From Alphaproteobacteria bacterium (GTDB lineage: Bacteria; Pseudomonadota; Alphaproteobacteria; UBA6615), in the NCBI GenBank assembly GCA_009691025.1, contig SHWB01000002.1, positions 72,300-136,299 of the forward strand: a DNA stretch of 64,000 nt, given 5' to 3'. This document shows positions 1 through 64,000 of this stretch, one piece after another. The stretch's first letter is position 1; each line of letters opens with the position of its first letter. The notes under the pieces were generated by a model. It did not search any database and was not told the DNA's origin. It saw nothing but the letters and a program-made list of their open reading frames with translations. The translations under genes were made by a program, and so were the position numbers.

Positions 1-435
1 CACATTGGGGGTGACGATATCGGCGGCGGGCAGGGCCCGGCTGGCGACGAACTCGGCGACGGCCGCGTCGACGTATAGGCCGGCGTAATCGTCGCCGAGC
101 ACAGGGTCGCAGCACCACAGCGCCGCCGGATTGGCCTCGCGCACGCGCGCCACGGCGTCGAGCAGCACGGGGCCGAGGCCGGCATCGCCGAGATAGCCGG
201 TCAGCACGCCGCCCGTGGCGGCCAAGGCGCCGCGCCGCTCCAGCCCGTCGATCACCGCCGCGACATCGGCCGGGCCAAGGGTCGGGCCGCCACGGTCACC
301 ATAGCCGGCATGGTTCGACCACACCACCGTCGGCACCGCCAGCACCTCGAAGCCGAGGCGCTGCAGCGGCAGCGTAGCGGCGGAATTGCCGACATGCCCG
401 AAGGCGACGTGCGACTGGATCGAAAGGATGTTCAT
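1..435 (-). CDS. pdxY: pyridoxal/pyridoxamine kinase, N-terminal 145 codons (gene runs off the left edge)
   Basis: rc translation from ATG ending at 435: MNILSIQSHVAFGHVGNSAATLPLQRLGFEVLAVPTVVWSNHAGYG..., the PdxY/PdxK ribokinase-fold N-terminus. Missing from the ORF track only because it is edge-truncated. Confidence 0.8.
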   Translation of the reverse strand, partial: MNILSIQSHVAFGHVGNSAATLPLQRLGFEVLAVPTVVWSNHAGYGDRGGPTLGPADVAAVIDGLERRGALAATGGVLTGYLGDAGLGPVLLDAVARVREANPAALWCCDPVLGDDYAGLYVDAAVAEFVASRALPAADIVTPNV

Positions 436-514
436 GCCTTCCCCCGACGGCTTTCCGCGTCAGCATACCGGCTTATAGTCGCCGCTTGCCGTTCGCAAGC
501 CGGAGCCAGCTTCG

Positions 515-1387
515 ATGAAGACGATCATGCGGCCGCGCCGCAGCGTGTTGTTCGTGCCGGCCGCCAACGAGCGGGCGCTGGCCAAGGCGGTGACGCTGCC
601 GGTCGACGGCGTCATCCTCGACCTAGAAGATTCCGTGGCACCAGAGTCCAAGCCGGCGGCGCGCGTCCGCGCCGTCGCCACTATCGCCGCCGGCGACTTC
701 GGCTGGCGTGAACTGATCGTGCGCGCCAACGGGCTAGACACTCCGTGGGGAACGGCCGATCTCGCGACTCTGGCACGTGCCGGGGCCGATGCGGTGCTGC
801 TGCCGAAGGTCGGCAGCGCCGCCGCCGCGCGCGGTGCCATCGCCGTGCTTGAAGCTGCGGGCGCGCCGCGTGCGCTGCAGATTTGGTGCATGATCGAGAC
901 GGCGGCCGGCGTGATGGCGGCGGCGGAAATAGCGCGCGCCAATCCGCGCGTAACCTGCCTGGTGGTTGGAACCGAGGACCTCGGACGCGATCTAAACGCG
1001 CGCCCGACGCCAGACCGCGTGCCCTTTCTCGCCAGCCTGTCGCTGGTCGTGCTGGCCGCGCGTGCCGCCGGCATAGTGGCGCTCGACAGCGTCCATCTAG
1101 ATCTCGCCGATACGGCCGGCTTCGTCGCGGTCTGCAAACAGGGCCGCGACATGGGATTCGACGGCAAGACGCTGATCCACCCTTCGCAGATCGAGCCGGC
1201 CAATGCCGCCTTCGGGCCTGACGAGGCGGCCGTGGCGGAGGCCCGGTGCATCGTCGCCGCGCATGCCTCCGCTATCGCCGCCGGCAGCGGCGTCGCCGTG
1301 CTCGACGGGCGGCTGGTCGAGAACCTGCACGTCGCGACGGCGGAGCGCACTTTGGCGCTGGCGACGGCTATCGCTGCGCGCGCCTGA
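515..1387 (+). CDS. HpcH/HpaI aldolase / citrate lyase beta (CitE)-like protein, malyl-CoA lyase/thioesterase family
   Basis: 290-aa ORF. RSVLFVPA..ERALAKA..PVDGVILDLEDSV and GFDGKTLIHPSQI are CitE-family motifs. TGA stop. Confidence 0.8.
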   Translation: MKTIMRPRRSVLFVPAANERALAKAVTLPVDGVILDLEDSVAPESKPAARVRAVATIAAGDFGWRELIVRANGLDTPWGTADLATLARAGADAVLLPKVGSAAAARGAIAVLEAAGAPRALQIWCMIETAAGVMAAAEIARANPRVTCLVVGTEDLGRDLNARPTPDRVPFLASLSLVVLAARAAGIVALDSVHLDLADTAGFVAVCKQGRDMGFDGKTLIHPSQIEPANAAFGPDEAAVAEARCIVAAHASAIAAGSGVAVLDGRLVENLHVATAERTLALATAIAARA

Positions 1388-2444
1388 TCACGAGGTCTGT
1401 GGGGACGCTGAACGAAAGAAGGCGCCAGGGGCGCGGATTCGGGTCCGTCGCTCCTGACGCCCTCCCGATACGCTGGCGCGGCCGGGACCTGTCCCGTCCG
1501 ACCGGCGGCGCGCAGCACCCCTGGCCGGTGCGTCGCGCGCTGCCGGTCGGCAGACGTGCCGGGTGTGGACACGAGGTCCGCGCGGCACGGGGCCCAGCCC
1601 TGCGTGGCCCGGACCACGGGCGGGAAGAGACATCGCGGGCTGTCGGCCGGCGCGCCGGCCATGCCCTTGCGGGCGGTGCGGCGACCCCGGCGCGTCGGAA
1701 GCCCTGGCCGGCGAGAACTCCGGGACCCCGATCCGCCATGCCTGCCGCGCGGGCATCGCGCCTTGCGCGGCTCCGGTGCCGGAAACAGATGACGGCGCGC
1801 CGCTTGCGCGGGACTGCCGATGCCTGCCTCCGATGCCGTTCCACGCGCCGATGCGAGAAGGCGGCGCCGTGCGGACCTTCCCGCGAACCCGGCGTATCCC
1901 GTGCGCCGCGTGGCGCGGTTGCGAGACCGGCGTCACGCCGACGGGGACCGGCCATCCACCGCTCGTGCCCTGCGGCACCGGCCGTGGGCCGTATGCGGTG
2001 CCCGCCGCAGCGGACCGCGCGGGCACCTCGCGGCGCGCGCACGAACCGTTCGCGGACCGTCGCTCCCTTCTGCCATCGCGGCCCCGCGTGGCCTGGTTGG
2101 CGCCGTGGCGGCGGCGGTCGAAACCGCCGGTGCCACACCGGGCGAGACCCGCATTCACGCCTTCGCGAACGAGTCGAATGGTTGGCGCCGCGAGGTGGGG
2201 CGAGCAACCGGCGATTGCCCGGTGGGCGCATATTCCTGTGCACAATCCGCCGCTAAGGCCACAGTACTTCCACAGCTTATCCACACCGGGCGGGGTGCCG
2301 GTCGCGGCCGTTGGCCGGCGTTGACGGCGCGGCTTGGGCCGTCTACACAACGAAACGGGGCCACGGCGTCCATCCCGCGCGGATGGCGTGCCGCCAGGGT
2401 TTCGGAGCACGGCCAGGGAAGGGCAGTCGGGGACTCGAGCGATC

Positions 2445-2837
2445 ATGGCAGCCGACGAACGTCCGCTTTCGCCGCATCTGCAGGTCTATCGTCCGCAGCT
2501 CACATCGGTGCTGTCGATACTCCACCGCGCGACGGGCATGGCACTCGCCGCCGGCATGCTGTTGCTGGTCTGGTGGCTGGTCGCCGCCGCCGCCGGGCCG
2601 GAGGCTTTCGCCGCCGTGCAGTGGTTTAACGGCTCCATCCTTGGCCGCCTGCTGCTGCTCGGCTTCACCTGGGCACTCTGCTACCATTTGTGTAACGGGG
2701 TGCGTCACTTGTTCTGGGACGCCGGCTATGGCTTCGAGATTCCCGACGCCTACCGTAGCGGCTGGGGGGCCGTTGTGGCCTCGTCCGGGCTGACGTTGCT
2801 GGTGTGGATCGTCGGCTACGCCGTGCGGGGAGGCTGA
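2445..2837 (+). CDS. sdhC: succinate dehydrogenase cytochrome b556 subunit
   Basis: MAADERPLSPHLQVYRPQLTSVLSILHRATG..., three hydrophobic helices. Start taken at ATG 2445 inside ORF 2334..2837. First gene of the sdhCDAB order. Confidence 0.9.
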   Translation: MAADERPLSPHLQVYRPQLTSVLSILHRATGMALAAGMLLLVWWLVAAAAGPEAFAAVQWFNGSILGRLLLLGFTWALCYHLCNGVRHLFWDAGYGFEIPDAYRSGWGAVVASSGLTLLVWIVGYAVRGG

Positions 2838-2841
2838 GACG

Positions 2842-3228
2842 ATGAGCATCCGAACTCCGCTCGCCCGCTCCCGCGGGCTCGGTTCGGCGCGGTCCGGAAC
2901 GCATCACTGGTGGCTGCAGCGCATCACCGCTGTGGCGCTGATTCCGCTCGCCGTCTGGTTCGTCGTAGGCCTCGTCGTCATCGGCGGCGCCGATCACGCG
3001 ACGGCGATCGCCTGGGTCGGTCATCCGGTCGGCGCCGTGCTGCTGGTCCTCGCCGTCGCCTTCGGCTTCTGGCACGGCCAGCTCGGCCTGCAGGTGGTGA
3101 TCGAGGATTATGTCCATGGCGAGGGCTGCCGCATTGCGCTGCTGATCGTCATGAAGGGCGCGGCGCTGGTGCTGGCGCTGGCGGCTATCCTGTCGGTGCT
3201 GCGCGTGGCCCTCGGAGGGGCGGTATGA
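2842..3228 (+). CDS. sdhD: succinate dehydrogenase hydrophobic membrane anchor subunit
   Basis: 128 aa; [18 protein letters not shown] motif, three TM helices. Its stop overlaps the sdhA start (ATGA at 3225-3228). Confidence 0.9.
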
Positions 3229-5015
3229 GTACGAGCTACACGATCGTCGACCACAGCTACGACGTCGTCGTCGTCGGCGCCGGCGGCGCCGGATTGCGCG
3301 CGACCTTAGGCATGGCCCAGAAGGGCCTGCGCACGGCCTGCCTAACCAAGGTGTTCCCGACGCGCTCGCACACCGTCGCGGCGCAGGGCGGCATCTCCGC
3401 CTCGCTCGGCAACATGGGCAAGGACGACTGGCGCTGGCACATGTACGACACCGTCAAGGGCGCCGACTGGCTCGGCGACCAGGACGCCATCGAATACATG
3501 GTGCGCGAGGCGGTGCCCGCCGTGATCGAACTGGAGCACCAGGGCGTGCCGTTCAGCCGCACGGCCGCCGGCCAGATATACCAGCGCCCGTTCGGCGGCA
3601 TGACGACCGAGTATGGCGAGGGCCCGCCGGCGCACCGCACCGCCGCTGCCGCCGACCGCACCGGCCACGCCATCCTGCACACGCTCTACCAGCAGTCGTT
3701 GAAGCACAACGCCGAGTTCTTCATCGAGTACATCGCGCTCGACCTCATCATGGAGGACGGCGCCTGTCGCGGCGTCATGGCGTGGAACCTCGCCGACGGC
3801 ACGATGCACCGCTTCCGCGCGCACCAGACGGTGCTGGCCAGCGGCGGCTACGGCCGCGCCTATTTTTCCTGCACCGGCGCGCACACCCAGACCGGCGACG
3901 GCTCGGCGATGGCGGCTCGCGCCGGCGTGCCGCTCGAGGACATGGAATTCGTCCAGTTCCACCCGACCGGCATCTACGGCGCCGGCTGCCTTATCACCGA
4001 GGGTGTGCGCGGCGAGGGCGGCTACGCCACCAATTCCGAGGGCGAGCGCTTCATGGAGCGCTACGCGCCGCACGCCAAGGACCTCGCCTCGCGCGACGTC
4101 GTGGCGCGCTCGATGACCATCGAGATTCGCGAGGGGCGCGGTGTCGGGCCGCAGAAGGACCACATCCACCTGCACCTCGAGCATCTCGACCCGGCGGTCA
4201 TCCACCAGCGCCTGCCCGGCATCGCCGAGACGGCGCGCATCTTCGCCGGCGTCGACGTGACGCGCGAGCCAATCCCGGTGCTGCCGACCTGCCACTACAA
4301 CATGGGCGGCGTGCCAACCAACTGGCGCGGCCAGGTGATGACGAGGGTGGGCGACGACCCCGACGTGCCGGTGCGCGGCCTGATGGCCATCGGCGAGGCG
4401 GCCTGCGTGTCGGTGCATGGAGCCAACCGCCTCGGCTCCAACTCGCTGCTCGACCTAGTCGTGTTTGGCCGCGCCGCCGCCGAGCGCGCGGCCGAGATGG
4501 TGAAGCCCGGGCAGACCCACAAGCCGCTGGCGGCCAATGCCGGCGACACGGCGCTCGCCCGTTTCGACCGCCTGCGCAACGCCAGTGGCGGCACGAAGAC
4601 GGCGAAGCTGCGCCTCGACATGCAGCGCACCATGCAGGCGAACTGCGCCGTGTTCCGCACCGGAGAGGTTCTCCAGGAAGGCGCCGACCGGATGAAGCGG
4701 ATCTGGGGCGGCATGGAGGACCTGTCGGTAAGCGATCGCTCGCTGGTGTGGAATTCCGACCTCGTCGAGACCCTTGAACTCGAGAACCTGATGTACCAGG
4801 CGGTCGCGACTATCGATTCGGCCGTCAACCGCACCGAGAGCCGCGGCGCACACGCGCGCGAGGATTACCCGGACCGCGACGACGCCAACTGGATGAAGCA
4901 CTCGATCTGCTGGGTCGACGAGAAGGGACACACCCGCATCGACTACCGCCCGGTGCACCAGCAGCCGATGACCAACGAGGTCCAAAGCTTCCCGCCGAAG
5001 GCGAGGGTTTATTGA
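3225..5015 (+). CDS. sdhA: succinate dehydrogenase flavoprotein subunit
   Basis: [29 protein letters not shown] (FAD fold), [19 protein letters not shown]; 596 aa. The ORF-track start at 2910 is a GC-rich upstream artefact overlapping sdhD. Confidence 0.95.
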
Positions 5016-5027
5016 GTTCGACGGCTC

Positions 5028-5315
5028 GTGGATGTCGGCCGCATCATATTCACCGGCCATGCCGTCCACCGCATGTTCGAGCGCGGCCTGTCGGTGGCGG
5101 ACGTACAATCCGTCATACGCTATGGCGAGATAATCGAGGACTATCCGGACGACATGCCCCATCCGATCCAGCTTCTCCTTGGCTATTGCGGCGGCCGGCC
5201 GGTGCATGTCGTTTTGGCGGCGGAAGCGGCGACACGGACAGGATGGGTAGTGACGGCGTACATTCCCTCTATTGCGATCTGGGAAGACTATTTTCGGACG
5301 CGGAGGTTGCGATGA
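5028..5315 (+). CDS. DUF4258-type putative toxin of a type II TA pair
   Basis: 95 aa from GTG 5028: IIFTGHAVHRMFERGLSVADVQSVIRYGEIIEDYPDD.PHP..LLLG....RPVHVV, the DUF4258 pattern. ATGA overlap with the next ORF. Confidence 0.7.
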   Translation: MDVGRIIFTGHAVHRMFERGLSVADVQSVIRYGEIIEDYPDDMPHPIQLLLGYCGGRPVHVVLAAEAATRTGWVVTAYIPSIAIWEDYFRTRRLR

Positions 5316-5536
5316 CGTGTGTGATATGCAAACTCGGCGAGACGGTGCCGGGGCTCGTGACGGTGACGCTGCAACGCGGCGAGACGACGGTGATCGTCAA
5401 GGGCGTGCCGGCGGACGTGTGCGCGAACTGCGGCGAGTATTATCTCGACGCCGCGACGACTGAGGACATCCTGGCGCGTGCCGAAGCCGCGGTCGGTCAT
5501 GGCGCCGAGGTCGAAATCCTGCGCTACGCCGCCTGA
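5312..5536 (+). CDS. YgiT/MqsA-type zinc-ribbon putative antitoxin
   Basis: 74 aa from ATG 5312: MTCVICKLGE....VTVTLQRGETTVIVKGVPADVCANCGEYYLD (CxxC ... CxxCGE). The longer track ORF 5012..5536 is an upstream extension. Confidence 0.7.
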   Translation: MTCVICKLGETVPGLVTVTLQRGETTVIVKGVPADVCANCGEYYLDAATTEDILARAEAAVGHGAEVEILRYAA

Positions 5537-5572
5537 CGGCGCTGCGGGGGCAGGAAAAGAAGGGCGTTCGCG

Positions 5573-6352
5573 ATGGCCGAGTTCAATTTGCCGAAGAATT
5601 CGAAGGTCAGGCCCGGCAGGACATGGCCGGCGCCGGCTGTGGTGAAGAACCCGAAGACCTTCCTCGTTTATCGCTGGTCGCCGGAGGGCGGCGAGAATCC
5701 GCGCCTCGACACCTACACGATCGATCGCGACGATTGCCCGCCGATGGTCCTCGACGCGCTGATCAAGATCAAGAACGAGATCGACCCGACGCTCACCTTT
5801 CGCCGCTCCTGCCGCGAGGGCGTGTGCGGTTCCTGCGCGATGAACATCGACGGCACCAACACGTTGGCCTGCACCAAATACATCGACGAGGTGAAGGGCG
5901 AAGTGCGCATCTACCCGCTGCCGCACCAGCCGGTGATCAAGGACCTGGTGCCGGACCAGACGCATTTCTTCGCCCAGTACCGGCAGATCGAGCCTTGGCT
6001 CAAGGCCGACACTCTGGCTCCGGAGCGTGAGCGCCTGCAGTCGCCGGAGGACCGGGCGAAGCTCGACGGGCTCTACGAGTGCATACTGTGTGCCTGCTGC
6101 TCGACCTCGTGCCCGAGCTACTGGTGGAACAGTGACCGCTATCTTGGCCCGGCCATCCTGCTGCAGGCCTATCGCTGGCTGATAGACAGCCGCGACGAGG
6201 CGACCGGCGAACGGCTCGACCAGATCGAGGACCCATTTCGTCTCTATCGCTGCCACACCATCATGAACTGTACGCGTACCTGCCCGAAGAGCCTGAACCC
6301 GGCGAAAGCCATAGCCGAGATCAAGCGCATGATGGTGGCCCGCCAGGTGTGA
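5573..6352 (+). CDS. sdhB: succinate dehydrogenase iron-sulfur subunit
   Basis: 259 aa; [32 protein letters not shown] and [13 protein letters not shown] are the three Fe-S cluster motifs. Confidence 0.95.
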
Positions 6353-6361
6353 TCTGAGGGG

Positions 6362-7213
6362 TTATCTCGCCTGCGCCCGCGCGACGGCGCGCAGGCCGTC
6401 CAGCGCCGTGCCGATGACCTCGTCGTTGCTGTCGGTGCCGCGCACGATCCAGGCGGCGCGGCGGAAGGACGGCGCAGTCTCCTCGACGGCGATGCGGCCG
6501 GCGGCGATCAGCGGTTCGAGGATGCGGCGCGGGAAATAGCCCGAGCCGCCGCGGTCGAGTACGCATTGCAGGCCGAGCGCTCCCAGCTCGACGGCGACCG
6601 AGGGCGCCGCCGCCTCGGGCCAGGCCTCGCCATGGGCAGCGAGGAAGTCCGGCCCCCAGTCGACGAAGACATATCCGGGATTGCCAGGCCCGGCCTCGCC
6701 GACGCCGGCGCGGGCCAGCACCAGCTCGTCGTCGAACAGATGCTCGACGGTGAATCCGGGGCGCGTCTGCGGCGCGTAGAGGATACCGATGCCGACCAGC
6801 CCCTGGGCCAACCGGTGCATCACTTCGTGGGCGCTGCCGACCTCGATGCGCACGGCGATGTCCGGCGCGGAATCCTGCATCCAGGCGAGGAAGGCCGGCA
6901 GCATGCGGTCCCACAGGCTGACCTGGCCGGCCACGGCCACGGCGCCGCGCGCGTTCTGCGGCAGCGCCAGTTCCTGGCGCGCCTGTTCCCACAGCCGGGT
7001 TATGTTGGAGGCGTAGGCGAGGAAGCGCCGCCCTGCCGATGTCAGGCGGGCGCCGGCGCGGCCGCGGTCGAACAGCGACTGGCCGACCTCCAGTTCCAGC
7101 GAGCGGATGCGGGCGCTGACGGTCGACTGGGTGATGTTGAGGCGCGCCGCCGCGGCAAGGAAGCTGCCGGTCTCGGCAATGGCCAGAAACGTGCGCGCAT
7201 GGGCGATATCCAT
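6362..7213 (-). CDS. LysR-family transcriptional regulator
   Basis: 283 aa; N-terminal HTH MDIAHARTFLAIAETGSFLAAAARLNITQSTVSARIRSLE, LysR substrate-binding C-terminal part. TAA stop. Confidence 0.85.
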   Translation of the reverse strand: MDIAHARTFLAIAETGSFLAAAARLNITQSTVSARIRSLELEVGQSLFDRGRAGARLTSAGRRFLAYASNITRLWEQARQELALPQNARGAVAVAGQVSLWDRMLPAFLAWMQDSAPDIAVRIEVGSAHEVMHRLAQGLVGIGILYAPQTRPGFTVEHLFDDELVLARAGVGEAGPGNPGYVFVDWGPDFLAAHGEAWPEAAAPSVAVELGALGLQCVLDRGGSGYFPRRILEPLIAAGRIAVEETAPSFRRAAWIVRGTDSNDEVIGTALDGLRAVARAQAR

Positions 7214-7263
7214 GGGTTAATATCGCATAACACGATTATATTGGCCGAATAAATTCGCTATTA

Positions 7264-7280
7264 GGAATACTCGGTATTCC
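7264..7280. promoter_or_regulatory. perfect palindrome GGAATAC-TCG-GTATTCC in the AT-rich LysR upstream region (candidate LTTR box)
   Basis: Read directly at 7264-7280, 51 nt upstream of the LysR start, inside the only AT-rich stretch (7214-7330) of this neighbourhood. Confidence 0.35.
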
Positions 7281-7425
7281 CCATATAGAAAATGTCGGTC
7301 TTACCTATCGCCCCTAACGACGGGTAGGACTCGATGGTCGAAATAGCCCGGCAGTGCCCCAGGGCAAGGTCAGGCGAAGCCGGCGGCAATGCGTGCGCCC
7401 CCCGTACGCGCTCGCCGGCCCCCCA

Positions 7426-7465
7426 GAAGAAGGCCGCCCGTGCCGCCCGCCGGGCGGCCTTCTTC
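7426..7465 (-). terminator. 15-bp perfect stem hairpin downstream of the 7483..7839 gene
   Basis: GAAGAAGGCCGCCCG (7426-7440), 10-nt loop, CGGGCGGCCTTCTTC (7451-7465). It lies 18 nt beyond the stop of the minus-strand membrane gene. No clear T-tract. Confidence 0.5.
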
Positions 7466-7482
7466 GATTCCCGCGGATGGGC

Positions 7483-7839
7483 CTACTTCTCGCGCCGCAA
7501 GGGCGGCGGTGGCCCGCGCCGGTTGCCCGGCTTCGGCCCGCCTTTGTCGCCACCGCCGCGATGGCGCAGGACGCGCCAGGCCAGTGCATGGATCGCTAGC
7601 GTCAGCGCCAGCACGGCCAGGACGCGCAGCACCGTCGCGATCGCCAGCCCCTCGGGATCGAGCAGCGACCAGCGGCCCAGCGCGACGGCGAACAATTGCA
7701 GTGCCAGGGCCCAGAGTGGCGCGAAACGGAGGACGAGGCCGTAGCTGCGCGCTCCGACGCCGATCAGCAGGCAGCCGATCAGCGTCACCGGCTCGGCGAC
7801 GAGGCTCAGCGCTAGGGTGACGAGATCGCCCGCGATCAT
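7483..7839 (-). CDS. small hydrophobic membrane protein, unknown function
   Basis: Start chosen at internal ATG (MIAGDLVTLALSLVAEPVTLIGCLLIGV...). 3-4 predicted TM helices and a basic Gly/Pro-rich tail. No family recognised. Confidence 0.45.
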   Translation of the reverse strand: MIAGDLVTLALSLVAEPVTLIGCLLIGVGARSYGLVLRFAPLWALALQLFAVALGRWSLLDPEGLAIATVLRVLAVLALTLAIHALAWRVLRHRGGGDKGGPKPGNRRGPPPPLRREK

Positions 7840-7921
7840 GGCCGGCCGTCGATGGCGCCAGTGGCAACATGGTAAGCGGGACGGGCCACGGAGGACACTC
7901 CTGTTGCGGCGACGGAGAGAC

Positions 7922-8686
7922 TCAGACGACGACGGTGGCGCCACCGTCGACGGTGATGGTCTGGCCGGTCATCCAGGCGGCGGCCGGCGAGGCGAGGAAC
8001 ACGGCGGCGCCGGCGATATCCCCCGGCTCTCCCAGACGGCGGAGCGGCGTGCGCTTGAGGCGCGGCTCGACGTAACTCGGATCTTCCCACAGGGCGCGCG
8101 CGAAATCGGTCTTCACGAGTCCGGGGGCGATACAGTTGACGCGGATGTTGTCGGGGCCGAGTTCGACGGCAAGGTTGCGCGCGACCTGCCGCACCGCTGC
8201 CTTCGAGACGGCATAGGCTCCGATGACATCGGTACCGAAGGCTCCGCCGATCGACGACATCAGGATGATGGTGCCGTCGCGCCGCGCCTTCATCTCCTCG
8301 GCCACCATCTGCACCAGCCATATATTGGCGAGTATATTGGCGTTCATCAACTTCTCAAACGTCGCGTCTGGCATGGCCAGAGACGGGCCGTAGTAGGGAT
8401 TGACGGCGGCGTTGCAGACAACGATGTCGACCCGGCCGAAGGCCTTGCGCGTGCCGGCGACCAGCGTCTCCAGCTCGGCCTTGCGCGAGGCGTTGGCCGG
8501 GATGGCGACGACCTCGCCGCGGGCCGCCAGTTCGGCGCGCGTCGCCTCGCAGCGGCCGGCGTCGCGCGACGTGATCACCACCTTCGCGCCATGGTCTGCG
8601 TAGGCGGTCGCGATGGCCTTACCGATGCCCTTGGTAGAACCGGTGACGATGGCGACCTTTCCCGACAGGTCGAACAGATTTGACAT
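7922..8686 (-). CDS. SDR-family oxidoreductase
   Basis: 254 aa from ATG at 8686: MSNLFDLSGKVAIVTGSTKGIGKAIA (TGxxxGIG), catalytic YAVSKAAV. The 671-aa track ORF is an antisense extension over the neighbouring gene. Confidence 0.85.
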   Translation of the reverse strand: MSNLFDLSGKVAIVTGSTKGIGKAIATAYADHGAKVVITSRDAGRCEATRAELAARGEVVAIPANASRKAELETLVAGTRKAFGRVDIVVCNAAVNPYYGPSLAMPDATFEKLMNANILANIWLVQMVAEEMKARRDGTIILMSSIGGAFGTDVIGAYAVSKAAVRQVARNLAVELGPDNIRVNCIAPGLVKTDFARALWEDPSYVEPRLKRTPLRRLGEPGDIAGAAVFLASPAAAWMTGQTITVDGGATVVV

Positions 8687-8773
8687 GGAGCACTCCCCAT
8701 TGCGCGGGCCCGCGCCTAAGCTGCCGCAGTCTAGCCCGCGCAACGCCGGCTGGACGAGGGCCGGAGGAAGACG

Positions 8774-10000
<1,227 letters not shown>

Positions 10001-11338
10001 CGAGCGGGGTCACAGCAGGCGCCGTCATCGCCACATAGCGTTCGAGTTCGCCCAGACGGGCGCGCACGCCGTTGGTGATCGGCGTGGCAATGGCATCGGG
10101 GAAATCGGCGGGAAGGTCCGCCAGCGTCGTCGCCAACGCGCGCGGGGCGTCCTGAAGCAGGTCTTGGAGGATTCGCCGCACGGTTGCCGCGGGCATCCGG
10201 CAATCCATGCCGCTCTCGACGAAGTGGCGCGGCGAGAGCGTGCCCAGGACGTAGTGTCGGCTGTGCCCCACGGCCATCGCCAGTTTCGCCTGGTTGCGAC
10301 GGATTCTCCCGGCGTCGAGATGGGGTTGCGACGACATGACATCGTATAGCGGCGTCAGCCGGAACCGCCCCGCCGCGTGCAGAGCGAGGCTGAAGTTTTT
10401 GGCGTGGACGTCCGCCGCGGCGAGCAGCCAGAAGACGACATGGGACTTGAGGAAATTAGCGCGGTCGAGGACGGGGTCGTCGCTGCCGCCCAGCAGGTCG
10501 ACGATGGCGGTGAGGCCCGGCCCGCCATCGGTTTCGTACTTGCGTGTTGGTGGCACACCGAGGGCCTGGCAGCAATCCTCCTGCGGCCGCCGCAGCAGCC
10601 TTCCGTCGCGTGCGTGCAGGCGGTCGAATCTTTCGACGACGAGTGCGCGCTGGCCGGCGAAGTCGACGATGTCCGCGCGCGCCGTCGGCAGGCCTAAAGC
10701 CGCGCAGAGGCGCAGGCAGAGGTATTCGTTCTCGACGCTGCGCGACATGTCGACGCCGTTGCGCAGGCGGCCGATCTGGGGTTTCAGGATGTGCGTCGTC
10801 GCGGTGGTGCCGTGCGGTATGCGCCAGCGGTCCTGCCAGAGCAGTAGCGCGGTTTTCTCCTGCGCTCCCGCTATGGCGATGCGGAACTCCGGGTCGTCGC
10901 CCATGCCAAGCGGCGCGCGTGCGAGGCTGGCGAGCTTGCGCGCGATTTCGGCATCGTCAATGTCCCGCCCGGCAATGGCTCCGGCTGGTCCTGGATCCAG
11001 TCCGTCAGGCAGGAATTGCAGCGCGCCGACACAGTCGCGGCCGATGGCGGCGAGCAACGAAAAGGCATCATCGCTAGCTGCCCCGGCGCGCTCCGCCATC
11101 TGGCGCCTGATCGCCTCGTTGTCGGGCAGAAGATTGTCGAAGACGGCAAGGACGGGGGCGCCGCTGTAACGCCTTCCGCGCAGAGGCAACGACAGCGATA
11201 CGGGAAGCGCGTGCGGCCAGTCGAGCCACGTTGCGTCGTACTGGAAATCGATGGCGCCGCTGGCATGGCGTTGCAGTCGACCTACGGGACGGCTGTTCAG
11301 GAATACGCCGAGCGGAGGGGTGGTCGTCCGGCGAACCA

Positions 11339-11590
11339 TCAGAACAGGGTCTCGATTTCGTTGGGCGCGGCCTTGCTGCGGGGGCGCACGACGAGTTCGA
11401 GGTCGAGCGCCGCAAGCAAATCGAACAGCGTACTGAGGCGCGTCCCGGCTTCGCCGGCCTCGACGCTGGAAATCGTCGCCTGGCGCCGCCGAACGGTCTG
11501 TGCGAGGGCGGGCTGCGTCAGCGCCCGGTCGGCTCGGCGCCTCTGGAGGGCCGCACCAAGCTGCCGAGGGGTTCGCACGATCTGTTCCAC
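11339..11590 (-). CDS. hipB: HipB-like XRE-family HTH antitoxin
   Basis: IVRTPRQLGAALQRRRADRALTQPALAQTV..RQATISSVEAGE...LSTLFDLLAALDLELVV. Start set at GTG (11588-11590) preceded by GGAG. The upstream part of track ORF 11339..11731 is AT-rich promoter sequence. Confidence 0.7.
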   Translation of the reverse strand: MEQIVRTPRQLGAALQRRRADRALTQPALAQTVRRRQATISSVEAGEAGTRLSTLFDLLAALDLELVVRPRSKAAPNEIETLF

Positions 11591-11615
11591 GGCGCGCTCC
11601 GCTTGCCGCAGAGAA

Positions 11616-11686
11616 ATACGCCAAAGCGTATGTTGAGTCAATATCGGCTTAGGCGTATATAAGAGATATATACGATAAATCGTATA
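11616..11686 (-). promoter_or_regulatory. candidate hipBA operator: two ATACG-N6-CGTAT palindromes
   Basis: ATACGCCAAAGCGTAT at 11616-11631 and TATACGATAAATCGTATA at 11669-11686, same half-site and spacing, in the AT-rich stretch immediately upstream of hipB. Confidence 0.5.
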
Positions 11687-11811
11687 ACTAGATCTAATGC
11701 GATTAAACTTAAAGAGAACCCGCGCCGACATAGTGGGAGAACGCTGACGCCCTCACCTGCGACCCGTATACTGCCGCAGCGCACAACGACCGGGCTGCCG
11801 GCGGAGCCACC

Positions 11812-13965
<2,154 letters not shown>

Positions 13966-13984
13966 TCCCGGCCCCCGGCCCGCA

Positions 13985-16589
13985 ATGATGCGCGATGCCA
14001 CGAATCTTGCCCGCGCTGCCGAGGCAGGTGTCGCGCTGGCCGGGGTTGCGTGGTTTGCCGGCTTCGCCATCCTGATTGTTGTCTCGCCCGGCGGGGCCGG
14101 CCTGGCGCCGTCATAGGCCGGGGCGCTGGCCGCCGGGCTGCTGGTGCCGCCCGCGCTGGCCGGGATTCTCGGCTGGTGGCTGCTGACGCGCCGGTGGACG
14201 GATCGCGCGCTGGCCGACCCCGAACGCCATGTCGCGGCGCTGAGCCGGCCGCAGCGCGCCGTCGAGACGGCCCTTGCCACTCTCGGCGACCGCCTTGCGG
14301 TGGGATCGGGCCGGCTCGACGAGGAGGTCGTCAACGCGCACGCGCTGCTCGAAGGGCTGGCCGACCGGCTGGCACAGGAAGCGGAGCGGCTGGCCGGTCT
14401 TGCGGACGAGTCCGTGCGGCGCTCCGCGACCGGCAGCGAGGCTCTGCGCAGCCAGGCCGAGGCGCTGGCTGCAACAGCGTCGCGGATCGCCGGCCGCCTC
14501 GACGAGGTGCGCGCCACGACGGGCTCGCACGCGGCCGCCGCACTGCTCCAGGCCAAGCAGGCGGCAGAGAATGCGCGCCGGCGCCTCGTCGCGGTCGCCG
14601 AATCCTTCGATGCCGTGGGCAAGCGCGCCGCCGCCGCCGCCGAGGGCGCGGTCGCGGCCTTCGCGTTGGCGCGCGAGGCTTTTGCCGGCGAGACCAGAAG
14701 AAACGGCGAGTAGGCGGCGTCGACACGCCGCGAACTGGAGCGCGCGGCCGGCGAATTGGGGGGGTGGCGTCGCCGCATTGAAGGATGCGAGCGCTGCGGC
14801 GGTCGCCGAACTGGCGGCGGCGCGGTGCTGTTTCGATGACGAGGCCGCCGGACTCGGCAAGGACGGCGCGGCTGCTTTCGCCAAGGCGGGGCTGGAGGCC
14901 CTCGAGGCGCTCGAACGGAACCAGCGCGAGACGCGGGTGCGTCTGACGACCGCCGGCAACGACAGTGTCCCGGCATTGCGCGAGGCCGGCTAGCAGGCGG
15001 CGGCGGCACTGGCGCGTGTCGACGAAGGGCTGGGTCGACAGCTCGCCACGCTGACCACCGAGGCGCCGCGCACCGTGCGCGCGGCTACGCCGACTGCACT
15101 CGGCGCCATGCAGAAAGTGCAGGAACAGCTCGGCGACCGGCTGCGCGATCTCGGGGCCGGCGGTGCCAGAGACGTGCGCGAATCCGGCGGCGTAGTGCTC
15201 GGCTCCGTCGACGAGGCGTGCGCGGCGCTGGCGCGGCATGTCGAGTTGCTGCGTGGCGATGCGGCCGGCGCGGTGCGCCTCGCCGCCGACAATGCGACGG
15301 CCGCGATGAGATAGGTCGAGGCCAGCCTGCGCCGCCATCTCGCCGCCATGCGCGCGAGATTTCCGCAGACGGCGCGCGAGGCCGCCTCCATCGCCACCGC
15401 CTCTCTGGGCGAGGCGAGCTCGCAAATGCGCGTGGAGGTCTAGGCGAGCGGCATCGCCGGCGTCGAGGCGGTGCGCAACACCGCCGCCGCCGCGCTGGAG
15501 GCGATGCGCAAGGCCCACGACGAGATCCGCCGCGAAACCGAGCTTGTCAACCTCGCCGTTGCCGGTGCCGACGAGCAGGGCCGCGCCGTCGGCGCCATGC
15601 TCGGCGGCCAGGTGGCGACGATGAAGGCCGCCGCAGGTGCTGTCTCGGGCGAGCTGTCGCAGGTGCGCCAGATGGTGCAGGGCGAGACGCGGGCTATGTT
15701 GGCGGAGAGCCGCGAGGCCAGCGACGCTATCGCCCGCGCCCGCGAGGCGCTGGCTGAGCAGCGTCGCGAACTGGAGGAGGAGCTCGCCGCGGCTCGCGAA
15801 CTGGGTTCGGAGACGGGCCGTGAACTGGGTGCGCAGAACGAGCGCCTCGTCGCCGCCATCGAGGGCGCGGATGCCCGCGGGCACGACCTCGAAGCGACGC
15901 TCGGCGCGCGCTCCGACGCGGTCGCCGGTGTCGCTGGCTCAACCGCCGCGCGCGCGCAGGAAGTGATGGCGACGATCGAAGGGCAGGTCTCGACGATGTC
16001 GGACACCGCCGAACGGCTCGACCGCCGCGTCGGCGACCTGCGCGAAACGCTGCGCGGCCAGTTGGGCGTGCTGATGTCGACGACAGACTATGTCTCCGGC
16101 CGCGTCGACAGTATCTTCGGCTCCTTCCGCGCGCAGCAGCAGGCGCTCCTGGGTGTCGTCGAGGAGGCCGAACGCAAGGCGGGCGAGCTGCGTGTTGCGC
16201 AGCTTTCCGATGCGCGCGGCGTGCTGCTGCACATGGTCAACCGCGTACTCGATTCTCTGGGCTCGCTCGGCACCGACCTCGGCCGCATGCTCGAAGGCGA
16301 TTTGCCGGACCGTGTCTGGCGGCGCTACCTGGAGGGCGACCGCACGGTGGCGCTGCGGCGGCTGGCGCGCGGCCTGCGCGACCGCGACGCCATCGCCCGA
16401 GTGCGCCGCTCCTTCGAGGATGATCCCGAGTTCCGCCACCTCGCCAGCCGCCACCTCGCCGAGTTCGAGCACCTGCTGACCCAGGCCGGCGACACCGACC
16501 CGGAGGACCTAGTCAGTGCTTCCCTGCTCACTGCCGATGTTGGCAAGGCCTATCTGCTGCCCTCGAGGGCGACGGGGCGATTGAGCTGA
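13985..16589 (+). pseudogene. membrane-anchored long coiled-coil protein, interrupted by 5 in-frame TAG and one frame change
   Basis: From ATG 13985: two TM helices (VALAGVAWFAGFAILIV; ILGWWLL), then about 800 Ala/Glu/Arg-rich coiled-coil codons ending DLPDRVWRRYLEGDRTVALRRLARGL..FEHLLTQ. Continuity requires reading through TAG at 14114, 14711, 14991, 15312 and 15441, plus a frame change in the G7 run 14758-14764. Confidence 0.7.
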
Positions 16590-16606
16590 CGGCGCGGCGT
16601 CCCCGT

Positions 16607-16712
16607 CCTTCGACAGGCTCAGGACGAGGACGGCTGGAAAGTGCGACGCGGCCGGCGGCCCCCCCCCCGCGTGCCGGGTACGCCCCCTCGATCATCCTGA
16701 GCCTGTCGAAGG
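16607..16712. repeat. REP-like element: 18-bp perfect inverted repeat enclosing a C10 tract
   Basis: CCTTCGACAGGCTCAGGA at 16607-16624 and its exact reverse complement at 16695-16712. C10 homopolymer at 16659-16668. Confidence 0.7.
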
Positions 16713-16770
16713 ATGAGGATGCCGTCGGCTGGTGGTGGCTCCACGGGGCAGGCGGGACTATCTTTCCCCC

Positions 16771-17646
16771 ATGGCCCAGGCCGCGCGGCGCCTGCCGGAG
16801 AACGCCACCGGCGACTTTTATGTCGACGAGACCTGCATCTATTGCGGCTCCTGCCGCTGGATCGCGCCGGTCTCGTTCGACCTGGCCGGCGAACGCTCCT
16901 ATGCGAAGGCGCAACCGCGCGGCGAGGCCGAGGCGCGGCGGGCGGAGAGGGCGCTGGTCGCCTGCCCGACGGCATCGATCGGCACCGCGGGCAAGCACAA
17001 CCTCGCCGCCGCGCGCGCCGCCTTTCCTGCTCGCATGGACGGCGAGGTCTATCACTGCGGCTGGCACGCGGAAGCGAGCTTCGGCGCCGCGTCGTGTCTG
17101 GTGCGGAGGCCCGACGGCAACATCCTTGTCGACTCGCCGCGCTGTGCTGGAAGGCTGGTGCGTGCGCTCGAAGACATGGGCGGGGTGCGCTGGATGTTCC
17201 TGTCCCACCGCGACGACGTCGCCGACCATGCACGCTTCGCCGCGCATTTCGGCGCCACCCGCATCCTGCATGCCGACGACGTGAACCACGGCACGCGCGC
17301 CGTCGAATGTCAGGTCGAGGGACGCGAGCCGGCGGTGCTCGCGCCGGGTGCGACGATGATCCCGGTACCGGGCCATACGCGCGGCTCGATGGCCATGCTG
17401 GTCGACGATACCTTACTGTTCACCGGAGACCATCTCTCCTGGTCGCCGGAGGACAGTGCCCTCGTCGCCTGGCGCGGCGTCTGCTGGTACGACTGGCGCG
17501 AGCAGACGCGCTCGATGGCACGGCTTGCGGCGCGGCGCTTCGAATGGGTACTTCCCGGCCATGGCACGCCGGGACGTTTGCCGGCCGCGGCCATGGCTCG
17601 GGCGATGGAGAGTCGGTTGGGACGCATGCGGGCGGAGGGCGTCTGA
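16771..17646 (+). CDS. MBL-fold metallo-hydrolase with N-terminal ferredoxin-like Cys cluster
   Basis: Start at ATG 16771 ([11 protein letters not shown]). [12 protein letters not shown] Cys motif, then [12 protein letters not shown] and [11 protein letters not shown]-type motifs. Its stop overlaps the meaB start (TGATG). Confidence 0.65.
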
Positions 17647-18653
17647 TGGCCGCCGGGGCGGCGCTGCCCGATCCGTCCAGCCTTGCCGCCGCGGTGCGCG
17701 GAGGCGACCGGCGGGCGCTGGCGCGCGCGATCACGCTAGTCGAATCGACGCGCCCCGATCATCGCGCGGCGGCGGCCACCCTGCTCACGGCGCTGCTGCC
17801 GCATACCGGCGGCGGGCTGCGTGTCGGCGTCACCGGCGTGCCCGGCGTCGGCAAATCGACCTTCATCGAGGCGCTCGGCGCGCATCTTGTCGACACCGGC
17901 CACAGGGTGGCCGTGCTGGCGGTCGATCCGTCCTCGCGCCTGTCGGGCGGCTCCATCCTCGGCGACAAGACGCGCATGACCGATCTGTCCCGCTCGCCGG
18001 CCGCCTTCATCCGCCCGTCGCCGACCGCCGGCACTCTGGGTGGCGTCGCCCGGCGGACGCGCGAGGCGATGCTGGTCTGCGAGGCGGCCGGCTACGACGT
18101 GGTGCTGGTCGAGACGGTCGGCGTCGGCCAGTCCGAGACGGCGGTGGCCGGCATGGTAGATTTGTTCCTGCTGCTGCTGCTGCCCTCGGGGGGCGATGCG
18201 CTGCAGGGGGTGAAACGCGGCATCATGGAGCTGGCCGACCTCGTGGTCGTCAACAAGGCCGATGGCGACCTCGCCCCGGCCGCCGAGCGGACGGTGGCCG
18301 AATACGCCAACGCCATTCGCATGCTGCGGCCGCCCTCGCCGCCCTGGACGCCGGTGGTGCTGTCCTGCTCGGCGCAGGAGCGGCGGGGTATCGACGCCGT
18401 CTGGACGGCGGCCGGTGCCTTCCAGGCGGTCATGGGCGAGGCCGGCGCGCTGGCGCCTAAGCGTGCCGCGCAGGCCAGCGACTGGATGTGGAGCGAGGTC
18501 GAGGAGACGCTGACCGATGCCTTCCGGGCCCATCCGGCCGTCGCCGGGCGGCTGCCGGCCCTTGAAGAAGCGGTGACGGCCGGGCAAATCGCCCCATCGG
18601 CCGCCGCGCTGGAGCTGCTCGGCCTGTTCCGCGGCCCGGAAACCGGCCGCTGA
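17646..18653 (+). CDS. meaB: methylmalonyl-CoA mutase-associated G3E GTPase
   Basis: [16 protein letters not shown]-loop, [26 protein letters not shown]. The track ORF starts far upstream (16713) in the same frame by GC artefact. Confidence 0.9.
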
Positions 18654-18743
18654 GGCTGCCCGCCCGGCTTGACGGCGTTCCCCCATTCGCCTACACACCG
18701 CCGCTCGGGCCACTGGCCCCAGGGATCGTCAAGAGAGGCACCG

Positions 18744-19028
18744 ATGGCCCGCCGCTGCGCCGTCTCCGGCAAGGGCGTGATGTCTGGCAACAACGTCAGT
18801 CACGCCAACAACAAGACGCGCCGCCGTTTCCTGCCCAATCTGCAGGTGACGAGCCTTTACAGCGAGGCGCTGGGCCGCGCCGTGCAATTGCGCCTGTCGA
18901 CCAACGGCGTGCGCACCGTCGAGCATCGCGGCGGCCTCGACGCCTATCTGCGCGGCGCCACGGCTGCCAAGCTGTCGCTGGAGCTGAAGCGCCTGAAGAA
19001 GCAGGTCGAGGCCAAGGCATCGGCCTGA
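18744..19028 (+). CDS. rpmB: 50S ribosomal protein L28
   Basis: [34 protein letters not shown]..., 94 aa. Confidence 0.9.
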
Positions 19029-19127
19029 CCGGCGAATTTGGGTCAGCCAAGCGCTGGCCCACCTCAGCCGGCTCGCTGTCGCTCGCCACCCCACCCCACG
19101 GGCGGAGAGGGTTTTCGTTTGCGACCC

Positions 19128-20087
19128 TCACTCAACGATTTCGAACATTACCAGCAGGGTGCGCAGTGTTGGCGCGAAATTGTCGTCGCTGACGAGGTAG
19201 ACGAGGCTCTGGCCACGCGGCCCACGGCGCACTGCGACGCCCTCGAAATTGTTCGAGATATAGGGCGGCTCCAGCCGCGCCAGCTCGGTACCGGCGATCG
19301 GCGCGCCGCAGCGCAGCGTGCGCGCCTCGACGCGCGACAGGCGGCTGGCGAGACCGCCGAGGTCGAGCGCCGTTCCAACACCAGCAGGTCGCCATCGGGC
19401 AGGGCGGCGGCGCCCACCGTCGCGTAGTACCGTGTCCGGGTCCAGGACATCGGCGTCCAGTTCTGGCCGTCGCCGAGCCAAGCGTAACTCATTTGCGCGG
19501 CCGCCCGCAGGCCTTCGGCGAAGGCGACCATTCGGCCATCGGGCAGGAAAGCGACCGCCTCGATTCCTTCATTGGCCGGCGCGGCCTCGATGCCGGGCGG
19601 CGGCGGCACGAGCGCGGGAGTGCGGGCGAATGGCGGCTCGCCCGGCGGGTAGCGCAGGAGGCGGTGTCGCTGCTCGAAGGACACGACGTACGAGCCGTCG
19701 GCCAGCTGCGTCAGGCCCTCCGCATCGGCGTTGACGCCCGACAGGGCCTTGCCGTCCGGCCCCATGAGCGAGCCCTCGTCGGCAAGTTTGGCGCCGGCGA
19801 GGCTGCCCTTCTCATCGTAGTCGAGGCGCAGACGGAACCAGCGGCCGCGATCCGAGAGGACCATCGCCTCGCTGCCATCCGCCTTGACTTCCAGCGCCGA
19901 CAAGCCACGGAATCGGCCGTCGGCGTCGGGAAAATCCAGTGCGATGCCGCCATGCCACAGCAGGGCGCCAGATCCTTGTCTGGTTGGTGCGCTGGGGGTG
20001 CAGGAGCACGGCCTCGCTGGCGCAGGCCGGGAGGGCGGCGAGCGGCAGCATGGCGAACAGGCAGAGCAGGCGGCGGCAGAGGCGCAT
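19128..20087 (-). pseudogene. secreted esterase-like-activity-of-phytase family protein, at least 2 frame changes
   Basis: Signal peptide MRLCRRLLCLFAMLPLAALPACAS (start 20087), then LDFPDADGRFRGLSALEVKADG...RYYATVGAAALPDGDLLVLERR in a second frame, and LDLGGLASRLSRVEA...YISNNFEGVAV..LVYLVSDDNF in a third. Junctions near 19985 and 19375. Confidence 0.65.
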
Positions 20088-20216
20088 CGCCCCTATATAG
20101 CCCGTCCCGTCGCTCCGTCCCGCCTCGTTGTCGCGTCTCACGCAACTGTCACTGCCGGGTTGCCGGCGATGCGCTAGTTTTCCCGTCGGGCGGGGGCCCG
20201 ACGACAGGATAGAGGA

Positions 20217-20990
20217 ATGCTGCAGCGACGTGACGTACTCAAGGCCATGGCCGCCGTTCCCGCCGCGGGCCTGCCGCTGGCCGTGGTGCTGGCCAATCCG
20301 GAACTGGCGCGCGCCCAGGCGGCAACGCTGGAAACCGTCACCATAACCGTCGGCGGCAAGTTGGTGATCGGTGCTCTGGCAAGCCGGCGAAGGCTCCGGC
20401 CGGCACGGTTCTGGCGGTCCACGAATGGTGGGGCCCCAACGACCAGATGAAGGCTTGGTCGGCCGACATGGCGGCTCAGGGCTATCTCGTGCTCGCCTGC
20501 GACCTGATGGACGGCCCGCCGGCGGCGACGCCGGACGAAGCGCGGCGCCCTGCTCGGCAAGGTGCCGAACGACCAGCGCACGGCGATCGTCGCCGCCTGG
20601 GCCGACTGGCTGAGGAAGCATCCGCAGGGCAATGGCAAGGTAGCCACGGCCGGCTTCTGCTTCGGCGGCGCGTGGTCGCTCATCGCCTCGCTCGCCCGCC
20701 CGGTCGATGCGACGGTGATCTACTATGGCAACGTCGCCAAGACGGCCGATGATCTGAAGCCACTGGCCGGCCCGGTGCTCGGCCATTTCGCGCCGCAGGA
20801 CCAGAACATCAACAAGGCGATGGTCGACGGCTTTACTGCCGCCATGCAGGCCGCCGGCAAGAGCCTCGAGGCGCGCCGGTACGACGCCAAGCACGGCTTT
20901 GCCAATCCGACCGCGGCGCTCTACGACGCCGAGGACACCAAGCTGGCGCAGGAACGCACCCTGGCATTCCTGAAGAAGCATCTGGGGTAG
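20217..20990 (+). pseudogene. dienelactone hydrolase family protein, 2 frame changes
   Basis: Tat-like N-terminus MLQRRDVLKAMAAVPAAGL; GKPAKAPAGTVLAVHEWWGPNDQMKAWSADMAAQGYLVLACDL in a second frame; GKVATAGFCFGGAWSL...HGFANP in a third. Junctions near 20378 and 20540. Confidence 0.75.
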
Positions 20991-20999
20991 CCGGTCTCT

Positions 21000-21135
21000 C
21001 CCTCTCCGCCCCCGAAGGGCGGAGAGGGGCGGGGAGAGGTGGGGTGTTACCCGAACCTCGTTTGCGCCACCGGACGTGCAGGGAATTATCCCCACCTCAC
21101 CCTGCCCTCGCCGCCCCCGAGGGCGGAGGGGGGGT
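21000..21135. repeat. two GGGCGGAGAGGG-type REP hairpins between convergent genes
   Basis: Perfect 12-bp stem CCCTCTCCGCCC (21000-21011), loop CCGAA, GGGCGGAGAGGG (21017-21028). An imperfect second copy lies around 21100-21131. The same 12-mer recurs at 19100-19111 and a related hairpin at 61284-61302. Confidence 0.7.
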
Positions 21136-21159
21136 GCAGAAACCGGCCGGAGAGTGTCG

Positions 21160-22313
21160 CTACCCCATCGCATGTCGCGCGACGAAACCATCGTCGATGG
21201 TGAGGCCGAGGCCGGGGCGGTCGGGCACGTCGATCAGCCCGTCCGTCACGGGGAAACCCTCGATCGCCAGGTCGTGCAGCATTGGGTTGGCGCCGAGCGA
21301 ATATTCTAGGATGAAGCCGGCGGGCGACGCCGCGGCCACCGCGAGGCCGGCGGCGAAGGCCGGCGCGCCGCCCCAAAGATGCGGCGCCTGACGAAGATTG
21401 TAGGCGCTGGCCAATGCCGCGATGCGCATCGCCTCGGTGATGCCGCCGCAAATGGCGAGGCTGGGCTGCAGGATGTCGACCGCGCGCAGTTCGCACAGTT
21501 CGCGGAAACCATGGCGGGTGAATTCGCTCTCGCCGGCGGCGATGGCCGTGTCGGCGGCGGCGCGCACCTCGGCCATGCCTCGCTTATCGTCGGCCGAGAC
21601 CGGCTCCTCGAACCACATAGGCGCGCTGTCCGCGGCGAGGGCGGCGAAGCGCTTGGCCTCGGCAACGGTCCAGGTGCCGTGCGCGTCGCAGGCGATGCCG
21701 ATATCGGGGCCGAGCGCCGCGCGGGCGGCGGCGAGGCGGCGGGCGAGCCGTCCATCTCGCCGACGCGCATCTTCACCACACCGAAGCCGCCGCGGTCGAC
21801 ATAGCCCTGCAACTGCTCGCCGATGGTCTCGGCCGGCGCCCGGCCGCCCGAGGCATAGGCCGGCAGGCGCGATGCCCGGCGGCCGCCGAGCAGGCGCCAC
21901 ACCGGATCGTCCAGCGCCTTGCCCTTGATGTCCCACATCGCCATGTCGATGGCGCCGATGGCGGAGACATGCGCGCCGCGGCGGTTGAGCACGGGAAAAC
22001 CGTGGACGCGCGACAGTGCGTAATGCGCGCGGGTGCCGCTGTAGAGCATCTCCCAGAGGCGCGCCGGATCGCGCGTATCCTCGCCTATCAGCAGCGGCGA
22101 GAACTCCTCATTCACTATCACCGTCAGCCCGGCATTGTTGGCGGCGCTGGCGACGGCGGACTTGCCCTCGCCCCAGACGGTGAAGCCGGCATCGGTGTCG
22201 ATGCGCACGATGGTGGCATCGAAGGAGTCGAACGTGCCGTAGTCGCTGGTGTGCCGGCGCTCGGCCGGGATCGGCACATGCACCCAGAAGCCGCGGACTG
22301 CGGTGATCTTCAC
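21160..22313 (-). pseudogene. mandelate racemase/muconate lactonizing enzyme (enolase superfamily), 1 frame change
   Basis: GTG 22313: MKITAVRGFWVHVPIP...AIDMAMWDIKGKAL...GVVKMRVGE, then the other frame DGRLARRLAAARAALGPDIGIACDAHGTW...MWFEEPV...AAGESE. Junction near 21750. Confidence 0.8.
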
Positions 22314-23308
22314 TAGGCGAGGCCCAGGCGCGCGCGCCGCGTGACATGCGCCTCGCGGCTGGCGGAATTGACGAAGAATTGCGGCCAGCCGCCGGCGATG
22401 ACGGTGGCAACGGCCTCGGCAGAGATGCGCCCGGTCTCCTCGAAGGCCTGCACGGTGATGCCGGCCACATGCGGCGAGAAGCGCACAGAATCGAAACGCC
22501 GGTAGGGGTGGTCGGCGGCGAGGGGCTGCACGTAGAGCACGTCGAGCGCGGCACCGCCGACGCGCCCCGCCTCCAGAGCCGCTACCAGATCGTCCTCGAC
22601 GATGACCGGACCGCGCGCGGCGTTGACGACGACCACGCCAGGCTTCGCCAGAGCGAGGCGGCGCGCGTTGACGAGGCCGCGCGTCTCATCCGACAGCGGG
22701 CAGGTCAGCGCGATATAGTTGCTCTCGGCGAACAGTCGGTCGAGATCGGCCGCCTCTATGCCGTCGGTCAGCGGGCGGCTGCGCTGCGTGCCGAGCACGC
22801 GCATGCCGAAGGCGCGGCCGAGTGCCGCGACGCGTCTGCCGATATCGCCGACGCCGACGATGCCGAGCGTCTGGCCGTCGAGCCCTCGCCGGTCCTGCGC
22901 GAAAGCGCGCACCGGCTGCCATTATCCGGCGCGCACGCGGCGGTCTAGCGTGTCGAGGCGACGGGCGAAGGCGAGCATCTGCGCCAGCACGTACTCGGCG
23001 ACGGTGCCGGCGTTCACGCCGGGGGCATTGGCCACAACTATGCCGTACTCCGTGGCGCTGTCGACGGGTATGAGGTCGACGCCGGCGCCCTGGCGCGCGA
23101 CGTCGGGCATGTGCGGCGTGTGCTCGGACAGGTCGGGCGGCAATTGCGCGCCCACGATCAGGCCGGCGGCGTCGGCGGCCTCGCGGCGCAGCGTGTCGAA
23201 ATCGGTGCTGGTCGCCACCACCGCGTCGAGGTCGGCGGCGTCGAGCACGCGCGTGGCTTCGGCGCCCTAAGGCGGGGTCAGCAGCACCTTGGGACGGCTG
23301 CCGGACAT
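22313..23308 (-). pseudogene. D-isomer-specific 2-hydroxyacid dehydrogenase with in-frame TAG and TAA
   Basis: ATG at 23308: MSGSRPKVLLTPP*GAEATRVLDAADLD...VVANAPGVNAGTVAEY..RRVRAG*WQP...LGIVGVGDIGRRVA (NAD fold). TAG at 23267-23269, TAA at 22922-22924, no frame change. Confidence 0.8.
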
Positions 23309-23315
23309 GATCGCC

Positions 23316-24521
23316 TCAATGCGCACAAAGTGGGGCGAGGCGGCGCGCGAGTGCGAGCAGGGCCTCGTCGCCGCCGGCCCAGCCGATGAAGGACAGGCCG
23401 GACGGGCAGCCATCGACCCGCACCGCCGGCAGCGTCACCTGCGGCAGGCCAGCCAGCCCGGCTGGGCTGGTCAGCGCCAGGGTGGCGAGGCGGAAATTCT
23501 CCAGCTCGGCGTCGCTGGCCGTTCGCAGCGGTGCGATGGTTGGCGTGGTGGGCAGGCAGATGATTGTTCCTGGCGGCACCAGCGCGTGCATATGCGCGCG
23601 GACCCTGGCCCGCATGGCGCGGGCCGTGGCCGCCATCGCCACGGTGACGGCGGCGGCATAACGGAAACGCTCGCGCACGCCGGGGCCAAAGGCCGGCTGC
23701 CGCTTCGCCGCCCAGGCGCCATAGAGCGCCATCACCTCGTGCGCCTGTACGTTGCGGAAGGCGGCGAGCCAGTCGGCGAATCCGTCGGGCGCGACGGTGA
23801 CGGTGCTGACACTCGGTAGCAGGCCCGCGGCCCGGGTGAGGAAGCCCTGCAGCGCGGTCCGCACCGCCTCGTCGGCCAGCGCGAAGCCGTCGGCGGCGAT
23901 CTGTACCCGGGCGATGTTGGCGTCGACCCGCGCGCCGTCAAGCAGCACCTCGCCGACGGTGGCGAAGATTGCCGCGTCGTTGGCGAACCAGCCGCCGGTG
24001 TCGAGCGACGGCGCCATCGCCATGCCGCCGGTCAAATCCACCCGCCCATGCGTCGGGCGCATGCCGAACACCCCACAGAAGGATGCCGGGACGCGCACCG
24101 AGCCGCCAGTGTCCGAGCCCATGGCGAGATCGCACAGGCCGGCCGCCATCGCCGCCGCGGAACCGGAGGAGGAGCCGCCCGGCACGCGGCCAGGCGCACG
24201 CACGTTCACCGGGATGCCGTAGCGGCTGTGCGTGCCGGTGAGGCTGAAGAAGAACTCGTCTGGGATGGTGCGGTGGGTGATGGTGGCGCCGGCCGCCAGC
24301 AACTTTTCGACCACGATCGAATGGCGCGCGGCGGGCGCGGCGTCTTCTAGCCATTCCGGGCTGCCGCCGCCGGTCTTCTCGCCGGCGATGTCGTAGAGAT
24401 CCTTGACCGCGACCTTGCGGCCGGCGAGTGGGCCTGCGGCAGCGCCCACGATGGGACGGGCAAGGTCGTGCGGCACGAAGCATCCTATCGTATCTCCGTC
24501 GTAAACGGGCGCTGTAACCAT
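23316..24521 (-). CDS. amidase (amidase-signature family)
   Basis: 401 aa; GGSSSGSAAAMAAG..AMGSDTGGSVRVPA signature. Intact. Confidence 0.85.
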   Translation of the reverse strand: MVTAPVYDGDTIGCFVPHDLARPIVGAAAGPLAGRKVAVKDLYDIAGEKTGGGSPEWLEDAAPAARHSIVVEKLLAAGATITHRTIPDEFFFSLTGTHSRYGIPVNVRAPGRVPGGSSSGSAAAMAAGLCDLAMGSDTGGSVRVPASFCGVFGMRPTHGRVDLTGGMAMAPSLDTGGWFANDAAIFATVGEVLLDGARVDANIARVQIAADGFALADEAVRTALQGFLTRAAGLLPSVSTVTVAPDGFADWLAAFRNVQAHEVMALYGAWAAKRQPAFGPGVRERFRYAAAVTVAMAATARAMRARVRAHMHALVPPGTIICLPTTPTIAPLRTASDAELENFRLATLALTSPAGLAGLPQVTLPAVRVDGCPSGLSFIGWAGGDEALLALARRLAPLCAH

Positions 24522-24612
24522 GAGACGCAGTTCCGCCCGCTTGCCGTTGCTCCGAGCGCACTATACTGGCACACCGGCCGGGTCGAAAGCCGGTAGCCGC
24601 AGGGAGAAGAGC

Positions 24613-25407
24613 ATGGCCGAAGCCTCCACCGACGGGCGGATCGCCGTGGCGCGGGATGGCGCCGTCGCTACCGTCACCATCGACCGCCCGGCAAAGCTCA
24701 ACGCGCTGTCGAAGAAGCTGTGGGGCGAGGTCGGCACGGTCTTCCGCGACCTCGACCGCGACGAGACGCTGCGCTGCGTCGTGCTGCGCGGCGAGGGCGA
24801 GAAGGCTATGGGGCCGGGCGCCGACATCGCCGAGTTTCCGGCCGTGCGGTCGAATGCGGAGCAGGCGGCCGAATACGGCGCGCTGATGCACGGCGCGATG
24901 GGCGCCATCGGCGGCTGCCGCCATCCGGTCGTGGCGCTGATCCGCGGGCTATGCGTCGGCGGCGCGCTGGAACTGGCGCTGATGTGCGACATCCGCATCT
25001 GCGGTGTTGGCTCGCGCTTCGGCATCCCCGTAAACCGCCTCGGCCTTGTCATGGCGCATGCGGAGATCTCCGCTCTGGCAGGCCTTGTCGGCCGCTCGGT
25101 GGCGCTGGAAATACTGTTCGAGGGCCGCGTGTTCGACGCCGCCGAGGCGAAGGATAAGGGGCTCGTGAACCGCGTCGTCGCCGACGATCAGGTCGAGGCC
25201 GAGACCTATGCGGCGGCGGCCCGCATCGCCGAGGGCGCGCCGCTGGTCAACCGCTGGCACAAGCGCTTCGTCGACCGCATGCTGGCCGGCGGAGTGCTGA
25301 CCGAGGCCGAAAAGGCGGAAGGATTCGCCTGCTTCGACACCGCCGATTTTCGCGCCGGACTCACCGCCTTTCTCGCCAAGCAGAAACCCGCCTTCGAGGG
25401 ACTCTAG
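24613..25407 (+). CDS. enoyl-CoA hydratase/isomerase (crotonase) family protein
   Basis: Start at ATG 24613 (MAEASTDGRIAVARDGAVATVTIDRPAKLNAL); GLCVGGALELALMCD. TAG stop. Confidence 0.85.
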   Translation: MAEASTDGRIAVARDGAVATVTIDRPAKLNALSKKLWGEVGTVFRDLDRDETLRCVVLRGEGEKAMGPGADIAEFPAVRSNAEQAAEYGALMHGAMGAIGGCRHPVVALIRGLCVGGALELALMCDIRICGVGSRFGIPVNRLGLVMAHAEISALAGLVGRSVALEILFEGRVFDAAEAKDKGLVNRVVADDQVEAETYAAAARIAEGAPLVNRWHKRFVDRMLAGGVLTEAEKAEGFACFDTADFRAGLTAFLAKQKPAFEGL

Positions 25408-25410
25408 GAC

Positions 25411-26613
25411 ATGAACGACAAGGTTCCGGGCCTGCTCGACGGCATCCGCGTCGTCGAGATGAGCCACATCATGGCCGCACCGACCGGCGGCATGATGCTC
25501 GCCGACATGGGGGCCGACGTGATCAAGGTCGAGCGCCTGCCTCAGGGCGACGACATCCGACGCTCGGCGCCGATGGTCGATGGCGAGTCAGCGCCCTTCA
25601 CGATGATGAACCGCAACAAGCGCGGCGTGGCACTCGACATGCGCCAGGCGGGCGGGCGATACGCGCTGCGCCGGCTGGTGCTCGGCGGCGATGTGTTCAT
25701 CGAGAATTATCGCAAGGGCGCGATGGAACATTACGGCCTCGGTGAGGCCGAGATGCGAGCCGCCAATCCGAAGCTGGTCTACTGCTCGGTGTCCGGCTTC
25801 GGCCAGACCGGACCATATGCCGGGCGCGGTGGCTTCGACCTCATCACCCAGGGCATGAGCGGCCTGATGTCAATCACCGGCGAGGGCGAGGGGCGCCCGC
25901 CGGTGAAGGTCGGAGCGCCGGTGACGGACATCACCGCCGGCATCCTCGCCGCGCTAGGCATATGCGGCGCGTTGGTGCGGCGCGGCGTGACGGGCAGGGG
26001 GCAATATCTCGACACCTCGTTGCTCGAGGCCGGCATCACCCATACCTACTGGCAGACGGCAATCTACCGCGCGTCGGGCGAGGTCACCCGCGCGCTCGGC
26101 TCGGCGCATCCGCTGATGGCGCCCTACCAGGCTTTTCCCACCAAGGACGGCTGGATCAATCTCGGTGCCGCCAACCAAAGCACCTGGGAGAAATTCGTCG
26201 TTGCGCTGGGCGCGCCCGAGTTGGGTGCCGACCCTCGCTTCAACGCCAATGCCGGGCGCTTGGCCAATCGCGGGGCGCTGACCTACGAACTGACCCGCCG
26301 TTTCGCCACCGCCACTACCGCTGCATGGCTCGACCGGCTCGAGGCCGCCGGCGTGCCGGCCGGCCCGGTGTACGACGTCGCCCAGATGGCGGCCGACCCG
26401 CAAGTGCAGGCGCGTGGCATGATCGCCGAGGTGTCGACGGCCATGGGCACGCCGGTCAGCGTCATCGGCCATGCGGTAAAATACTCGGACAACCCGGCCA
26501 CCATCCGGCGCGGCGCCCCGCGCCTCGGCGAGCATACGCGCGAGGTTCTGGAGGAATACGGCTTCTCCGGTGCCGAGATCGACGCGCTGGTCGCATCGGG
26601 AGCGGCGGCCTGA
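25411..26613 (+). CDS. family III CoA-transferase (CaiB/BaiF type)
   Basis: 400 aa; GIRVVEMSHIMAAPTGGMMLADMGADVIKVE..., SGFGQTGPY, ITQGMSGLM. Confidence 0.85.
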   Translation: MNDKVPGLLDGIRVVEMSHIMAAPTGGMMLADMGADVIKVERLPQGDDIRRSAPMVDGESAPFTMMNRNKRGVALDMRQAGGRYALRRLVLGGDVFIENYRKGAMEHYGLGEAEMRAANPKLVYCSVSGFGQTGPYAGRGGFDLITQGMSGLMSITGEGEGRPPVKVGAPVTDITAGILAALGICGALVRRGVTGRGQYLDTSLLEAGITHTYWQTAIYRASGEVTRALGSAHPLMAPYQAFPTKDGWINLGAANQSTWEKFVVALGAPELGADPRFNANAGRLANRGALTYELTRRFATATTAAWLDRLEAAGVPAGPVYDVAQMAADPQVQARGMIAEVSTAMGTPVSVIGHAVKYSDNPATIRRGAPRLGEHTREVLEEYGFSGAEIDALVASGAAA

Positions 26614-26629
26614 TGATCGGCGCGCTACG

Positions 26630-28327
26630 GTGATACGCTTCCGCCGGCTCGTCGACGCTGCGACGGAACGCGACCGCTCACAGCTCGATAGTGTACGCGC
26701 GATGTTAGCGACGGCCTTTACGGCCGAGCGGCGGGCTATCGACCGGCTACTCGCCGGACTGGGAGAGCGCGAGGGCGCCTACGAGACGGTGGTGCTGATC
26801 GCCGAGAACGAGCGCGGCAGCGTGCTCGGATACTCGGTGACTATGTATTTCCGCGCCCCGCGCTTCGGCCACCTCGTCTATTTTGCCAGCGACCAGCAGC
26901 GACTGGCATCGGCGGGGCGCTGTACGAGGCGCTGCGCGAGTACCTGGTCCGCAAGGGCGCGGCTGGATTGTTTCTCGATGCCGGCCCCGACGACCCGGTC
27001 AAGCTCGACGATCCGTCGAGCTTGCCGCTCAACCGGCAGCGCATGGTGTTCTACGAACGCTACGGGGCGCGGCCGATCGAGGGCACGCTCTACGACGTTA
27101 TTGGCAACCCCGCCAATGACGTCGTCCGCGTTACTCTCCTGTTCGACCCGCTCTATCGCCATACCCCGCTGCGACGTGCCTAGGTGCGTGCCTTTCTGCG
27201 TCGCATGTATCTCGCCCAGTACGGGCAGGGTACGGCCGACCCCTATGTGCGCGAAATGGTCTCGTAGTTCCGCGACGATCCGGTTCGCATCCGGCCGCCA
27301 CGGCCGCGCGCTCCGAGGCCGGCGCCGACGCGGAGCTGGCTGCGGCCGCTGAAGCTCGTCGTTGCCGAGAACTACCGCATCCACCATCTTCGCGAGAAGG
27401 GCTATGTTGAGCGTCCCGTACGCATCGATGCCGTCCTGCGCGGCCTCGTCGACGTGCCGCACGAACGCGTTCCGACTCGCTGCTTCAAGGACTACATACT
27501 GCGCGAAATCCACGACCCCGACCTCGCCTACTATCTGCAGGCGATGTTGGAGAATCTGGCGCCGAGCGCGTTGCTTTATCCTGAGGTCTTTCCGGTGCGC
27601 CGGCCGGACCGGCGGCCGCTCGAGCTGGAGGCACGCGCCGGTTATTTATGCATCGACACCTTCACGCCATTGACGCACAACGTCTGGCGCGCCGCTCGCG
27701 CCGCCGTGGGCACGGCGCTGACCGGCGCGGAGTTGGTGCTGGAGGGCAACCGCCCCGTCTACGCGCTGACACGGCCGCCCGGACATTATGCCGAGCGCGG
27801 TGTCTATGGCGGCTTCTGTTACCTCAACAACGCCGCCGCCGCGGCGCACCGCCTGTCGTGCCATGGCCGCGTCAGCGTGCTCGACATCGACTACCACCAC
27901 GGCAACGGCACGCAGGATATCTTCTGGCACAGAGGCGATGTGCAGACACTGTCGATCCATGGCTCGCCCAGCCTCGCCTACCCGCATTTTCCGGCGAGGC
28001 GACGAGCGCGGTGAGATTGACGGGCGCGGCGCCAATTGCAATTTTCCCCTCCGCCGCGGCGTCGACGACACGCGCTATCTCGAAGTCCTTGAGGAGGCGC
28101 TGGGGCTGGTGCGACGCTTCCGCCCGGCCTTACTCGTCGTTGCGCTGGGCTTCGATACCATGCGCGGCGATCCGACCGGCTCGTTCGTCGTCACTACCCG
28201 CGGCCTGCGGGCCATCGGCGTGCGCTTGGGGCGGATGGGGTTGCCGACTCTGCTGGTCCAGTAGGGCGGCTACTCGCCGCGCAATCTGCGCGTCGGTGCC
28301 TAGGCGCAGTTTGAGGGGCTGGGATAG
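26630..28327 (+). pseudogene. GNAT acetyltransferase - histone deacetylase-family (HDAC/AcuC-like) fusion, 4 in-frame TAG plus at least 2 frame changes
   Basis: GTG 26630 VIRFRRL...; GNAT core TGIGGALYEALREYL; HDAC part RPPGHYAERG..GGFCYLNNAA, LDIDYHHGNGTQDIF, NCNFPL, LLVQ*GGY. TAG at 27181, 27265, 28262 and 28301. Frame changes near 26885-26895 and 27987-28005. The expected PGHHA is PGHYA. Confidence 0.75.
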
Positions 28328-28349
28328 ACCTGGTATTGAAGTGGTTCGT

Positions 28350-29234
28350 TCAGCGCTCCGGCAGCGGGATGAATTCCGGGTCGCCTTCGACCATGGCGAA
28401 GCGGCCCTCGCGCCAGTCGGCCTTGGCCTGCTCGATGCGCTCGCGCGAGCTGGAGACGAAGTTCCACCAGAGATGACGCTCGCCGTCGAGTGGCTCTCCG
28501 CCGATGAGGATGACCGTCGCCGGGCCATCGGCCGTAGCGACGACGTCGCCGCCGGCGGGGAACACCGCCATAGCCCCGGCCTCGATGTGCTGGCCGCCGC
28601 AATCGATGGCGCCCTCGGCGACGTGCAGGGCGCACTCCGCATGTTCGGGCGGCACGACGAGTGCCGCGCCGGCGGCCAGCAGCGCCTCCGCGAAAAGAAG
28701 TGGCGAGTATACAGGCACCGGCGAGCGCAGGCCGCGCAGCGTACCGCCAACGAGGCGCAGCGCGACGCCCCCTTCCTCGAAGCCCGGAAGTTCGCCAGAA
28801 CTGTGGTACGAAAAGGCCGGCGGGCATTCCTCATTCGCACGCGGCAGGCCGATCCAGGCTTGGATGCCCGCCAGCCCCGAGGCCTTCGCGCGGATGGCTT
28901 CCGGCGTGCGCTCCGAATGCACGATGCCACGCCCGGCGGTCATCCAGTTCACTTCGCCGGGGCGGATTGGCTGGGCCGTGCCGAGGCTGTCGTGGTGCAT
29001 GATCTCGCCCTCGAACAGCCAGGTCAGCGTAGCGAGGCCGATATGCGGGTGTGGACGCACGTCGACGCCCTGTCCCGCCGCGAAGCGCGCCGGCCCCATA
29101 TGATCGAAGAACACGAACGGCCCGACGGTGCGCCGCTTCCCGTCCGGCAGGACGCGCCGCACCTCGAAACTGCCGATGTCGCGCGCGCGTGGCGCCAATA
29201 CGATGTTGGGCGATACGCCCCGCGCTCCGCTCAT
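28350..29234 (-). CDS. pirin family protein
   Basis: Start at ATG 29234 (MSGARGVSPN); PFVFFDHMGP...HPHIGLATLTWLFEGEIMHHDSLG, bicupin layout. Confidence 0.85.
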   Translation of the reverse strand: MSGARGVSPNIVLAPRARDIGSFEVRRVLPDGKRRTVGPFVFFDHMGPARFAAGQGVDVRPHPHIGLATLTWLFEGEIMHHDSLGTAQPIRPGEVNWMTAGRGIVHSERTPEAIRAKASGLAGIQAWIGLPRANEECPPAFSYHSSGELPGFEEGGVALRLVGGTLRGLRSPVPVYSPLLFAEALLAAGAALVVPPEHAECALHVAEGAIDCGGQHIEAGAMAVFPAGGDVVATADGPATVILIGGEPLDGERHLWWNFVSSSRERIEQAKADWREGRFAMVEGDPEFIPLPER

Positions 29235-29442
29235 GCCGCCCTCCGTTCCGTAGCCAGTGGAAAATAGTCGCAAAGCGCGCCGTGGCGAGAGTCGCGGCGG
29301 CGAGGTCGCGGACTCGATGCGCCAGATCGCGCGCTATGTCATCGGCTACAGTTCGACGGCTGCGGCAATTTCGTGCCGGAGGAACGCCCGGCCGAAACCG
29401 TCGTGGCACTACGCGCGCTGTTTGCGCACGGGTGAGAGCGGA

Positions 29443-30261
29443 TCAGGAGTCCGCCGGCCGGTTCTTCGGGTCGACCGTATAACCGTATCTGTTCATCCAC
29501 ATGAGACTCGACCAGCTATCCATCGACGGGTCGTGTTCGAGCCCGACGCAGCCCTGCCAGCCCTTGGCGTAGGCGCGCTCGACCAGCCACAGCAAATCCA
29601 TCTCGCCGACGCCTGGTTCGAATCGTTTAGGTGTGTTGCCGATCTGGATATGGCCGATATGCTCCCAGTACGCGTCCATAATAGGCGTCAGCGGGCCCTG
29701 TTCCTGCCAGCGCATCTGGTAGGTGTCGAAGACGAGCTGCACGCGGTCCTGCCCGGTAGCGCGGCGGATGGCGTTGGCCTCCGCCATGGTCTGCATCGCC
29801 CAGTCGGGCACGCGCTCAGCGGCGACGCCTTCCAGAAGCAGCTTGAGACGCAGCCCCCTGGACTGTTCCGACATCCAGATCAGGTTCTTCACATAGGTGT
29901 CGATGCAGCGTTCCTTGCTCTCGCCTTTCGGCACGGGGCCGGCGCCGACATTGATCGAGTAGATGTTGCACAGCGCAGCATATTCGAGCGCAATGGACGC
30001 GGCACGCCTGAATTCCTGCTCCTTGCCTGGCTGGGCGCCGAGGCCCCAGACGCCCTTGTCCCAGTCGACCGGCACGACGAAGTAGATGAATTCCAGCCCG
30101 AGATCGTCGAGCTGCTGTTTCAGCTCTTCCTTGGTGAGGGCGAATGGCATGTGCCACTCGACCTCGTCGCAGCCGCATTTACGCACGGCTTCGAGCCGCT
30201 TGTGTGGCGGCAGTTCCTTGAACAGATGGTGGAGGTTAGGCGAGAAGCGGATCTTGGCCAT
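29443..30261 (-). CDS. xylose isomerase-like TIM-barrel protein (hydroxypyruvate isomerase-like)
   Basis: 272 aa; MAKIRFSPNLHHLFKELP.HKRLEAV.K.G.D.VEW. Visibly lower GC and more A/T-ending codons than its neighbours. Confidence 0.65.
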   Translation of the reverse strand: MAKIRFSPNLHHLFKELPPHKRLEAVRKCGCDEVEWHMPFALTKEELKQQLDDLGLEFIYFVVPVDWDKGVWGLGAQPGKEQEFRRAASIALEYAALCNIYSINVGAGPVPKGESKERCIDTYVKNLIWMSEQSRGLRLKLLLEGVAAERVPDWAMQTMAEANAIRRATGQDRVQLVFDTYQMRWQEQGPLTPIMDAYWEHIGHIQIGNTPKRFEPGVGEMDLLWLVERAYAKGWQGCVGLEHDPSMDSWSSLMWMNRYGYTVDPKNRPADS

Positions 30262-30286
30262 GGGCGTTTCCCCCGGGGCGGCGGAT

Positions 30287-31255
30287 TCAAAGATCGACGA
30301 TCATCACCTGCTCGGCGCCGGTGCCGTTGGCGCGCAGGCTGTCCTCGGCGATGGTCGCGCGCGCGAGGTCGATCAGCGGGATGCGGCCGTCGGCCAGAGC
30401 CACGTAGATGTGATCGCCGTCGTCGCTGACGGTGGCATGGAACGGCTCGGCGCCGCATTCGACGACGCCCACCGACGCCAGGTCGGCGGCGGCGAAGATC
30501 TCGACGAAGCCGCGTTCGGCCGGTTCGTTCCAGGTAGTGACGACGACGAAGCGTCCGTCCGGCGTCGCATAGGGCCAGCCCGGCACGGCGACCAGCGGAA
30601 CCGTGCGCGCGACGCTCATCGCGGCGACATCGACGACGTGCAGCAGCGGCCGGTGGAAATCGCCGACATACAGAAAGCGCCCGTCTGGCGAGGCCTTGAT
30701 CGACTGCGCGCCGATTGGCAGGTCGACGCGCCCGATCACCGCCTTGCGTGCGACGTCGACCGCGGTGACGAAGGGGTATTCCTTGTGGGCGAACCACATG
30801 GTGCGGCCGCCCGGCGCGGCGGCGACGAAATGCACCGGCACCTGCATCCACACATTGCGCACGATGGCGCGCGTCGTGGGATCGATGACTATGGCCGAGT
30901 GATTCCGCTCAGTCGTCACCCAGATCATGCCGTCGCCGTCGGCGGCGACGCCGTGCGGGGCGCGGTAGAGATCGATGTCGACGGTGCCGATTCGCGTCAT
31001 CGTCATGAGGTCGATGACCGCAATCTCCTTGCCAGGACGCGTGTTGGCGCCGTAGGGGCCGTTGCCGTAGATCGAGGCGAAGGCGAAGCGGCCGTCCGGC
31101 GAGAGGGCGAATTCGTGCGGCTTCTGCTCGCGGTCCTCGCCCATCTTCGCCACGCCCACCGTGTCGCCGGTGGCGAGATCGATGGCCATCACGCTCAGAC
31201 TGTCGCGCACCGAGACCAGCAGGGTGCGCCGCGTATTCGTGCCGGGCATCGCCAT
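30287..31255 (-). CDS. YVTN/YncE-like beta-propeller repeat protein
   Basis: Start at ATG 31255. Repeated ...SPDGRF.Y.. / ..V.VIDL.. blades (ALSPDGRFAFAS, KASPDGRFLYVG, YATPDGRFVVV). Confidence 0.6.
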   Translation of the reverse strand: MAMPGTNTRRTLLVSVRDSLSVMAIDLATGDTVGVAKMGEDREQKPHEFALSPDGRFAFASIYGNGPYGANTRPGKEIAVIDLMTMTRIGTVDIDLYRAPHGVAADGDGMIWVTTERNHSAIVIDPTTRAIVRNVWMQVPVHFVAAAPGGRTMWFAHKEYPFVTAVDVARKAVIGRVDLPIGAQSIKASPDGRFLYVGDFHRPLLHVVDVAAMSVARTVPLVAVPGWPYATPDGRFVVVTTWNEPAERGFVEIFAAADLASVGVVECGAEPFHATVSDDGDHIYVALADGRIPLIDLARATIAEDSLRANGTGAEQVMIVDL

Positions 31256-31283
31256 GGGCGCTCTCCGCGTTAGGCCGGACCGC

Positions 31284-32038
31284 TCACCCGGTCCAGCGAC
31301 CGCCATTGATATCGAGGGCCGCGCCGGTCATGAAGCCAGCCGCCGGCCGCGCCAGATACCATACGCCGTCGGCGATCTCCTCGGCTCTACCGAGACGGCC
31401 CACCGGGATCGACTGGGCGATGGCATCCATGCGGTGGGCATGCAGCACCTCGATGCGCGGCGTCATGATGGTGCCCGGCGTCACCGCGTTGACGGTGATG
31501 CCGTCCTTCGCCACTTCGACGGCGACGCGGCTGGTGAGGCCGATGACGCCGGTATTGGCCGCCGAGGAGTCCACCGAGGCCAGTTCTATGCCCTACCGTC
31601 CGGCGAGCGAGGCGATGTTGACGATACGCCCGTATTTGCTCGCCGGCATCGCCGGCATCGCCGACTTCATGACCGAGAAGATTGAGGTCAGGTTCCACTC
31701 GATCGCCGCCCGCCATTCGTCGAGTCTGGTGTTCGCCATGTGCTGCGTCTCGTGGAAGCCACCGGGGCAGTTCACGAGGATATCGAGGCGGCCCCATCTG
31801 TCGGTTACGGCCTTCACTGCGGCGTCCATGTCCGCCGAACTGCCGCTTCGCCGGCGATGGTCTCGGCGCCGGCGGCGGTCAGCCTGCCGGCGGCACGCTT
31901 GCCGCCGGCGGCATCGCGGTCGATCACCGCCACCTTCGCGCCCTCGGCGGCGAGGAGTTCGGCGCAGGCTAGGCCGATGCCATCGGCCCCGGCGGCGATG
32001 ACGGCGACATGCCCCTTGATCGAGGTTTTGTGTGCCAC
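31284..32038 (-). pseudogene. SDR paralogue of 32187..32945, with in-frame TAG, a frame change and lost catalytic Tyr/Lys
   Basis: MAHKTSIKGHVAVIAAGADGIGLA...; frame change near 31845; RIVNIASLAGR*GIELASVDSSAANTGVIGL (TAG 31593-31595), where the intact copy has SISYSAAKAGVIGL. Confidence 0.8.
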
Positions 32039-32186
32039 TGCGGGAGTCCTCCCCGGACGATTCTAGCGCGCAGCCTGAGCAGGCGCGCGAGTTTCGCGAA
32101 AGGCCAGGGTCGCCCGGATTGCGGACCCCGCCGCCGCGAAAGCGCTGGCCGCTTCCACAGGATGCAGAGACGGAGCGGCCGTACGG

Positions 32187-32945
32187 TCAGCCGGTCCAGC
32201 GGCCGCCATTGATGTCGATGACCGCGCCGGTGACGAAGGCCGCCGCCGGGCGGCAGAGATAGGCGACACAATCGGCGATCTCGTCGGCGTCGCCGAGGCG
32301 GCCGACCGGCGTTGCCTTCGCCATCGCCACGCCGCGCTCGGCCGGCATGGCGTCGACGCGCGGGGAATGCGTGGTACCGGGGGCGAGGGCGTTGCAGGTG
32401 ATGCCGTCGGCCGCCACCTCCACCGCCACCCGCCGCGACAGGCCAATCACGCCGGCCTTGGCCGCCGAGTAGGAAATCGAGGATTGCAGCCCGGCCGAGC
32501 GCCCGGCGAGCGAGGCGATGTTGACGATGCGGCCGTATTTGCGCGCCCGCATCGCCGGCACGACGGCCTTGATGACGACGAAGATCGAGGTGAGGTTCCA
32601 GTTGATCGACGCCCGCCACTCCTCGACGCTGGTCTCGAGGCCCTGCGCCTGGCGGAAGCCGCCCGGGCAATTGGCGAGGATGTCGAGGCGGCCCCATTTG
32701 CCGGTGACGGTGGCGACGGCCTTCTCCACGTCGGCCAGATCGGTGCATTCGCCGCCGAGCGCCATGGCCTCGCCGCCGGCCCTGGCGATCGCCGCGGCGG
32801 CGCGTTCGGCGCCCGCCACGTCGCGGTCGAGGATGGCGACGCGCGCGCCGTCGGCAGCGAAGCGATCGGCGCAGGCAAGGCCGATGCCCGCCGCGCCGGC
32901 GGCGATGAAGGCGACATGCCCCTTGATCGAGGTATCTATGGTCAC
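32187..32945 (-). CDS. SDR-family oxidoreductase
   Basis: GTG start at 32945 preceded by GGGAG. TIDTSIKGHVAFIAAGAAGIGLA, catalytic YSAAKAGV, C-terminal DINGGRWTG. 252 aa. Confidence 0.8.
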   Translation of the reverse strand: MTIDTSIKGHVAFIAAGAAGIGLACADRFAADGARVAILDRDVAGAERAAAAIARAGGEAMALGGECTDLADVEKAVATVTGKWGRLDILANCPGGFRQAQGLETSVEEWRASINWNLTSIFVVIKAVVPAMRARKYGRIVNIASLAGRSAGLQSSISYSAAKAGVIGLSRRVAVEVAADGITCNALAPGTTHSPRVDAMPAERGVAMAKATPVGRLGDADEIADCVAYLCRPAAAFVTGAVIDINGGRWTG

Positions 32946-33036
32946 GCTGACGTTCTCCCTGGAGGGACTTTGCCGGGAGTGTAGGCGTCGGCGGCGGAGA
33001 TGCAAAATCCCGCCTCTTTTTACGGGGGGGGGATTT

Positions 33037-34860
33037 CTACGCTGCCCGCGACGCTTTCTTGCGCTCGTGCTCCAGCAGGAAGCGCTTGCGGATGCGGATG
33101 GCGCGCGGGGTCACTTCGACCAGCTCGTCGTCGTTGATGAACTCCAGCGCGTATTCCAGCGTCACCGGGATCGGCGGCACGAGGATCAGCGCGTCGTCCT
33201 TGCCGGCGGCGCGGATGTTGGTGAGCTGCTTGCCCTTGAGCGGGTTCACCACGAGATCATTGTCGCGCACATGTATGCCGATGACCATGCCCACGTAGAC
33301 CTCATCGGCATGGACGATGAACATGCGGCCGCGTTCCTGGAGGTTGAAGATGGCATAGGCCAGCGCCTTGCCGGTGGAGTTGGAGATCAGCACGCCGTTG
33401 TTGCGCCCGCCGATGCGGCCTGCCACGCGCGGCCCGTAGCGGTCGAACACGTGATAGATCAGGCCGCTGCCCTGGGTCGCAGTGAGGAACTCCGAGCGGA
33501 AGCCGATCAGGCCGCGCGACGGTATGCCGTAGTCGAGGCGCACGCGTCCGCGCCCGTCTGGCAGGATGTCGCGCAGCTCGCCGCGGCGCTCGCCTAGCCG
33601 CTCCATGATCGTGCCCTGGTGGTGCTCCTCGACGTCGACGGTCAGGTTCTCCCATGGCTCCATCACGACACCGTCGACCGTCTTGATGATCACCTCGGGA
33701 CGCGAGATGGCCAGCTCGTAGCCCTCGCGGCGCATGTTCTCGACGAGTATCGATAGGTGCAGCTCGCCGCGCCCTGACACCTTGAAGCGGTCGGCGCTGT
33801 CGGTCGGTTCGACACGCAGCGCGACGTTGTGGATCAGCTCCTCCTCCAGCCGCGCCTTGATGTTTCGGCTGGTGACGTACTTGCCGTCGCGCCCGCAGAA
33901 GGGCGAATCGTTGACCTGGAAGGTCATCGCGATGGTTGGCTCGTCGATGACCAGCGGCGGCAGCGCCTCGGGCACCGTTGGGTCGCAGACCGTATCGGAA
34001 ATCTTCATGCCCTCGAGGCCGGTGAAGGCCACGATCTCGCCGGCCGACGCCTCGTCGCGCTCGACGCGTTCGAGGCCGTGGAAGCCGAGGATCTGCAGCA
34101 TGCGGCCCTGACGCACCGACCCGTCCGAGGCGACGACCGCCACCGGCGAGTTGCGGTGCATGCGGCCGCGCTGCACCCGGCCGATGCCGATGACACCGAC
34201 ATAGCTCGAATAGTCGAGCGAGCTGACCTGCAGCTGGAACGGCCCCTCGGCATCCACCGCGGGCGCCTTCACATAGTTGACGATGGTCTCTAACAGGGCG
34301 TCGATGTTGTCGGCGCGCGTATCGGGCGCCAGCGTCGCCCAGCCCTGCAACGCCGAGGCGTAGACGACGGGGAAATCGAGTTGCTCGTCGCTGGCGCGCA
34401 GGCGGTCGAACAGGTCGAAGGTCTGGTCGAGCACCCAGCCCGGACGCGCGCCCGGCCGGTCGACCTTGTTGATGACGACGATGGGGCGCAGGCCGCGCTC
34501 CAGCGCCTTGCGGGTGACGAACGCCGTCTGCGGCATCGGCCCGTCGACGGCGTCGACCAGCAGCAGCACCGAATCTACCATCGACAGCACGCGCTCGACC
34601 TCGCCGCCGAAATCGGCGTGGCCCGGGGTGTCGACGATGTTGATGCGCCAGTCGCGCCAGGCGATGGCCGTATTCTTGGCGAGGATGGTGATGCCGCGCT
34701 CGCGCTCGATGTCGTTAGAGTCCATCACGCGCTCGACCACGTCGCCGCGCGTGGCGAGGGTGCCGGACTGGCGCAGCAGGCAGTCGACCAGCGTGGTCTT
34801 GCCGTGGTCGACATGGGCGATGATGGCGATGTTGCGCAGCGAACCGATGTTCAGGGTCAT
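33037..34860 (-). CDS. typA: translational GTPase TypA/BipA
   Basis: 607 aa from ATG 34860: [42 protein letters not shown] stop. Confidence 0.95.
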
Positions 34861-35302
34861 GGAAGTAGGTAACTCGTCTGCGGGCGGGGCATGCCGAGGG
34901 CCGGCGCGCTGCCCGTCTCGTCTCGGGCCGCTGTTCAAGCGCCCGGAACAGGTTGAAAATGTGTCAGCGCTATCCGGTGGGCGTTTCCCGGTTGCGCTTT
35001 CCGGCACAAAAATCCGGGACACGCTGATGTGGGTTAGTTGCCGTTGTTGGCGATCATATAGCGTGCAGTTGCGTGATTTTCCACGCCCGTTTCAGCGAAC
35101 GGCAGGTTGCAGCTGACTTTTGCCGGCCGCCAACCGCCCGTGCGGGAGGCGGCGACCGTCCTGCCGACGGCGCCGGAGATACGGCGGGACTGCATGTTCC
35201 TGCCGCCTTGCACCGGCCCGAAGCGTGGACCCCCCCGGAAATTGGTGCGTTTCGGGCAACAGGGACGCCCTGCGGTGTCCCGGCCGAATGTGGAGGATTG
35301 CG

Positions 35303-35542
35303 ATGAGTGCGACAGGGCGGAACTGGCGGATGGTCGTGGCTGTCGCCTTGCTGGCACCCGCGCTGGCACTCGCCGCATGCTACGCCGCCGCGCCGGCAGA
35401 GCAGGCCGGCGAAGCCATCAACGACGCGGCGAAACGGGCCGGCGATGCCGTAAACGATGCGGCCGACGACGTCAAGCGCGCCGGCGATCGCGCGACCGAG
35501 GAGCAGGAACGCCGGCGCAACACCGACGGGCCGGCACGATAG
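35303..35542 (+). CDS. small lipoprotein with repeated charged DAxxD/KRAGD units
   Basis: ATG 35303 after GGAGGA. MSATGRNWRMVVAVALLAPALALAAC lipobox, then INDAAKRAGDAVNDAADDVKRAGD. A GCCGCC-ttcc-GGCGGC hairpin lies just downstream. Confidence 0.6.
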   Translation: MSATGRNWRMVVAVALLAPALALAACYAAAPAEQAGEAINDAAKRAGDAVNDAADDVKRAGDRATEEQERRRNTDGPAR

Positions 35543-35587
35543 AGGCCGCCTTCCGGCGGCGCACTCAACCCGAACGACAGGATCACC

Positions 35588-35899
35588 ATGACCACGACCT
35601 AAAAGCGTGTCGAAGACGACGTGAAGGACGAGGTCTCCGCTCTCAAGTCGAGCGTCGAGCAACTCACCGCCGATCTCGGCAAGCGGGCCCGACATGCGGC
35701 CCGCAGCGCCGGTTCCCGTGCCGCCGACGGCCTCGACGGGCTGCGCCATCGCGTCTAGGCGGTCGCCGAGGAGGGCGTCGATCAGGCCCGACGCGGTGTG
35801 GACGCGGCGAACCGGACGGTCGCGGAACACCCGCTGCAGAGCGTCGCCATCGCTTTCGGGCTCGAGCTCGTCGCATCGCTCATGCTGTTCCGACGCTGA
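35588..35899 (+). pseudogene. DUF883 (ElaB/YqjD-like) membrane-anchored stress protein with in-frame TAA and TAG
   Basis: MTTT*KRVEDDVKDEVSALKSSVEQLTADLGKRA...GLRHRV*AVAEEGVDQARRGVDAANRTVAEHPLQSVAIAFGLELVASLMLFRR. TAA 35600-35602, TAG 35756-35758. Confidence 0.7.
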
Positions 35900-35918
35900 A
35901 GCCCGGGCCGGGGGCGTC

Positions 35919-36360
35919 ATGATCGACATTGGCAGCCTTGCCGGGAACGCGCTCGAGACCGCCCGGCGGGAAGCGGTCAAGGCCGCCAACATGGCCGCCT
36001 GCGGCTTCGCGGTCGTGCGTCTCGCGCTGTTTGTCGCCATGGGCGCCGTCGGCTTCTTCGCCGTAGGCATTTATCTGTGGCTCGGTACCGTCTGGCCGGC
36101 CTGGGCGGCGGCCTGGGGGTGGCGGGTATCCTCGCGCTGCTGTCGATGGTGGCCGTGCTGACGATCCTCAATGTCACAAGGCGCCTTGCCGGCCCCGCGC
36201 CCCTGCCGAGCCCCGCGGTACCGCCCGGCCCCGACCCGCTGGCCGCCCTGCTCGCCAGCGGGGTTGAGGCAGTCGTGCGCGCCCATCCGCAGACCGCCGG
36301 GTTGATGCGGTCCTCGCCGGTGTCGTTGCCGGGGTGCTGGTTCCCAATTCCCGCCGCTGA
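35919..36360 (+). pseudogene. YqjE/holin-X-like two-TM membrane protein region, frame change(s)
   Basis: MIDIGSLAGNALETARREAVKAANMAACGFAVVRLALFVAMGAVGFFAVGIYLWLGTVWPAWAAA, then continues as LGVAGILALLSMVAVLTILNV in another frame (junction near 36113, G5 run). A further hydrophobic tail VDAVLAGVVAGVLVPNSRR* lies in a third frame from about 36300 and may be a separate yqjK-like gene. Confidence 0.4.
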
Positions 36361-36384
36361 CGCCCTCCGGAGGGAGGCAATATC

Positions 36385-36702
36385 ATGGAAAAATCAGGCC
36401 GCGACGATCCGCTCGGGACAAAGGCCCCCATGTCGGTCGCTCTCGAACCGGCGATGACAAATCCGGCTACCGTTTTCGATTCGCCGAACGCGGTGCTGCA
36501 GCGGGCGGGCCTGACGCGGCATGAAAAGATGACCATCCTTGCCGAGTGGGAGAGCGATGCCCGCGCCCTGCGGGTTGCTGCCGACGAGAGCATGACCGGG
36601 TCTAACGTCGAAGGCGGCACTCTGCTCGCCGCCATCGAGAAGGCGCAGCGCATGCTCGGCGGGGAATGCGGGCCCGACGGCGTGGCCACGCGATCCGGCT
36701 GA
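36385..36702 (+). CDS. small conserved hypothetical protein (F-x-SP ... L-T/S-x3-K-x3-L-x2-WE-x-D family)
   Basis: 105 aa after a strong GGAGGGAGG SD. ...TVFDSPNAVLQRAGLTRHEKMTILAEWESDARALRVAADESM. A paralogue lies at 40561..40854. Confidence 0.55.
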   Translation: MEKSGRDDPLGTKAPMSVALEPAMTNPATVFDSPNAVLQRAGLTRHEKMTILAEWESDARALRVAADESMTGSNVEGGTLLAAIEKAQRMLGGECGPDGVATRSG

Positions 36703-37333
36703 CGTTAGCGCGTTCAGCCACGCGGCAGTTTTGCGCCTGTTCGGCGTCAGGAAGCGAGTCTTCTGGCCGCGCTAGCAGCAAGTACAGCTTCGCCGTCTCC
36801 TCCAGCTCCTCGGGGGCGTAAACGGCATCGCGCAACGATGAGCCGGCGACAACCGGGCCGTGATTGGCCAGCAGCACGGCATGGTGCCTGCCGGCCAGCT
36901 CGCGCACGGCGCGCGCGAGGTCGCCCGGCTGGTAGTAGGGCACCAGAGGCAGGGTGCCCGATCTTCATGACGTAGTAGGCGGTGATTGGGGCAGCACGTT
37001 GGCCGGATCGATTTCGGCGAGGCAGCTCACCGCCACCGAATGCGTCGAATGCAGATGGATGACGGCGCCGCTGCCCGGCCGCATCGCGTACATCGCCTGA
37101 TGCAGGAAGGTCTCCTTGGTTGGCTTGTCGCCGCCCAGCAGTTCGCCCTGCGGTCCGAGGAGCGACAGGCGCGCCGGGTCGAGGTCGCCGAAGGACGAGC
37201 CGGTCGGTGTCATCAGCCAGCCGTCGTCCATCCGCACGCTGATATTGCCCGACGAGCCCACCGTCATCCCGCGGTAGAACATCGACTTCGCCGGCTTGGC
37301 GATGTCGTCGCGCATCTTCGTCTCGGTCGTCAT
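36700..37333 (-). pseudogene. otnC: class II aldolase/adducin-family decarboxylase (OtnC-like), multiple frame changes
   Basis: ATG 37333 MTTETKMRDDIAK..MFYRGMTVGSSGNISVR...AVIHLHSTHSVAVSCL..DPANVLP | ITAYYVMKIG | TLPLVPYYQPGDLARAV...LLANHGPVVAG..EELEETAKLYLLLA. Junctions near 36988 and 36955, and the C-terminus is scrambled near 36770. The 3' limit is approximate. Confidence 0.65.
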
Positions 37334-38586
37334 GGCAGCATCGCGAAGGCTTTGACGAAGAAATCCTCGGCGCCGAAATTGCCCTATTTGAGGGCCTGCG
37401 CCAGGGCGGGCTCGCCCAGTGCCTCGCACCACGGCACGCCGGGGTCGATCTCGGGGCCGATGCGCAGCGCCTTCACGCCCAGCGCCTCGACTACGGCACC
37501 CGAGGTCTCGCCGCCGGCGACGATCAGGCGGCGCACGCCGGAGCCTATGAGGCCGCGCGCGATCTTCGCCTGCACGGCTTCCAACGACGCGCCGATTTCC
37601 ATGCGCCCGTGGATGTCTTGCGCCGCGCGCACCGCCTCGGGCTCGTCGCTGGAAAAGAACAACGGCCGCGCCTTGCCCGTCGCCCGGGCCAGCGCCTCGC
37701 CGGCCACGTCCCGGCCCGAGGCGACGGCGGACGGATAGAGGCGGAAGGCCGGGTATTTGTCCTTCACATGGGCGATATGGCCGAGCGTGGCGCGCGAGCA
37801 ACTGCCGGCGATCACCGCCTCGCCGCCCTTCGCCGTCGGCGTGACGGCGGCGGTGCCGGAGGCCAGCAGGCCGGCGGCGCGGAAATTGTCTGGCAGGCCG
37901 ATGGCGGCGCCCTAGCCGCCCGTCACCAGCGAGAGGTCGCGGCAGGAATGGCCGATGCCGAACAGATTTGCATCGGAGAGGGCGTCTACTACGGCGATGC
38001 GGCGAGCCTCGCCTGCCAGCTTCGTGCAGGCGGCGCGAATGGCGCTCGCGCCCGCCATCACCGCGGGGGCCGGCACGAGCCAGACCTTGAGCTTCGTTTG
38101 TCGCCCCAGCACGCGCACCAGACCCGGGTTGGTCATGGGCGTCAGCGGGTGATTGCGCATCGGCGAGTCCGACAGCAACACGCCGTTCCCGAACAGATGG
38201 CCCTGGTAGATCGTCCGGCCCGTCGTCGGGAAGCCTTGGCAGGCGATGGTGAAGCCGGCGCCGAGCCGGGCCAGCATCGCCTAGGCGACCGGGCCGATAT
38301 TGCCATCGTCTGTCGAATCGAAGGTTGAGCAGTACTTGAAGAAGAATTGCCGCGCGCCGTGGCCCTTCATCCAGCCGAGCGCCGCGAGCGATTGCTCCAC
38401 CGCTTCCTGTGGCGCGATGGTGCGCGATTTCAACGCGACGACGACCGCCGCCGTGTTGGGCAGCTTCGTCGCGGCGTCGGGCACACCTATCAGCTGCACC
38501 GTTGACATGCCCTGCTTAACCATGGTGTTGGCGAGATCGGTTGAGCCCGTGAAATCGTCGCCGACGCAGCCGAGCAGCAGGGGCAT
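37330..38586 (-). pseudogene. otnK: DUF1537 four-carbon acid-sugar kinase (OtnK-like) with three in-frame TAG and no frame change
   Basis: ATG 38586 MPLLLGCVGDDFTGSTDLANTMV...GNIGPVA*AML...VTGG*GAAIGL...ALK*GNFGAEDFF..AMLP, 419 codons in one frame. TAG at 38281, 37912 and 37384. Its TGA overlaps the otnC ATG. Confidence 0.8.
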
Positions 38587-38588
38587 CC

Positions 38589-39374
38589 TCAGCGCCCCGC
38601 CCTGTAGCGCGCGAGCCAGCCGAGCCCGGCCAGCGTGTCGCCCTGCGGCCGATACTCGCAGCCGACCCAGCCCGTGTAACCCATCTCGTCCAGCAGGTTG
38701 AACAGGAAGGGATAGTTGATCTCGCCGACATCCGGCTCGTGGCGGCCGGGTACGCCGGCTATTTGGATGTGGCGCGCGATCGGCAGGAATTCGCGGATGT
38801 GCGCGGCGATGCCGCCCTCGCCCATCTGCGTGTGATAGAGGTCGAGCTGCAGGCCCATATTGGGGCGGCCGATGAGTTCGATCAGCGTGCGCCCATGTGC
38901 CTGCTTCGAGGCGAGGTAGCCGGGAAAATCGATCGGGTTCAGCGGCTCGATGACGGCGGTGATGCCGTGCGGCGCGAAGCGGTTGCACGCGTATTGCAGA
39001 TTGGCGACGTAGGTATCGACCGCGCGACGGTCGTCCATGCCGCCCGCGACCAGCCCGGCCATCACATGCACCGTGGGGCAGGACAGCGCCCGCGCATAGC
39101 GCAGCATGACATCGACGCTGGCACGGAACTCGTCCTCGCGCCCGGCCAGCGCCGCGATGCCGCGTTCGCCCGCCGCCCAGTCGCCGGGCGGGCCGTTGAA
39201 CAGCACCTGCTGCTGGCCGTTGGACTGCAGGCGGGCCGTCAGTTCGGCCGGTTCGTACTCGTAGGGGAACAGGTACTCGACGGCCTCGAAGCCGGCACCG
39301 GCGGCGATGGCGAAGCGGTCGAGGAACGGCACCTCGTTGAAGGTGAGCGACAGATTGGCGGCGAATTTCGGCAT
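38589..39374 (-). CDS. otnI: hydroxypyruvate isomerase-family TIM barrel (OtnI-like 2-oxo-tetronate isomerase)
   Basis: 261 aa; MPKFAANLSLTFNEVPFLDRFAIAAGAGFEAVEYLFPYE...HIQIAGVPGRHEPD.GEINY. Intact. Confidence 0.8.
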   Translation of the reverse strand: MPKFAANLSLTFNEVPFLDRFAIAAGAGFEAVEYLFPYEYEPAELTARLQSNGQQQVLFNGPPGDWAAGERGIAALAGREDEFRASVDVMLRYARALSCPTVHVMAGLVAGGMDDRRAVDTYVANLQYACNRFAPHGITAVIEPLNPIDFPGYLASKQAHGRTLIELIGRPNMGLQLDLYHTQMGEGGIAAHIREFLPIARHIQIAGVPGRHEPDVGEINYPFLFNLLDEMGYTGWVGCEYRPQGDTLAGLGWLARYRAGR

Positions 39375-39378
39375 CGAC

Positions 39379-40291
39379 TCAGCCCTTTCTGCCCTGCGGC
39401 AACTCTATGCCGGCAAGGTCGGCATAGACCTTGATGACCGCCGCGTCGTCCTCGTTGCCTTAACCGGAACCGCTGGCGGCGAGATAGATCTGGTGCGCCG
39501 CGGCGGCGATCGGCAGCGGCATACTCGCCGCGTGTCCGGCGTCGAGCACGAGGCCGAGATCCTTGACGAAAATCTCCACTGCCGACAGCAGCGTGTAGTC
39601 GCCGGCCAGCATGTGTGGCACGCGGTTATGGAACATGTAGGGATTGCCGGCGCAGGCCGAGACGACATCGAACAGCACCTGCGGGTCGACGCCCATCTTC
39701 ATGCCCAGCGCTATCGCCTCCATCGAGGTGGTGATGTTCACGCCCGCGAGAAGCTGGTGGACGGTCTTCACCGTCATCGCCTGACCGACCGTCTTGCCGA
39801 CCCGGAAGATGCGCTCGCTGGCCGTCTCAAGGGAATAGATCGCCGCGTCGACATCGGCGAAGGCTCCGGAGACGATGTAGGTCGTCTTGCCGCTTTACCG
39901 CCCGCATGGCGCCGCCGCTGGTTGGCGCGTTGATCATGCTCAGGCCGCGCGCCGCCAGCTCGCCGCCGATGGCCACCGCATCCTGCGGAGCCATTGTGAC
40001 CGACAGGCAGATGACGGCGTCGGGCGCCAGCGTCGTCGCCAGACCATCTTCGCCTAACAAGGCCGTACGAGCCTGCGCGGCGTTGACCACCATGAGGATG
40101 ACGGTGCCGGCGACACGCCCCGCCTCGGCGGGAGTGCGCGCGGCCTTGCCGCCGGCGGTGGCGAAGCGCGCCAGCGCGTCGGCACGCACGTCGCAGCCCC
40201 AGGTCTCGATGCCGGCGCGCACGAGGGACTGCGCGGTCCCCAAGCCGATGGCGCCGAGCCCGATGACGACGACTGGGCGATGACTGGTCAT
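39379..40291 (-). pseudogene. beta-hydroxyacid (3-hydroxyisobutyrate-type) dehydrogenase, LtnD/DenD-like, with a frame change and in-frame TAA
   Basis: ATG 40291 MTSHRPVVVIGLGAIGLGTAQSL (NAD fold)...INAPTSGGAMRA | GKTTYIVSGAF...MTVKTVHQLLAGV...AASGSG*GNEDDAAVIKVY. Junction near 39895, TAA 39460-39462. The 913-nt length is not a multiple of 3. Confidence 0.75.
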
Positions 40292-40560
40292 GATGCTGAA
40301 TCCCGCTTCTGCGGCCGGTTTTGCGCATTCCAGCTTGCATGCTAGGGCGGGGGCGTCAAGGCGCCGGCAGGCCGCCCTGTGCATGGTGCGGAAAGCGGGC
40401 GGAAGTTGGCCGGCGGGATTGGCCGGGAACCGCGCAGCCGGCTCGGGCATTCACTAACCAGACAGGAAAGTCAGGTGTGTCAGGTGCGTCCTGCCGCCGG
40501 CTTGTCCGGCCGGCCGTTCGGCCGGTCGTCCCCGTAGCTAGCCGCCGGGAGTTGTATCCA

Positions 40561-40854
40561 TGCCCAACCGCCCCCCGCTCGACATGGATGAGGCCTTGAA
40601 CAAGCCGGACGAGACCTTCGCGTCGCCCGTCTCGCTCGTTCCCGCGCCGCCCGGATCTGTCGCGTTCGCAGAAGGTGTCGTTGCTGGAACGCTGGGAACG
40701 TGACGAGCGTGTACTGATGGTAGCCTACGAAGAAATAATCAACATGCGCAGCGAGCAGGGCAAAAGCGGGTGGACGCTAGCCAAAATCGGTTTGGCGCTG
40801 CGCTCTATGAGCAAAAGCGAGAAGCCTGACGGCGTTCCGACGCGGCACGGGTGA
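40561..40854 (+). pseudogene. paralogue of 36385..36702 small protein, 1 frame change
   Basis: MPNRPPLDMDEALNKPDETFASPVSLV | DLSRSQKVSLLERWERDERVLMVAYEEIINMRSEQ... Junction near 40640-40650. Same F-x-SP / WE-x-D pattern. Confidence 0.55.
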
Positions 40855-40875
40855 CGGCGTATTCGGAGACGAGCC

Positions 40876-41184
40876 ATGCGGGTCACGAGCACGACGAAAT
40901 ACAATCGCAAAGACCTTCAGGGGCGGCTCGACGCGCTGGCGGGGCGACTGACCGACTTCAAGACGCGTGTCGCCGGCGAGTCGGTGCTGTCGCGCTCGGA
41001 CGCCATCGCCGCGGCCAACGACATGGCGTACCAGAGCGAACTGGCGGTCCAGAAGCTGCGCTTGGCCGGCGGCCTGGATGACAGGGCTTCGGCCGGAAGT
41101 CTGGAGGCTGTCGCCGTCCTCCTCGACGATCTCGAGGAATCCCTGACCGACGATGAGGCGATCCGCGCCACCGCGGCACGGTGA
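40876..41184 (+). CDS. hypothetical protein
   Basis: 102-aa ORF with a GGAGAC SD-like motif upstream. Helical, acidic C-terminus. No family recognised. Confidence 0.4.
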   Translation: MRVTSTTKYNRKDLQGRLDALAGRLTDFKTRVAGESVLSRSDAIAAANDMAYQSELAVQKLRLAGGLDDRASAGSLEAVAVLLDDLEESLTDDEAIRATAAR

Positions 41185-41215
41185 GCCCGCGCCGGCCGCA
41201 CCAAGGAGAGAACCG

Positions 41216-41545
41216 ATGGATATGCTATTCAAGACCGATCTCTAGGCCATCCGGGCTCGTGCGCTCATGCGGATGCAGGATTGCGCCGTCACCGGCGCCT
41301 ATCAGGCCGACCGGGAGCGTGATCGAAGTGCTGCATCAGGTCCTAGCGACCGAGCTGGTCTGCAATTTGTGGTACCGCAATCACTACTTCATGGCGAGCG
41401 GCATCATGTCCCAGCCGGTCGCCGACGAGTTCCTCGAACACGCCAGCGAGGAGCAGCAGCATGCCGACCTGGTCGCCAAGCGGATCACCCAGCTCGGCGG
41501 CAATCCCGATTTCAGCCTGGACGGCATGTGCCGGCGCTCGCACTC
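41216..41545 (+). pseudogene. ferritin-like/bacterioferritin-related protein, 5' fragment with TAG and a frame change, 3' end deleted
   Basis: AAGGAGAG SD then ATG 41216: MDMLFKTDL*AIRARALMRMQDCAVTGAYQADRE | VIEVLHQVLATELVCNLWYRNHYFMASGI.SQPVADEFLEHASEEQQHADLVAKRITQLGGNPDFS. TAG 41243-41245, junction near 41318. The homology stops near 41540. Confidence 0.65.
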
Positions 41546-42905
41546 ACCCGCTGGCCAATATCGGCGCCTACCTGTCGGCCATCCGCAGCCTGCTCGCGAC
41601 TTTCTCCAACGTGCAGACGCTGGTCGGCGTCTACTATTTTCCGACGGCGCACGCGACCGTGCTGTGCCTGCACTCCAACACCAGCCCGAGGGCGCCATAT
41701 CGCGGCGCCGGGCGCCCGGAGGCGACCTACGTCATCGAGCGCATGATCGACGAGGCCGCCGTCGAGCTGGACCTCGATCAGACCGAGTTGCGCCGGCGCA
41801 ACATGATCGCGCCGGAACGCCTACCGTTGAAGACCCCGCTCGGCGGGCATTACGATTACGGCGGGTTCGCCGCCAATCTCGACGAGCCGCTGAAGATGGC
41901 CGACTATGACGGCTTCCCGGCTCGCCGCGCGGCGTCCCAGGCGGCGGGCAAGTTGCGCGGTATCGGCCTCGCCCATCCCATCGAATCGGCCGGCGCGCCG
42001 AGCATGTAATTCGCCGAGATACGCTTCTCCACCGGAGGCACGGCGACACTGATGATGGGTACCAAGGCGCAGGACCAGGGCCACGCTACGATCTTCAAGC
42101 AGCTCCTTTCCGAGAAGCTGGGCATAGATCCCGCCGATGCGCGCTACATCGACGGCAACACCGACGTGGTCAATGTTGGCATGGGCACGATGGGATCGCG
42201 CTCGACGGTGATCGGCGGAACGGCCATCACGGTCGCCGACGACAAGGTGATCGTCAAGGCGAGGAAGCTCACCGCGCACATGATGGAGGCGGGCGAGGCC
42301 GACATCGAATTCTCCGACGGCACTTTAACCGGCGCCGGCACCGACCGCGCGCTGCCGCTGAAGGAGGTCGTGCGCACCTCCTTCCTGCCCGAACGTCTGC
42401 CGAGTGGCATGGAGCCCGGCCTTTACGAGACCGTGTCATTCTCGCCCGACGCCGCCACCTGTCCCAATTGTTGCCATGCCTGCGAGGTGGAGATCGACCC
42501 GGGGACGGGCGTGACCTCGATCCTCGGCTGGTGGGTGGTCGACGATGTCGGCGTGGTTATCAACCCGACGATGGTGAAAGGACAGATCCATGGCGGCATC
42601 GCGCAGGGCGTCGGCCAGATCCTCGGCTAGGAGGTGGTCTACGACCCCGACAGATGGCAGATCTTGTCCGGCTCGTTCATGGACTACGCCATGCCGCGCG
42701 CGGGGGACTTTCCCTATATCCACATCGTCAGCCGCCCGGTGCCGACGAAGCGCAACCCGCTGGGCGTCAAAGGCGCGGGCGAGGCCGGCACGGTCGGGGC
42801 GAGCTACCGGCGCTGATGAACGCCATCCTCGACGCGCTGCGTCCGCTCGGTGTGGAGCACCTCGACATGCCGGCGACGCCAGAGCGCGTCTGGCAGGCGA
42901 TCTAG
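41545..42905 (+). pseudogene. CoxL/xanthine dehydrogenase-type molybdopterin-binding subunit, 3' ~450 codons only, with TAA, TAG and a frame change
   Basis: Begins abruptly at ..ANIGAYLS..LVGVYYFPTAHA..NTSPRAPYRGAGRPEATYVIERMIDEAA..RRRNMI; ...APSM*FAEIRF (TAA 42007); ..GVGQILG*EVVYD (TAG 42628); GEAGTVG | [12 protein letters not shown] (junction near 42797). Confidence 0.75.
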
Positions 42906-42927
42906 GCGGCGCGGGGGTAAGGAAGCC

Positions 42928-44094
42928 TCAGTACGATTTGGGCAGGCCCAGCACGCGTTCGGCGATGTAGTTCATGATCATGTGCGGGCTGACCGGCGCG
43001 ATGCGCGGAATCCAGCTTTCGCGCATGTAGCGCTCGACGTGGAATTCCTTCGAATATCCCATGCCGCCATGCGTCATGATGGCATTCTCGCAGGCGTGGT
43101 AGGCTGCCTCGGCGGCGAGGTACTTGGCGGCGTTGGCAGCCGCACCGCAATCGGCGCCACGGTCGTACAGTTCGGCGGCGTGCAGCGTCATCAGGTTCGA
43201 CGCCTCGAGCTGCATCCAGCTTTGCGCCAGCGGATGCTGGATGCCCTGGTTCTTGCCGATCTGGCGGCCGAACACGATGCGCTCGCCGGCATATTTGGCG
43301 GCACGCTTGAGGGCCGCGCGGCCGATGCCGACGGCCTCGGCGGCGATCAGGATGCGCTCCGGGTTCATGCCGTGCAGGATCTGGCGGAAGCCGTCGCCCT
43401 CGGCTCCGATGAGATTCTCGACCGGCACTTCCATGCCGTCGAAGAACAGCATGTTGGAGTCGACTGCGTGGCGCCCCATCTTGTCGATCTCCCGCACCTC
43501 GCACCGGCTGCGGTCGAGATCGGTGTAGAACAGGCTCAGGCCCTGCGTCTTGCGCTCGACCTTGTTGAGCGGCGTGGTGCGCGCCAGCAACAACATCTTG
43601 TCGGCGACCTGGGCGGTCGAGATCCAGATCTTCTGTCCGGTGATGATGTAGCGGTCGCCCTTGCGCTCGGCGCGCGTCTTCAACTCGGCGGTGTTGAGGC
43701 CGGCATCGGGCTCGGTGACGGCGAAGCAGGCCTTGTGCCGGCCGGCGATCAGCGGCGGCAGCATGCGCGCCTTCTGCTCGTCGGTGCCGAACACGACGAC
43801 CGGGTGCAGGCCGAAGATGTTCATGTGAACCGCAGAGGCGCCTGACATCGCGGCACCCGATTCGGCGACGGCCTGCATCATCACCGCAGCCTCGGCGATG
43901 CCCAGGCCGGCGCCGCCGAATTGCTCGGGCATGGCGATGCCGAGCCAGCCATCGTCGGCCAGCGCACGATACAGCTCCTCCGGGAAATCGCCGGAGATGT
44001 CCCTCGCCCGCCAGTAATCGTCGCCGAACTGTTCGCAGAGCCTCAGGATGGTGGTACGGATTTCAAGCCGGTCGGCCGACAGCGCCGAATCCAT
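42928..44094 (-). CDS. acyl-CoA dehydrogenase
   Basis: 388 aa; CFAVTEPDAGLNT, GQKIWISTA, MTHGGMGYSKEFHVERY. Intact. Confidence 0.85.
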   Translation of the reverse strand: MDSALSADRLEIRTTILRLCEQFGDDYWRARDISGDFPEELYRALADDGWLGIAMPEQFGGAGLGIAEAAVMMQAVAESGAAMSGASAVHMNIFGLHPVVVFGTDEQKARMLPPLIAGRHKACFAVTEPDAGLNTAELKTRAERKGDRYIITGQKIWISTAQVADKMLLLARTTPLNKVERKTQGLSLFYTDLDRSRCEVREIDKMGRHAVDSNMLFFDGMEVPVENLIGAEGDGFRQILHGMNPERILIAAEAVGIGRAALKRAAKYAGERIVFGRQIGKNQGIQHPLAQSWMQLEASNLMTLHAAELYDRGADCGAAANAAKYLAAEAAYHACENAIMTHGGMGYSKEFHVERYMRESWIPRIAPVSPHMIMNYIAERVLGLPKSY

Positions 44095-44221
44095 GATGGC
44101 GTCTCTCCGGATACCTGCAGTCGCAGTCTGGCTACACTAGCGCAGGGGCCCGGGTCGCGTATCGGCCGGGCCGGCGACGGTATACTGGCCGATGGCCAGC
44201 GACGGGAGGGGCATCGCTACC

Positions 44222-45020
44222 ATGGTCCATTGGGTGAAATTCCGGCGCGGCACGGCGGACGGCTTCGGGACGCTCGCCGGCGCGGCGATTGCGGTGCATG
44301 CCGGCGACATGTTCGGCGCCGCGCAAGCGACCGGCGAGACGCTGGCGCTGGGCGCGGTTGCGCTGCTGCCGCCCTGCCTGCCGGGGCAGCTGGTAGCGCT
44401 GTGGAACAATTCTCTCGCGCAGGCCAAAAAAAGGGCCTAGCCCAACCGAAGGAACCGCTGTTCTTCCTCAAGTCCCGACCAGCTACCTGCCGCATGGCGG
44501 CGTCATCCGGCGGCCCTCCGGCTATGACCGGCGCGCGATCTACGAGGCCGAACTCGGCATCGTCATCGGCCGCGCCTGCAAGGAGGCGGACGAGTCGACG
44601 GCGGCGGCGGCTATCTTCGGCTACACCTGCGCCAACGACGTCACGGCGCTCGCCATCCTCGACGAGGATCCGTCGTTTCCCCAATGGGCGCGCGCCAAGA
44701 TCTTCGACACCTTCGGCGCCTTTGGGGTGGCGATCGCTACGGACATCGATGTCGCTGGCGCCTCGACCCGCGCCATGCTCAACGGCCACTAACGGCAGAA
44801 CAATCCGGTGATCGACCTGTTCTTCCAGCCGGCCGCGCTGGCCAGCCGCTTGTCGCACGCGATGACATTGCTGCCGGGCGACATCATCTCCTGCGGCACC
44901 GGGCCCGGCGCGCTTCCGATGCGCGACGGCGTCACCATTGAGGTGGTGATCGGCGGCAGCGGCACGCTGGCGAATACCTACGCGGAGTATGGTCCGTCGT
45001 CAGGCGGCGCGCGCGCCTAG
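44222..45020 (+). pseudogene. fumarylacetoacetate hydrolase (FAH) family protein, 2 frame changes plus in-frame TAA
   Basis: MVHWVKFRRG..GFGTL...LVALWNNSLAQAKK | GLAQPKEPLFFLKS | YLPHGGVIRRP...YEAELGIVIGRAC...IFGYTCANDVTA...MLNGH*RQNNPVIDLFF...MTLLPGDIISCGT. Junctions in the A7 run 44426-44432 and near 44475. TAA 44790-44792. Confidence 0.8.
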
Positions 45021-46082
45021 CCAGCCGGCCATCCAGTCGGCCGATTGCGGCCGGTACAGATGCGGCAGGTTGTTGACGACGTGATTGCCGCCGGGAACGA
45101 TGTTCAGCGTCACCGGGCCATTGGCCGCAGCGGCCAGGCGCCGCTGTTCGTCCGGGGGCGTCACGCGGTCGAGTTCGCCGCCGACGATGTAAAGCGGACA
45201 GGCGATGCGTTCTGCGACACCGGCGAGATTGATCCGGCGCGCGACCTCGTAGCCCGCCTCGGGCGTGGTGCAGTGGGCGCGCGCCATAAACACTTTTTTG
45301 GTGCCCGATTCGTGCCAGTGACCGGCATAGTAGAACGGGCCGCAGATGGCGACGCAGGCCCTGATGCGGGCCTCGAACGCGGCCGCGCGCGGTGCGTAAT
45401 AACCGCCTAAGCTGACGCCCCACAGGCCAATGCGTGCCGCGTCTAGATCGGTGCGCGTCTCTACCCAATCGATCACCGCCGCGACGGCGACCTCATAGTC
45501 TGGCCGGATCGGCCGGTCGTACTCGCCCTTGCCATGGCCGGGGCTGTCGAAGGCAATCGTGGCTACACCCCGGGCCAGGAAAGGCGCCTCGTTGGTCGAC
45601 ATCTCCTCATTCGCCGAATCCATGCCCATGCACATGACGAGGACGGGCGGACGCACCACACCCCGCGGCTTGCGCAGGATGCTGTACAGATATGCGCCGT
45701 CGTAAGTGATGGCGACGCGCTCGCTAGGCGGGTCGAGACAGGGCGAAGCGAGGTGGCGGCATTCAATGGCCTTCGCGTGCACGGCACGCAGGCGCGCCCT
45801 GTCCTAGACGAAGACTAATTTGGCGAAATGGTAGACGACGCCCGCCGTCTGCAGGTGCTCGCCGGCGCTGATGGTGTGCCAGGCGGCAAGTGCCTCGTGC
45901 CCCAGCGCCTCTTGCCGCGCCGCTAGTTCGGCCCAGACGTCGATCCAGCCGTCCCAGGTCCCGATGCGTCCGCTCGCCTCATGCCAGTCGGCCAGAGGCA
46001 CCCCGTTGATCACGAAGCGCGGCGCCCAGCGCTCGGTGACGAGAGCGACTCTTTCGTCCCTTGCCATCGGCTTCCCCGCCAT
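45000..46082 (-). pseudogene. alpha/beta hydrolase with N-terminal helical domain, split by one in-frame TAG
   Basis: ...VVYHFAKLVFV*DRARLRAVHAKAIECRHLASPCLDPPSERVAI...VLVMCMGMDSANEE...GLWGVSLGGYYA. TAG 45804-45806, single frame. Confidence 0.7.
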
Positions 46083-46190
46083 CGCTCCACGCAGGCGACC
46101 TGACGGAAAGCATCCGGCAAGACGCCTTGCGAAGCAAGGCGGACGGCATGGGGCGGCGAACCGGGCGCCTCGGCCGCCGAACCCACCGAT

Positions 46191-46880
46191 ATGTGTCGTG
46201 CCGGCGGCAACATGGCCTTGTCTGCCTGCGCCGGAGGCAGGATGACGGACATCGCCTATCTCGCGCGCATGCGACGAAAAAGATGTCTACGAAAGCGGCG
46301 GTCAGCCTGCCCGTTCCCGCGCCCCGCCAACGATCCCCGCGAGGGCATGCCGCTTGCTTCGGTCGGTGCGGGCCATTCCCGGCGCGCCGGGCGTAACGCC
46401 ATCCGTCATCGTTCATCCATACCCGCGAATGCCATCGTCCCGACCTGTCGGACTGCCCGCCGGCCAAGCGGCAGCGCGGACCCGTCCCTGCGTATTGGCT
46501 ATCCCGGGCCGATGGGCCGCCTGCTGGTGGCCGGCGAGAAGGGCGCGGAGATCATCCCGGCGCTGGCGCCGCTGCCCGGCGAGACGGTCATCGACAAGCC
46601 GGGCAAGGGGGCCTTCAATGCAACCGATTTGGACGCCGTCCTGCGCGGACTTTACGTCAGCCACCTCGCCATCGGCGGCGTGACGACGGAAGTCTGCGTG
46701 CAGACGACGATGCGCGAGGCCAACGACCGGGGCTACGATTGCCTGATGGTCGAGGACTGCACCGAGAGCTATTTACCCGAGTTCAAGCAGGCGACCCTGG
46801 CGATGGTGCGGGCCCAGGGCGGCATCGTCGGCTTGACCGCGCCGTCGGACGCGCTGATCGCGGCGCTCGACCGGCCGTGA
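46191..46880 (+). pseudogene. isochorismatase/cysteine-hydrolase family protein, several frame changes in the 5' half
   Basis: Clean 3' half: [51 protein letters not shown]....[33 protein letters not shown]. Upstream pieces (..[22 protein letters not shown]) lie in other frames, with junctions near 46410 and 46478. The 5' limit is uncertain. Confidence 0.65.
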
Positions 46881-47251
46881 GCGACGCCGTGCCGCCGCCG
46901 GTCGTCCTCGCCGGGCTCGCCGCGCTGGCGGCGCTGCCCGGCGCGCTGGCCTGGCGCGATTTCCGCCCGGGCATCGCGTCGCACCAGGTCTACGGCACCA
47001 TGGGCGCGCCCGGCCCCTCGGCCTGCCTACTGAAATACGCGCCGGGCGCCCGCGTCGCCTTCCACCGCCATACGGGCTGGGAGCACATCTACGTGCTGTC
47101 CGGCGCCCAGCGCGACGAAAACGGCACCTACGGCACCGGCGATCTGCCGGTAAGCCCGCCCGGCAGCGTCCACAACGTCGTCAGCGTGGCGGGCTGCATC
47201 GTGCTGGCGATCTACGAGGCGCCGGTGAGTTTCGAGGCGCCGCCGGCCTGA
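46877..47251 (+). CDS. cupin-domain protein (ChrR-like cupin)
   Basis: GTG 46877 overlapping the previous stop (GTGA). ...[38 protein letters not shown]....PPGSVHNV. Confidence 0.6.
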
Positions 47252-47295
47252 CGCACGGTCAGCTTACCCCCCGTGCCGGTTGCCCGTCAGACCGC

Positions 47296-48192
47296 CTATT
47301 GTTGCGGCAAACTGACGAGCATGACACCGGCGGCTACGCCGGCGAAGCCGGCCAGGGTAGCGGGGCCGACCGGCTCGCCGAGCACCGCCGCACCGCACAA
47401 GATAGCCGCCAGCGGGCTGGCCGTGACAGCGATGGCGACGCGGGTCGGCGTCGTCATCCGGATCGCGACAAGGTAGAGGCCGTAGGAGCCGGCGCCGCCG
47501 ACGATGCCGATCAGAAGGATCGCGCCCCAAACATCAGTCGACGGATCGATCGTCAGCAGCGGCACCCCGGCCACGGCCATGACCGCGACGAGCACCAATA
47601 CGGCCGGCGCCATGCTAGCGGTGATGAAGGCTAGCGGCGTGCAGCGGCGCGAGACCCCGCGCACCGCGAAATTATAGGCGACGTAGAGCACCGTCGTGCC
47701 GGGCATGATGAGGTCGCCGCGCCAGCTTCCGTGCAGGCTTTCGACGCTTCCGCCCATCGCGACCACAACTCCCGCCGTGGCCAGCGCCACGCCGCCGCTC
47801 TTCACCATGGTCAGCCTTTCTATGCCGAGCGCCGCCGAGGCCAGCAGAGCCATCACCGGCATGGCAGAGAAGATGATGGCGGTGTGCGCGGCCGTGGTCA
47901 TCGTCAGCGCGACGAGGATCAGCCACTGGCCGAAGGCGAACAGGGCAATTCCCAGCACCACGACGAGCGCGAGGTCGCGCCCGCGCGGCCAGATGGAGCG
48001 CGTGACCAGTGCCAGCGGCGCGATCACGGCGAGCGCGATTGCCATGCGCAGCAGGGTCAGGGTCAGCGGCTCCACCTCCGCGACGGCGAAGCGCGCGAAG
48101 ACCAGCGCCGCGCCGGCCGTCGAGGTGCTGCCGACCCCGGCGAGCGCCCCCCACAGGGCCCGCCGGTTGGTGGTGACTGGCTCGGCACTCAT
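47296..48192 (-). CDS. DMT-superfamily (EamA) transporter
   Basis: 298 aa, about 10 hydrophobic helices, duplicated EamA architecture. Confidence 0.8.
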   Translation of the reverse strand: MSAEPVTTNRRALWGALAGVGSTSTAGAALVFARFAVAEVEPLTLTLLRMAIALAVIAPLALVTRSIWPRGRDLALVVVLGIALFAFGQWLILVALTMTTAAHTAIIFSAMPVMALLASAALGIERLTMVKSGGVALATAGVVVAMGGSVESLHGSWRGDLIMPGTTVLYVAYNFAVRGVSRRCTPLAFITASMAPAVLVLVAVMAVAGVPLLTIDPSTDVWGAILLIGIVGGAGSYGLYLVAIRMTTPTRVAIAVTASPLAAILCGAAVLGEPVGPATLAGFAGVAAGVMLVSLPQQ

Positions 48193-48417
48193 GCGCCCGC
48201 TCCAGCCGGGGTTGGGCGAACACCTGTCGACACTGTCTGGATCACGAACGCATTCCGGCCCCGGGGAGTGAGGTCGGCCGACGCAAGATCATGCGCCGGT
48301 CCTTGGCCAGCGGCGGGGGCGGCCATGGCCGACACATGGCTTCCGCCTCTTGCGCGCCACCGCGTAAGATCGAGCGCGCACGGTACAGGCAAGGACCGGA
48401 GAACAGGGGAGAGGGGC

Positions 48418-49920
48418 ATGCAGCGGCTGGCGGAAGCCGACGTGGTCGTCGTAGGGGCCGGCAATTCAGCGTTCTGCGCGGCGCTGGCGGCGCGCGAGCA
48501 GGGCGCCGCGGTGATCGTGCTGGAGCGCGCACCGCAAGAGGAGGCCGGCGGCAATACGGCCTTCACGGCCGGCGCCATCCGCGTCGTCTATGACGGCGTC
48601 GAGGATCTCAAGCGGCTGATGCCGGACCTGACCGCGCAGGAGCTGGCGATCACCGATTTCGGCACCTACACCGAGCCGCAGTATTTCGACGACATGGGGC
48701 GGGTGACGGAATACCGTACCGATCCTGACATGTGCGAGCTGCTGGTGCGCCGCTCGCGCGAGACGCTGCTGTGGATGCGCGCCAACGGAGTGCGCTTCGC
48801 GCCGATCTGGGGACGGCAGGCTTTCAAGGTCGATGGCCGCTTCAAATTCTGGGGCGGCCTCACCGTCGAATCCTACGGCGGGGGCCCCGGTCTCGTGCAG
48901 GCACTGACGGCGGCGGCGGGGCGCAAGGGCATCCCCGTCCGCTATGGCTGCCGCGCCGTGTCGCTGGTCGCCGGCGACGACGGCATTCACGGCGTGGTCG
49001 TGCGCGAGAATGGGCGCACCTCCGAGATTGGCGCGAAGGCGGTGGTGCTGGCGGCCGGCGGATTCCAGGCCAATCCGGAATGGCGCACACGCTATCTCGG
49101 TCCGGGCTGGGATCTCGCCAAGGTGCGCGGCACGCGCTTCAACACCGGCGACGGCATCCGCATGGCGATCGATATCGGCGCCGCCACCTGCGGCAACTGG
49201 TCGGGCGGCCACGCCGTCGGCTGGGACCGCAACGCGCCGGAGTTCGGCGACCTCGATGTCGGCGACGGCTTCCAGAAGCACAGCTATCCCTTCGGCATCA
49301 TGCTCAACGCCAACGGCAAGCGCTTCGTCGACGAGGGCGCGGATTTCCGCAACTACACCTATGCGAAATATGGCCGCGTCATCCTAGAACAGCCGGGCCA
49401 TTTCGCCTGGCAGGTCTTCGACCGGAAAGTGCTGCACCTGCTGCGCGACGAGTACCGCATTAGCCGCGTCACCAAGGCCAGCGCCGACACGCTGGAGGAA
49501 CTGGTCACGAAGCTCGACGACGTCAATGCCACGCAGGCGCTGGCTTCGATCAGGGCCTATAACGCCGCGGTGCGCACCGACGTGCAGTTCAACCCTAACG
49601 TCAAGGATGGGCGCTCAACCGTCGGTCTCGACGTGCCCAAGTCCAACTGGGCCAACGTCCTCGACGAACCGCCATTCGAGGCCTACGCCGTGACCTGCGG
49701 GTTGACCTTCACCTTCGGCGGCTTGCGCATCGTGCCAGATACCTGCCAGGTGCTAGATGTCGACCGCGCGCCGATCCGTGGGCTCTACGCCTCGGGCGAG
49801 ATGGTCGGCGGGCTATTCTATCACAACTACCCGGGCGGCTCCGGCCTCGCCGCCGGCGCCGTGTTTGGCAAGATCGCCGGCACCGCGGCGGGGCAGGCCG
49901 CGACGGGCGCCTCTCCTTGA
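48418..49920 (+). CDS. FAD-binding tricarballylate dehydrogenase (TcuA)-like flavoprotein
   Basis: ATG 48418 [35 protein letters not shown]...GGNTAFTAG...; 500 aa, fumarate-reductase-type fold. The track start at 47731 is a GC artefact. Confidence 0.75.
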   Translation: MQRLAEADVVVVGAGNSAFCAALAAREQGAAVIVLERAPQEEAGGNTAFTAGAIRVVYDGVEDLKRLMPDLTAQELAITDFGTYTEPQYFDDMGRVTEYRTDPDMCELLVRRSRETLLWMRANGVRFAPIWGRQAFKVDGRFKFWGGLTVESYGGGPGLVQALTAAAGRKGIPVRYGCRAVSLVAGDDGIHGVVVRENGRTSEIGAKAVVLAAGGFQANPEWRTRYLGPGWDLAKVRGTRFNTGDGIRMAIDIGAATCGNWSGGHAVGWDRNAPEFGDLDVGDGFQKHSYPFGIMLNANGKRFVDEGADFRNYTYAKYGRVILEQPGHFAWQVFDRKVLHLLRDEYRISRVTKASADTLEELVTKLDDVNATQALASIRAYNAAVRTDVQFNPNVKDGRSTVGLDVPKSNWANVLDEPPFEAYAVTCGLTFTFGGLRIVPDTCQVLDVDRAPIRGLYASGEMVGGLFYHNYPGGSGLAAGAVFGKIAGTAAGQAATGASP

Positions 49921-50032
49921 CGGAAACCCGGGAAAGGTGAGGCCGCGCGATCCTCGACCTTCGAGCCGCCCGCTGGCGCGGGATCCTCAGGGTGAGGACC
50001 GCGGGGAAAACGGTGTTTATGCAAACAAGGAT

Positions 50033-50083
50033 GGCCTCATCCTTAGGAGTCATCCTAAGGGTGGCGTCTCTAAGGACGAGGCC
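50033..50083. repeat. nested REP-type palindrome built from CCTTAGG/CCTAAGG units
   Basis: GGCCTCATCCTTAG (50033-50046) versus CTAAGGACGAGGCC (50070-50083), 1 mismatch. Inner CCTTAGGA (50041-50048) / TCCTAAGG (50053-50060). Confidence 0.65.
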
Positions 50084-50165
50084 CGGCGGCGGCGATGGAC
50101 TTCGACTGCTTGCGAGATACTTCCTCATCTCCGTTCAGGGACGGAGACGGTCACCAACATTACCC

Positions 50166-50999
50166 TCATACCATCCTGCGCTCCCGTGCCTCACGCGCTG
50201 CGTCTTCCATCGTCATGAACACGGCGCCCGCTGCGGCCAGCTTGTCGAGCAGGCCCTCGAAGGCAAGCATGCGGAAGCCGCGGCCGATGACATAGGGGTG
50301 CATGGTGTAGGTGACGATGCCCCAGTCCACCGTCTTCTGCATGTAGACGAATTCGTCGTACCAGCTTTCCATGACGCTGCGGGCCGATTTCAGGCCCGGC
50401 ATCGTGAACTCCTTGGTCCGCAGGAATTCGAAATGCGGGTGATCGTCTAGCGACCAGGTGATCGGCATCTCGATCAGCCCAGTCGGTTCGCCGTAGACGA
50501 TAGGTTCACCGAGCTTAACATGGTCTCGCCTGCGCGCGCGGTAGGGGATGTAGTCGCCACCCATCAGGCTGCTGTCGTATTCGAAACCGTGCTCGAGCAG
50601 CAGGTCGACGGTGTTCTCGCTGAGGTCCCAGGAGGGCGATCGGTAGCCGCGCGCCGCGCGCCCGGTGAGACGCCGGACCGCCTCGTTGGCGCGCGCCATG
50701 TCGGCATCTTCCTCTTCGCGGCTCTGCAGGGCCGGCGGCACATGCGCCCAGCTGTGATGGGCGACCTCGTGGCCTCCGGCTACCACCATTTCGCATTCGC
50801 GCGGGTGGCTTTCGATGGTGAAGCCGGGGATGAACCAGGTCGAGGGCAGGCCGCGCTGCTCCAGCATGTCGACCAGGCGGCGCGAAGCGGTGAGGCCGAA
50901 CTCGCCGCGCGACAGCGAGGTTGGCGTCGTCAGGCCACGCGCGATGAAGCCAGATTCGGTGTCGAAATCGTAGGTCAGGCAGACGATGTGGCGCGGCAT
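50166..50999 (-). CDS. polysaccharide deacetylase (NodB-homology) family protein
   Basis: ATG 50999 MPRHIVCLTYDFDTESG...WFIPG...GHEVAHHSWAH; 277 aa. Confidence 0.75.
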   Translation of the reverse strand: MPRHIVCLTYDFDTESGFIARGLTTPTSLSRGEFGLTASRRLVDMLEQRGLPSTWFIPGFTIESHPRECEMVVAGGHEVAHHSWAHVPPALQSREEEDADMARANEAVRRLTGRAARGYRSPSWDLSENTVDLLLEHGFEYDSSLMGGDYIPYRARRRDHVKLGEPIVYGEPTGLIEMPITWSLDDHPHFEFLRTKEFTMPGLKSARSVMESWYDEFVYMQKTVDWGIVTYTMHPYVIGRGFRMLAFEGLLDKLAAAGAVFMTMEDAAREARERRMV

Positions 51000-51108
51000 G
51001 ACGCTCCCCCGGACGACGATGGCTGACAGGTTGGCCCCTCCGGCCGCTAGAGTATAGCCGCTCGGCGGGCCGGCGCAGGCCCCGATAACGGATACGGGCG
51101 GGGACGGC

Positions 51109-52275
51109 ATGGCAACGCGGACACTCGGCATCATCCTCAACGGGGCGACGGGACGCATCTGTTCCACCCAGCATCTCGCCAATGCGCTGGCGCCGATTCG
51201 AAGCGAGGGTGGCCTGCTCGTCGGCGAGGATCGGGTGATGCCGCGCCTGCTGCTGGCCGGGCGCGACGCGGCGAAGCTGGCTCAGGTCGCAGCGGCGCAC
51301 GGCGTCGAGGCGTGGACGACCGATCTCGACTCAGCACTCGGAGATCCGGAATTTCCGGTGTTCTTCGATGCTGCGGAGACGCATCTGCGAGCGGTGACGC
51401 TGCGCCGCGCCATCGCCGCCGGCAAGCACATCTATACCGAGAAGCCGGTGGCGCCTACGGTGGCCGAAGGCCTCGACCTGCTGCGCGCCGCCGTGGCGCG
51501 CGGGCTCAAGCACGGCGCGGTCGAGGACAAGCTGTATCTGCCCGGCTTCCGCAAGCTGAAGCGACTGGCCGAGGAGGGCTTTTTTGGCCGGGTCGTTGGC
51601 TTCCGGATGGAATTCGGCTGGTGGGTGTTTGACGGGGTGGAGGCCCCGTCGCAGCGTCCGCCGTGGAACTACCGGCGCGCTGGCGGTGGCGGCATCGTGT
51701 TGGACATGCACCCGCACTGGCGCTACGTCATCGTGGGCATCCTCGGCCCGATCCGCCGCGTCGTCGCCGCCAACTGGACGGCGCAGCCCGAGCGCGGCGA
51801 CGAGCGGGGCGGGCTTTACGCCGTAGATGTCGAGGACAGCACGACGACGCTGGTCGAACTGGCCGGCGGCGCGCATGGCACCATCTACAGCAGCTGGGCG
51901 ACGCGGGTGCGCGGCGACGACCTCGTCACCTTCCAGGTCGACGGCACGAAGGGGTCGGCGATGGCGGGGCTGCGCCGATGCTGGATACAGGCGGCCATTG
52001 ATACGCCACGCATCGTCGGCTTCAACCTCGGCGGCGACGCGGCGACGCTCGACTACCGCATGGACTATGCGGCGCAGTGGCGCGAGGTGACCGACGAGCC
52101 GGCCTATGTGAACCCGTACCGTCCGGGCTGGGAGGGTTTCATCCGCCATGTTGTCGCCGGCGAGCCCTTCGCCTCCGACCTGGCCGCCGGAATCCGCGAT
52201 GTTCAGCTCGCCGAGGCCTGCCTCGCCAGCGGCGCCGAAGGTCGCTGGGTCGAGCTGGCGCCGATCGGGGGTTAG
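51109..52275 (+). CDS. Gfo/Idh/MocA-family oxidoreductase
   Basis: 388 aa; N-terminal Rossmann segment LGIILNGATGRI, ..GKHIYTEKP.., C-terminal alpha/beta domain. Confidence 0.7.
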   Translation: MATRTLGIILNGATGRICSTQHLANALAPIRSEGGLLVGEDRVMPRLLLAGRDAAKLAQVAAAHGVEAWTTDLDSALGDPEFPVFFDAAETHLRAVTLRRAIAAGKHIYTEKPVAPTVAEGLDLLRAAVARGLKHGAVEDKLYLPGFRKLKRLAEEGFFGRVVGFRMEFGWWVFDGVEAPSQRPPWNYRRAGGGGIVLDMHPHWRYVIVGILGPIRRVVAANWTAQPERGDERGGLYAVDVEDSTTTLVELAGGAHGTIYSSWATRVRGDDLVTFQVDGTKGSAMAGLRRCWIQAAIDTPRIVGFNLGGDAATLDYRMDYAAQWREVTDEPAYVNPYRPGWEGFIRHVVAGEPFASDLAAGIRDVQLAEACLASGAEGRWVELAPIGG

Positions 52276-52325
52276 GCACCCGTCTGCCGCCGCCGCTATG
52301 ATGGCCCCGACGCAATGGGGGCGCG

Positions 52326-53468
52326 ATGACCGCACTGCCTGTTCTCGATCTCGGCGACGATCCCTACGAGCGCGGCCTCGTCCATGGCCGGGCGCTGGCC
52401 GGAGAGGTGCGCGAGAACCTTCACACCTACCTCGCCCGCTTCGTCGCCGGCGGCCTCGATGCCGATGCCGTGCAGGCGGAAGGCAACAGCTGGGTCGAAA
52501 TCATCGCCGCCGAGAACGCCGAGTATGCCGAGGAAATGCGCGGCATCGCCGACGGCGCCGGCATGACACTGTCCGATCTCGCCGTACTCAATGCGCGCTA
52601 CGAGATCACCTTCGGCCTGTTCGGCCGCGAGGCGAAGGCTGCCTATGCGCTGAAGGAGACCGAGGCAACGGATGGCTGTTCCAGCTTCGGCGTGCTGGCC
52701 GAAGCCACCGCCGACGGCCACACCATCCTCGGCCAGAACTGGGACTGGCAGGCCGGCATCCACGGGCGCTGCGTCGTCCTGCGCATCCGCCGCCATCGTC
52801 GCCCGAGCCTCGTCTGCTTCACCGAGGCCGGCATCGTCGGCGGCAAGATGGGCATCAACGAGTATGGCATCGGCCTCGTTGAGAATGGCCTCGTCTCCGA
52901 CCATGATGGTTGGCACGCGCGCGAGAAGCCGTTCCATGTGCGTTGCCGCGAGGTGCTCGATGCCGAGACCTACGACCACGCGCTGGCGCCGATCGTGGCG
53001 ACGCGTCGCGTGTGCTCGGCCAATTTTGTCATCGGCCAGGCCGGCGGCGAGATCGTCGACCTCGAGACCAGCCCCGACGCCGTCTCCTACCTGTTCCCGC
53101 GGGACGGGATGGTGACGCATTCCAACCATTTCATGGACCAGCGCCACGGTCCCTCGCAGATGGAACGCATCGGGCCGAGCACGATCTACCGTGCCAATCG
53201 CCTCGACCGCCTGCTGCGCCGCCATCTCGGCGGCATCGACCGTGACGTCATCGGCGAGGCGCTGGCCGATCATTTCGGCTATCCCAACGCCATCTGCCGC
53301 CATCCGGACGAACGCCAGCCAGCGGCCAAACGCACCATGTCCAACGCCTCGCTGATTCTCGATCTCGACGACCGTGTGATGTGGGTGGCCAACGGCCCGC
53401 CCTGCTGCAATCCGTACGTCGCCTATCCGCTTGGTGCCGGCGCTGCCGTAGCCTCGGAGGCCGCATGA
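52326..53468 (+). CDS. C45-family Ntn-hydrolase (acyl-CoA:6-APA acyltransferase-like)
   Basis: 380 aa; ..DPYERGLVHGRAL.., ATDGCSSFGVL (candidate nucleophile Cys), ILGQNWDW, THSNHF. Confidence 0.65.
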   Translation: MTALPVLDLGDDPYERGLVHGRALAGEVRENLHTYLARFVAGGLDADAVQAEGNSWVEIIAAENAEYAEEMRGIADGAGMTLSDLAVLNARYEITFGLFGREAKAAYALKETEATDGCSSFGVLAEATADGHTILGQNWDWQAGIHGRCVVLRIRRHRRPSLVCFTEAGIVGGKMGINEYGIGLVENGLVSDHDGWHAREKPFHVRCREVLDAETYDHALAPIVATRRVCSANFVIGQAGGEIVDLETSPDAVSYLFPRDGMVTHSNHFMDQRHGPSQMERIGPSTIYRANRLDRLLRRHLGGIDRDVIGEALADHFGYPNAICRHPDERQPAAKRTMSNASLILDLDDRVMWVANGPPCCNPYVAYPLGAGAAVASEAA

Positions 53469-54409
53469 AACGCCCTGCGAAAGCGCGCCCGGCCTCGCGA
53501 ACCGCTGCCGGCGGCCGCAAGGCGGCTCCCCGCGCCGTCGATCTGTCGATCGCCGGCCGGTTCGACCGTGCCGCCGAGGATGTCGGCAACATCGTCGCGC
53601 TGGATCATGTCAACCTGCTGGTTGACGGCCAGCGGACGGCGACGATGTGCTACCTCGTGGCCATGGGATTCACGCGCGATCCCTATCTGATGCCGGGCGT
53701 CGACCTCATGTGGGTCAATCTCGGCCGCAGCCAGTTCCATCTGCCGAACGGCGAGCCGCAAATCCTGCGCGGCCGCATCGGTATCGTCGTGCCAGACTGT
53801 GCGGCGCTGCTGGCGCGGCTGGAGCGCGTGCGTCCGCGCCTTGCCTGCACGCGTTTCGTCTGGCGCGAGTATACCGGCCATGTAGACGTCACCTGCCCCT
53901 GGGGCAATACCTTCCGCTGCCATGCGCCGGACGCGCAGTACGGTCCGATGGCGCTCGGCATGCCATATGTCGAGTTCGACGTGCCGGCCGGCACCGCCGA
54001 CGGCATCGCCCGTTTCTACCGCGACATCATCGGCGCGCCGGCGACGGTGGCGGCCGGGTGTTCCGGACGCGTTGCGACCGTCGCCTCCGGCATCGGCCAG
54101 TCGCTGCGCTTTCGCGAGACGAAGGCGCCGCTGCCGGCCTATGACGGCCACCATGTGCAGGTCTATGCCGCGGATTTTTCCGGCCCGCATCGCCGCCTGC
54201 TCGAGCGCGGCCTCGTCACCGAGGAAAGCGACCGGCATCAGTACCGCTTCGTGTCGCTGGCCGGCCCGGCCGACGGGCGCGCGCTCTACGAGGCCGAGCA
54301 CGAGGTGCGCAGCATGCGCCACCCGCTTTACGCCCGCCCGCTCGCCAACCGTGATACGACGCAGAGCAACATGGCCTACAGGCAGGGCCACGACGCCCTC
54401 CCGGTTTAG
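53465..54409 (+). CDS. VOC (glyoxalase/dioxygenase)-fold-like hypothetical protein
   Basis: ATG 53465 in ATGA overlap with the C45 gene. LDHVNLLV....TATMCYLVAMGFTRDP...MWVNLGRSQFHL and HHVQVYAADF suggest two beta-alpha-beta-beta-beta modules. Family not firmly recognised. Confidence 0.45.
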   Translation: MKRPAKARPASRTAAGGRKAAPRAVDLSIAGRFDRAAEDVGNIVALDHVNLLVDGQRTATMCYLVAMGFTRDPYLMPGVDLMWVNLGRSQFHLPNGEPQILRGRIGIVVPDCAALLARLERVRPRLACTRFVWREYTGHVDVTCPWGNTFRCHAPDAQYGPMALGMPYVEFDVPAGTADGIARFYRDIIGAPATVAAGCSGRVATVASGIGQSLRFRETKAPLPAYDGHHVQVYAADFSGPHRRLLERGLVTEESDRHQYRFVSLAGPADGRALYEAEHEVRSMRHPLYARPLANRDTTQSNMAYRQGHDALPV

Positions 54410-54418
54410 GCCGGGAGG

Positions 54419-55579
54419 CTAGCGCGCCGGCTGCTCGCGCACGAAATCCGGGCCGATCTGGGCCAGAGACGGGCAACCCATCTGCCCCATGTTGAGGTCG
54501 ATCTCGCGGCGCAGGATTTCGATGGCCTTCTTCGCCCCGGCGAGCCCGCCGGCCGACACGCCATAGACGGCGGCGCGGCCGATGAAGGCGAATTTTGCGC
54601 CGAGCGCCAGCGCCACCAGCACGTCCGTGCCGCGCCTGATGCCGCTGTCGATCATCACCGTGGCGCGACCGCCGACGGCGGCGAGCACGCCCGGCAGAGC
54701 GTCGAGCGTCGCCGGCGCACGGTCGAGCTGGCGGGCGCCGTGGTTCGACACGATGATTCCCTCGCAGCCCAGCTCGACGGCGCGGCGCGCATCGTCGGGA
54801 TGCAGGATGCCCTTGATGATCAGCGGCTTCTTCCACAGGCGGCGATAGGCTTCGATGTCGCGCCAGGTGTGGCCCGGCGCCGGCACCAGGGTGTTGACGT
54901 AGGCGACAACGACGCGCGCATTGGCGCCGGGCGGCGCATAGGGCACCCAGTTGCCCAGCGTTGGCAGGCCGCCATGCCTGAGGAAATCCAGCGCCCAGGC
55001 CGGGTGCAGCATGGCGTCGAGCAGCACCGACGGCGTGATCTTCAGGCTGGAGGAGAAGCCGGTGCGGATATTGCGCTCGCGGCGCGGCCGCACGGGCACG
55101 TCGACGGTGACGACGAGCGCGGAGAGACCGGCATCGGCCGAGCGGCGCACGAAGTTCTCGTTGATGGCGCGGTCGCTGGCCGCATAGATCTGGTACCAGG
55201 TATGCGCCGGCGCGACGCGCGCGGCTTCTTCCAGCGTGGCGTTGCTCGCGCCCGACATGATGAACGGGATGTCGGCGTCCGCCGCCGCCCCGGCCAGAGC
55301 GAGGTCGGCGCCACCGCGGAAGAAGCCTGTGGTGCCGGTCGGCGCCAGGCCGAAGGGGCTGGCGTAGCGGCGGCCGAACAACGTCGTCGTCTGGTTGCGC
55401 TTCGTCACGTCGACGAGGTAGCGCGGCATGATGCACCAGCGCTGGAACGCCGCCTCGTTGCGCTCCAGCCCGCGCTCGTCCTCCACGCCACCCTCGATGA
55501 AATCGAAGGCCAGGCGCGGCAGGCGCCGCTTCGCCATGCGGTGGAGGTCTTCGATGTTGACCGCGCTTTCGATGCCCAT
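54419..55579 (-). CDS. FMN-dependent alpha-hydroxy acid dehydrogenase/oxidase (LldD/glycolate oxidase family)
   Basis: 386 aa; IIVSNHGARQLD signature, ..DSGIRRGTDV.. Intact. Confidence 0.85.
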   Translation of the reverse strand: MGIESAVNIEDLHRMAKRRLPRLAFDFIEGGVEDERGLERNEAAFQRWCIMPRYLVDVTKRNQTTTLFGRRYASPFGLAPTGTTGFFRGGADLALAGAAADADIPFIMSGASNATLEEAARVAPAHTWYQIYAASDRAINENFVRRSADAGLSALVVTVDVPVRPRRERNIRTGFSSSLKITPSVLLDAMLHPAWALDFLRHGGLPTLGNWVPYAPPGANARVVVAYVNTLVPAPGHTWRDIEAYRRLWKKPLIIKGILHPDDARRAVELGCEGIIVSNHGARQLDRAPATLDALPGVLAAVGGRATVMIDSGIRRGTDVLVALALGAKFAFIGRAAVYGVSAGGLAGAKKAIEILRREIDLNMGQMGCPSLAQIGPDFVREQPAR

Positions 55580-55739
55580 ACCGGTCGCTTCCGCTCGTTG
55601 ATTCGCCGGCTTGCCCCCGCCGGCGGGCGCATCCTAGCCCCGCCGCCCCCGGCCGTCGCGGCGAAAGGACGCGCTCCCGGCTTGTCCCGCGCCCCCTTTC
55701 CGCCGTTTCCATGGGCGGCGTGCGACGCGGGAGGACCAC

Positions 55740-56573
55740 ATGGTGGGACATTTGTTGGACGACCAGGCGGAGCGCTACCGGCGCGACGGCTTTCTGTTTC
55801 CCGTGCGGGTGCTGACGCGCGCCGAGGCCGAGGGCTACAAGGTGAAGCTCGAAGCCTATGAGCGGTCCGCCGGCGGGCCGATCAGCGGCAACCGCCGCCA
55901 CAAGGTGCATCTGCTGTTCACCTGGGCGGCCGAGCTGGTGCGCAACTCGGCGATCCTCGATGCCGTCGAATCCGTGCTGGGTCCCGACCTCATGGTCTAG
56001 GGCACGGACTTCTTCATCAAGGAGCCGCGCGATCCTGGCTTCGTCTCGTGGCACCAGGACTCGACCTACTGGGGCCTCGACCCAGCGGACATCGTGACGG
56101 CGTGGGTCGCCTTCAGCGACGCGCCGGTCGAGAGAGGCGCGATGAAGTTCATGCCCGGCTCGCACCTCATCGACCAGCTGCCGCATGTCGATACCTTACA
56201 CGAGCACAACCTCCTGACTCGCGGGCAGGAGATCGCTGTCGAGGTTGACGAGTCGAAGGCCGTCGACGTGACGCTGAACGCCGAGGAAATGTCGCTGCAC
56301 CATGTCCGCCTGGTGCACGGCTCGAAGCCCAACACCACGGCCAACCGCCGCATCGGCTTCGCCATCCGCTACATGCCGACCTATGTGCGCCCGGTGAAGA
56401 TCAAGGACGGCTCCATGCTGGTGCGCGGCACCGACCGCCACGGGCATTTCGTGCCGGAAGTGTCGCCGATGGCCGATCTCGACGATGCCGCCATCGCCGC
56501 CCACACCAATTCTATCCAGCGGCAGATCGCAGCGCTCTACGAGGGGACCGACCGCACCGAGATGCGGCCCTAG
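55740..56573 (+). pseudogene. phytanoyl-CoA dioxygenase (PhyH) family Fe(II)/2OG oxygenase split by one in-frame TAG
   Basis: MVGHLLDDQAERYRRDGFLFPVRVL...VLGPDLMV*GTDFFIKEPRD.GFVSWHQDSTYWGL...AWVAFSDA..ERGAMKF.PGSH...HHVRLVHGSKPN. TAG 55998-56000, same frame on both sides. Confidence 0.8.
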
Positions 56574-56709
56574 GCGAAGGCGGGTATCCTTGATACTCGT
56601 TTGTGCCTGCCAGCAAATGGACTAGCGTAACCGGAACGCTCGGCGGCCATATTCCCCGGCACCGCCGCTGTATCCTCCGCCGGGCGCGCACGAGGGTGGC
56701 TCCGTGATC

Positions 56710-57071
56710 GACCCCCACCTGCCGCCAGTTGGGACTAGGTCAAGTTCACGCATAAAACTGCTCAGACTGCCGCCCAGTTTCAGTTCCCTGCTCTGGGTCT
56801 TGACCGCCTCGGTGGTCACCCAAGCCAGCAGCAACCTTGGTACAGACCCGTAGGGCAAGCCCATGGTGCTTGGGGAGAGGATGGTCAGGCTGTAGTTGAC
56901 GTTCTTTCTGGTGAACTCATTGCCTACAACTTTGCGGTGGGGAAGGGTGGCTTGCACCATAGCCCATGCCATGAACCCCAAGGCATCAGCGTCCTGCGCC
57001 TTCTCATCCTCGACGGCAAGCGCCCTGTTGATCAGCAGGTCTACGTTCTTGTTGTTTAAATTTGATGCCAT
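56710..57071 (-). pseudogene. repA: plasmid RepA (RepA_C family) replication initiator, N-terminal ~120 codons only
   Basis: ATG 57071 MASNLNNKNVDLLINRALAVEDEK...LGFMAWAMVQATLPHRK...YSLTILSPSTMGLPYGSVPRLLLAWVTTEAVKTQSRELKLGGSLSSFMRELDLVPTGGRWGSIT. Family similarity ends where the sequence turns GC-rich near 56710. Confidence 0.6.
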
Positions 57072-57104
57072 CTTGCGCTTTTGGCTATGTGGGTTTTGAC
57101 TTAT

Positions 57105-57448
57105 TGTCACATAGTATTATAAAAACGATATTTGCATACTTATGTGACTATGCACACATATATTTTCATAGATCTACACAAGCCGTTGGGTGTACTGAAA
57201 CTACTCTGCCAAATACCTTGATAGTTGGCGCAGGCATGGTCTGTGACCACCTTTAAAAGCATTGCGTGACACCACCGCATTGCCCTCAGGGGTCTTTGCC
57301 CCTGTGGACTTAGCCCAAGGCTTCCATTGCCTGATGGCTTGGGACTTCTTGGCTTTGCGCTCAGGTGTCCAAGTCATTGGTGTTCCAACTTGGCGGCTTC
57401 AGCGCAAACAACGGTGCGGTAACTGTGACCTAAGTCACATATTGTGAC
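57105..57448. repeat. iteron/operator-like field of TGTGAC/GTCACA hexamers
   Basis: GTCACA at 57106 and 57434; TGTGAC at 57143, 57242, 57424 and 57443; GTGACA at 57266. Perfect palindrome TGTGACCTAAGTCACA at 57424-57439. The 8-mer GTCACATA occurs 3 times (57106-57113, rc of 57141-57148, 57434-57441). Confidence 0.6.
57201..57377 (-). CDS. 58-aa basic hypothetical protein of the plasmid remnant
   Basis: Below the ORF-track size cut-off. MTWTPERKAKKSQAIRQWKPWAKSTGAKTPEGNAVVSRNAFKGGHRPCLRQLSRYLAE. ATGA overlap with the upstream 69-aa ORF. Overlies part of the repeat field. Confidence 0.4.
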   Translation of the reverse strand: MTWTPERKAKKSQAIRQWKPWAKSTGAKTPEGNAVVSRNAFKGGHRPCLRQLSRYLAE

Positions 57449-57583
57449 CATAAGCGCACCACTTGGTGTGAAGCTAAAGCCAGATTGGGCGTGGGCTTCT
57501 TTGATGGTTAGTTGTATTGCAATACCTGACAAGGCAAGAGCAATCACTGTTAAAATGAACTTTGTGTACAAATCGGTTTTCAA
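57374..57583 (-). CDS. 69-aa signal-peptide/TM protein of the plasmid remnant
   Basis: MKTDLYTKFILTVIALALSGIAIQLTIKEAHAQ... followed by a short Cys-containing soluble part. AT-rich codon usage like the repA fragment. Confidence 0.4.
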   Translation of the reverse strand: MKTDLYTKFILTVIALALSGIAIQLTIKEAHAQSGFSFTPSGALMVTICDLGHSYRTVVCAEAAKLEHQ

Positions 57584-57675
57584 GGGGCATCTCCTTGGTT
57601 AAACAGCCACTTTATCCAATAGTATATTTGGCGCAAGTAGGGAAATTTTATCCGATGATTGCATAGATATGCAAG

Positions 57676-58377
57676 ATGACGCCGCACCTTTCGGTCATCT
57701 GCAAGGGCTGCTGGCAGCAGTTGCACTTGACGATCCCCCTGCGCGGCCGGGCATCGGTGCCATTCCGCCTCGTTGGTGTCCGGACCAGCCGCATGAATCC
57801 CAACACCTGCACGGTCTGCGAGATGATGTTCACGCGGGGCATGAAGGCCACCAAGGTCACCATCGACGCGAGCGTCATGTTCGTCGACCTGCGCTGCTAT
57901 ACCGGCCTGACGCAGTCCCTGTCGCAGGAATCTATGGCGACGCTGCTGGGTACCTTCTATGACGAATTCCCCAGTGCGATCTGGGCGCATGACGGGCTGC
58001 TGAATAAGACCATCGGCGATGCCGTCATGGCGGTGTTCAATTTTCCCATCCGCCATGTCGACCATGCCCACAACGCCGTGCTGGCGGCGCGGGAAATACA
58101 GCAGCGCTGTGTCGACCGCGGGGCGGCGGTGCTGCGTAGCCACGGACTGTCGCGCGCCGCGCTCGGCATCGGCATCGACTACGGCACGGCCAGTTTCGGC
58201 GAGTTCGGCCACTCCCAGCGCGACCTGACGGCCATCGGCACCGTCGTCAACATGGCGGCGCGGGCGCAGGGTGCCTCTGCGGCCGGAGAGATTCTCGTCA
58301 CCCGTGCCGTCTACGACCGCACGCAGCCCGACCTAGCGGCGAGCCGGTCCGGCAGATACAGCCTCAATGGCTTCTAG
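57676..58377 (+). CDS. class III adenylate/guanylate cyclase with N-terminal double CxxC zinc-ribbon; premature TAG 9 codons before the family-typical end
   Basis: VICKGCW...NTCTVCEMMF, then cyclase core VTIDASVMFVDLRCYTGLTQ..., LNKTIGDAVMAVFN, GIGIDYG.ASFGEFG, TAIGTVVNMAARAQ. Reads ..YSLNGF*APVELYAA-TGA (TAG 58375-58377, TGA 58402-58404). Confidence 0.75.
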   Translation: MTPHLSVICKGCWQQLHLTIPLRGRASVPFRLVGVRTSRMNPNTCTVCEMMFTRGMKATKVTIDASVMFVDLRCYTGLTQSLSQESMATLLGTFYDEFPSAIWAHDGLLNKTIGDAVMAVFNFPIRHVDHAHNAVLAAREIQQRCVDRGAAVLRSHGLSRAALGIGIDYGTASFGEFGHSQRDLTAIGTVVNMAARAQGASAAGEILVTRAVYDRTQPDLAASRSGRYSLNGF

Positions 58378-58411
58378 GCGCCAGTCGAGCTCTACGCCGC
58401 CTGAGCCCCGG

Positions 58412-59269
58412 TCAGTCGCCCGCTAGATCCTTGCGCCGGCGCTTGTAGTCGTCCTCGCGGGTAACGCGGGCCACCAGCGCCGGCGCGGCCACCTTCACGC
58501 TCGCGGCGGGATCGGCGCCGGTGATCTGCGCAGCCAGCGTGTCGTGCACGGCCTGCATGGCGGCGAGAGGCGCGATATGTGGCTGGATCGAGACGCGCAC
58601 GCGGTGTGCGGCCAGCCCGTCATGCGTCGTGCCCGGTATGCCGCCGCCGATGACGAGGGGCAGCTTCGTCGCCGCAGCGACCGCCGCGAGCTGCTCGGCC
58701 GAGCGCAGGCCAACGGCGAAGATCGCATCGACCCCGGCATCGCTGTAGGCGCGGACGCGGGCGAGGATGTTGGCGAAATCGTCGGTCGCCCGCGCATTGG
58801 TGCGGCCGGCGATGATCAGCCCGGGATCACGCCGCGCGGCGACGGCCGCGCGCATCTTGCCGGCGGCCTCCGCGATGGGGATCAGCCGCTGCTGCGCGCC
58901 GAGACCATAGGGCTGCGGCAGTTCGGTATCCTCGATCGACATTCCGGCGACGCCCGCCGTCTCCAGCTCCTCGATCGTGCGCATGGTGTTGAGCGCGTTG
59001 CCGTAGCCGTGGTCGGCGTCGACGAACAGCGGTAATTCCGAGCCGCGCCCGATGCGCCGCGCCTGCTCGGCCAGCTCGGTCAGGGTCAGCACGATCAGGT
59101 CGGGCGCGCCGAGCACGGCCATTGAGGCGATCGAGCCGGCGAGGATGCCCACATCGAATCCGATATCCTCGGCGATGCGGGCGGTCACCGGGTCCCAGAC
59201 CGTCGCCGTGCGGAGACAGGCATTGCCGGCGAGGTTGGCGCGAAGGCGGGCGCGGCGGCGCGATGGCAT
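58412..59269 (-). CDS. isocitrate lyase/PEP mutase-family protein (oxaloacetate decarboxylase / methylisocitrate lyase-like)
   Basis: ATG 59269 MPSRRRARLRANL....TVWDPVTARIAEDIGFD.GILAGS...LPLFVDADHGYGNALN..RTIEELE.AGVAGMSIED. 285 aa. Confidence 0.75.
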   Translation of the reverse strand: MPSRRRARLRANLAGNACLRTATVWDPVTARIAEDIGFDVGILAGSIASMAVLGAPDLIVLTLTELAEQARRIGRGSELPLFVDADHGYGNALNTMRTIEELETAGVAGMSIEDTELPQPYGLGAQQRLIPIAEAAGKMRAAVAARRDPGLIIAGRTNARATDDFANILARVRAYSDAGVDAIFAVGLRSAEQLAAVAAATKLPLVIGGGIPGTTHDGLAAHRVRVSIQPHIAPLAAMQAVHDTLAAQITGADPAASVKVAAPALVARVTREDDYKRRRKDLAGD

Positions 59270-59336
59270 GTTGGGGTTCCTTCTGACTGGCGTTTGCGGC
59301 GCGCATCCTCCCCGCTGGCTGGAGGCGCGTGAAGGG

Positions 59337-60281
59337 TCAATCCTGCCCGTCGTGTAGCCAGGCCTCGAGCAGCGCGCGCAGCGCGGCAACGAAGGCCAAC
59401 GGCTGGTCGAGCATGATGTGGTGCTGCGCCTCGGGAATCTCGATGACCGGGGCCCGTGGGCCCATCAGCCCGGCGATCCAGGTGACGGTCGCCGGCGTGG
59501 CGAGCGCGCTGCGGGAGCCGTGGATGTAGGCGCGGCGGCAGCTAACGGCGCGCAAATAGTCGGAGAACGGTTCGGTGAACCGCTCGGGGCCCATCGCCCC
59601 GCAGTCGAACTTCCACACCCAGCCGCCTTGCGCCGGCATCAGCGAATGGCGCGCGATATGCTCGACGATGAAGGCGTTGGCGCAATCCTGCGTCGGCAGC
59701 AGACGGAAACGCGATACCGCATCCTCGAAATCGTCGTAGACGCGCTTCGGCCCGTCGCGCCGGCGCGGCAGTGGGCGGCTGGCTGTTTCCTCCGGCGAGC
59801 GGATCGGCGTGTCGACGATCACCGCGCCGCCCAGCCGCTCGCCGTACAGAGAGGCCATGCGCGTCAGCATGTAGCCTCCGAAGCTGTGGCCGACCACGAA
59901 GGGACGCGGGCCGAGGCCGGCATGCTCTGTGACCGCTAGCATCTCGGCGGCCCGCAGCGTGGCGTCGTAGCGTTCGCGGCTGCCGCTGTCGCCCATGCCC
60001 GACAGATCCATCGCCGCGACGCGGAAGCGGTGGGCGAGGAAGGGCGCGATGAAGCTCCACCAGTTTGCGTGCGCGCCGCCGCCATGCACCAGCAGCAGGC
60101 CCGGCGCGTCGGCCGCGTTGCCGTCGTGCGGCCAGAGCAGATAGTGGATCGGGCAGCCCTCGACCGCCACCGTGAGCGACCGCTTCGGCCGGACGACGGC
60201 CCAGTGGAACCAGTCGGGTGCCGGCTTGCGCACGGCGAGGCGGTCGTCGGCGGAGGAAGTGGCGTGATCGTTCACGGACAC
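59337..60281 (-). CDS. alpha/beta hydrolase
   Basis: LLLVHGGGAHANWW, nucleophile elbow VVGHSFGGYM, C-terminal ..EAQHHIMLDQP. The start (GTG 60281 or 60275) is uncertain. Confidence 0.7.
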   Translation of the reverse strand: MSVNDHATSSADDRLAVRKPAPDWFHWAVVRPKRSLTVAVEGCPIHYLLWPHDGNAADAPGLLLVHGGGAHANWWSFIAPFLAHRFRVAAMDLSGMGDSGSRERYDATLRAAEMLAVTEHAGLGPRPFVVGHSFGGYMLTRMASLYGERLGGAVIVDTPIRSPEETASRPLPRRRDGPKRVYDDFEDAVSRFRLLPTQDCANAFIVEHIARHSLMPAQGGWVWKFDCGAMGPERFTEPFSDYLRAVSCRRAYIHGSRSALATPATVTWIAGLMGPRAPVIEIPEAQHHIMLDQPLAFVAALRALLEAWLHDGQD

Positions 60282-60441
60282 GGGACCGGATCGGGCGCGG
60301 CTACGGCGCGGAGGATGGCCGGCGGGCCGCACGCTGTCGAGCGCATTTACGCCCCGCGGCCGCAATGTTTGCCGCCAGCAGGCCGGTAGCGTAAGGTCGC
60401 GCCGGTTCCGGGCAAACGCGGCCAGGCCCAGGGAGCACGCG

Positions 60442-61263
60442 ATGCTGATCGTCGATTCGCAGGTCCACATCTGGTACGACTCGGCGCTGAACGCGCTTCA
60501 CCGCCAGGTCAGAACCTTCTCCAGGGAAGACCTGCTGCGCGAGATGGACGAGGCCGGCGTCGGTGCCGCAATCATCCATCCGCCGGGGACGCTGGCGCCC
60601 GGCAACGAATGGGCCGTCGAGGCGGCCACGGCGCATCCGGACCGCCTGTCGATTCTCGGCTGGATTCCCACCGACGATGTTGCCGCGGGTAAGGCGAAGC
60701 TCGCCATCTGGAAGCAGCGCCCGGGCATGCTAGGCCTGCGCTTCACCTTCATGGCGCCCTACCAGCGCAACTGGGCGACCGACGGTTCGGTCGACTGGCT
60801 GTGGCCGGAAGCCGAGCGCCTCGGCCTGCCGATCGGCTTCATCGCCCATACTGCCCTGCCGAAGATGGCCCAGATCGCCGAGAAGCATCCGAATCTGCGT
60901 CTGCTGATTGATCATTTCGGCGTCGCGCCGGTGCTGAAGGACGCAGCCGCTTTCAGCACGCTGCCCGACCTGCTGAAGCTGGCGAAATTCCCGAATGTTG
61001 GCGTCAAGCTGTCGGGCGCGCCGAGCAATTCGAGCGACCCTTACCCGTATCGCAACATCCACGACTACATTCACCGCATCTTCGACGCCTTCGGGCCGCA
61101 GAGATGCTTCTGGGGCACCGACATCACGCGCATGCCGTGCACGTGGAAGCAGTGCATCACCATGTTTACCGAGGAACTACCCTGGCTCAAGGGCAAGGAC
61201 CTCGACCTGGTGATGGGCCGCGCGCTGTGCGACTGGATTGGCTGGAAGCTGCCGGCGAAGTAG
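60442..61263 (+). CDS. amidohydrolase-2 family metal-dependent hydrolase
   Basis: 273 aa; MLIVDSQVHIW..., ..LLIDHFG.., ..CFWGTD.., typical amidohydrolase_2 landmarks. Confidence 0.7.
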   Translation: MLIVDSQVHIWYDSALNALHRQVRTFSREDLLREMDEAGVGAAIIHPPGTLAPGNEWAVEAATAHPDRLSILGWIPTDDVAAGKAKLAIWKQRPGMLGLRFTFMAPYQRNWATDGSVDWLWPEAERLGLPIGFIAHTALPKMAQIAEKHPNLRLLIDHFGVAPVLKDAAAFSTLPDLLKLAKFPNVGVKLSGAPSNSSDPYPYRNIHDYIHRIFDAFGPQRCFWGTDITRMPCTWKQCITMFTEELPWLKGKDLDLVMGRALCDWIGWKLPAK

Positions 61264-61283
61264 GTGGGCGGGCTGATTGTCTT

Positions 61284-61302
61284 CCTCTCCCATAGGGAGA
61301 GG
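61284..61302. terminator. short perfect hairpin between convergent genes
   Basis: CCTCTCCC-ATA-GGGAGAGG at 61284-61302, between the stop of 60442..61263 (+) and the stop of 61317..62222 (-). Same GGGAGAGG motif family as the REPs at 21000-21135. Confidence 0.45.
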
Positions 61303-61316
61303 CGAATAGAATGGTT

Positions 61317-62222
61317 TCACCGCAGCAGCAGGATGACGATGCCGGCGACGACCAGCACTATGCCGATCAGTTCGAGCTTGAGGATGCGCTCGCGGAAGAT
61401 CAGCACCGACGAGGCGATGGTGAAGACCAGCTCGATCTGACCGAGCGCGCGCACCAGTGCCACATGCTGGATGGTCATGGCGGTGAACCAGCCCATCGAG
61501 GCGGCGGCGCCGCTGAGACCCACCCACACGGCAACGCGCCAGGCGGCCAGCGCCTGGCGCAATTCGTGCGGTGTCCGCCAGGCCATCCACGCGGTCATCA
61601 CGATCGTCTGGAAGACCAGCGCGACGGCCAGCGTGAACGACGCCTGCACTAGAAATCCCACGCCGCCGAGAGATAGCGAGGCACCGCGAAAGCTGACGGC
61701 CGCCACGCCGAACAGCGCGCCTGACGCCAGGCCGATCAGCGCCGATCGCTGGGCCCACGATGTGGCGAGCTGACGCAGGCCGGCCGGGCTGCGTGCCGCC
61801 GAGATGGCGACCACGCCGACGAGGCTGACAATGATGCCGATGGCGGCGCCGGGCGAGACGGCCTCGCCGAGGAAGATCATCGCGAAGACCGCCGCCTGCA
61901 CCGTCTCGGTCTTGGAATAGGTTGTGCCGACGGCGAAGTTGCGCGCATCGAACAGCGAGACGAGCAACCCGGTCGCGAGAATCTGGGCGATGCCTCCGAG
62001 GGCGGCGATGGCGAAGAATTCCACGCCCGGGGTCGGCAGCGGCAGGCCGATGACCAGCACCAGCCCTGCGAGGTAGAGCAGCGCGAAGGGAAAGCCGTAG
62101 CCGAAGCGCACGAAGGTGGCACCCGTCGTGCCGAGGCGACCCTTCAGGTGCTTCTGCAGCGCCGATCGGATGTTCTGCAGGAAGGCGGCGGCGACGACGA
62201 GCGGAATCCACAGGGAGGTCAT
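61317..62222 (-). CDS. DMT-superfamily (EamA) transporter
   Basis: ATG 62222 MTSLWIPLVVAAAFLQNIRSALQK...; about 10 TM helices. Confidence 0.75.
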   Translation of the reverse strand: MTSLWIPLVVAAAFLQNIRSALQKHLKGRLGTTGATFVRFGYGFPFALLYLAGLVLVIGLPLPTPGVEFFAIAALGGIAQILATGLLVSLFDARNFAVGTTYSKTETVQAAVFAMIFLGEAVSPGAAIGIIVSLVGVVAISAARSPAGLRQLATSWAQRSALIGLASGALFGVAAVSFRGASLSLGGVGFLVQASFTLAVALVFQTIVMTAWMAWRTPHELRQALAAWRVAVWVGLSGAAASMGWFTAMTIQHVALVRALGQIELVFTIASSVLIFRERILKLELIGIVLVVAGIVILLLR

Positions 62223-62335
62223 GCGGCAACGGGGGCGAAGGCTGATCCGGCAGGTCGGCGCGGGCACGCTAGAATAGCCTCGCCGCGCGCCGGCGCCAGC
62301 GCCAAGATGCCGCCGCAGCGGCAGGGGAGGTTTGC

Positions 62336-63193
62336 ATGAAGATCGCTGGGATTCCGGCCATCGTGACGGGGGCCGTATACGGGCTCGGGGCGGCGACCGC
62401 GCGGCGGCTGGCGGCGGACGGCGCCATCGTCGCGATGCTCGACCTCGACGGCGATGCGGCGGAAGCGACGGCGAAGGATATCGGCTGCATCGGCTTCGTA
62501 TGCAACGTCGGCAGCGCGGACTCGGCCGAGGCCGCCATCGCGGCGGCGCGCAAACGCCACGGTCCGGCCGGCATCGTGATCAACTGCGCCGGCATCGGCT
62601 GTGGCAGCGCGGTGGGCGGGCGCGACGGCAGGCCGGCCGACCTCGCCTGGTTTGAGCGCGTCGTGCGGGTCAATCTGACCGGCACCTTCAACGTCATCTG
62701 CCTCGCCGCCGCCAACATGATGGCGCGCGCGCCCAACGAAGATGGCGAGCGCGGCGTCATCGTCAACACCGGCTCGACCTCCGGCTACGAGGGCCAGATC
62801 GGCCAGGCGGCCTATGCCGCGTCCAAGGGCGGCGTCATCGCCATGGGCATCGCTCTGGTGCGCGAGTTCGCGCGGTCAGGAATCCGTGTCATGACCATTT
62901 CGCCTGGCCCGTTAGACACCCGCATGTTCAACGGCATGTTTGAAGGCGCCGACAACCGCCTGCTCGATGCCGCGCATTTTCCCAGGCGCGCCGGAAAGCC
63001 GGAGGAGTATGCGAAGATCGTCGCCGATATCGTCGGCAACCCGATGCTCAACGGTGAATCGATCCGGCGGGACGGCGCGCTGCGCATGGGGCGCGTTGAT
63101 CAGACCGGCTTCTGGCCGGTGACTAAGCGTTCCATGAAATGCGCCTTGCGGTCGATCACCAGCGCGTCGGCCACCTTGCGGAACGCGGCGTAG
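62336..63193 (+). CDS. SDR, 3-hydroxyacyl-CoA dehydrogenase type-2-like, with an unusual C-terminal extension
   Basis: MKIAGIPAIVTGAVYGLGAATA, YAASKGGV, ..NGESIRRDGALRMG. The family usually ends a few residues after this point, but here the ORF runs on about 25 codons into the convergent gene. Confidence 0.7.
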   Translation: MKIAGIPAIVTGAVYGLGAATARRLAADGAIVAMLDLDGDAAEATAKDIGCIGFVCNVGSADSAEAAIAAARKRHGPAGIVINCAGIGCGSAVGGRDGRPADLAWFERVVRVNLTGTFNVICLAAANMMARAPNEDGERGVIVNTGSTSGYEGQIGQAAYAASKGGVIAMGIALVREFARSGIRVMTISPGPLDTRMFNGMFEGADNRLLDAAHFPRRAGKPEEYAKIVADIVGNPMLNGESIRRDGALRMGRVDQTGFWPVTKRSMKCALRSITSASATLRNAA

Positions 63194-63411
63194 TGCGGCA
63201 TCGCCTGATGCGCCTTGAAGGCATCGGCGTCCGTGTAGACCTCGTATAGCACGAAGGTGCCGGGCGCGTCGTTGTGCACAGAGAGGTCGAATTGCAGGCA
63301 GCCTGGCTCGTTGGCGACCGACAGGCGGGCGTCCTCCTCCAGCGCCTTGCGCATGGCGTCGGCGTTCTCCGGCTTCACGCTGAGCATGGCGACGAGGCTG
63401 AAATTACCCAC
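63100..63411 (-). CDS. antibiotic-biosynthesis-monooxygenase (ABM/Dabb) domain protein
   Basis: GTG 63411 preceded by AAGGAGGA. ..LVAMLSVKPENADAMRKALEEDARLSVANEPGCLQFDLSV....GTFVLYEVYTDADAFKAHQAMPHY. 103 aa. Confidence 0.7.
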   Translation of the reverse strand: MGNFSLVAMLSVKPENADAMRKALEEDARLSVANEPGCLQFDLSVHNDAPGTFVLYEVYTDADAFKAHQAMPHYAAFRKVADALVIDRKAHFMERLVTGQKPV

Positions 63412-64000
63412 GGCGTTCCTCCTTGCGCGTTCGTATGCGCGGCCCTCCGTCAGGCACCGCGTCGAGGGCGGGATAATCGATATAGCCGGCCGCGCCGCCT
63501 TTGAAGAAGGTAGTCGGGTCGGCGGCATTGTAGCCGGAGCGGCGGCGGAAGCGCTCGACCAGGTCGGGATTGGCGATGAACAGCGCCGCGAAGGAGACGA
63601 GGTCGGCCTGGCCTTCGGCGATGGCGGCCTCGGCGGCCTCTCTCGTGTAGCTGCCATTGGCCATTAGCGGGCCGTCGAAAGCGTCGCGCAGCGCCGGCAG
63701 CAGGGGCTTCATCTCCGGCGGCGAATGCGGCGTGCCGGGCACCACCGCCTCGATGACGTGCAGATAGGCCAGCCGGCGCGCGCCAAGCTCCCGTGCGATG
63801 TAACGGAACGTACCCGCGGGGTCGGAATCGGCGATGCCGTCGACGCCGAAATGCGGCGAGAGGCGCGCACCGACACGGTCCGCGCCGAAGATGGCGACGG
63901 CCTCCTCGACGACCTCCATCAGGAAGCGCGCGCGGTTGGCGATGTCGCCGCCGTAGCGGTCGGTGCGGCGGTTGGTGCCGTCGCGCAGGAATTCGTCGAT
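63404..64000 (-). CDS. Old Yellow Enzyme/NemA-type NADH:flavin oxidoreductase, C-terminal part (gene continues right of window)
   Basis: ..IDEFLRDGTNRRTDRYGGDIANRARFLMEVVEEAVAIFGADRVGARLSP....ANGSYT...ADLVSFAALFIANPDLVERF....GGAAGYIDYP. Confidence 0.8.
   Translation of the reverse strand: MDEFLRDGTNRRTDRYGGDIANRARFLMEVVEEAVAIFGADRVGARLSPHFGVDGIADSDPAGTFRYIARELGARRLAYLHVIEAVVPGTPHSPPEMKPLLPALRDAFDGPLMANGSYTREAAEAAIAEGQADLVSFAALFIANPDLVERFRRRSGYNAADPTTFFKGGAAGYIDYPALDAVPDGGPRIRTRKEERRG

Follow-up and report, generated by a model that had tools for sequence, protein, structure and literature searches.

Accessory genes have recently become pseudogenes in the lineage of an uncultured alphaproteobacterium and not in its closest sequenced relatives. 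In the 64,000-nucleotide stretch of DNA analysed here (the window), 20 genes are firmly broken and two more marginally so, out of ~69 (~30%), which confirms the observation of an earlier note on this DNA that about 21 of 62 genes are interrupted. Most of the breaks are G-to-T changes, such as oxidised guanine leaves behind when it escapes repair, so the erosion looks mutation-driven. We propose that raised 8-oxoguanine-type mutation combined with relaxed selection on accessory genes is eroding the genome of this lineage, and we consider this the probable explanation.

Origin of the sequence

The window belongs to a metagenome-assembled genome from deep water (1350 m) of Lake Baikal. Ten of its proteins are exact NCBI matches within MSO80340-MSO80393, tagged "MAG: ... 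Alphaproteobacteria bacterium" (151,868-nt contig), and a Logan contig of run SRR8561391, a Lake Baikal 1350 m metagenome (PMC7678222), is 100% identical to positions 53534-55713. The Lake Baikal datasets were sequenced with Illumina (PMC9948471). The earlier assignment to Rhizobiales finds no support, the NCBI label going no further than "Alphaproteobacteria bacterium" and TypA being only 79% identical to its nearest relatives with a name, Iodidimonas and Emcibacter.

Extent of gene decay

All genes listed as interrupted in the earlier note were examined, drawing on Pfam alignments and, where a relative offered one, on base-resolution alignment to a full-length syntenic orthologue, a check that the note had called for. 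For 18 broken genes, close relatives (85-93% nucleotide identity) have a full-length orthologue in the matching position, so that lesions could be placed to the base. The orthologous loci came from GCA_050246875.1 (L082, L084), from ERZ27265269 (L081, L089; 93% nucleotide identity) and from JGI and Logan contigs (L085-L088), with one further locus, L090. Pfam alignments in the broken genes cross in-frame stops or change frame: a domain runs across a stop in the 2-hydroxyacid dehydrogenase, OtnK, CoxL-like, FAH, FrsA-like hydrolase, PhyH, SDR and DUF883 genes, and in the phytase-like esterase, DLH, MR_MLE, HDAC, LtnD, SDR and FAH genes one stretch of the profile is matched in one frame and the next in another.

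Along the first part of the window, a coiled-coil protein gene (13985-16589, forward strand), intact at 950 aa in L084 (12173-15025), carries TAG stops at 14114, 14711, 14991, 15312 and 15441, small indels at 13999-14041 and a 251-nt deletion at ~14760-14766; the G7 run at 14758-14764, one of the homopolymer sites flagged in the earlier note, most of which turn out to be more than simple slips, is the junction of this deletion. The phytase-like esterase (19128-20087, reverse) has a +1 shift at ~19970 and a -1 shift at ~19366, splitting PF13449 over two frames (profile 2-211 and 239-284), and the dienelactone hydrolase (20217-20990, forward) has a -1 at ~20381 and a +1 at ~20542 that put 54 codons out of frame (DLH profile 6-54 and 72-216 in different frames); their L084 orthologues are of 318 aa, intact, and 257 aa. 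The enolase-superfamily (MR_MLE) gene (21160-22313, reverse; 388 aa in L084) lost 13 nt at ~21741 between 8-nt direct repeats. The adjoining D-2-hydroxyacid dehydrogenase (22313-23308, reverse; 332 aa in L089 and L084) shows TCG>TAG at 23267-69, GAG>TAA at 22922-24 and TCG>TAG at its final codon (22313-15). The GNAT-HDAC fusion (26700-28350, forward), intact at 548 aa in L089, contains TAG at 27181 and 27265, -1 shifts at 27990 and 27996 and three further ancestral-frame TAGs at 28262, 28301 and 28325, with HDAC profile positions 2-182 and 187-266 in different frames; its first frameshift, also flagged as a homopolymer site, is a 7-nt deletion at ~26904. Missing from the earlier list was an alpha/beta-hydrolase remnant (29284-29432, forward), of which the last ~50 codons are left, with a frameshift, the remainder being deleted (L082 15393-16244, 283 aa). 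The broken SDR (31284-32038, reverse) stands in tandem with an intact paralogue (32187-32945). It has frameshifts at ~31800-31890 and TAG at 31593-95, and its translation shows both the catalytic Tyr and Lys substituted.

Further along, the DUF883 (ElaB-like) gene (35588-35899, forward; 103 aa in L081) is interrupted by GAA>TAA at 35600-02 and GAG>TAG at 35756-58, and the YqjE/holin-3_6-like membrane protein gene (35919-36360, forward; 126 aa in L081, 147 aa in L082) by -1 at ~36112, -9 at ~36274 and -1 at ~36307. Three otn/ltn-type genes on the reverse strand are affected. The otnC-like class II aldolase gene (36700-37333; 208 aa in L082) has a -1/+1 pair at 36989 and 36959, a -6, a +1 at 36773 and -1 at 36744 and 36734; the otnK-like four-carbon acid sugar kinase gene (37333-38586; 418 aa in L082 and L088) has GAG>TAG at 38281-83 and TCG>TAG at 37912-14 and 37384-86; and the ltnD-like dehydrogenase gene (39385-40291; 303 aa in L082 and L088) has a +1 at ~39897, leaving NAD_binding_2 and NAD_binding_11 in different frames, and TAC>TAA at 39460-62. 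The small paralogue at 40561-40854 (forward) is one of the marginal calls, as ~28 N-terminal codons are absent in frame and the alignment with its 96-aa orthologues in L082 and L088 is limited to residues 28-96. A ferritin-like remnant (41216-41546, forward; Pfam profile 1-65 of 142) has GAG>TAG at 41243-45 and -2 at ~41317, and a deletion junction at ~41540 truncates it at codon 111 of 187. Next to it, a CoxL-like molybdopterin hydroxylase remnant (41539-42914, forward) retains codons 365-822 of the 822-codon ORF in L090, with TAA at 42007-09, TAG at 42628-30 and +2 at ~42801. The FAH-family hydrolase (44147-45020, forward; 283 codons in L090) has a frameshift at ~44425-44475 and GAA>TAA at 44790-92. 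In the FrsA-like alpha/beta hydrolase (45003-46082, reverse), for which the relative's sequence covers the C-terminus only, the PF06500 alignment spans a TAG at 45804-06 within the domain. The isochorismatase-like cysteine hydrolase (46191-46880, forward) matches profile positions 61-172 only, the N-terminal ~60 being out of frame; a 12-residue segment, which we take to be conserved in the family, lies in another frame with a stop before it.

In the last part, the PhyH dioxygenase (55740-56573, forward; 277 aa in L085 and L087) is broken by a single TGG>TAG at 55998-56000. A RepA_C remnant (56622-57110, reverse), a weak PF04796 match, sits in an insertion of 975 nt (56700-57675) with only 51% GC, which the relatives do not have. 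The second marginal call, an adenylate/guanylate cyclase (57676-58404, forward; 246 aa in L087), has a 12-nt in-frame deletion and a GAG>TAG at 58375-77 that removes nine C-terminal residues, and may remain functional.

Among the decayed functions are sugar-acid/tetronate catabolism, a variety of hydrolases and oxidoreductases and several stress proteins, whereas sdhCDAB, scpA, meaB, rpmB, typA and both TA modules are intact, in agreement with the earlier view that decay is concentrated in accessory catabolism and spares housekeeping genes. As ~50% of the genes are broken in 14-47 kb vs 2-3 of 16 in 48-62 kb, it is conceivable that a dispensable or recently acquired segment, for instance a redundant copy or an element that has integrated, is decaying locally in an otherwise ordinary genome, and the RepA remnant, the TA insertions and the duplicated SDR fit such a segment. 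However, this part of the chromosome keeps synteny with relatives across sdhCDAB-scpA-meaB-rpmB and near typA, the broken genes are interspersed among intact housekeeping genes, and those housekeeping genes share the G:C>T:A excess and the amino-acid acceleration described below, making purely local decay improbable.

The lesions are genuine

Assembly errors do not explain the lesions, which are real and specific to this lineage. The ENA assembly ERZ1305449 has other contig breaks (8.8 and 7.3 kb) and yet yields identical gene fragments (OtnK 101+121+143 aa, CoxL 182+192 aa, LtnD 154+105 aa, PhyH 86+159 aa), and fragment proteins of broken genes, those of OtnK among them, are also exact in Logan read-level assemblies. 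G>T is a familiar artefact of library damage, and the three agreeing assemblies may all go back to a single sampling campaign, whether to one library or to sister libraries, so homopolymer indels, oxidative damage or a chimeric consensus could be suspected of having made the lesions. Against this, the data are Illumina data and the fragments are identical in all three assemblies, deletions of 7, 13 and 251 nt and truncated genes are among the lesions, certain genes carry clusters of them whereas ~34 kb of intact genes are free of internal stops, and non-synonymous G:C>T:A changes are filtered in intact genes (p=9e-7), which is impossible for random errors. The artefact reading is thus largely refuted, and we hold it to be highly improbable.

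The majority of premature stops are TAG, as would be expected if TAG were read through or reassigned and, with programmed frameshifts, the genes remained functional. This we consider virtually excluded: TAG stands in place of Glu, Ser, Gln and Trp codons alike, and these mixed ancestral codons refute recoding; moreover TAG is the normal stop codon of 10 of 33 intact genes, there are also TAA stops, large deletions and substituted catalytic residues, and the window contains no tRNA genes.

A lineage-specific excess of G:C>T:A

Among 27 premature stops with an inferable ancestral codon, 24 arose via G:C>T:A, typically GAG>TAG or TCG>TAG, and three via G:C>A:T. Codon usage and the window's own spectrum predict a G:C>T:A share of 54% (p=1e-4), and the spectrum of the sister lineage 30% (p=3e-10). 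In polarised three-taxon spectra, G:C>T:A accounts for 67 of 269 window-specific substitutions (25%) vs 22 of 211 sister-specific ones (10%; Fisher p=4.9e-5), a polarisation spanning ~7 kb only, the other comparisons being pairwise and presuming relatives near compositional equilibrium. Net G:C>T:A toward the window is positive in 31 of 31 gene comparisons, and the excess is seen at synonymous sites of intact genes too. The possibility of a mutator episode, raised in the earlier note, thereby receives direct support. Although enriched 2.5- to 5-fold, G:C>T:A still makes up only 25% of lineage-specific substitutions, and such an episode may thus be a mild or a recent one.

Relaxed selection or drift alone, following a niche shift, host restriction or a bottleneck, would leave the mutation process unchanged, the G:C>T:A changes being the normal AT bias showing through. 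The accessory catabolic or stress nature of the decayed genes, the intactness of housekeeping genes, the insertion of TA modules and a plasmid remnant, the deletion of genes and the enrichment of intact proteins in unique amino-acid changes, expected under weak selection, are all compatible with it. However, an unmasked bias or lost GC-biased conversion should lift G:C>A:T no less than G:C>T:A, whereas at synonymous sites of broken genes G:C>A:T is alike on the two branches (52 window, 51 sister) while G:C>T:A is five-fold up (20 of 108 window vs 4 of 87 sister); likewise, against the closest relative transitions are roughly balanced but G:C>T:A counts 91 forward and 20 reverse. We therefore regard relaxed selection without a mutational change as possible but unlikely.

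The explanation we favour, increased mutation on top of relaxed selection, would run as follows. The 8-oxoguanine-type mutation rate would have been raised, now or recently, by a GO repair defect (mutY or mutM) or by greater oxidative damage, giving the G:C>T:A changes that made nearly all the premature stops by turning abundant GAG and TCG codons into TAG. Weakly selected genes, no longer maintainable, would decay through nonsense changes together with small indels and deletions, which would be genome reduction at an early stage. As none of the repair genes mutY, mutM and mutT lies in the 64-kb window, a GO-repair defect is suggested by the spectrum only.

Selection and timing

At synonymous sites, intact and broken genes show a comparable net G:C>T:A (+86 over 5685 codons and +50 over 5097 codons, respectively), and non-synonymous changes are depleted in the intact genes (Fisher p=9e-7), in which internal stops are absent; selection has purged lesions from housekeeping genes. 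These have nonetheless changed, with lineage-unique amino-acid changes numbering 11 in TypA vs 0-1 in relatives and 18 in ScpA vs 0. On the window branch, dN/dS reaches 0.17 in ltnD and 0.26 in otnK, vs 0.14-0.17 on the sister branch and 0.08-0.09 for intact otnI and typA; such values in otn operon genes indicate recent inactivation, as the earlier note had supposed.

Stops make up 19 of 141 non-synonymous G:C>T:A changes, vs a neutral expectation of 6.9% (~2x, p=0.004), and a mutator alone does not account for this. Possible contributors are ascertainment, a bias toward G in front of A, and selection for gene loss. The stop excess, together with genes such as ltnD and PhyH that hold a disrupting lesion with almost no extra missense, could mean that loss of costly accessory pathways was favoured in the cold, oligotrophic deep lake. 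Yet the excess is partly ascertainment and partly sequence context, multi-hit genes (up to 8 lesions) and partial deletions resemble neutral decay after a first hit, and no parallel losses of the decayed genes were seen in the relatives, so adaptive inactivation appears very improbable.

Relation to known cases of genome reduction

Early reductive evolution is known in recently host-restricted bacteria such as Sodalis glossinidius, Mycobacterium leprae and Burkholderia mallei. Like them, the window shows many recognisable pseudogenes with few lesions each, spared housekeeping genes, deletions alongside point lesions and faster protein evolution in surviving genes. Unlike them, the lineage comes from DNA of deep-lake water filters and has no known host, no IS expansion was seen within the 64-kb window, GC is still 68-70%, and the pseudogene share is known for these 64 kb only.

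Escherichia coli mutY and mutM (GO-system) mutants are mutators, as cited in PMC551534. The window shares with GO-system mutators a specific rise of G:C>T:A without a rise of A:T>C:G, affecting synonymous sites of all genes, but here the likeness is one of spectrum alone, 2.5- to 5-fold in fixed substitutions as against the near-exclusive spectrum of laboratory mutants.

Free-living Prochlorococcus combines accelerated evolution with genome reduction, linked to the loss of repair genes, mutY among them (Dufresne et al. 2005, PMC551534). The hypothesis that an increased mutation rate drives genome reduction is credited to Marais 2008 and Bourguignon 2020 in bioRxiv 10.1101/2021.01.15.426902. 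Our lineage is likewise planktonic, with quicker protein evolution, an AT-ward push of the guanine-oxidation type and loss of accessory genes. Free-living marine roseobacters, also high-GC aquatic alphaproteobacteria with comparable accessory metabolism, have a pseudogene ratio of ~3-5% (bioRxiv 10.1101/2021.01.15.426902) in contrast to ~30% here, a share unusual for a plankton-fraction MAG, though the kind of phenomenon is already known. In Prochlorococcus, the end state is one of genes gone and few pseudogenes, whereas the window keeps its pseudogenes and would thus represent an intermediate state before such an end state. On the evidence of this 64-kb window, genome erosion in the lineage appears to be driven by mutation and to be at an early stage.

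Results

About 47 genes of the window are intact and 20 are firmly broken by stops, frameshifts or deletions, with two further marginal calls, the cyclase, which has lost 9 C-terminal residues, and one small paralogue; the count of about 21 interrupted genes out of 62 made in the earlier note was accurate. A codon-usage frame scan showed that the coding signal runs past stops or changes frame at many places, and in 17 genes Pfam alignments cross stops or resume in another frame. When in-frame stops were read through, single Pfam alignments spanned them in the 2-hydroxyacid dehydrogenase, OtnK (SBD_N/NBD_C), the MoCoBD domains of the CoxL-like protein, FAH, the FrsA-like hydrolase, PhyH and the SDR. 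Scanning the frames separately with Pfam revealed consecutive profile segments in different frames in the phytase-like esterase (profile positions 2-211 then 239-284), DLH (6-54 then 72-216), HDAC (2-182 then 187-266), SDR (2-56 then 61 onward), MR_MLE (N and C domains), LtnD (NAD_binding_2 then NAD_binding_11) and FAH (Rv2993c_N then FAA_hydrolase from position 38). Pfam also shows a truncated ferritin-like gene, and in the isochorismatase-like gene it finds only profile positions 61-172 in frame, the N-terminus being recovered in no frame. All other ORFs of the window are intact.

The window GC content is 66-74%, one low-GC insertion aside, and ten of the intact ORFs are found letter-for-letter in NCBI (MSO80340.1-MSO80393.1, locus tags EXQ97_), on a contig of 151,868 nt. 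Positions 53534-55713 are 100% identical to a contig in the Logan assembly of run SRR8561391, a winter metagenome of the cellular fraction of Lake Baikal water from 1350 m (PRJNA521725; PMC7678222); deep Baikal datasets and the MAGs derived from them are Illumina-based (PMC9948471). A tRNA scan and an Rfam scan of the window returned no matches, and plasmid megablast with 25 kb of it gave no close match. TypA is 98% identical to a few MAG or metagenome sequences, the next matches being at 80% or below, and as the named ones among the latter belong to Iodidimonas, Emcibacter and Sphingomonadales/Rhodospirillales MAGs, placement of the lineage in Rhizobiales, as originally suggested, is unsupported. 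A TypA search of genome contigs returned, among the matches listed, relatives at 66-74% only, and no synteny was gained. Syntenic DNA of relatives was reached via the TypA cluster and other protein clusters, and comprises stretches of GCA_050246875.1 (L082 around typA and L084 around scpA, 85-92% nucleotide identity), of the closest relative, ENA assembly ERZ27265269 (L081 and L089, 93%), of JGI and Logan contigs (L085-L088) and of one more relative (L090).

The lesions are common to the NCBI MAG, the ENA assembly ERZ1305449 and Logan assemblies. ERZ1305449, in which the contig breaks differ, holds exactly matching fragment genes with single stop codons between them, and the fragment proteins are found exactly in the Logan assemblies too, which are built straight from run reads. 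Many of the lesions are multi-base deletions, on Illumina data. No internal stop occurs in ~34 kb of intact genes, and a single broken gene has as many as eight lesions. Net synonymous G:C>T:A changes, the transversion type left by unrepaired 8-oxoguanine, are similar in the two classes (+86/5685 codons in intact and +50/5097 codons in broken genes), and non-synonymous G:C>T:A changes are depleted in intact genes (Fisher p=9e-7), indicating that selection acted, a pattern that random read or assembly errors cannot give. With identical fragments in assemblies of different contig breaks, multi-base deletions and this selection filter, sequencing or assembly artefact is effectively excluded as an explanation of the lesions and the decay is real. 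The earlier note had cautioned that several frame changes sit in homopolymers; most of the frameshifts lie outside runs and several are multi-base deletions, and the G7 run is the junction of a 251-nt deletion, so that the caution mostly falls away and an origin in homopolymer errors was rejected. Reassignment or readthrough of TAG, by which the genes would be functional, is likewise effectively excluded, as the replaced ancestral amino acids are mixed and TAG also serves as a normal terminator.

Aligning the broken genes to the DNA of relatives, by tblastn and codon-anchored DNA alignment, gave intact, full-length syntenic orthologues for 18 of them (in L081, L082, L084, L085, L087, L088, L089 or L090), against which the lesions were mapped individually. 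These genes run to full length in every relative, with products of the following sizes: the coiled-coil protein (950 aa), phytase-like esterase (318 aa), DLH (257 aa), MR_MLE (388 aa), 2-hydroxyacid dehydrogenase (332 aa), GNAT-HDAC (548 aa), SDR (252 aa), DUF883 (about 103 aa), holin-like protein (126-147 aa), OtnC (208 aa), OtnK (418 aa), LtnD (303 aa), ferritin (187 aa), CoxL (822 codons), FAH (283 aa), PhyH (277 aa) and cyclase (246 aa). The coiled-coil gene carries the 251-nt deletion and five TAGs, otnK three TAGs, GNAT-HDAC five TAGs with one 7-nt and two 1-nt deletions, and MR_MLE a 13-nt deletion flanked by 8-nt direct repeats. Only the last 50 codons remain of an alpha/beta-hydrolase (29284-29432), and at ~41540 a sharp deletion or rearrangement junction leads from ferritin codon 111 straight into coxL codon 365. 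In L082 and L088 ferritin is followed by MgtC and cytochrome bd oxidase genes, which the window lacks at this place.

The comparison also exposed further gains and losses. Relative to L084, clean deletions at 6352-6365 and 7836-7922 removed a 270-aa ORF after sdhB and a 176-aa cupin, respectively, with no trace left, and the window also lacks a 239-aa gene that L082 has between typA and its SDR. L082 has one SDR only, to which the tandem SDRs at 31284-32945 (-), one intact and one broken, both align. A toxin-antitoxin pair (DUF4258 toxin and MqsA/YgiT-type zinc-ribbon antitoxin; 5016-5536, +) lies within the sdh operon between sdhA and sdhB, which in L084 are separated by 44 nt without it. An intact hipBA (HipA N and C domains, HTH antitoxin; 9963-11650, -) occupies a 1.8-kb insertion between acyl-CoA dehydrogenase and scpA, genes that adjoin each other in L084. 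A 975-nt insertion of 51% GC between PhyH and the cyclase (56700-57675), which L085-L087 are without, carries a truncated RepA_C-like ORF, a mobile-element remnant. In a non-exhaustive scan of the window ORFs no transposase was found beside these two inserted toxin-antitoxin modules and the RepA remnant.

The premature stops are TAG or TAA, whereas intact genes end naturally in TGA (23) or TAG (10) and never in TAA. Twenty-four of the 27 premature stops with an orthologous codon originated by G:C>T:A (GAG>TAG, TCG>TAG, GAA>TAA, TAC>TAA, GGA>TGA) and the other three by transition (CAG>TAG twice, TGG>TAG once). The G:C>T:A share expected from codon usage is 30% under the sister-lineage spectrum (p=3e-10) and 54% under the window's own spectrum (p=1e-4). 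Many of the stops read CTAGG, and deamination of 5-methylcytosine at CCWGG or a methylation-related miscall was considered; as the orthologous codons are GAG and TCG, the changes are transversions rather than CCAGG>CTAGG and this origin was ruled out. The tetranucleotide CTAG occurs 63 times in the 64-kb window versus 6 times in 21.8 kb of L082, and CTAGG/CCTAG 39 times versus once, because GAG or TCG became TAG after C-ending codons. The same mutation type has made two genes end one codon early, the intact CoA-transferase (GGA>TGA, 26611-26613) and the 2-hydroxyacid dehydrogenase (TCG>TAG, 22313-22315).

Three-taxon parsimony, with L082 as outgroup throughout and with L088 as sister for the otn block and L081 for the typA block, assigned G:C>T:A to 67/269 window-specific changes (25%) versus 22/211 sister-specific changes (10%; Fisher p=4.9e-5). 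At synonymous sites of broken genes the polarised G:C>T:A counts were 20/108 for the window and 4/87 for the sister, with G:C>A:T unchanged (52 versus 51). In intact genes synonymous G:C>T:A changes numbered 107 forward versus 21 reverse in pairwise comparison, and in the smaller polarised subset 5/54 versus 2/43, a weak difference. Because functional genes show the excess at synonymous sites as well, it is attributed to mutation rather than to selection, and a mutator, one of the causes the earlier note had proposed, gains support from it. Pairwise net G:C>T:A was positive in 31 of 31 gene comparisons, and relative to the closest relative there were 91 forward and 20 reverse changes, transitions being roughly balanced. 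The window branch showed neither a rise in A:T>C:G, the sign of mutT, nor a rise in transitions, the sign of mismatch repair. The G:C>T:A changes prefer a G followed by A or C, and G>T showed no clear bias with respect to the transcribed strand.

Drift or relaxed selection alone, with the mutation process unchanged, is rather improbable, as it does not account for a rise confined to G:C>T:A. Local decay of a dispensable segment in an otherwise ordinary genome is also unlikely: the segment is chromosomal and syntenic with relatives, and the housekeeping genes in it bear the G:C>T:A signature too. Among non-synonymous G:C>T:A changes stops are about twice the neutral expectation (p=0.004); ascertainment and sequence context account for part of this excess, and selection for gene loss may have contributed as well.

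Window-branch dN/dS is 0.17 for ltnD, 0.26 for otnK and 0.21 for ferritin, compared with 0.08-0.09 for the intact otnI and typA and 0-0.17 on sister branches; it reaches 0.6 for the holin-like gene and about 1.1 for DUF883. Most broken genes thus seem to have been constrained for most of the branch, which fits a recent inactivation, as the sequence had first suggested. Decay has gone further in the SDR, whose catalytic Tyr and Lys have been substituted, and in the coiled-coil gene, GNAT-HDAC, ferritin and coxL than in the other broken genes. The intact TypA (33037-34860) carries 11 lineage-unique amino-acid changes versus 0-1 in its nearest relatives, and the intact ScpA (11812-13965) 18 versus 0, a sign that mildly deleterious substitutions may be reaching fixation in housekeeping genes too.

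Discussion

The reading best supported by our data is that the erosion of accessory genes is real, recent and lineage-specific, and that a raised rate of 8-oxoguanine-type mutation drives or accelerates it. The spectrum and the selection filter are observed directly, all figures being those of the 64-kb window, and the spectrum points to a possible defect in the repair of oxidised guanine (GO repair, mutY/mutM type). The raised mutation could stem from such a defect or from increased oxidative damage, and relaxed selection on accessory genes may act alongside it. We tentatively propose that loss of protection against oxidised guanine, through defective GO repair or lost oxidative-stress defences, would raise the G>T rate, and that weakly selected accessory genes would then drop below the threshold at which they can be maintained and remain visible as pseudogenes. 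For the route through lost defences, the candidates are ferritin, which is truncated, and cytochrome bd, whose genes are gone at the 41.5-kb deletion junction; both are oxidative-stress protectors and may be linked to the G>T signature.

To our knowledge, pseudogene-rich genomes are almost exclusively those of recently host-restricted pathogens and symbionts. The decay pattern of the window resembles the early reductive evolution of such bacteria, and yet, unlike them, the lineage has no known host and the window no IS bloom. In free-living aquatic bacteria the usual pseudogene share is a few percent. Typical free-living roseobacters have 3-5% pseudogenes (bioRxiv 10.1101/2021.01.15.426902), unlike the window with ~30% broken genes. 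Compared on spectrum alone, the window is like mutY/mutM mutators. Among free-living bacteria the nearest parallel is Prochlorococcus, in which loss of repair genes including mutY goes with genome reduction and faster evolution (PMC551534); in that case one sees the end state alone, whereas in the window the pseudogenes are still present. The window may show a planktonic lineage midway through genome reduction driven by mutation, and we tentatively put forward, as a possibility that we consider somewhat doubtful, that a free-living deep-lake bacterioplankton lineage as a whole stands at such a stage of reduction driven by mutation rate.

For the annotation of MAGs the case is a warning, several pseudogene fragments having been deposited as "hypothetical protein", among them MSO80374.1, a CoxL fragment (42052-42630), and MSO80387.1, the N-terminal fragment of PhyH (55740-56000); other fragments have no protein record. 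The window belongs to a MAG of the planktonic fraction; ~30% of the genes of this chromosomal syntenic region are broken, and it bears a specific oxidative-damage-type signature. With intact close relatives as controls, it offers a natural setting in which to ask whether genome reduction starts by mutator, drift or selection. If true, our reading would provide direct natural evidence that an increased mutation rate drives genome reduction, a debated hypothesis whose support has until now come chiefly from end states such as Prochlorococcus.

Follow-up and report, generated by a model that had tools for sequence, protein, structure and literature searches.

The 64,000-nucleotide stretch of DNA analyzed here (the window), from an alphaproteobacterium in a free-water sample taken at 1250 m depth in Lake Baikal, shows recent pseudogene decay. 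About 20 of its genes are disrupted by early stops, by frameshifts or by truncation. The make-up of these stops, in which TAG predominates, is probably close to that expected from codon usage in genes that died recently, which would make the finding a largely ordinary one.

Decayed genes and their premature stops

In the closest available genome all orthologues of the broken genes are intact, and syntenic intact orthologues at 80 to 88% nucleotide identity are found in L001 and L162 (MAG GCA_050246875.1). Net frameshifts and deletions are present in the window copies, where the stops are accompanied by 7- and 13-bp deletions, indels and truncations, and where many conserved sites have undergone missense change; these lesions are confined to particular genes, and the genes neighboring the broken ones are clean. 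The decay is real and lineage-specific, and it is recent, as replacement-to-silent ratios are barely raised (0.27 to 0.66 in broken genes versus 0.13 to 0.47 in intact ones). The deacetylase gene, with five stops and two frameshift events, has a ratio (42/157) like that of intact genes, and disruptive lesions look over-represented in it. In OtnK, 27 of 169 conserved positions are changed, compared with 5 of 92 in its intact neighbor OtnI. The Ala-rich 950-residue gene, with 1253 homologues, belongs to a real gene family.

An earlier note had listed 20 in-frame TAG and five TAA codons in these genes and no TGA. All 25 triplets are present where it placed them (Table 1; minus-strand stops are given by the lowest base of CTA or TTA), and all 25 lie in the local coding frame according to a Viterbi segmentation based on codon usage, in which stops are disregarded. 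Pfam domains span the stops in the 2-Hacid_dh, Hist_deacetyl, adh_short, OtnK (SBD_N/NBD_C), NAD_binding_11, PhyH and Guanylate_cyc genes. Nucleotide alignment with the intact orthologues in L001 and L162 shows that 15 of the 25 sites are plain replacements of one codon by another, and alignment with intact orthologues or homologues backs 22 of the 25. The Viterbi list, a two-sided coding-score scan and the orthologue alignments each contain no in-frame TGA lesion; TGA 36965 in the aldolase gene was considered as a lesion and rejected, as it is out of frame between two compensating frameshifts. The listed stops are thus real, but three further premature TAGs close to natural gene ends had been missed.

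Table 1. Premature stops and frameshifts in the window ("unlisted" marks stops absent from the first list)
Lesion	Position	Strand	Gene or location	Ancestral state and remarks
TAG	14114..14116	+	Ala-rich 950-aa membrane/coiled-coil gene	CAG (Gln), from L162 orthologue
TAG	14711..14713	+	Ala-rich 950-aa gene	GAG (Glu), orthologue
+1 G insertion in G7-8 run	14758..14758	+	Ala-rich 950-aa gene	frameshift
TAG, then C	14991..14993	+	Ala-rich 950-aa gene	GAA (Glu) in orthologue
TAG	15312..15314	+		GAG (Glu), orthologue
TAG	15441..15443	+		GAG (Glu), orthologue
TAG, then T	22313..22315	-	D-2-hydroxyacid dehydrogenase, 1 codon before natural TGA	orthologue GCA; unlisted
TAA	22922..22924	-	D-2-hydroxyacid dehydrogenase	orthologue GAG (Glu), so two steps
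TAG	23267..23269	-	D-2-hydroxyacid dehydrogenase	orthologue TCC (Ser)
TAG	27181..27183	+	GNAT-deacetylase fusion	GAG (Glu)
TAG, then T	27265..27267	+	GNAT-deacetylase fusion	TCG (Ser); Ser in 38/40 homologues, TCG in L162
TAG in EGGY motif	28262..28264	+	deacetylase domain	GAG; Glu in 39/40 homologues, GAG in L162
TAG	28301..28303	+		GAG (Glu), L162 orthologue
TAG, then A	28325..28327	+	4 codons before natural TGA	TCG (Ser); unlisted
TAG	31593..31595	-	decayed short-chain dehydrogenase	TCG (Ser) in paralogue 32187-33005
TAA, codon 5	35600..35602	+	DUF883-like gene	may precede true start codon
TAG	35756..35758	+	middle of DUF883-like gene	
Compensating frameshift pair	36961..37000	-	OtnC aldolase	encloses out-of-frame TGA
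TAG, motif LKSGNFG	37384..37386	-	OtnK	Ser in 30/30 homologues; PDB 5dmh, 3dqq, 1yzy agree
TAG, motif TGGSG	37912..37914	-	OtnK	Ser in 30/30 homologues
TAG	38281..38283	-	OtnK	Glu; Glu in 22/30, Asp in 8/30 homologues
TAA	39460..39462	-	3-hydroxyisobutyrate-dehydrogenase-like	Tyr; TAT in 91%-identical contig L082, Tyr in PDB 3g0o
TAG	41243..41245	+	N-terminal part of frameshifted, truncated ferritin-like gene	
TAA	42007..42009	+	CoxL fragment	GAA (Glu), orthologue
TAG	42628..42630	+	CoxL fragment	GAG (Glu), orthologue
TAG, then G	42903..42905	+	5 codons before relative's CoxL end	CAG within CCAGG; unlisted
TAA	44790..44792	+	fumarylacetoacetate-hydrolase family	orthologue GAG (Glu)
TAG	45804..45806	-	alpha/beta-hydrolase	GAG (Glu), orthologue
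TAG	55998..56000	+	PhyH-family dioxygenase	TGG (Trp), transition; Trp in PDB 6zyk, 2fct
TAG	58375..58377	+	class III cyclase, 9 codons before end	Ser (PDB 3r5g) or Asp (1wc0)

Ancestral codons and the expected stops

The ancestral residues of the 22 polarized stops are Glu (13), Ser (5 to 6), Gln (1), Trp (1) and Tyr (1), and 19 to 20 of the 22 lesions correspond to GAG or GAA to TAG or TAA, TCG to TAG or Tyr to TAA, all of which are G:C>T:A changes. The base change favored in the earlier note is therefore right for about 85% of stops, and its family-based predictions of Glu or Ser (in HDAC, CoxL, FAH and twice in OtnK) were upheld by orthologues or homologues in all five cases.

The further assertion that this spectrum is extreme and would not arise from unbiased decay did not hold. 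When intact orthologues of nine broken genes (3886 codons) are used to represent the ancestor, the one-step stop split expected under every mutation model tried is 0.64 to 0.71 TAG, 0.13 to 0.27 TAA and 0.10 to 0.17 TGA. For 25 lesions this predicts a TAG:TAA:TGA split of approximately 17:4:3, and the observed 20:5:0 fits it (chi-square p 0.06 to 0.18). The codons one change away from a stop are most often GAG and TCG, which together supply 262 of the 554 routes to TAG. Those leading to TGA are rare, with 92 of all 776 routes; by codon, the routes are GAG>TAG (195), CAG>TAG (95), TCG>TAG (67) and TAC>TAA (64), against TGG>TGA (48), TGC>TGA (26) and GGA>TGA (13). The genome has a G+C content of 68%. 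What speaks against an ordinary reading is that zero TGA in 25 to 28 lesions is still somewhat low (p 0.01 to 0.08; for none among 25, the probability is 0.009 to 0.083).

It had also been claimed that TAG is almost always followed by G. This stands for the twenty TAGs first listed, 18 of which have G next (0.486 expected, p 1.3e-4) and 11 of which lie in CTAGG, but it weakens in the wider counts, to 20 of 28 among all nonsense lesions (46% expected, p 0.006) and to 11 of 18 in an unbiased, orthologue-aligned census (p 0.15). Of the ten lesions for which no close orthologue is available, nine have G next, and two of the three added near-terminal TAGs lack G at this position. We infer that sampling noise, against a background of 45 to 54%, accounts for the TGA shortage that remains and for the surplus of G following TAG.

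Mutational and translational alternatives

The earlier note offered the G:C>T:A changes as a possible signature of MutY or MutM failure, that is, a mutator state, past or present, in which 8-oxoguanine repair was lost and the stops are mostly its footprint. The nonsense ancestors give a rate ratio of G:C>T:A to G:C>A:T of about 3 (95% interval 0.9 to 16), and the lesions need the former to be at least as frequent as the latter. The same ancestors reject a typical transition-dominated spectrum (transversion-to-transition ratio 0.4, p 1e-4), so mutation here departs a little from the ordinary pattern. Replacement differences point the same way, with G:C>T:A relatively commoner in dead genes (109:74 against G:C>A:T) than in intact ones (33:42; Fisher p 0.027), as do conserved positions in OtnK (9:2). 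However, G:C>T:A makes up just 109 of 394 (28%) replacement differences in the pseudogenes, whereas a GO-repair-deficient Salmonella strain without ung, vsr, mug, mutM and mutY shows 91% (PMC4702332), and transitions and G:C>C:G changes are still abundant in the window (all-site rates of 3.6% for G>T, 6.2% for G>A and 7.9% for G>C). The LtnD pseudogene has no G:C>T:A change against five G:C>A:T, and in the intact ACAD gene the changes on the window lineage are 13 G:C>A:T and 8 G:C>T:A. Within the pseudogenes GAG is not a hot spot for G>T (10 of 222 sense, including 195 in-frame codons, versus 10 of 187 antisense), no effect of the C[G]A context is seen (4.6%, versus 4.5% for C[G]C), and no nearby repeat able to template the changes was found. 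Codon abundance alone accounts for most of the Glu and Ser bias. We consider such a mutator history unlikely.

Partial readthrough of amber codons, by a suppressor tRNA or weak RF1, would have TAG tolerated above TGA and TAA, especially before a purine, and would account at once for the lack of TGA and for the G that follows TAG. The base after a stop is said to affect amber suppression and termination, and purines in general reportedly favor suppression. The preference for G is apparent in in-frame TAGs and not in all TAG triplets (29%) or in the natural TAG terminators of 53 related loci (33%); it is seen in both Glu- and Ser-derived TAGs despite the different mutated base, and four of five TAAs lack it. 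Nevertheless, nothing indicates that the genes carrying TAG remain functional. Genes with TAG alone are dead by other measures, as in OtnK, whose pathway partners carry frameshifts and a TAA; TAGs also occur in frameshifted or truncated genes; conserved intact genes are free of them; and TAG serves as a natural terminator in both the window and the relative. No A follows any TAG of the first list, the G effect is weak in the orthologue-checked subset, and the window contains no tRNA genes. Readthrough is accordingly very unlikely.

It is more doubtful still that the G>T changes are oxidative damage from library preparation or an assembly artefact in a low-coverage consensus. G>T is reportedly a signature of such damage, and all lesion evidence may trace to one sample, the independent Logan assembly coming from run SRR8561390 and the ENA assembly being ERZ1305449. 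Two or three different assemblies nevertheless contain the same lesions: TAG 55998 is recovered at 100% identity in the Logan contig L081, and the ENA assembly likewise splits the PhyH gene and calls a cyclase of 194 residues, which is the length between its start codon and TAG 58375. Recovery of the same TAG when the Illumina run was assembled separately places the lesions in the reads; a 64-kb contig implies good coverage, and the accompanying deletions, truncations and missense changes beside clean neighbors argue in the same direction.

In lacI, 5-methylcytosine deamination at Dcm (CCWGG) hot spots reportedly gives amber mutations, and the 11 CTAGG sites had suggested a similar C>T origin at CCAGG; polarization against orthologues refutes this for the window, as none of the nine polarized CTAGG sites derives from CCAGG (six are from CGAGG (Glu), one to two from CTCGG (Ser) and one from CTGGG (Trp)), the only listed TAG derived from CAG, at 14114, lies outside any CCWGG site, and CCWGG target cytosines show no C>T excess (3 of 83, versus 877 of 15274, or 5.7%, at all G:C sites), even though the unlisted TAG at 42903 does come from CCAGG.

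Pseudogene decay in a lake-water bacterium

The analysis establishes the lesions themselves, the codons they replaced, the spectrum to be expected and the lack of a CCWGG effect. The decay can be placed beside the accumulation of pseudogenes under reductive evolution or relaxed selection, for example in Mycobacterium leprae and Sodalis. As in those systems, nonsense changes, frameshifts and deletions have broken many accessory genes in the window that close relatives retain in intact form, and changes are biased to A+T with respect to the relative. Unlike them, the source is free lake water and not a known host-restricted organism, and the decay, as examined over 64 kb, is recent.

Most probably, accessory genes of this Lake Baikal alphaproteobacterium are undergoing inactivation, and the stops arose from ordinary single-base substitutions in genes freed from selection. 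Codon usage is probably the main determinant of their make-up: at this G+C content GAG and TCG are the most common codons one step from a stop and give TAG, and codons able to yield TGA (TGG, TGC, GGA and CGA) are scarce, so TAG would dominate under any mutation spectrum. In addition, G:C>T:A changes are probably no less frequent than G:C>A:T in the dead genes of this lineage, which would tilt the ancestors of the stops further toward Glu and Ser.

Premature stops and their genomic setting

The window has a G+C content of 68% and carries alphaproteobacterial housekeeping genes (sdhCDAB, methylmalonyl-CoA mutase, meaB, and typA) amid many accessory metabolic genes. A DUF4258/MqsA-antitoxin-like gene pair, recognized by Pfam in the ENA gene calls, lies within the succinate dehydrogenase operon between sdhA and sdhB (5012-5536). 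Exact protein look-up places the window proteins in the ENA metagenome assembly ERZ1305449 and in the Logan assembly of run SRR8561390, a winter sample from 1250 m in Lake Baikal (PMC7678222). The nearest genome is the metagenome-assembled genome (MAG) GCA_050246875.1, labeled 'Alphaproteobacteria bacterium'. Two of its stretches supply intact orthologues: L001, with 84% nucleotide identity to 41.5-46.1 kb of the window, and L162, with 80-88% identity to 12.5-29.2 kb and the same gene order. The OtnI region is 91% identical to L082, a 1.2-kb metagenome contig.

The earlier note listed 25 in-frame stops (20 TAG, five TAA, and no TGA) between 14114 and 58377. All are found at their positions, and all 25 lie in the local coding frame according to a six-frame Viterbi segmentation whose codon model was trained on the long open frames of the window with stops scored zero. 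Pfam domains run across the stops in seven gene families, and at the 15 sites for which L001 or L162 provides an aligned counterpart, the stop is a codon-for-codon substitution relative to an intact orthologue, with no indel. Five of the TAGs fall within an Ala-rich protein of 950 residues. No Pfam family matches this protein, but an intact copy is present in L162, and an exhaustive representative search detects 1253 members of its family; a word-indexed search gave only two weak hits because of the low complexity of the protein. Although every listed stop is real, the list was incomplete, as three premature TAGs near natural gene ends had been missed (see table).

The reported lack of TGA lesions is confirmed by the Viterbi list, by a two-sided coding-score stop scan, and by the orthologue alignments, none of which contains one. 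The sole TGA inside a Pfam domain, at 36965 in the class II aldolase, was rejected as an in-frame lesion because compensating frameshifts flank it on either side; the correct frame there reads ITAYYVMKIG, in agreement with PDB 6vop/6voq. These frameshifts in the OtnC aldolase (minus strand, about 36961-37000) are a -1 and a +1 event 32 nt apart that restore the frame, each adjoining a short C or G run, with the TGA inside the shifted stretch.

The lesions are not assembler artefacts, since a Logan contig is 100% identical to the window over 1026 bases that include TAG 55998, and the PhyH gene is split in the same way in the ENA assembly, where the predicted cyclase has 194 residues and extends from the start codon to TAG 58375. 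Long-read miscalls at methylation motifs are likewise an unlikely source, given the identity of the window to the Logan assembly of SRR8561390. The Lake Baikal sample was presumably sequenced on a short-read platform.

Precursor codons and the nonsense spectrum

The earlier note regarded this stop spectrum as extreme, a view that does not survive correction for codon usage. The intact orthologues of nine broken genes, 3886 codons in all, served as a stand-in for the ancestral state, and all single-base routes to a stop were counted in them. Routes to TAG start mainly from GAG (195), CAG (95), TCG (67), TAC (64), AAG (60), and TGG (48); those to TAA start from TAC (64) and GAA (44), and those to TGA from TGG (48), TGC (26), and GGA (13). 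Five mutation models were applied to these counts, namely all routes weighted equally, a typical spectrum rich in transitions, transversions as frequent as transitions or three times as frequent, and G:C>T:A alone. Over the five, the expected shares are 0.64-0.71 for TAG, 0.13-0.27 for TAA, and 0.10-0.17 for TGA, compared with observed shares of 0.80, 0.20, and 0. For 25 lesions this corresponds to about 17:4:3 expected against 20:5:0 observed (chi-square p 0.06-0.18), and the probability of finding no TGA is 0.009-0.083. The dominance of TAG is thus the default for the codon usage of this window, and the missing TGA amounts to no more than a slight deficit. A TAG-rich, TGA-poor nonsense spectrum is to be expected by default in a high-G+C genome because GAG and TCG are abundant stop precursors.

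We also considered an excess of nonsense over missense lesions in the nine genes (about 18 observed against 7-11 expected, by hand arithmetic), which was set aside because the figure hinges on an assumed functional-gene baseline.

Ancestral codons and the mutational readings

Polarization against orthologues, which the earlier note had proposed, or against other homologues was achieved for 22 of the 25 listed stops. The ancestral residue was Glu at 13 sites, Ser at five or six, and Gln, Trp, and Tyr at one each; 35600, 35756, and 41243 are the stops without polarization.

Ancestral states assigned to premature stops in the window (listed stops first, then the three TAGs missed earlier)
Position	Strand	Ancestral codon or residue	Basis	Remark
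14114		CAG	L162	
14711, 15312, 15441, 27181, 28262, 28301		GAG each	L162	
14991		GAA	L162	
27265		TCG	L162	
23267	minus	TCC	L162	
22922	minus	GAG	L162	TAA
42007 (TAA)		GAA	L001	
42628, 44790 (TAA)		GAG each	L001	
45804	minus	GAG	L001	
39460	minus	TAT	L082	TAA
OtnK, three sites		Glu (22 Glu, 8 Asp); Ser (30/30); Ser (30/30)	30 metagenome homologues and three solved structures	
31593	minus	TCG	adjacent paralogue	
55998		Trp	alignment to 6zyk and 2fct	
58375		Ser or Asp	alignment	
28325		TCG		missed TAG, then A
22313	minus	GCA in relative		missed TAG, then T
42903		CAG		missed TAG, then G

One of the two mutational readings in the earlier note invoked G:C>T:A transversions left by unrepaired 8-oxoG, as after failure of MutY or MutM. 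The base change itself was correctly identified, as 19-20 of the 22 polarized stops are G:C>T:A, but failure of MutY or MutM does not follow from it. The stop ancestors together with the route numbers put the rate of G:C>T:A at about 3 times that of G:C>A:T (95% interval 0.9-16); the counts reject the typical ratio of 0.4 (p 1e-4), and a ratio of 1.0 is borderline (p 0.04). Among single-base replacement differences from the relatives, G:C>T:A to G:C>A:T stands at 109:74 in broken genes and 33:42 in intact ones (Fisher p 0.027), and at conserved positions it is 9 to 2 in OtnK and 0 to 5 in LtnD. Aligned G sites have changed to T, A, and C at 3.6%, 6.2%, and 7.9% in the pseudogenes and at 2.4%, 5.1%, and 6.8% in intact genes. 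On the window branch of the intact ACAD gene, polarized with ten outgroups, there are 13 G:C>A:T, 8 G:C>T:A, and 9 G:C>C:G changes. The replacement, site, and ACAD data agree weakly with a spectrum rich in G:C>T:A.

This richness can be placed between two reference points. In wild-type Pseudomonas aeruginosa (67% G+C), transitions make up 66% of mutations, whereas in a Salmonella strain lacking ung, vsr, mug, mutM, and mutY, G:C>T:A accounts for 91% (PMC4702332). The window lineage has more G:C>T:A than the textbook wild type, but far less than a GO-repair null, for which the share is about 90% in known mutants. G:C>T:A does not dominate the neutral spectrum as a whole, constituting 109 of 394 replacement differences in the pseudogenes, and no mutY, mutM, or mutT gene lies within the 64-kb window. 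For the dead genes of this lineage, the data give evidence of a G:C>T:A frequency no lower than that of G:C>A:T.

The other mutational reading, C>T deamination at CCAGG by a Dcm-like methylase, is refuted for this window: the polarized CTAGG sites (nine of 11) derive from CGAGG (six), CTCGG (one or two), and CTGGG (one) and never from CCAGG, the only CAG ancestors are those of 14114, which lies outside CCWGG, and the unlisted 42903, and the methylatable inner cytosine of CCWGG shows no raised C>T in the aligned 30 kb (3 of 83, compared with 877 of 15274 when every G:C site is counted; Fisher p 0.63).

The base following the stops

The earlier note also emphasized that TAG is almost always followed by G, and its count of 18 of 20 holds (p 1.3e-4 against a route-weighted 0.486). 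The background is itself high, with G at 43% of first codon positions in the window, after 45% of GAG and 33% of TCG codons, and after 54% of GAG codons (105/195) in the pseudogene orthologues. The effect weakens once the TAAs, which had been set aside and four of five of which are not followed by G, and the missed TAGs, two of three of which are not, are considered: G follows 20 of all 28 nonsense lesions (p 0.006) and 11 of 18 in the nine genes with a complete orthologue-alignment census (p 0.15). The TAAs at 22922 and 44790, with GAG ancestors, probably arose via TAG.

The effect does not stem from mutation. In-frame GAG has undergone G>T at its first base in 8 of 105 cases before G and 2 of 90 before another base, and antisense GAG in 10 of 187 whatever base comes next. 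A hot spot at GAGG/TCGG or CGAG was rejected, as sense and antisense GAG have changed equally and no trinucleotide context stands out, and G>T differences in general show no enrichment of G downstream. Templated or quasi-palindrome mutagenesis was also rejected, there being no direct or inverted copies nearby. The remaining G bias most probably reflects chance sampling over a high background and was noticed post hoc, with a small probability of a real context effect at the base after the stop. Counted over every TAG triplet in the window, G is the next base in only 29%, and natural TAG terminators at 53 related high-G+C loci have C as the next base in 44% and G in 33%.

In principle, a frame-specific G bias could be an effect of translation, such as a tolerated, leaky TAG-G. 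Amber would then be decoded leakily, by a suppressor tRNA or through impaired RF1, such that TAG and above all TAG-G would be mild and accumulate while TGA and TAA are purged, which would place the bacterium at an early step of stop-codon reassignment. We consider this very improbable. No internal TAG occurs in sdhABCD, mcm, meaB, typA, or ACAD, and intact genes use TAG as a normal terminator at their natural C-termini. Purifying selection on the TAG-bearing genes is not apparent, with OtnK changed at 27 of 169 conserved positions compared with 5 of 92 for the intact OtnI. The TAGs co-occur with frameshifts and truncations, and the operon partners of OtnK carry frameshifts and a TAA; the genes that contain only TAGs are dead on other grounds. 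Scans of the window returned no tRNA genes or Rfam matches.

Codon and terminator usage in this lineage offers further observations. Across the window, two-fold purine codons that end in A tend not to precede G (followed by G: GAA 29% against GAG 45%, AAA 23% against AAG 46%, CAA 21% against CAG 43%), and G>A differences from the relatives are least frequent in N[G]G and most frequent in N[G]T; this context dependence concerns either third-position transitions or the choice of codons. In L001 (1-21164), natural terminators are most often TAG (about 8 TAG to 5 TGA), an unusual preference for a genome of 70% G+C.

Recent gene decay and its implications

About a third of the window genes are broken (about 20 genes, 13985-58413), while their orthologues in the 80-88%-identical MAG are intact. 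Orthologues in L001 and L162 are syntenic and all intact, and the window lesions are mixed in kind and limited to particular genes. Relative to these stretches, the window has net frameshifts, among them +1 (a G in a G run at 14758), two single-base deletions near 27990, and +2 (at 42796), as well as deletions of 7 and 13 bases. Truncations include that of CoxL, which lacks its N-terminus and adjoins a truncated ferritin-like gene. The latter (41209-41540, with one TAG and one frameshift) stops abruptly at about 41529, where the truncated CoxL starts, and the junction suggests that a deletion joined the remnants of two genes. The broken genes show only a slight rise in the replacement-to-silent ratio (0.27-0.66, compared with 0.13-0.47 in intact genes), and it therefore follows that the inactivations are young relative to the split from the relative.

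Individual loci illustrate the range of decay. The GNAT-deacetylase gene (26758-28330) carries five premature stops and two frameshift events with a replacement-to-silent count of 42/157, typical of intact genes, and its disruptive lesions seem more numerous than its missense changes would predict. A PhdYeFM/PIN toxin-antitoxin pair found in L162 (5747-6375) between the CoA-transferase and the deacetylase is missing from the window (26613-26757). At 56563-57783, 1.2 kb without coding signal in any frame and with G+C below its surroundings may be a fully eroded gene.

In conclusion, the stop spectrum is an ordinary outcome of codon usage in decaying genes, accompanied by a modest G excess after stops and a moderately G:C>T:A-rich spectrum. 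Had the original claim been borne out, a specific defect in repair or a specific methylation system could have been diagnosed for an uncultured bacterium from the nonsense codons of a single contig. As a TAG-rich, TGA-poor spectrum is the default at high G+C, nonsense spectra should be weighed against precursor-codon counts before a mutator history is inferred. Of mild use are the frequency of G:C>T:A in dead genes, the G excess after stops, and the dense recent inactivation in a deep open-water bacterium. Such decay is unusual for an open-water bacterium from 1250 m in Lake Baikal, and the organism may live in association with a host or pass through bottlenecks of another kind.
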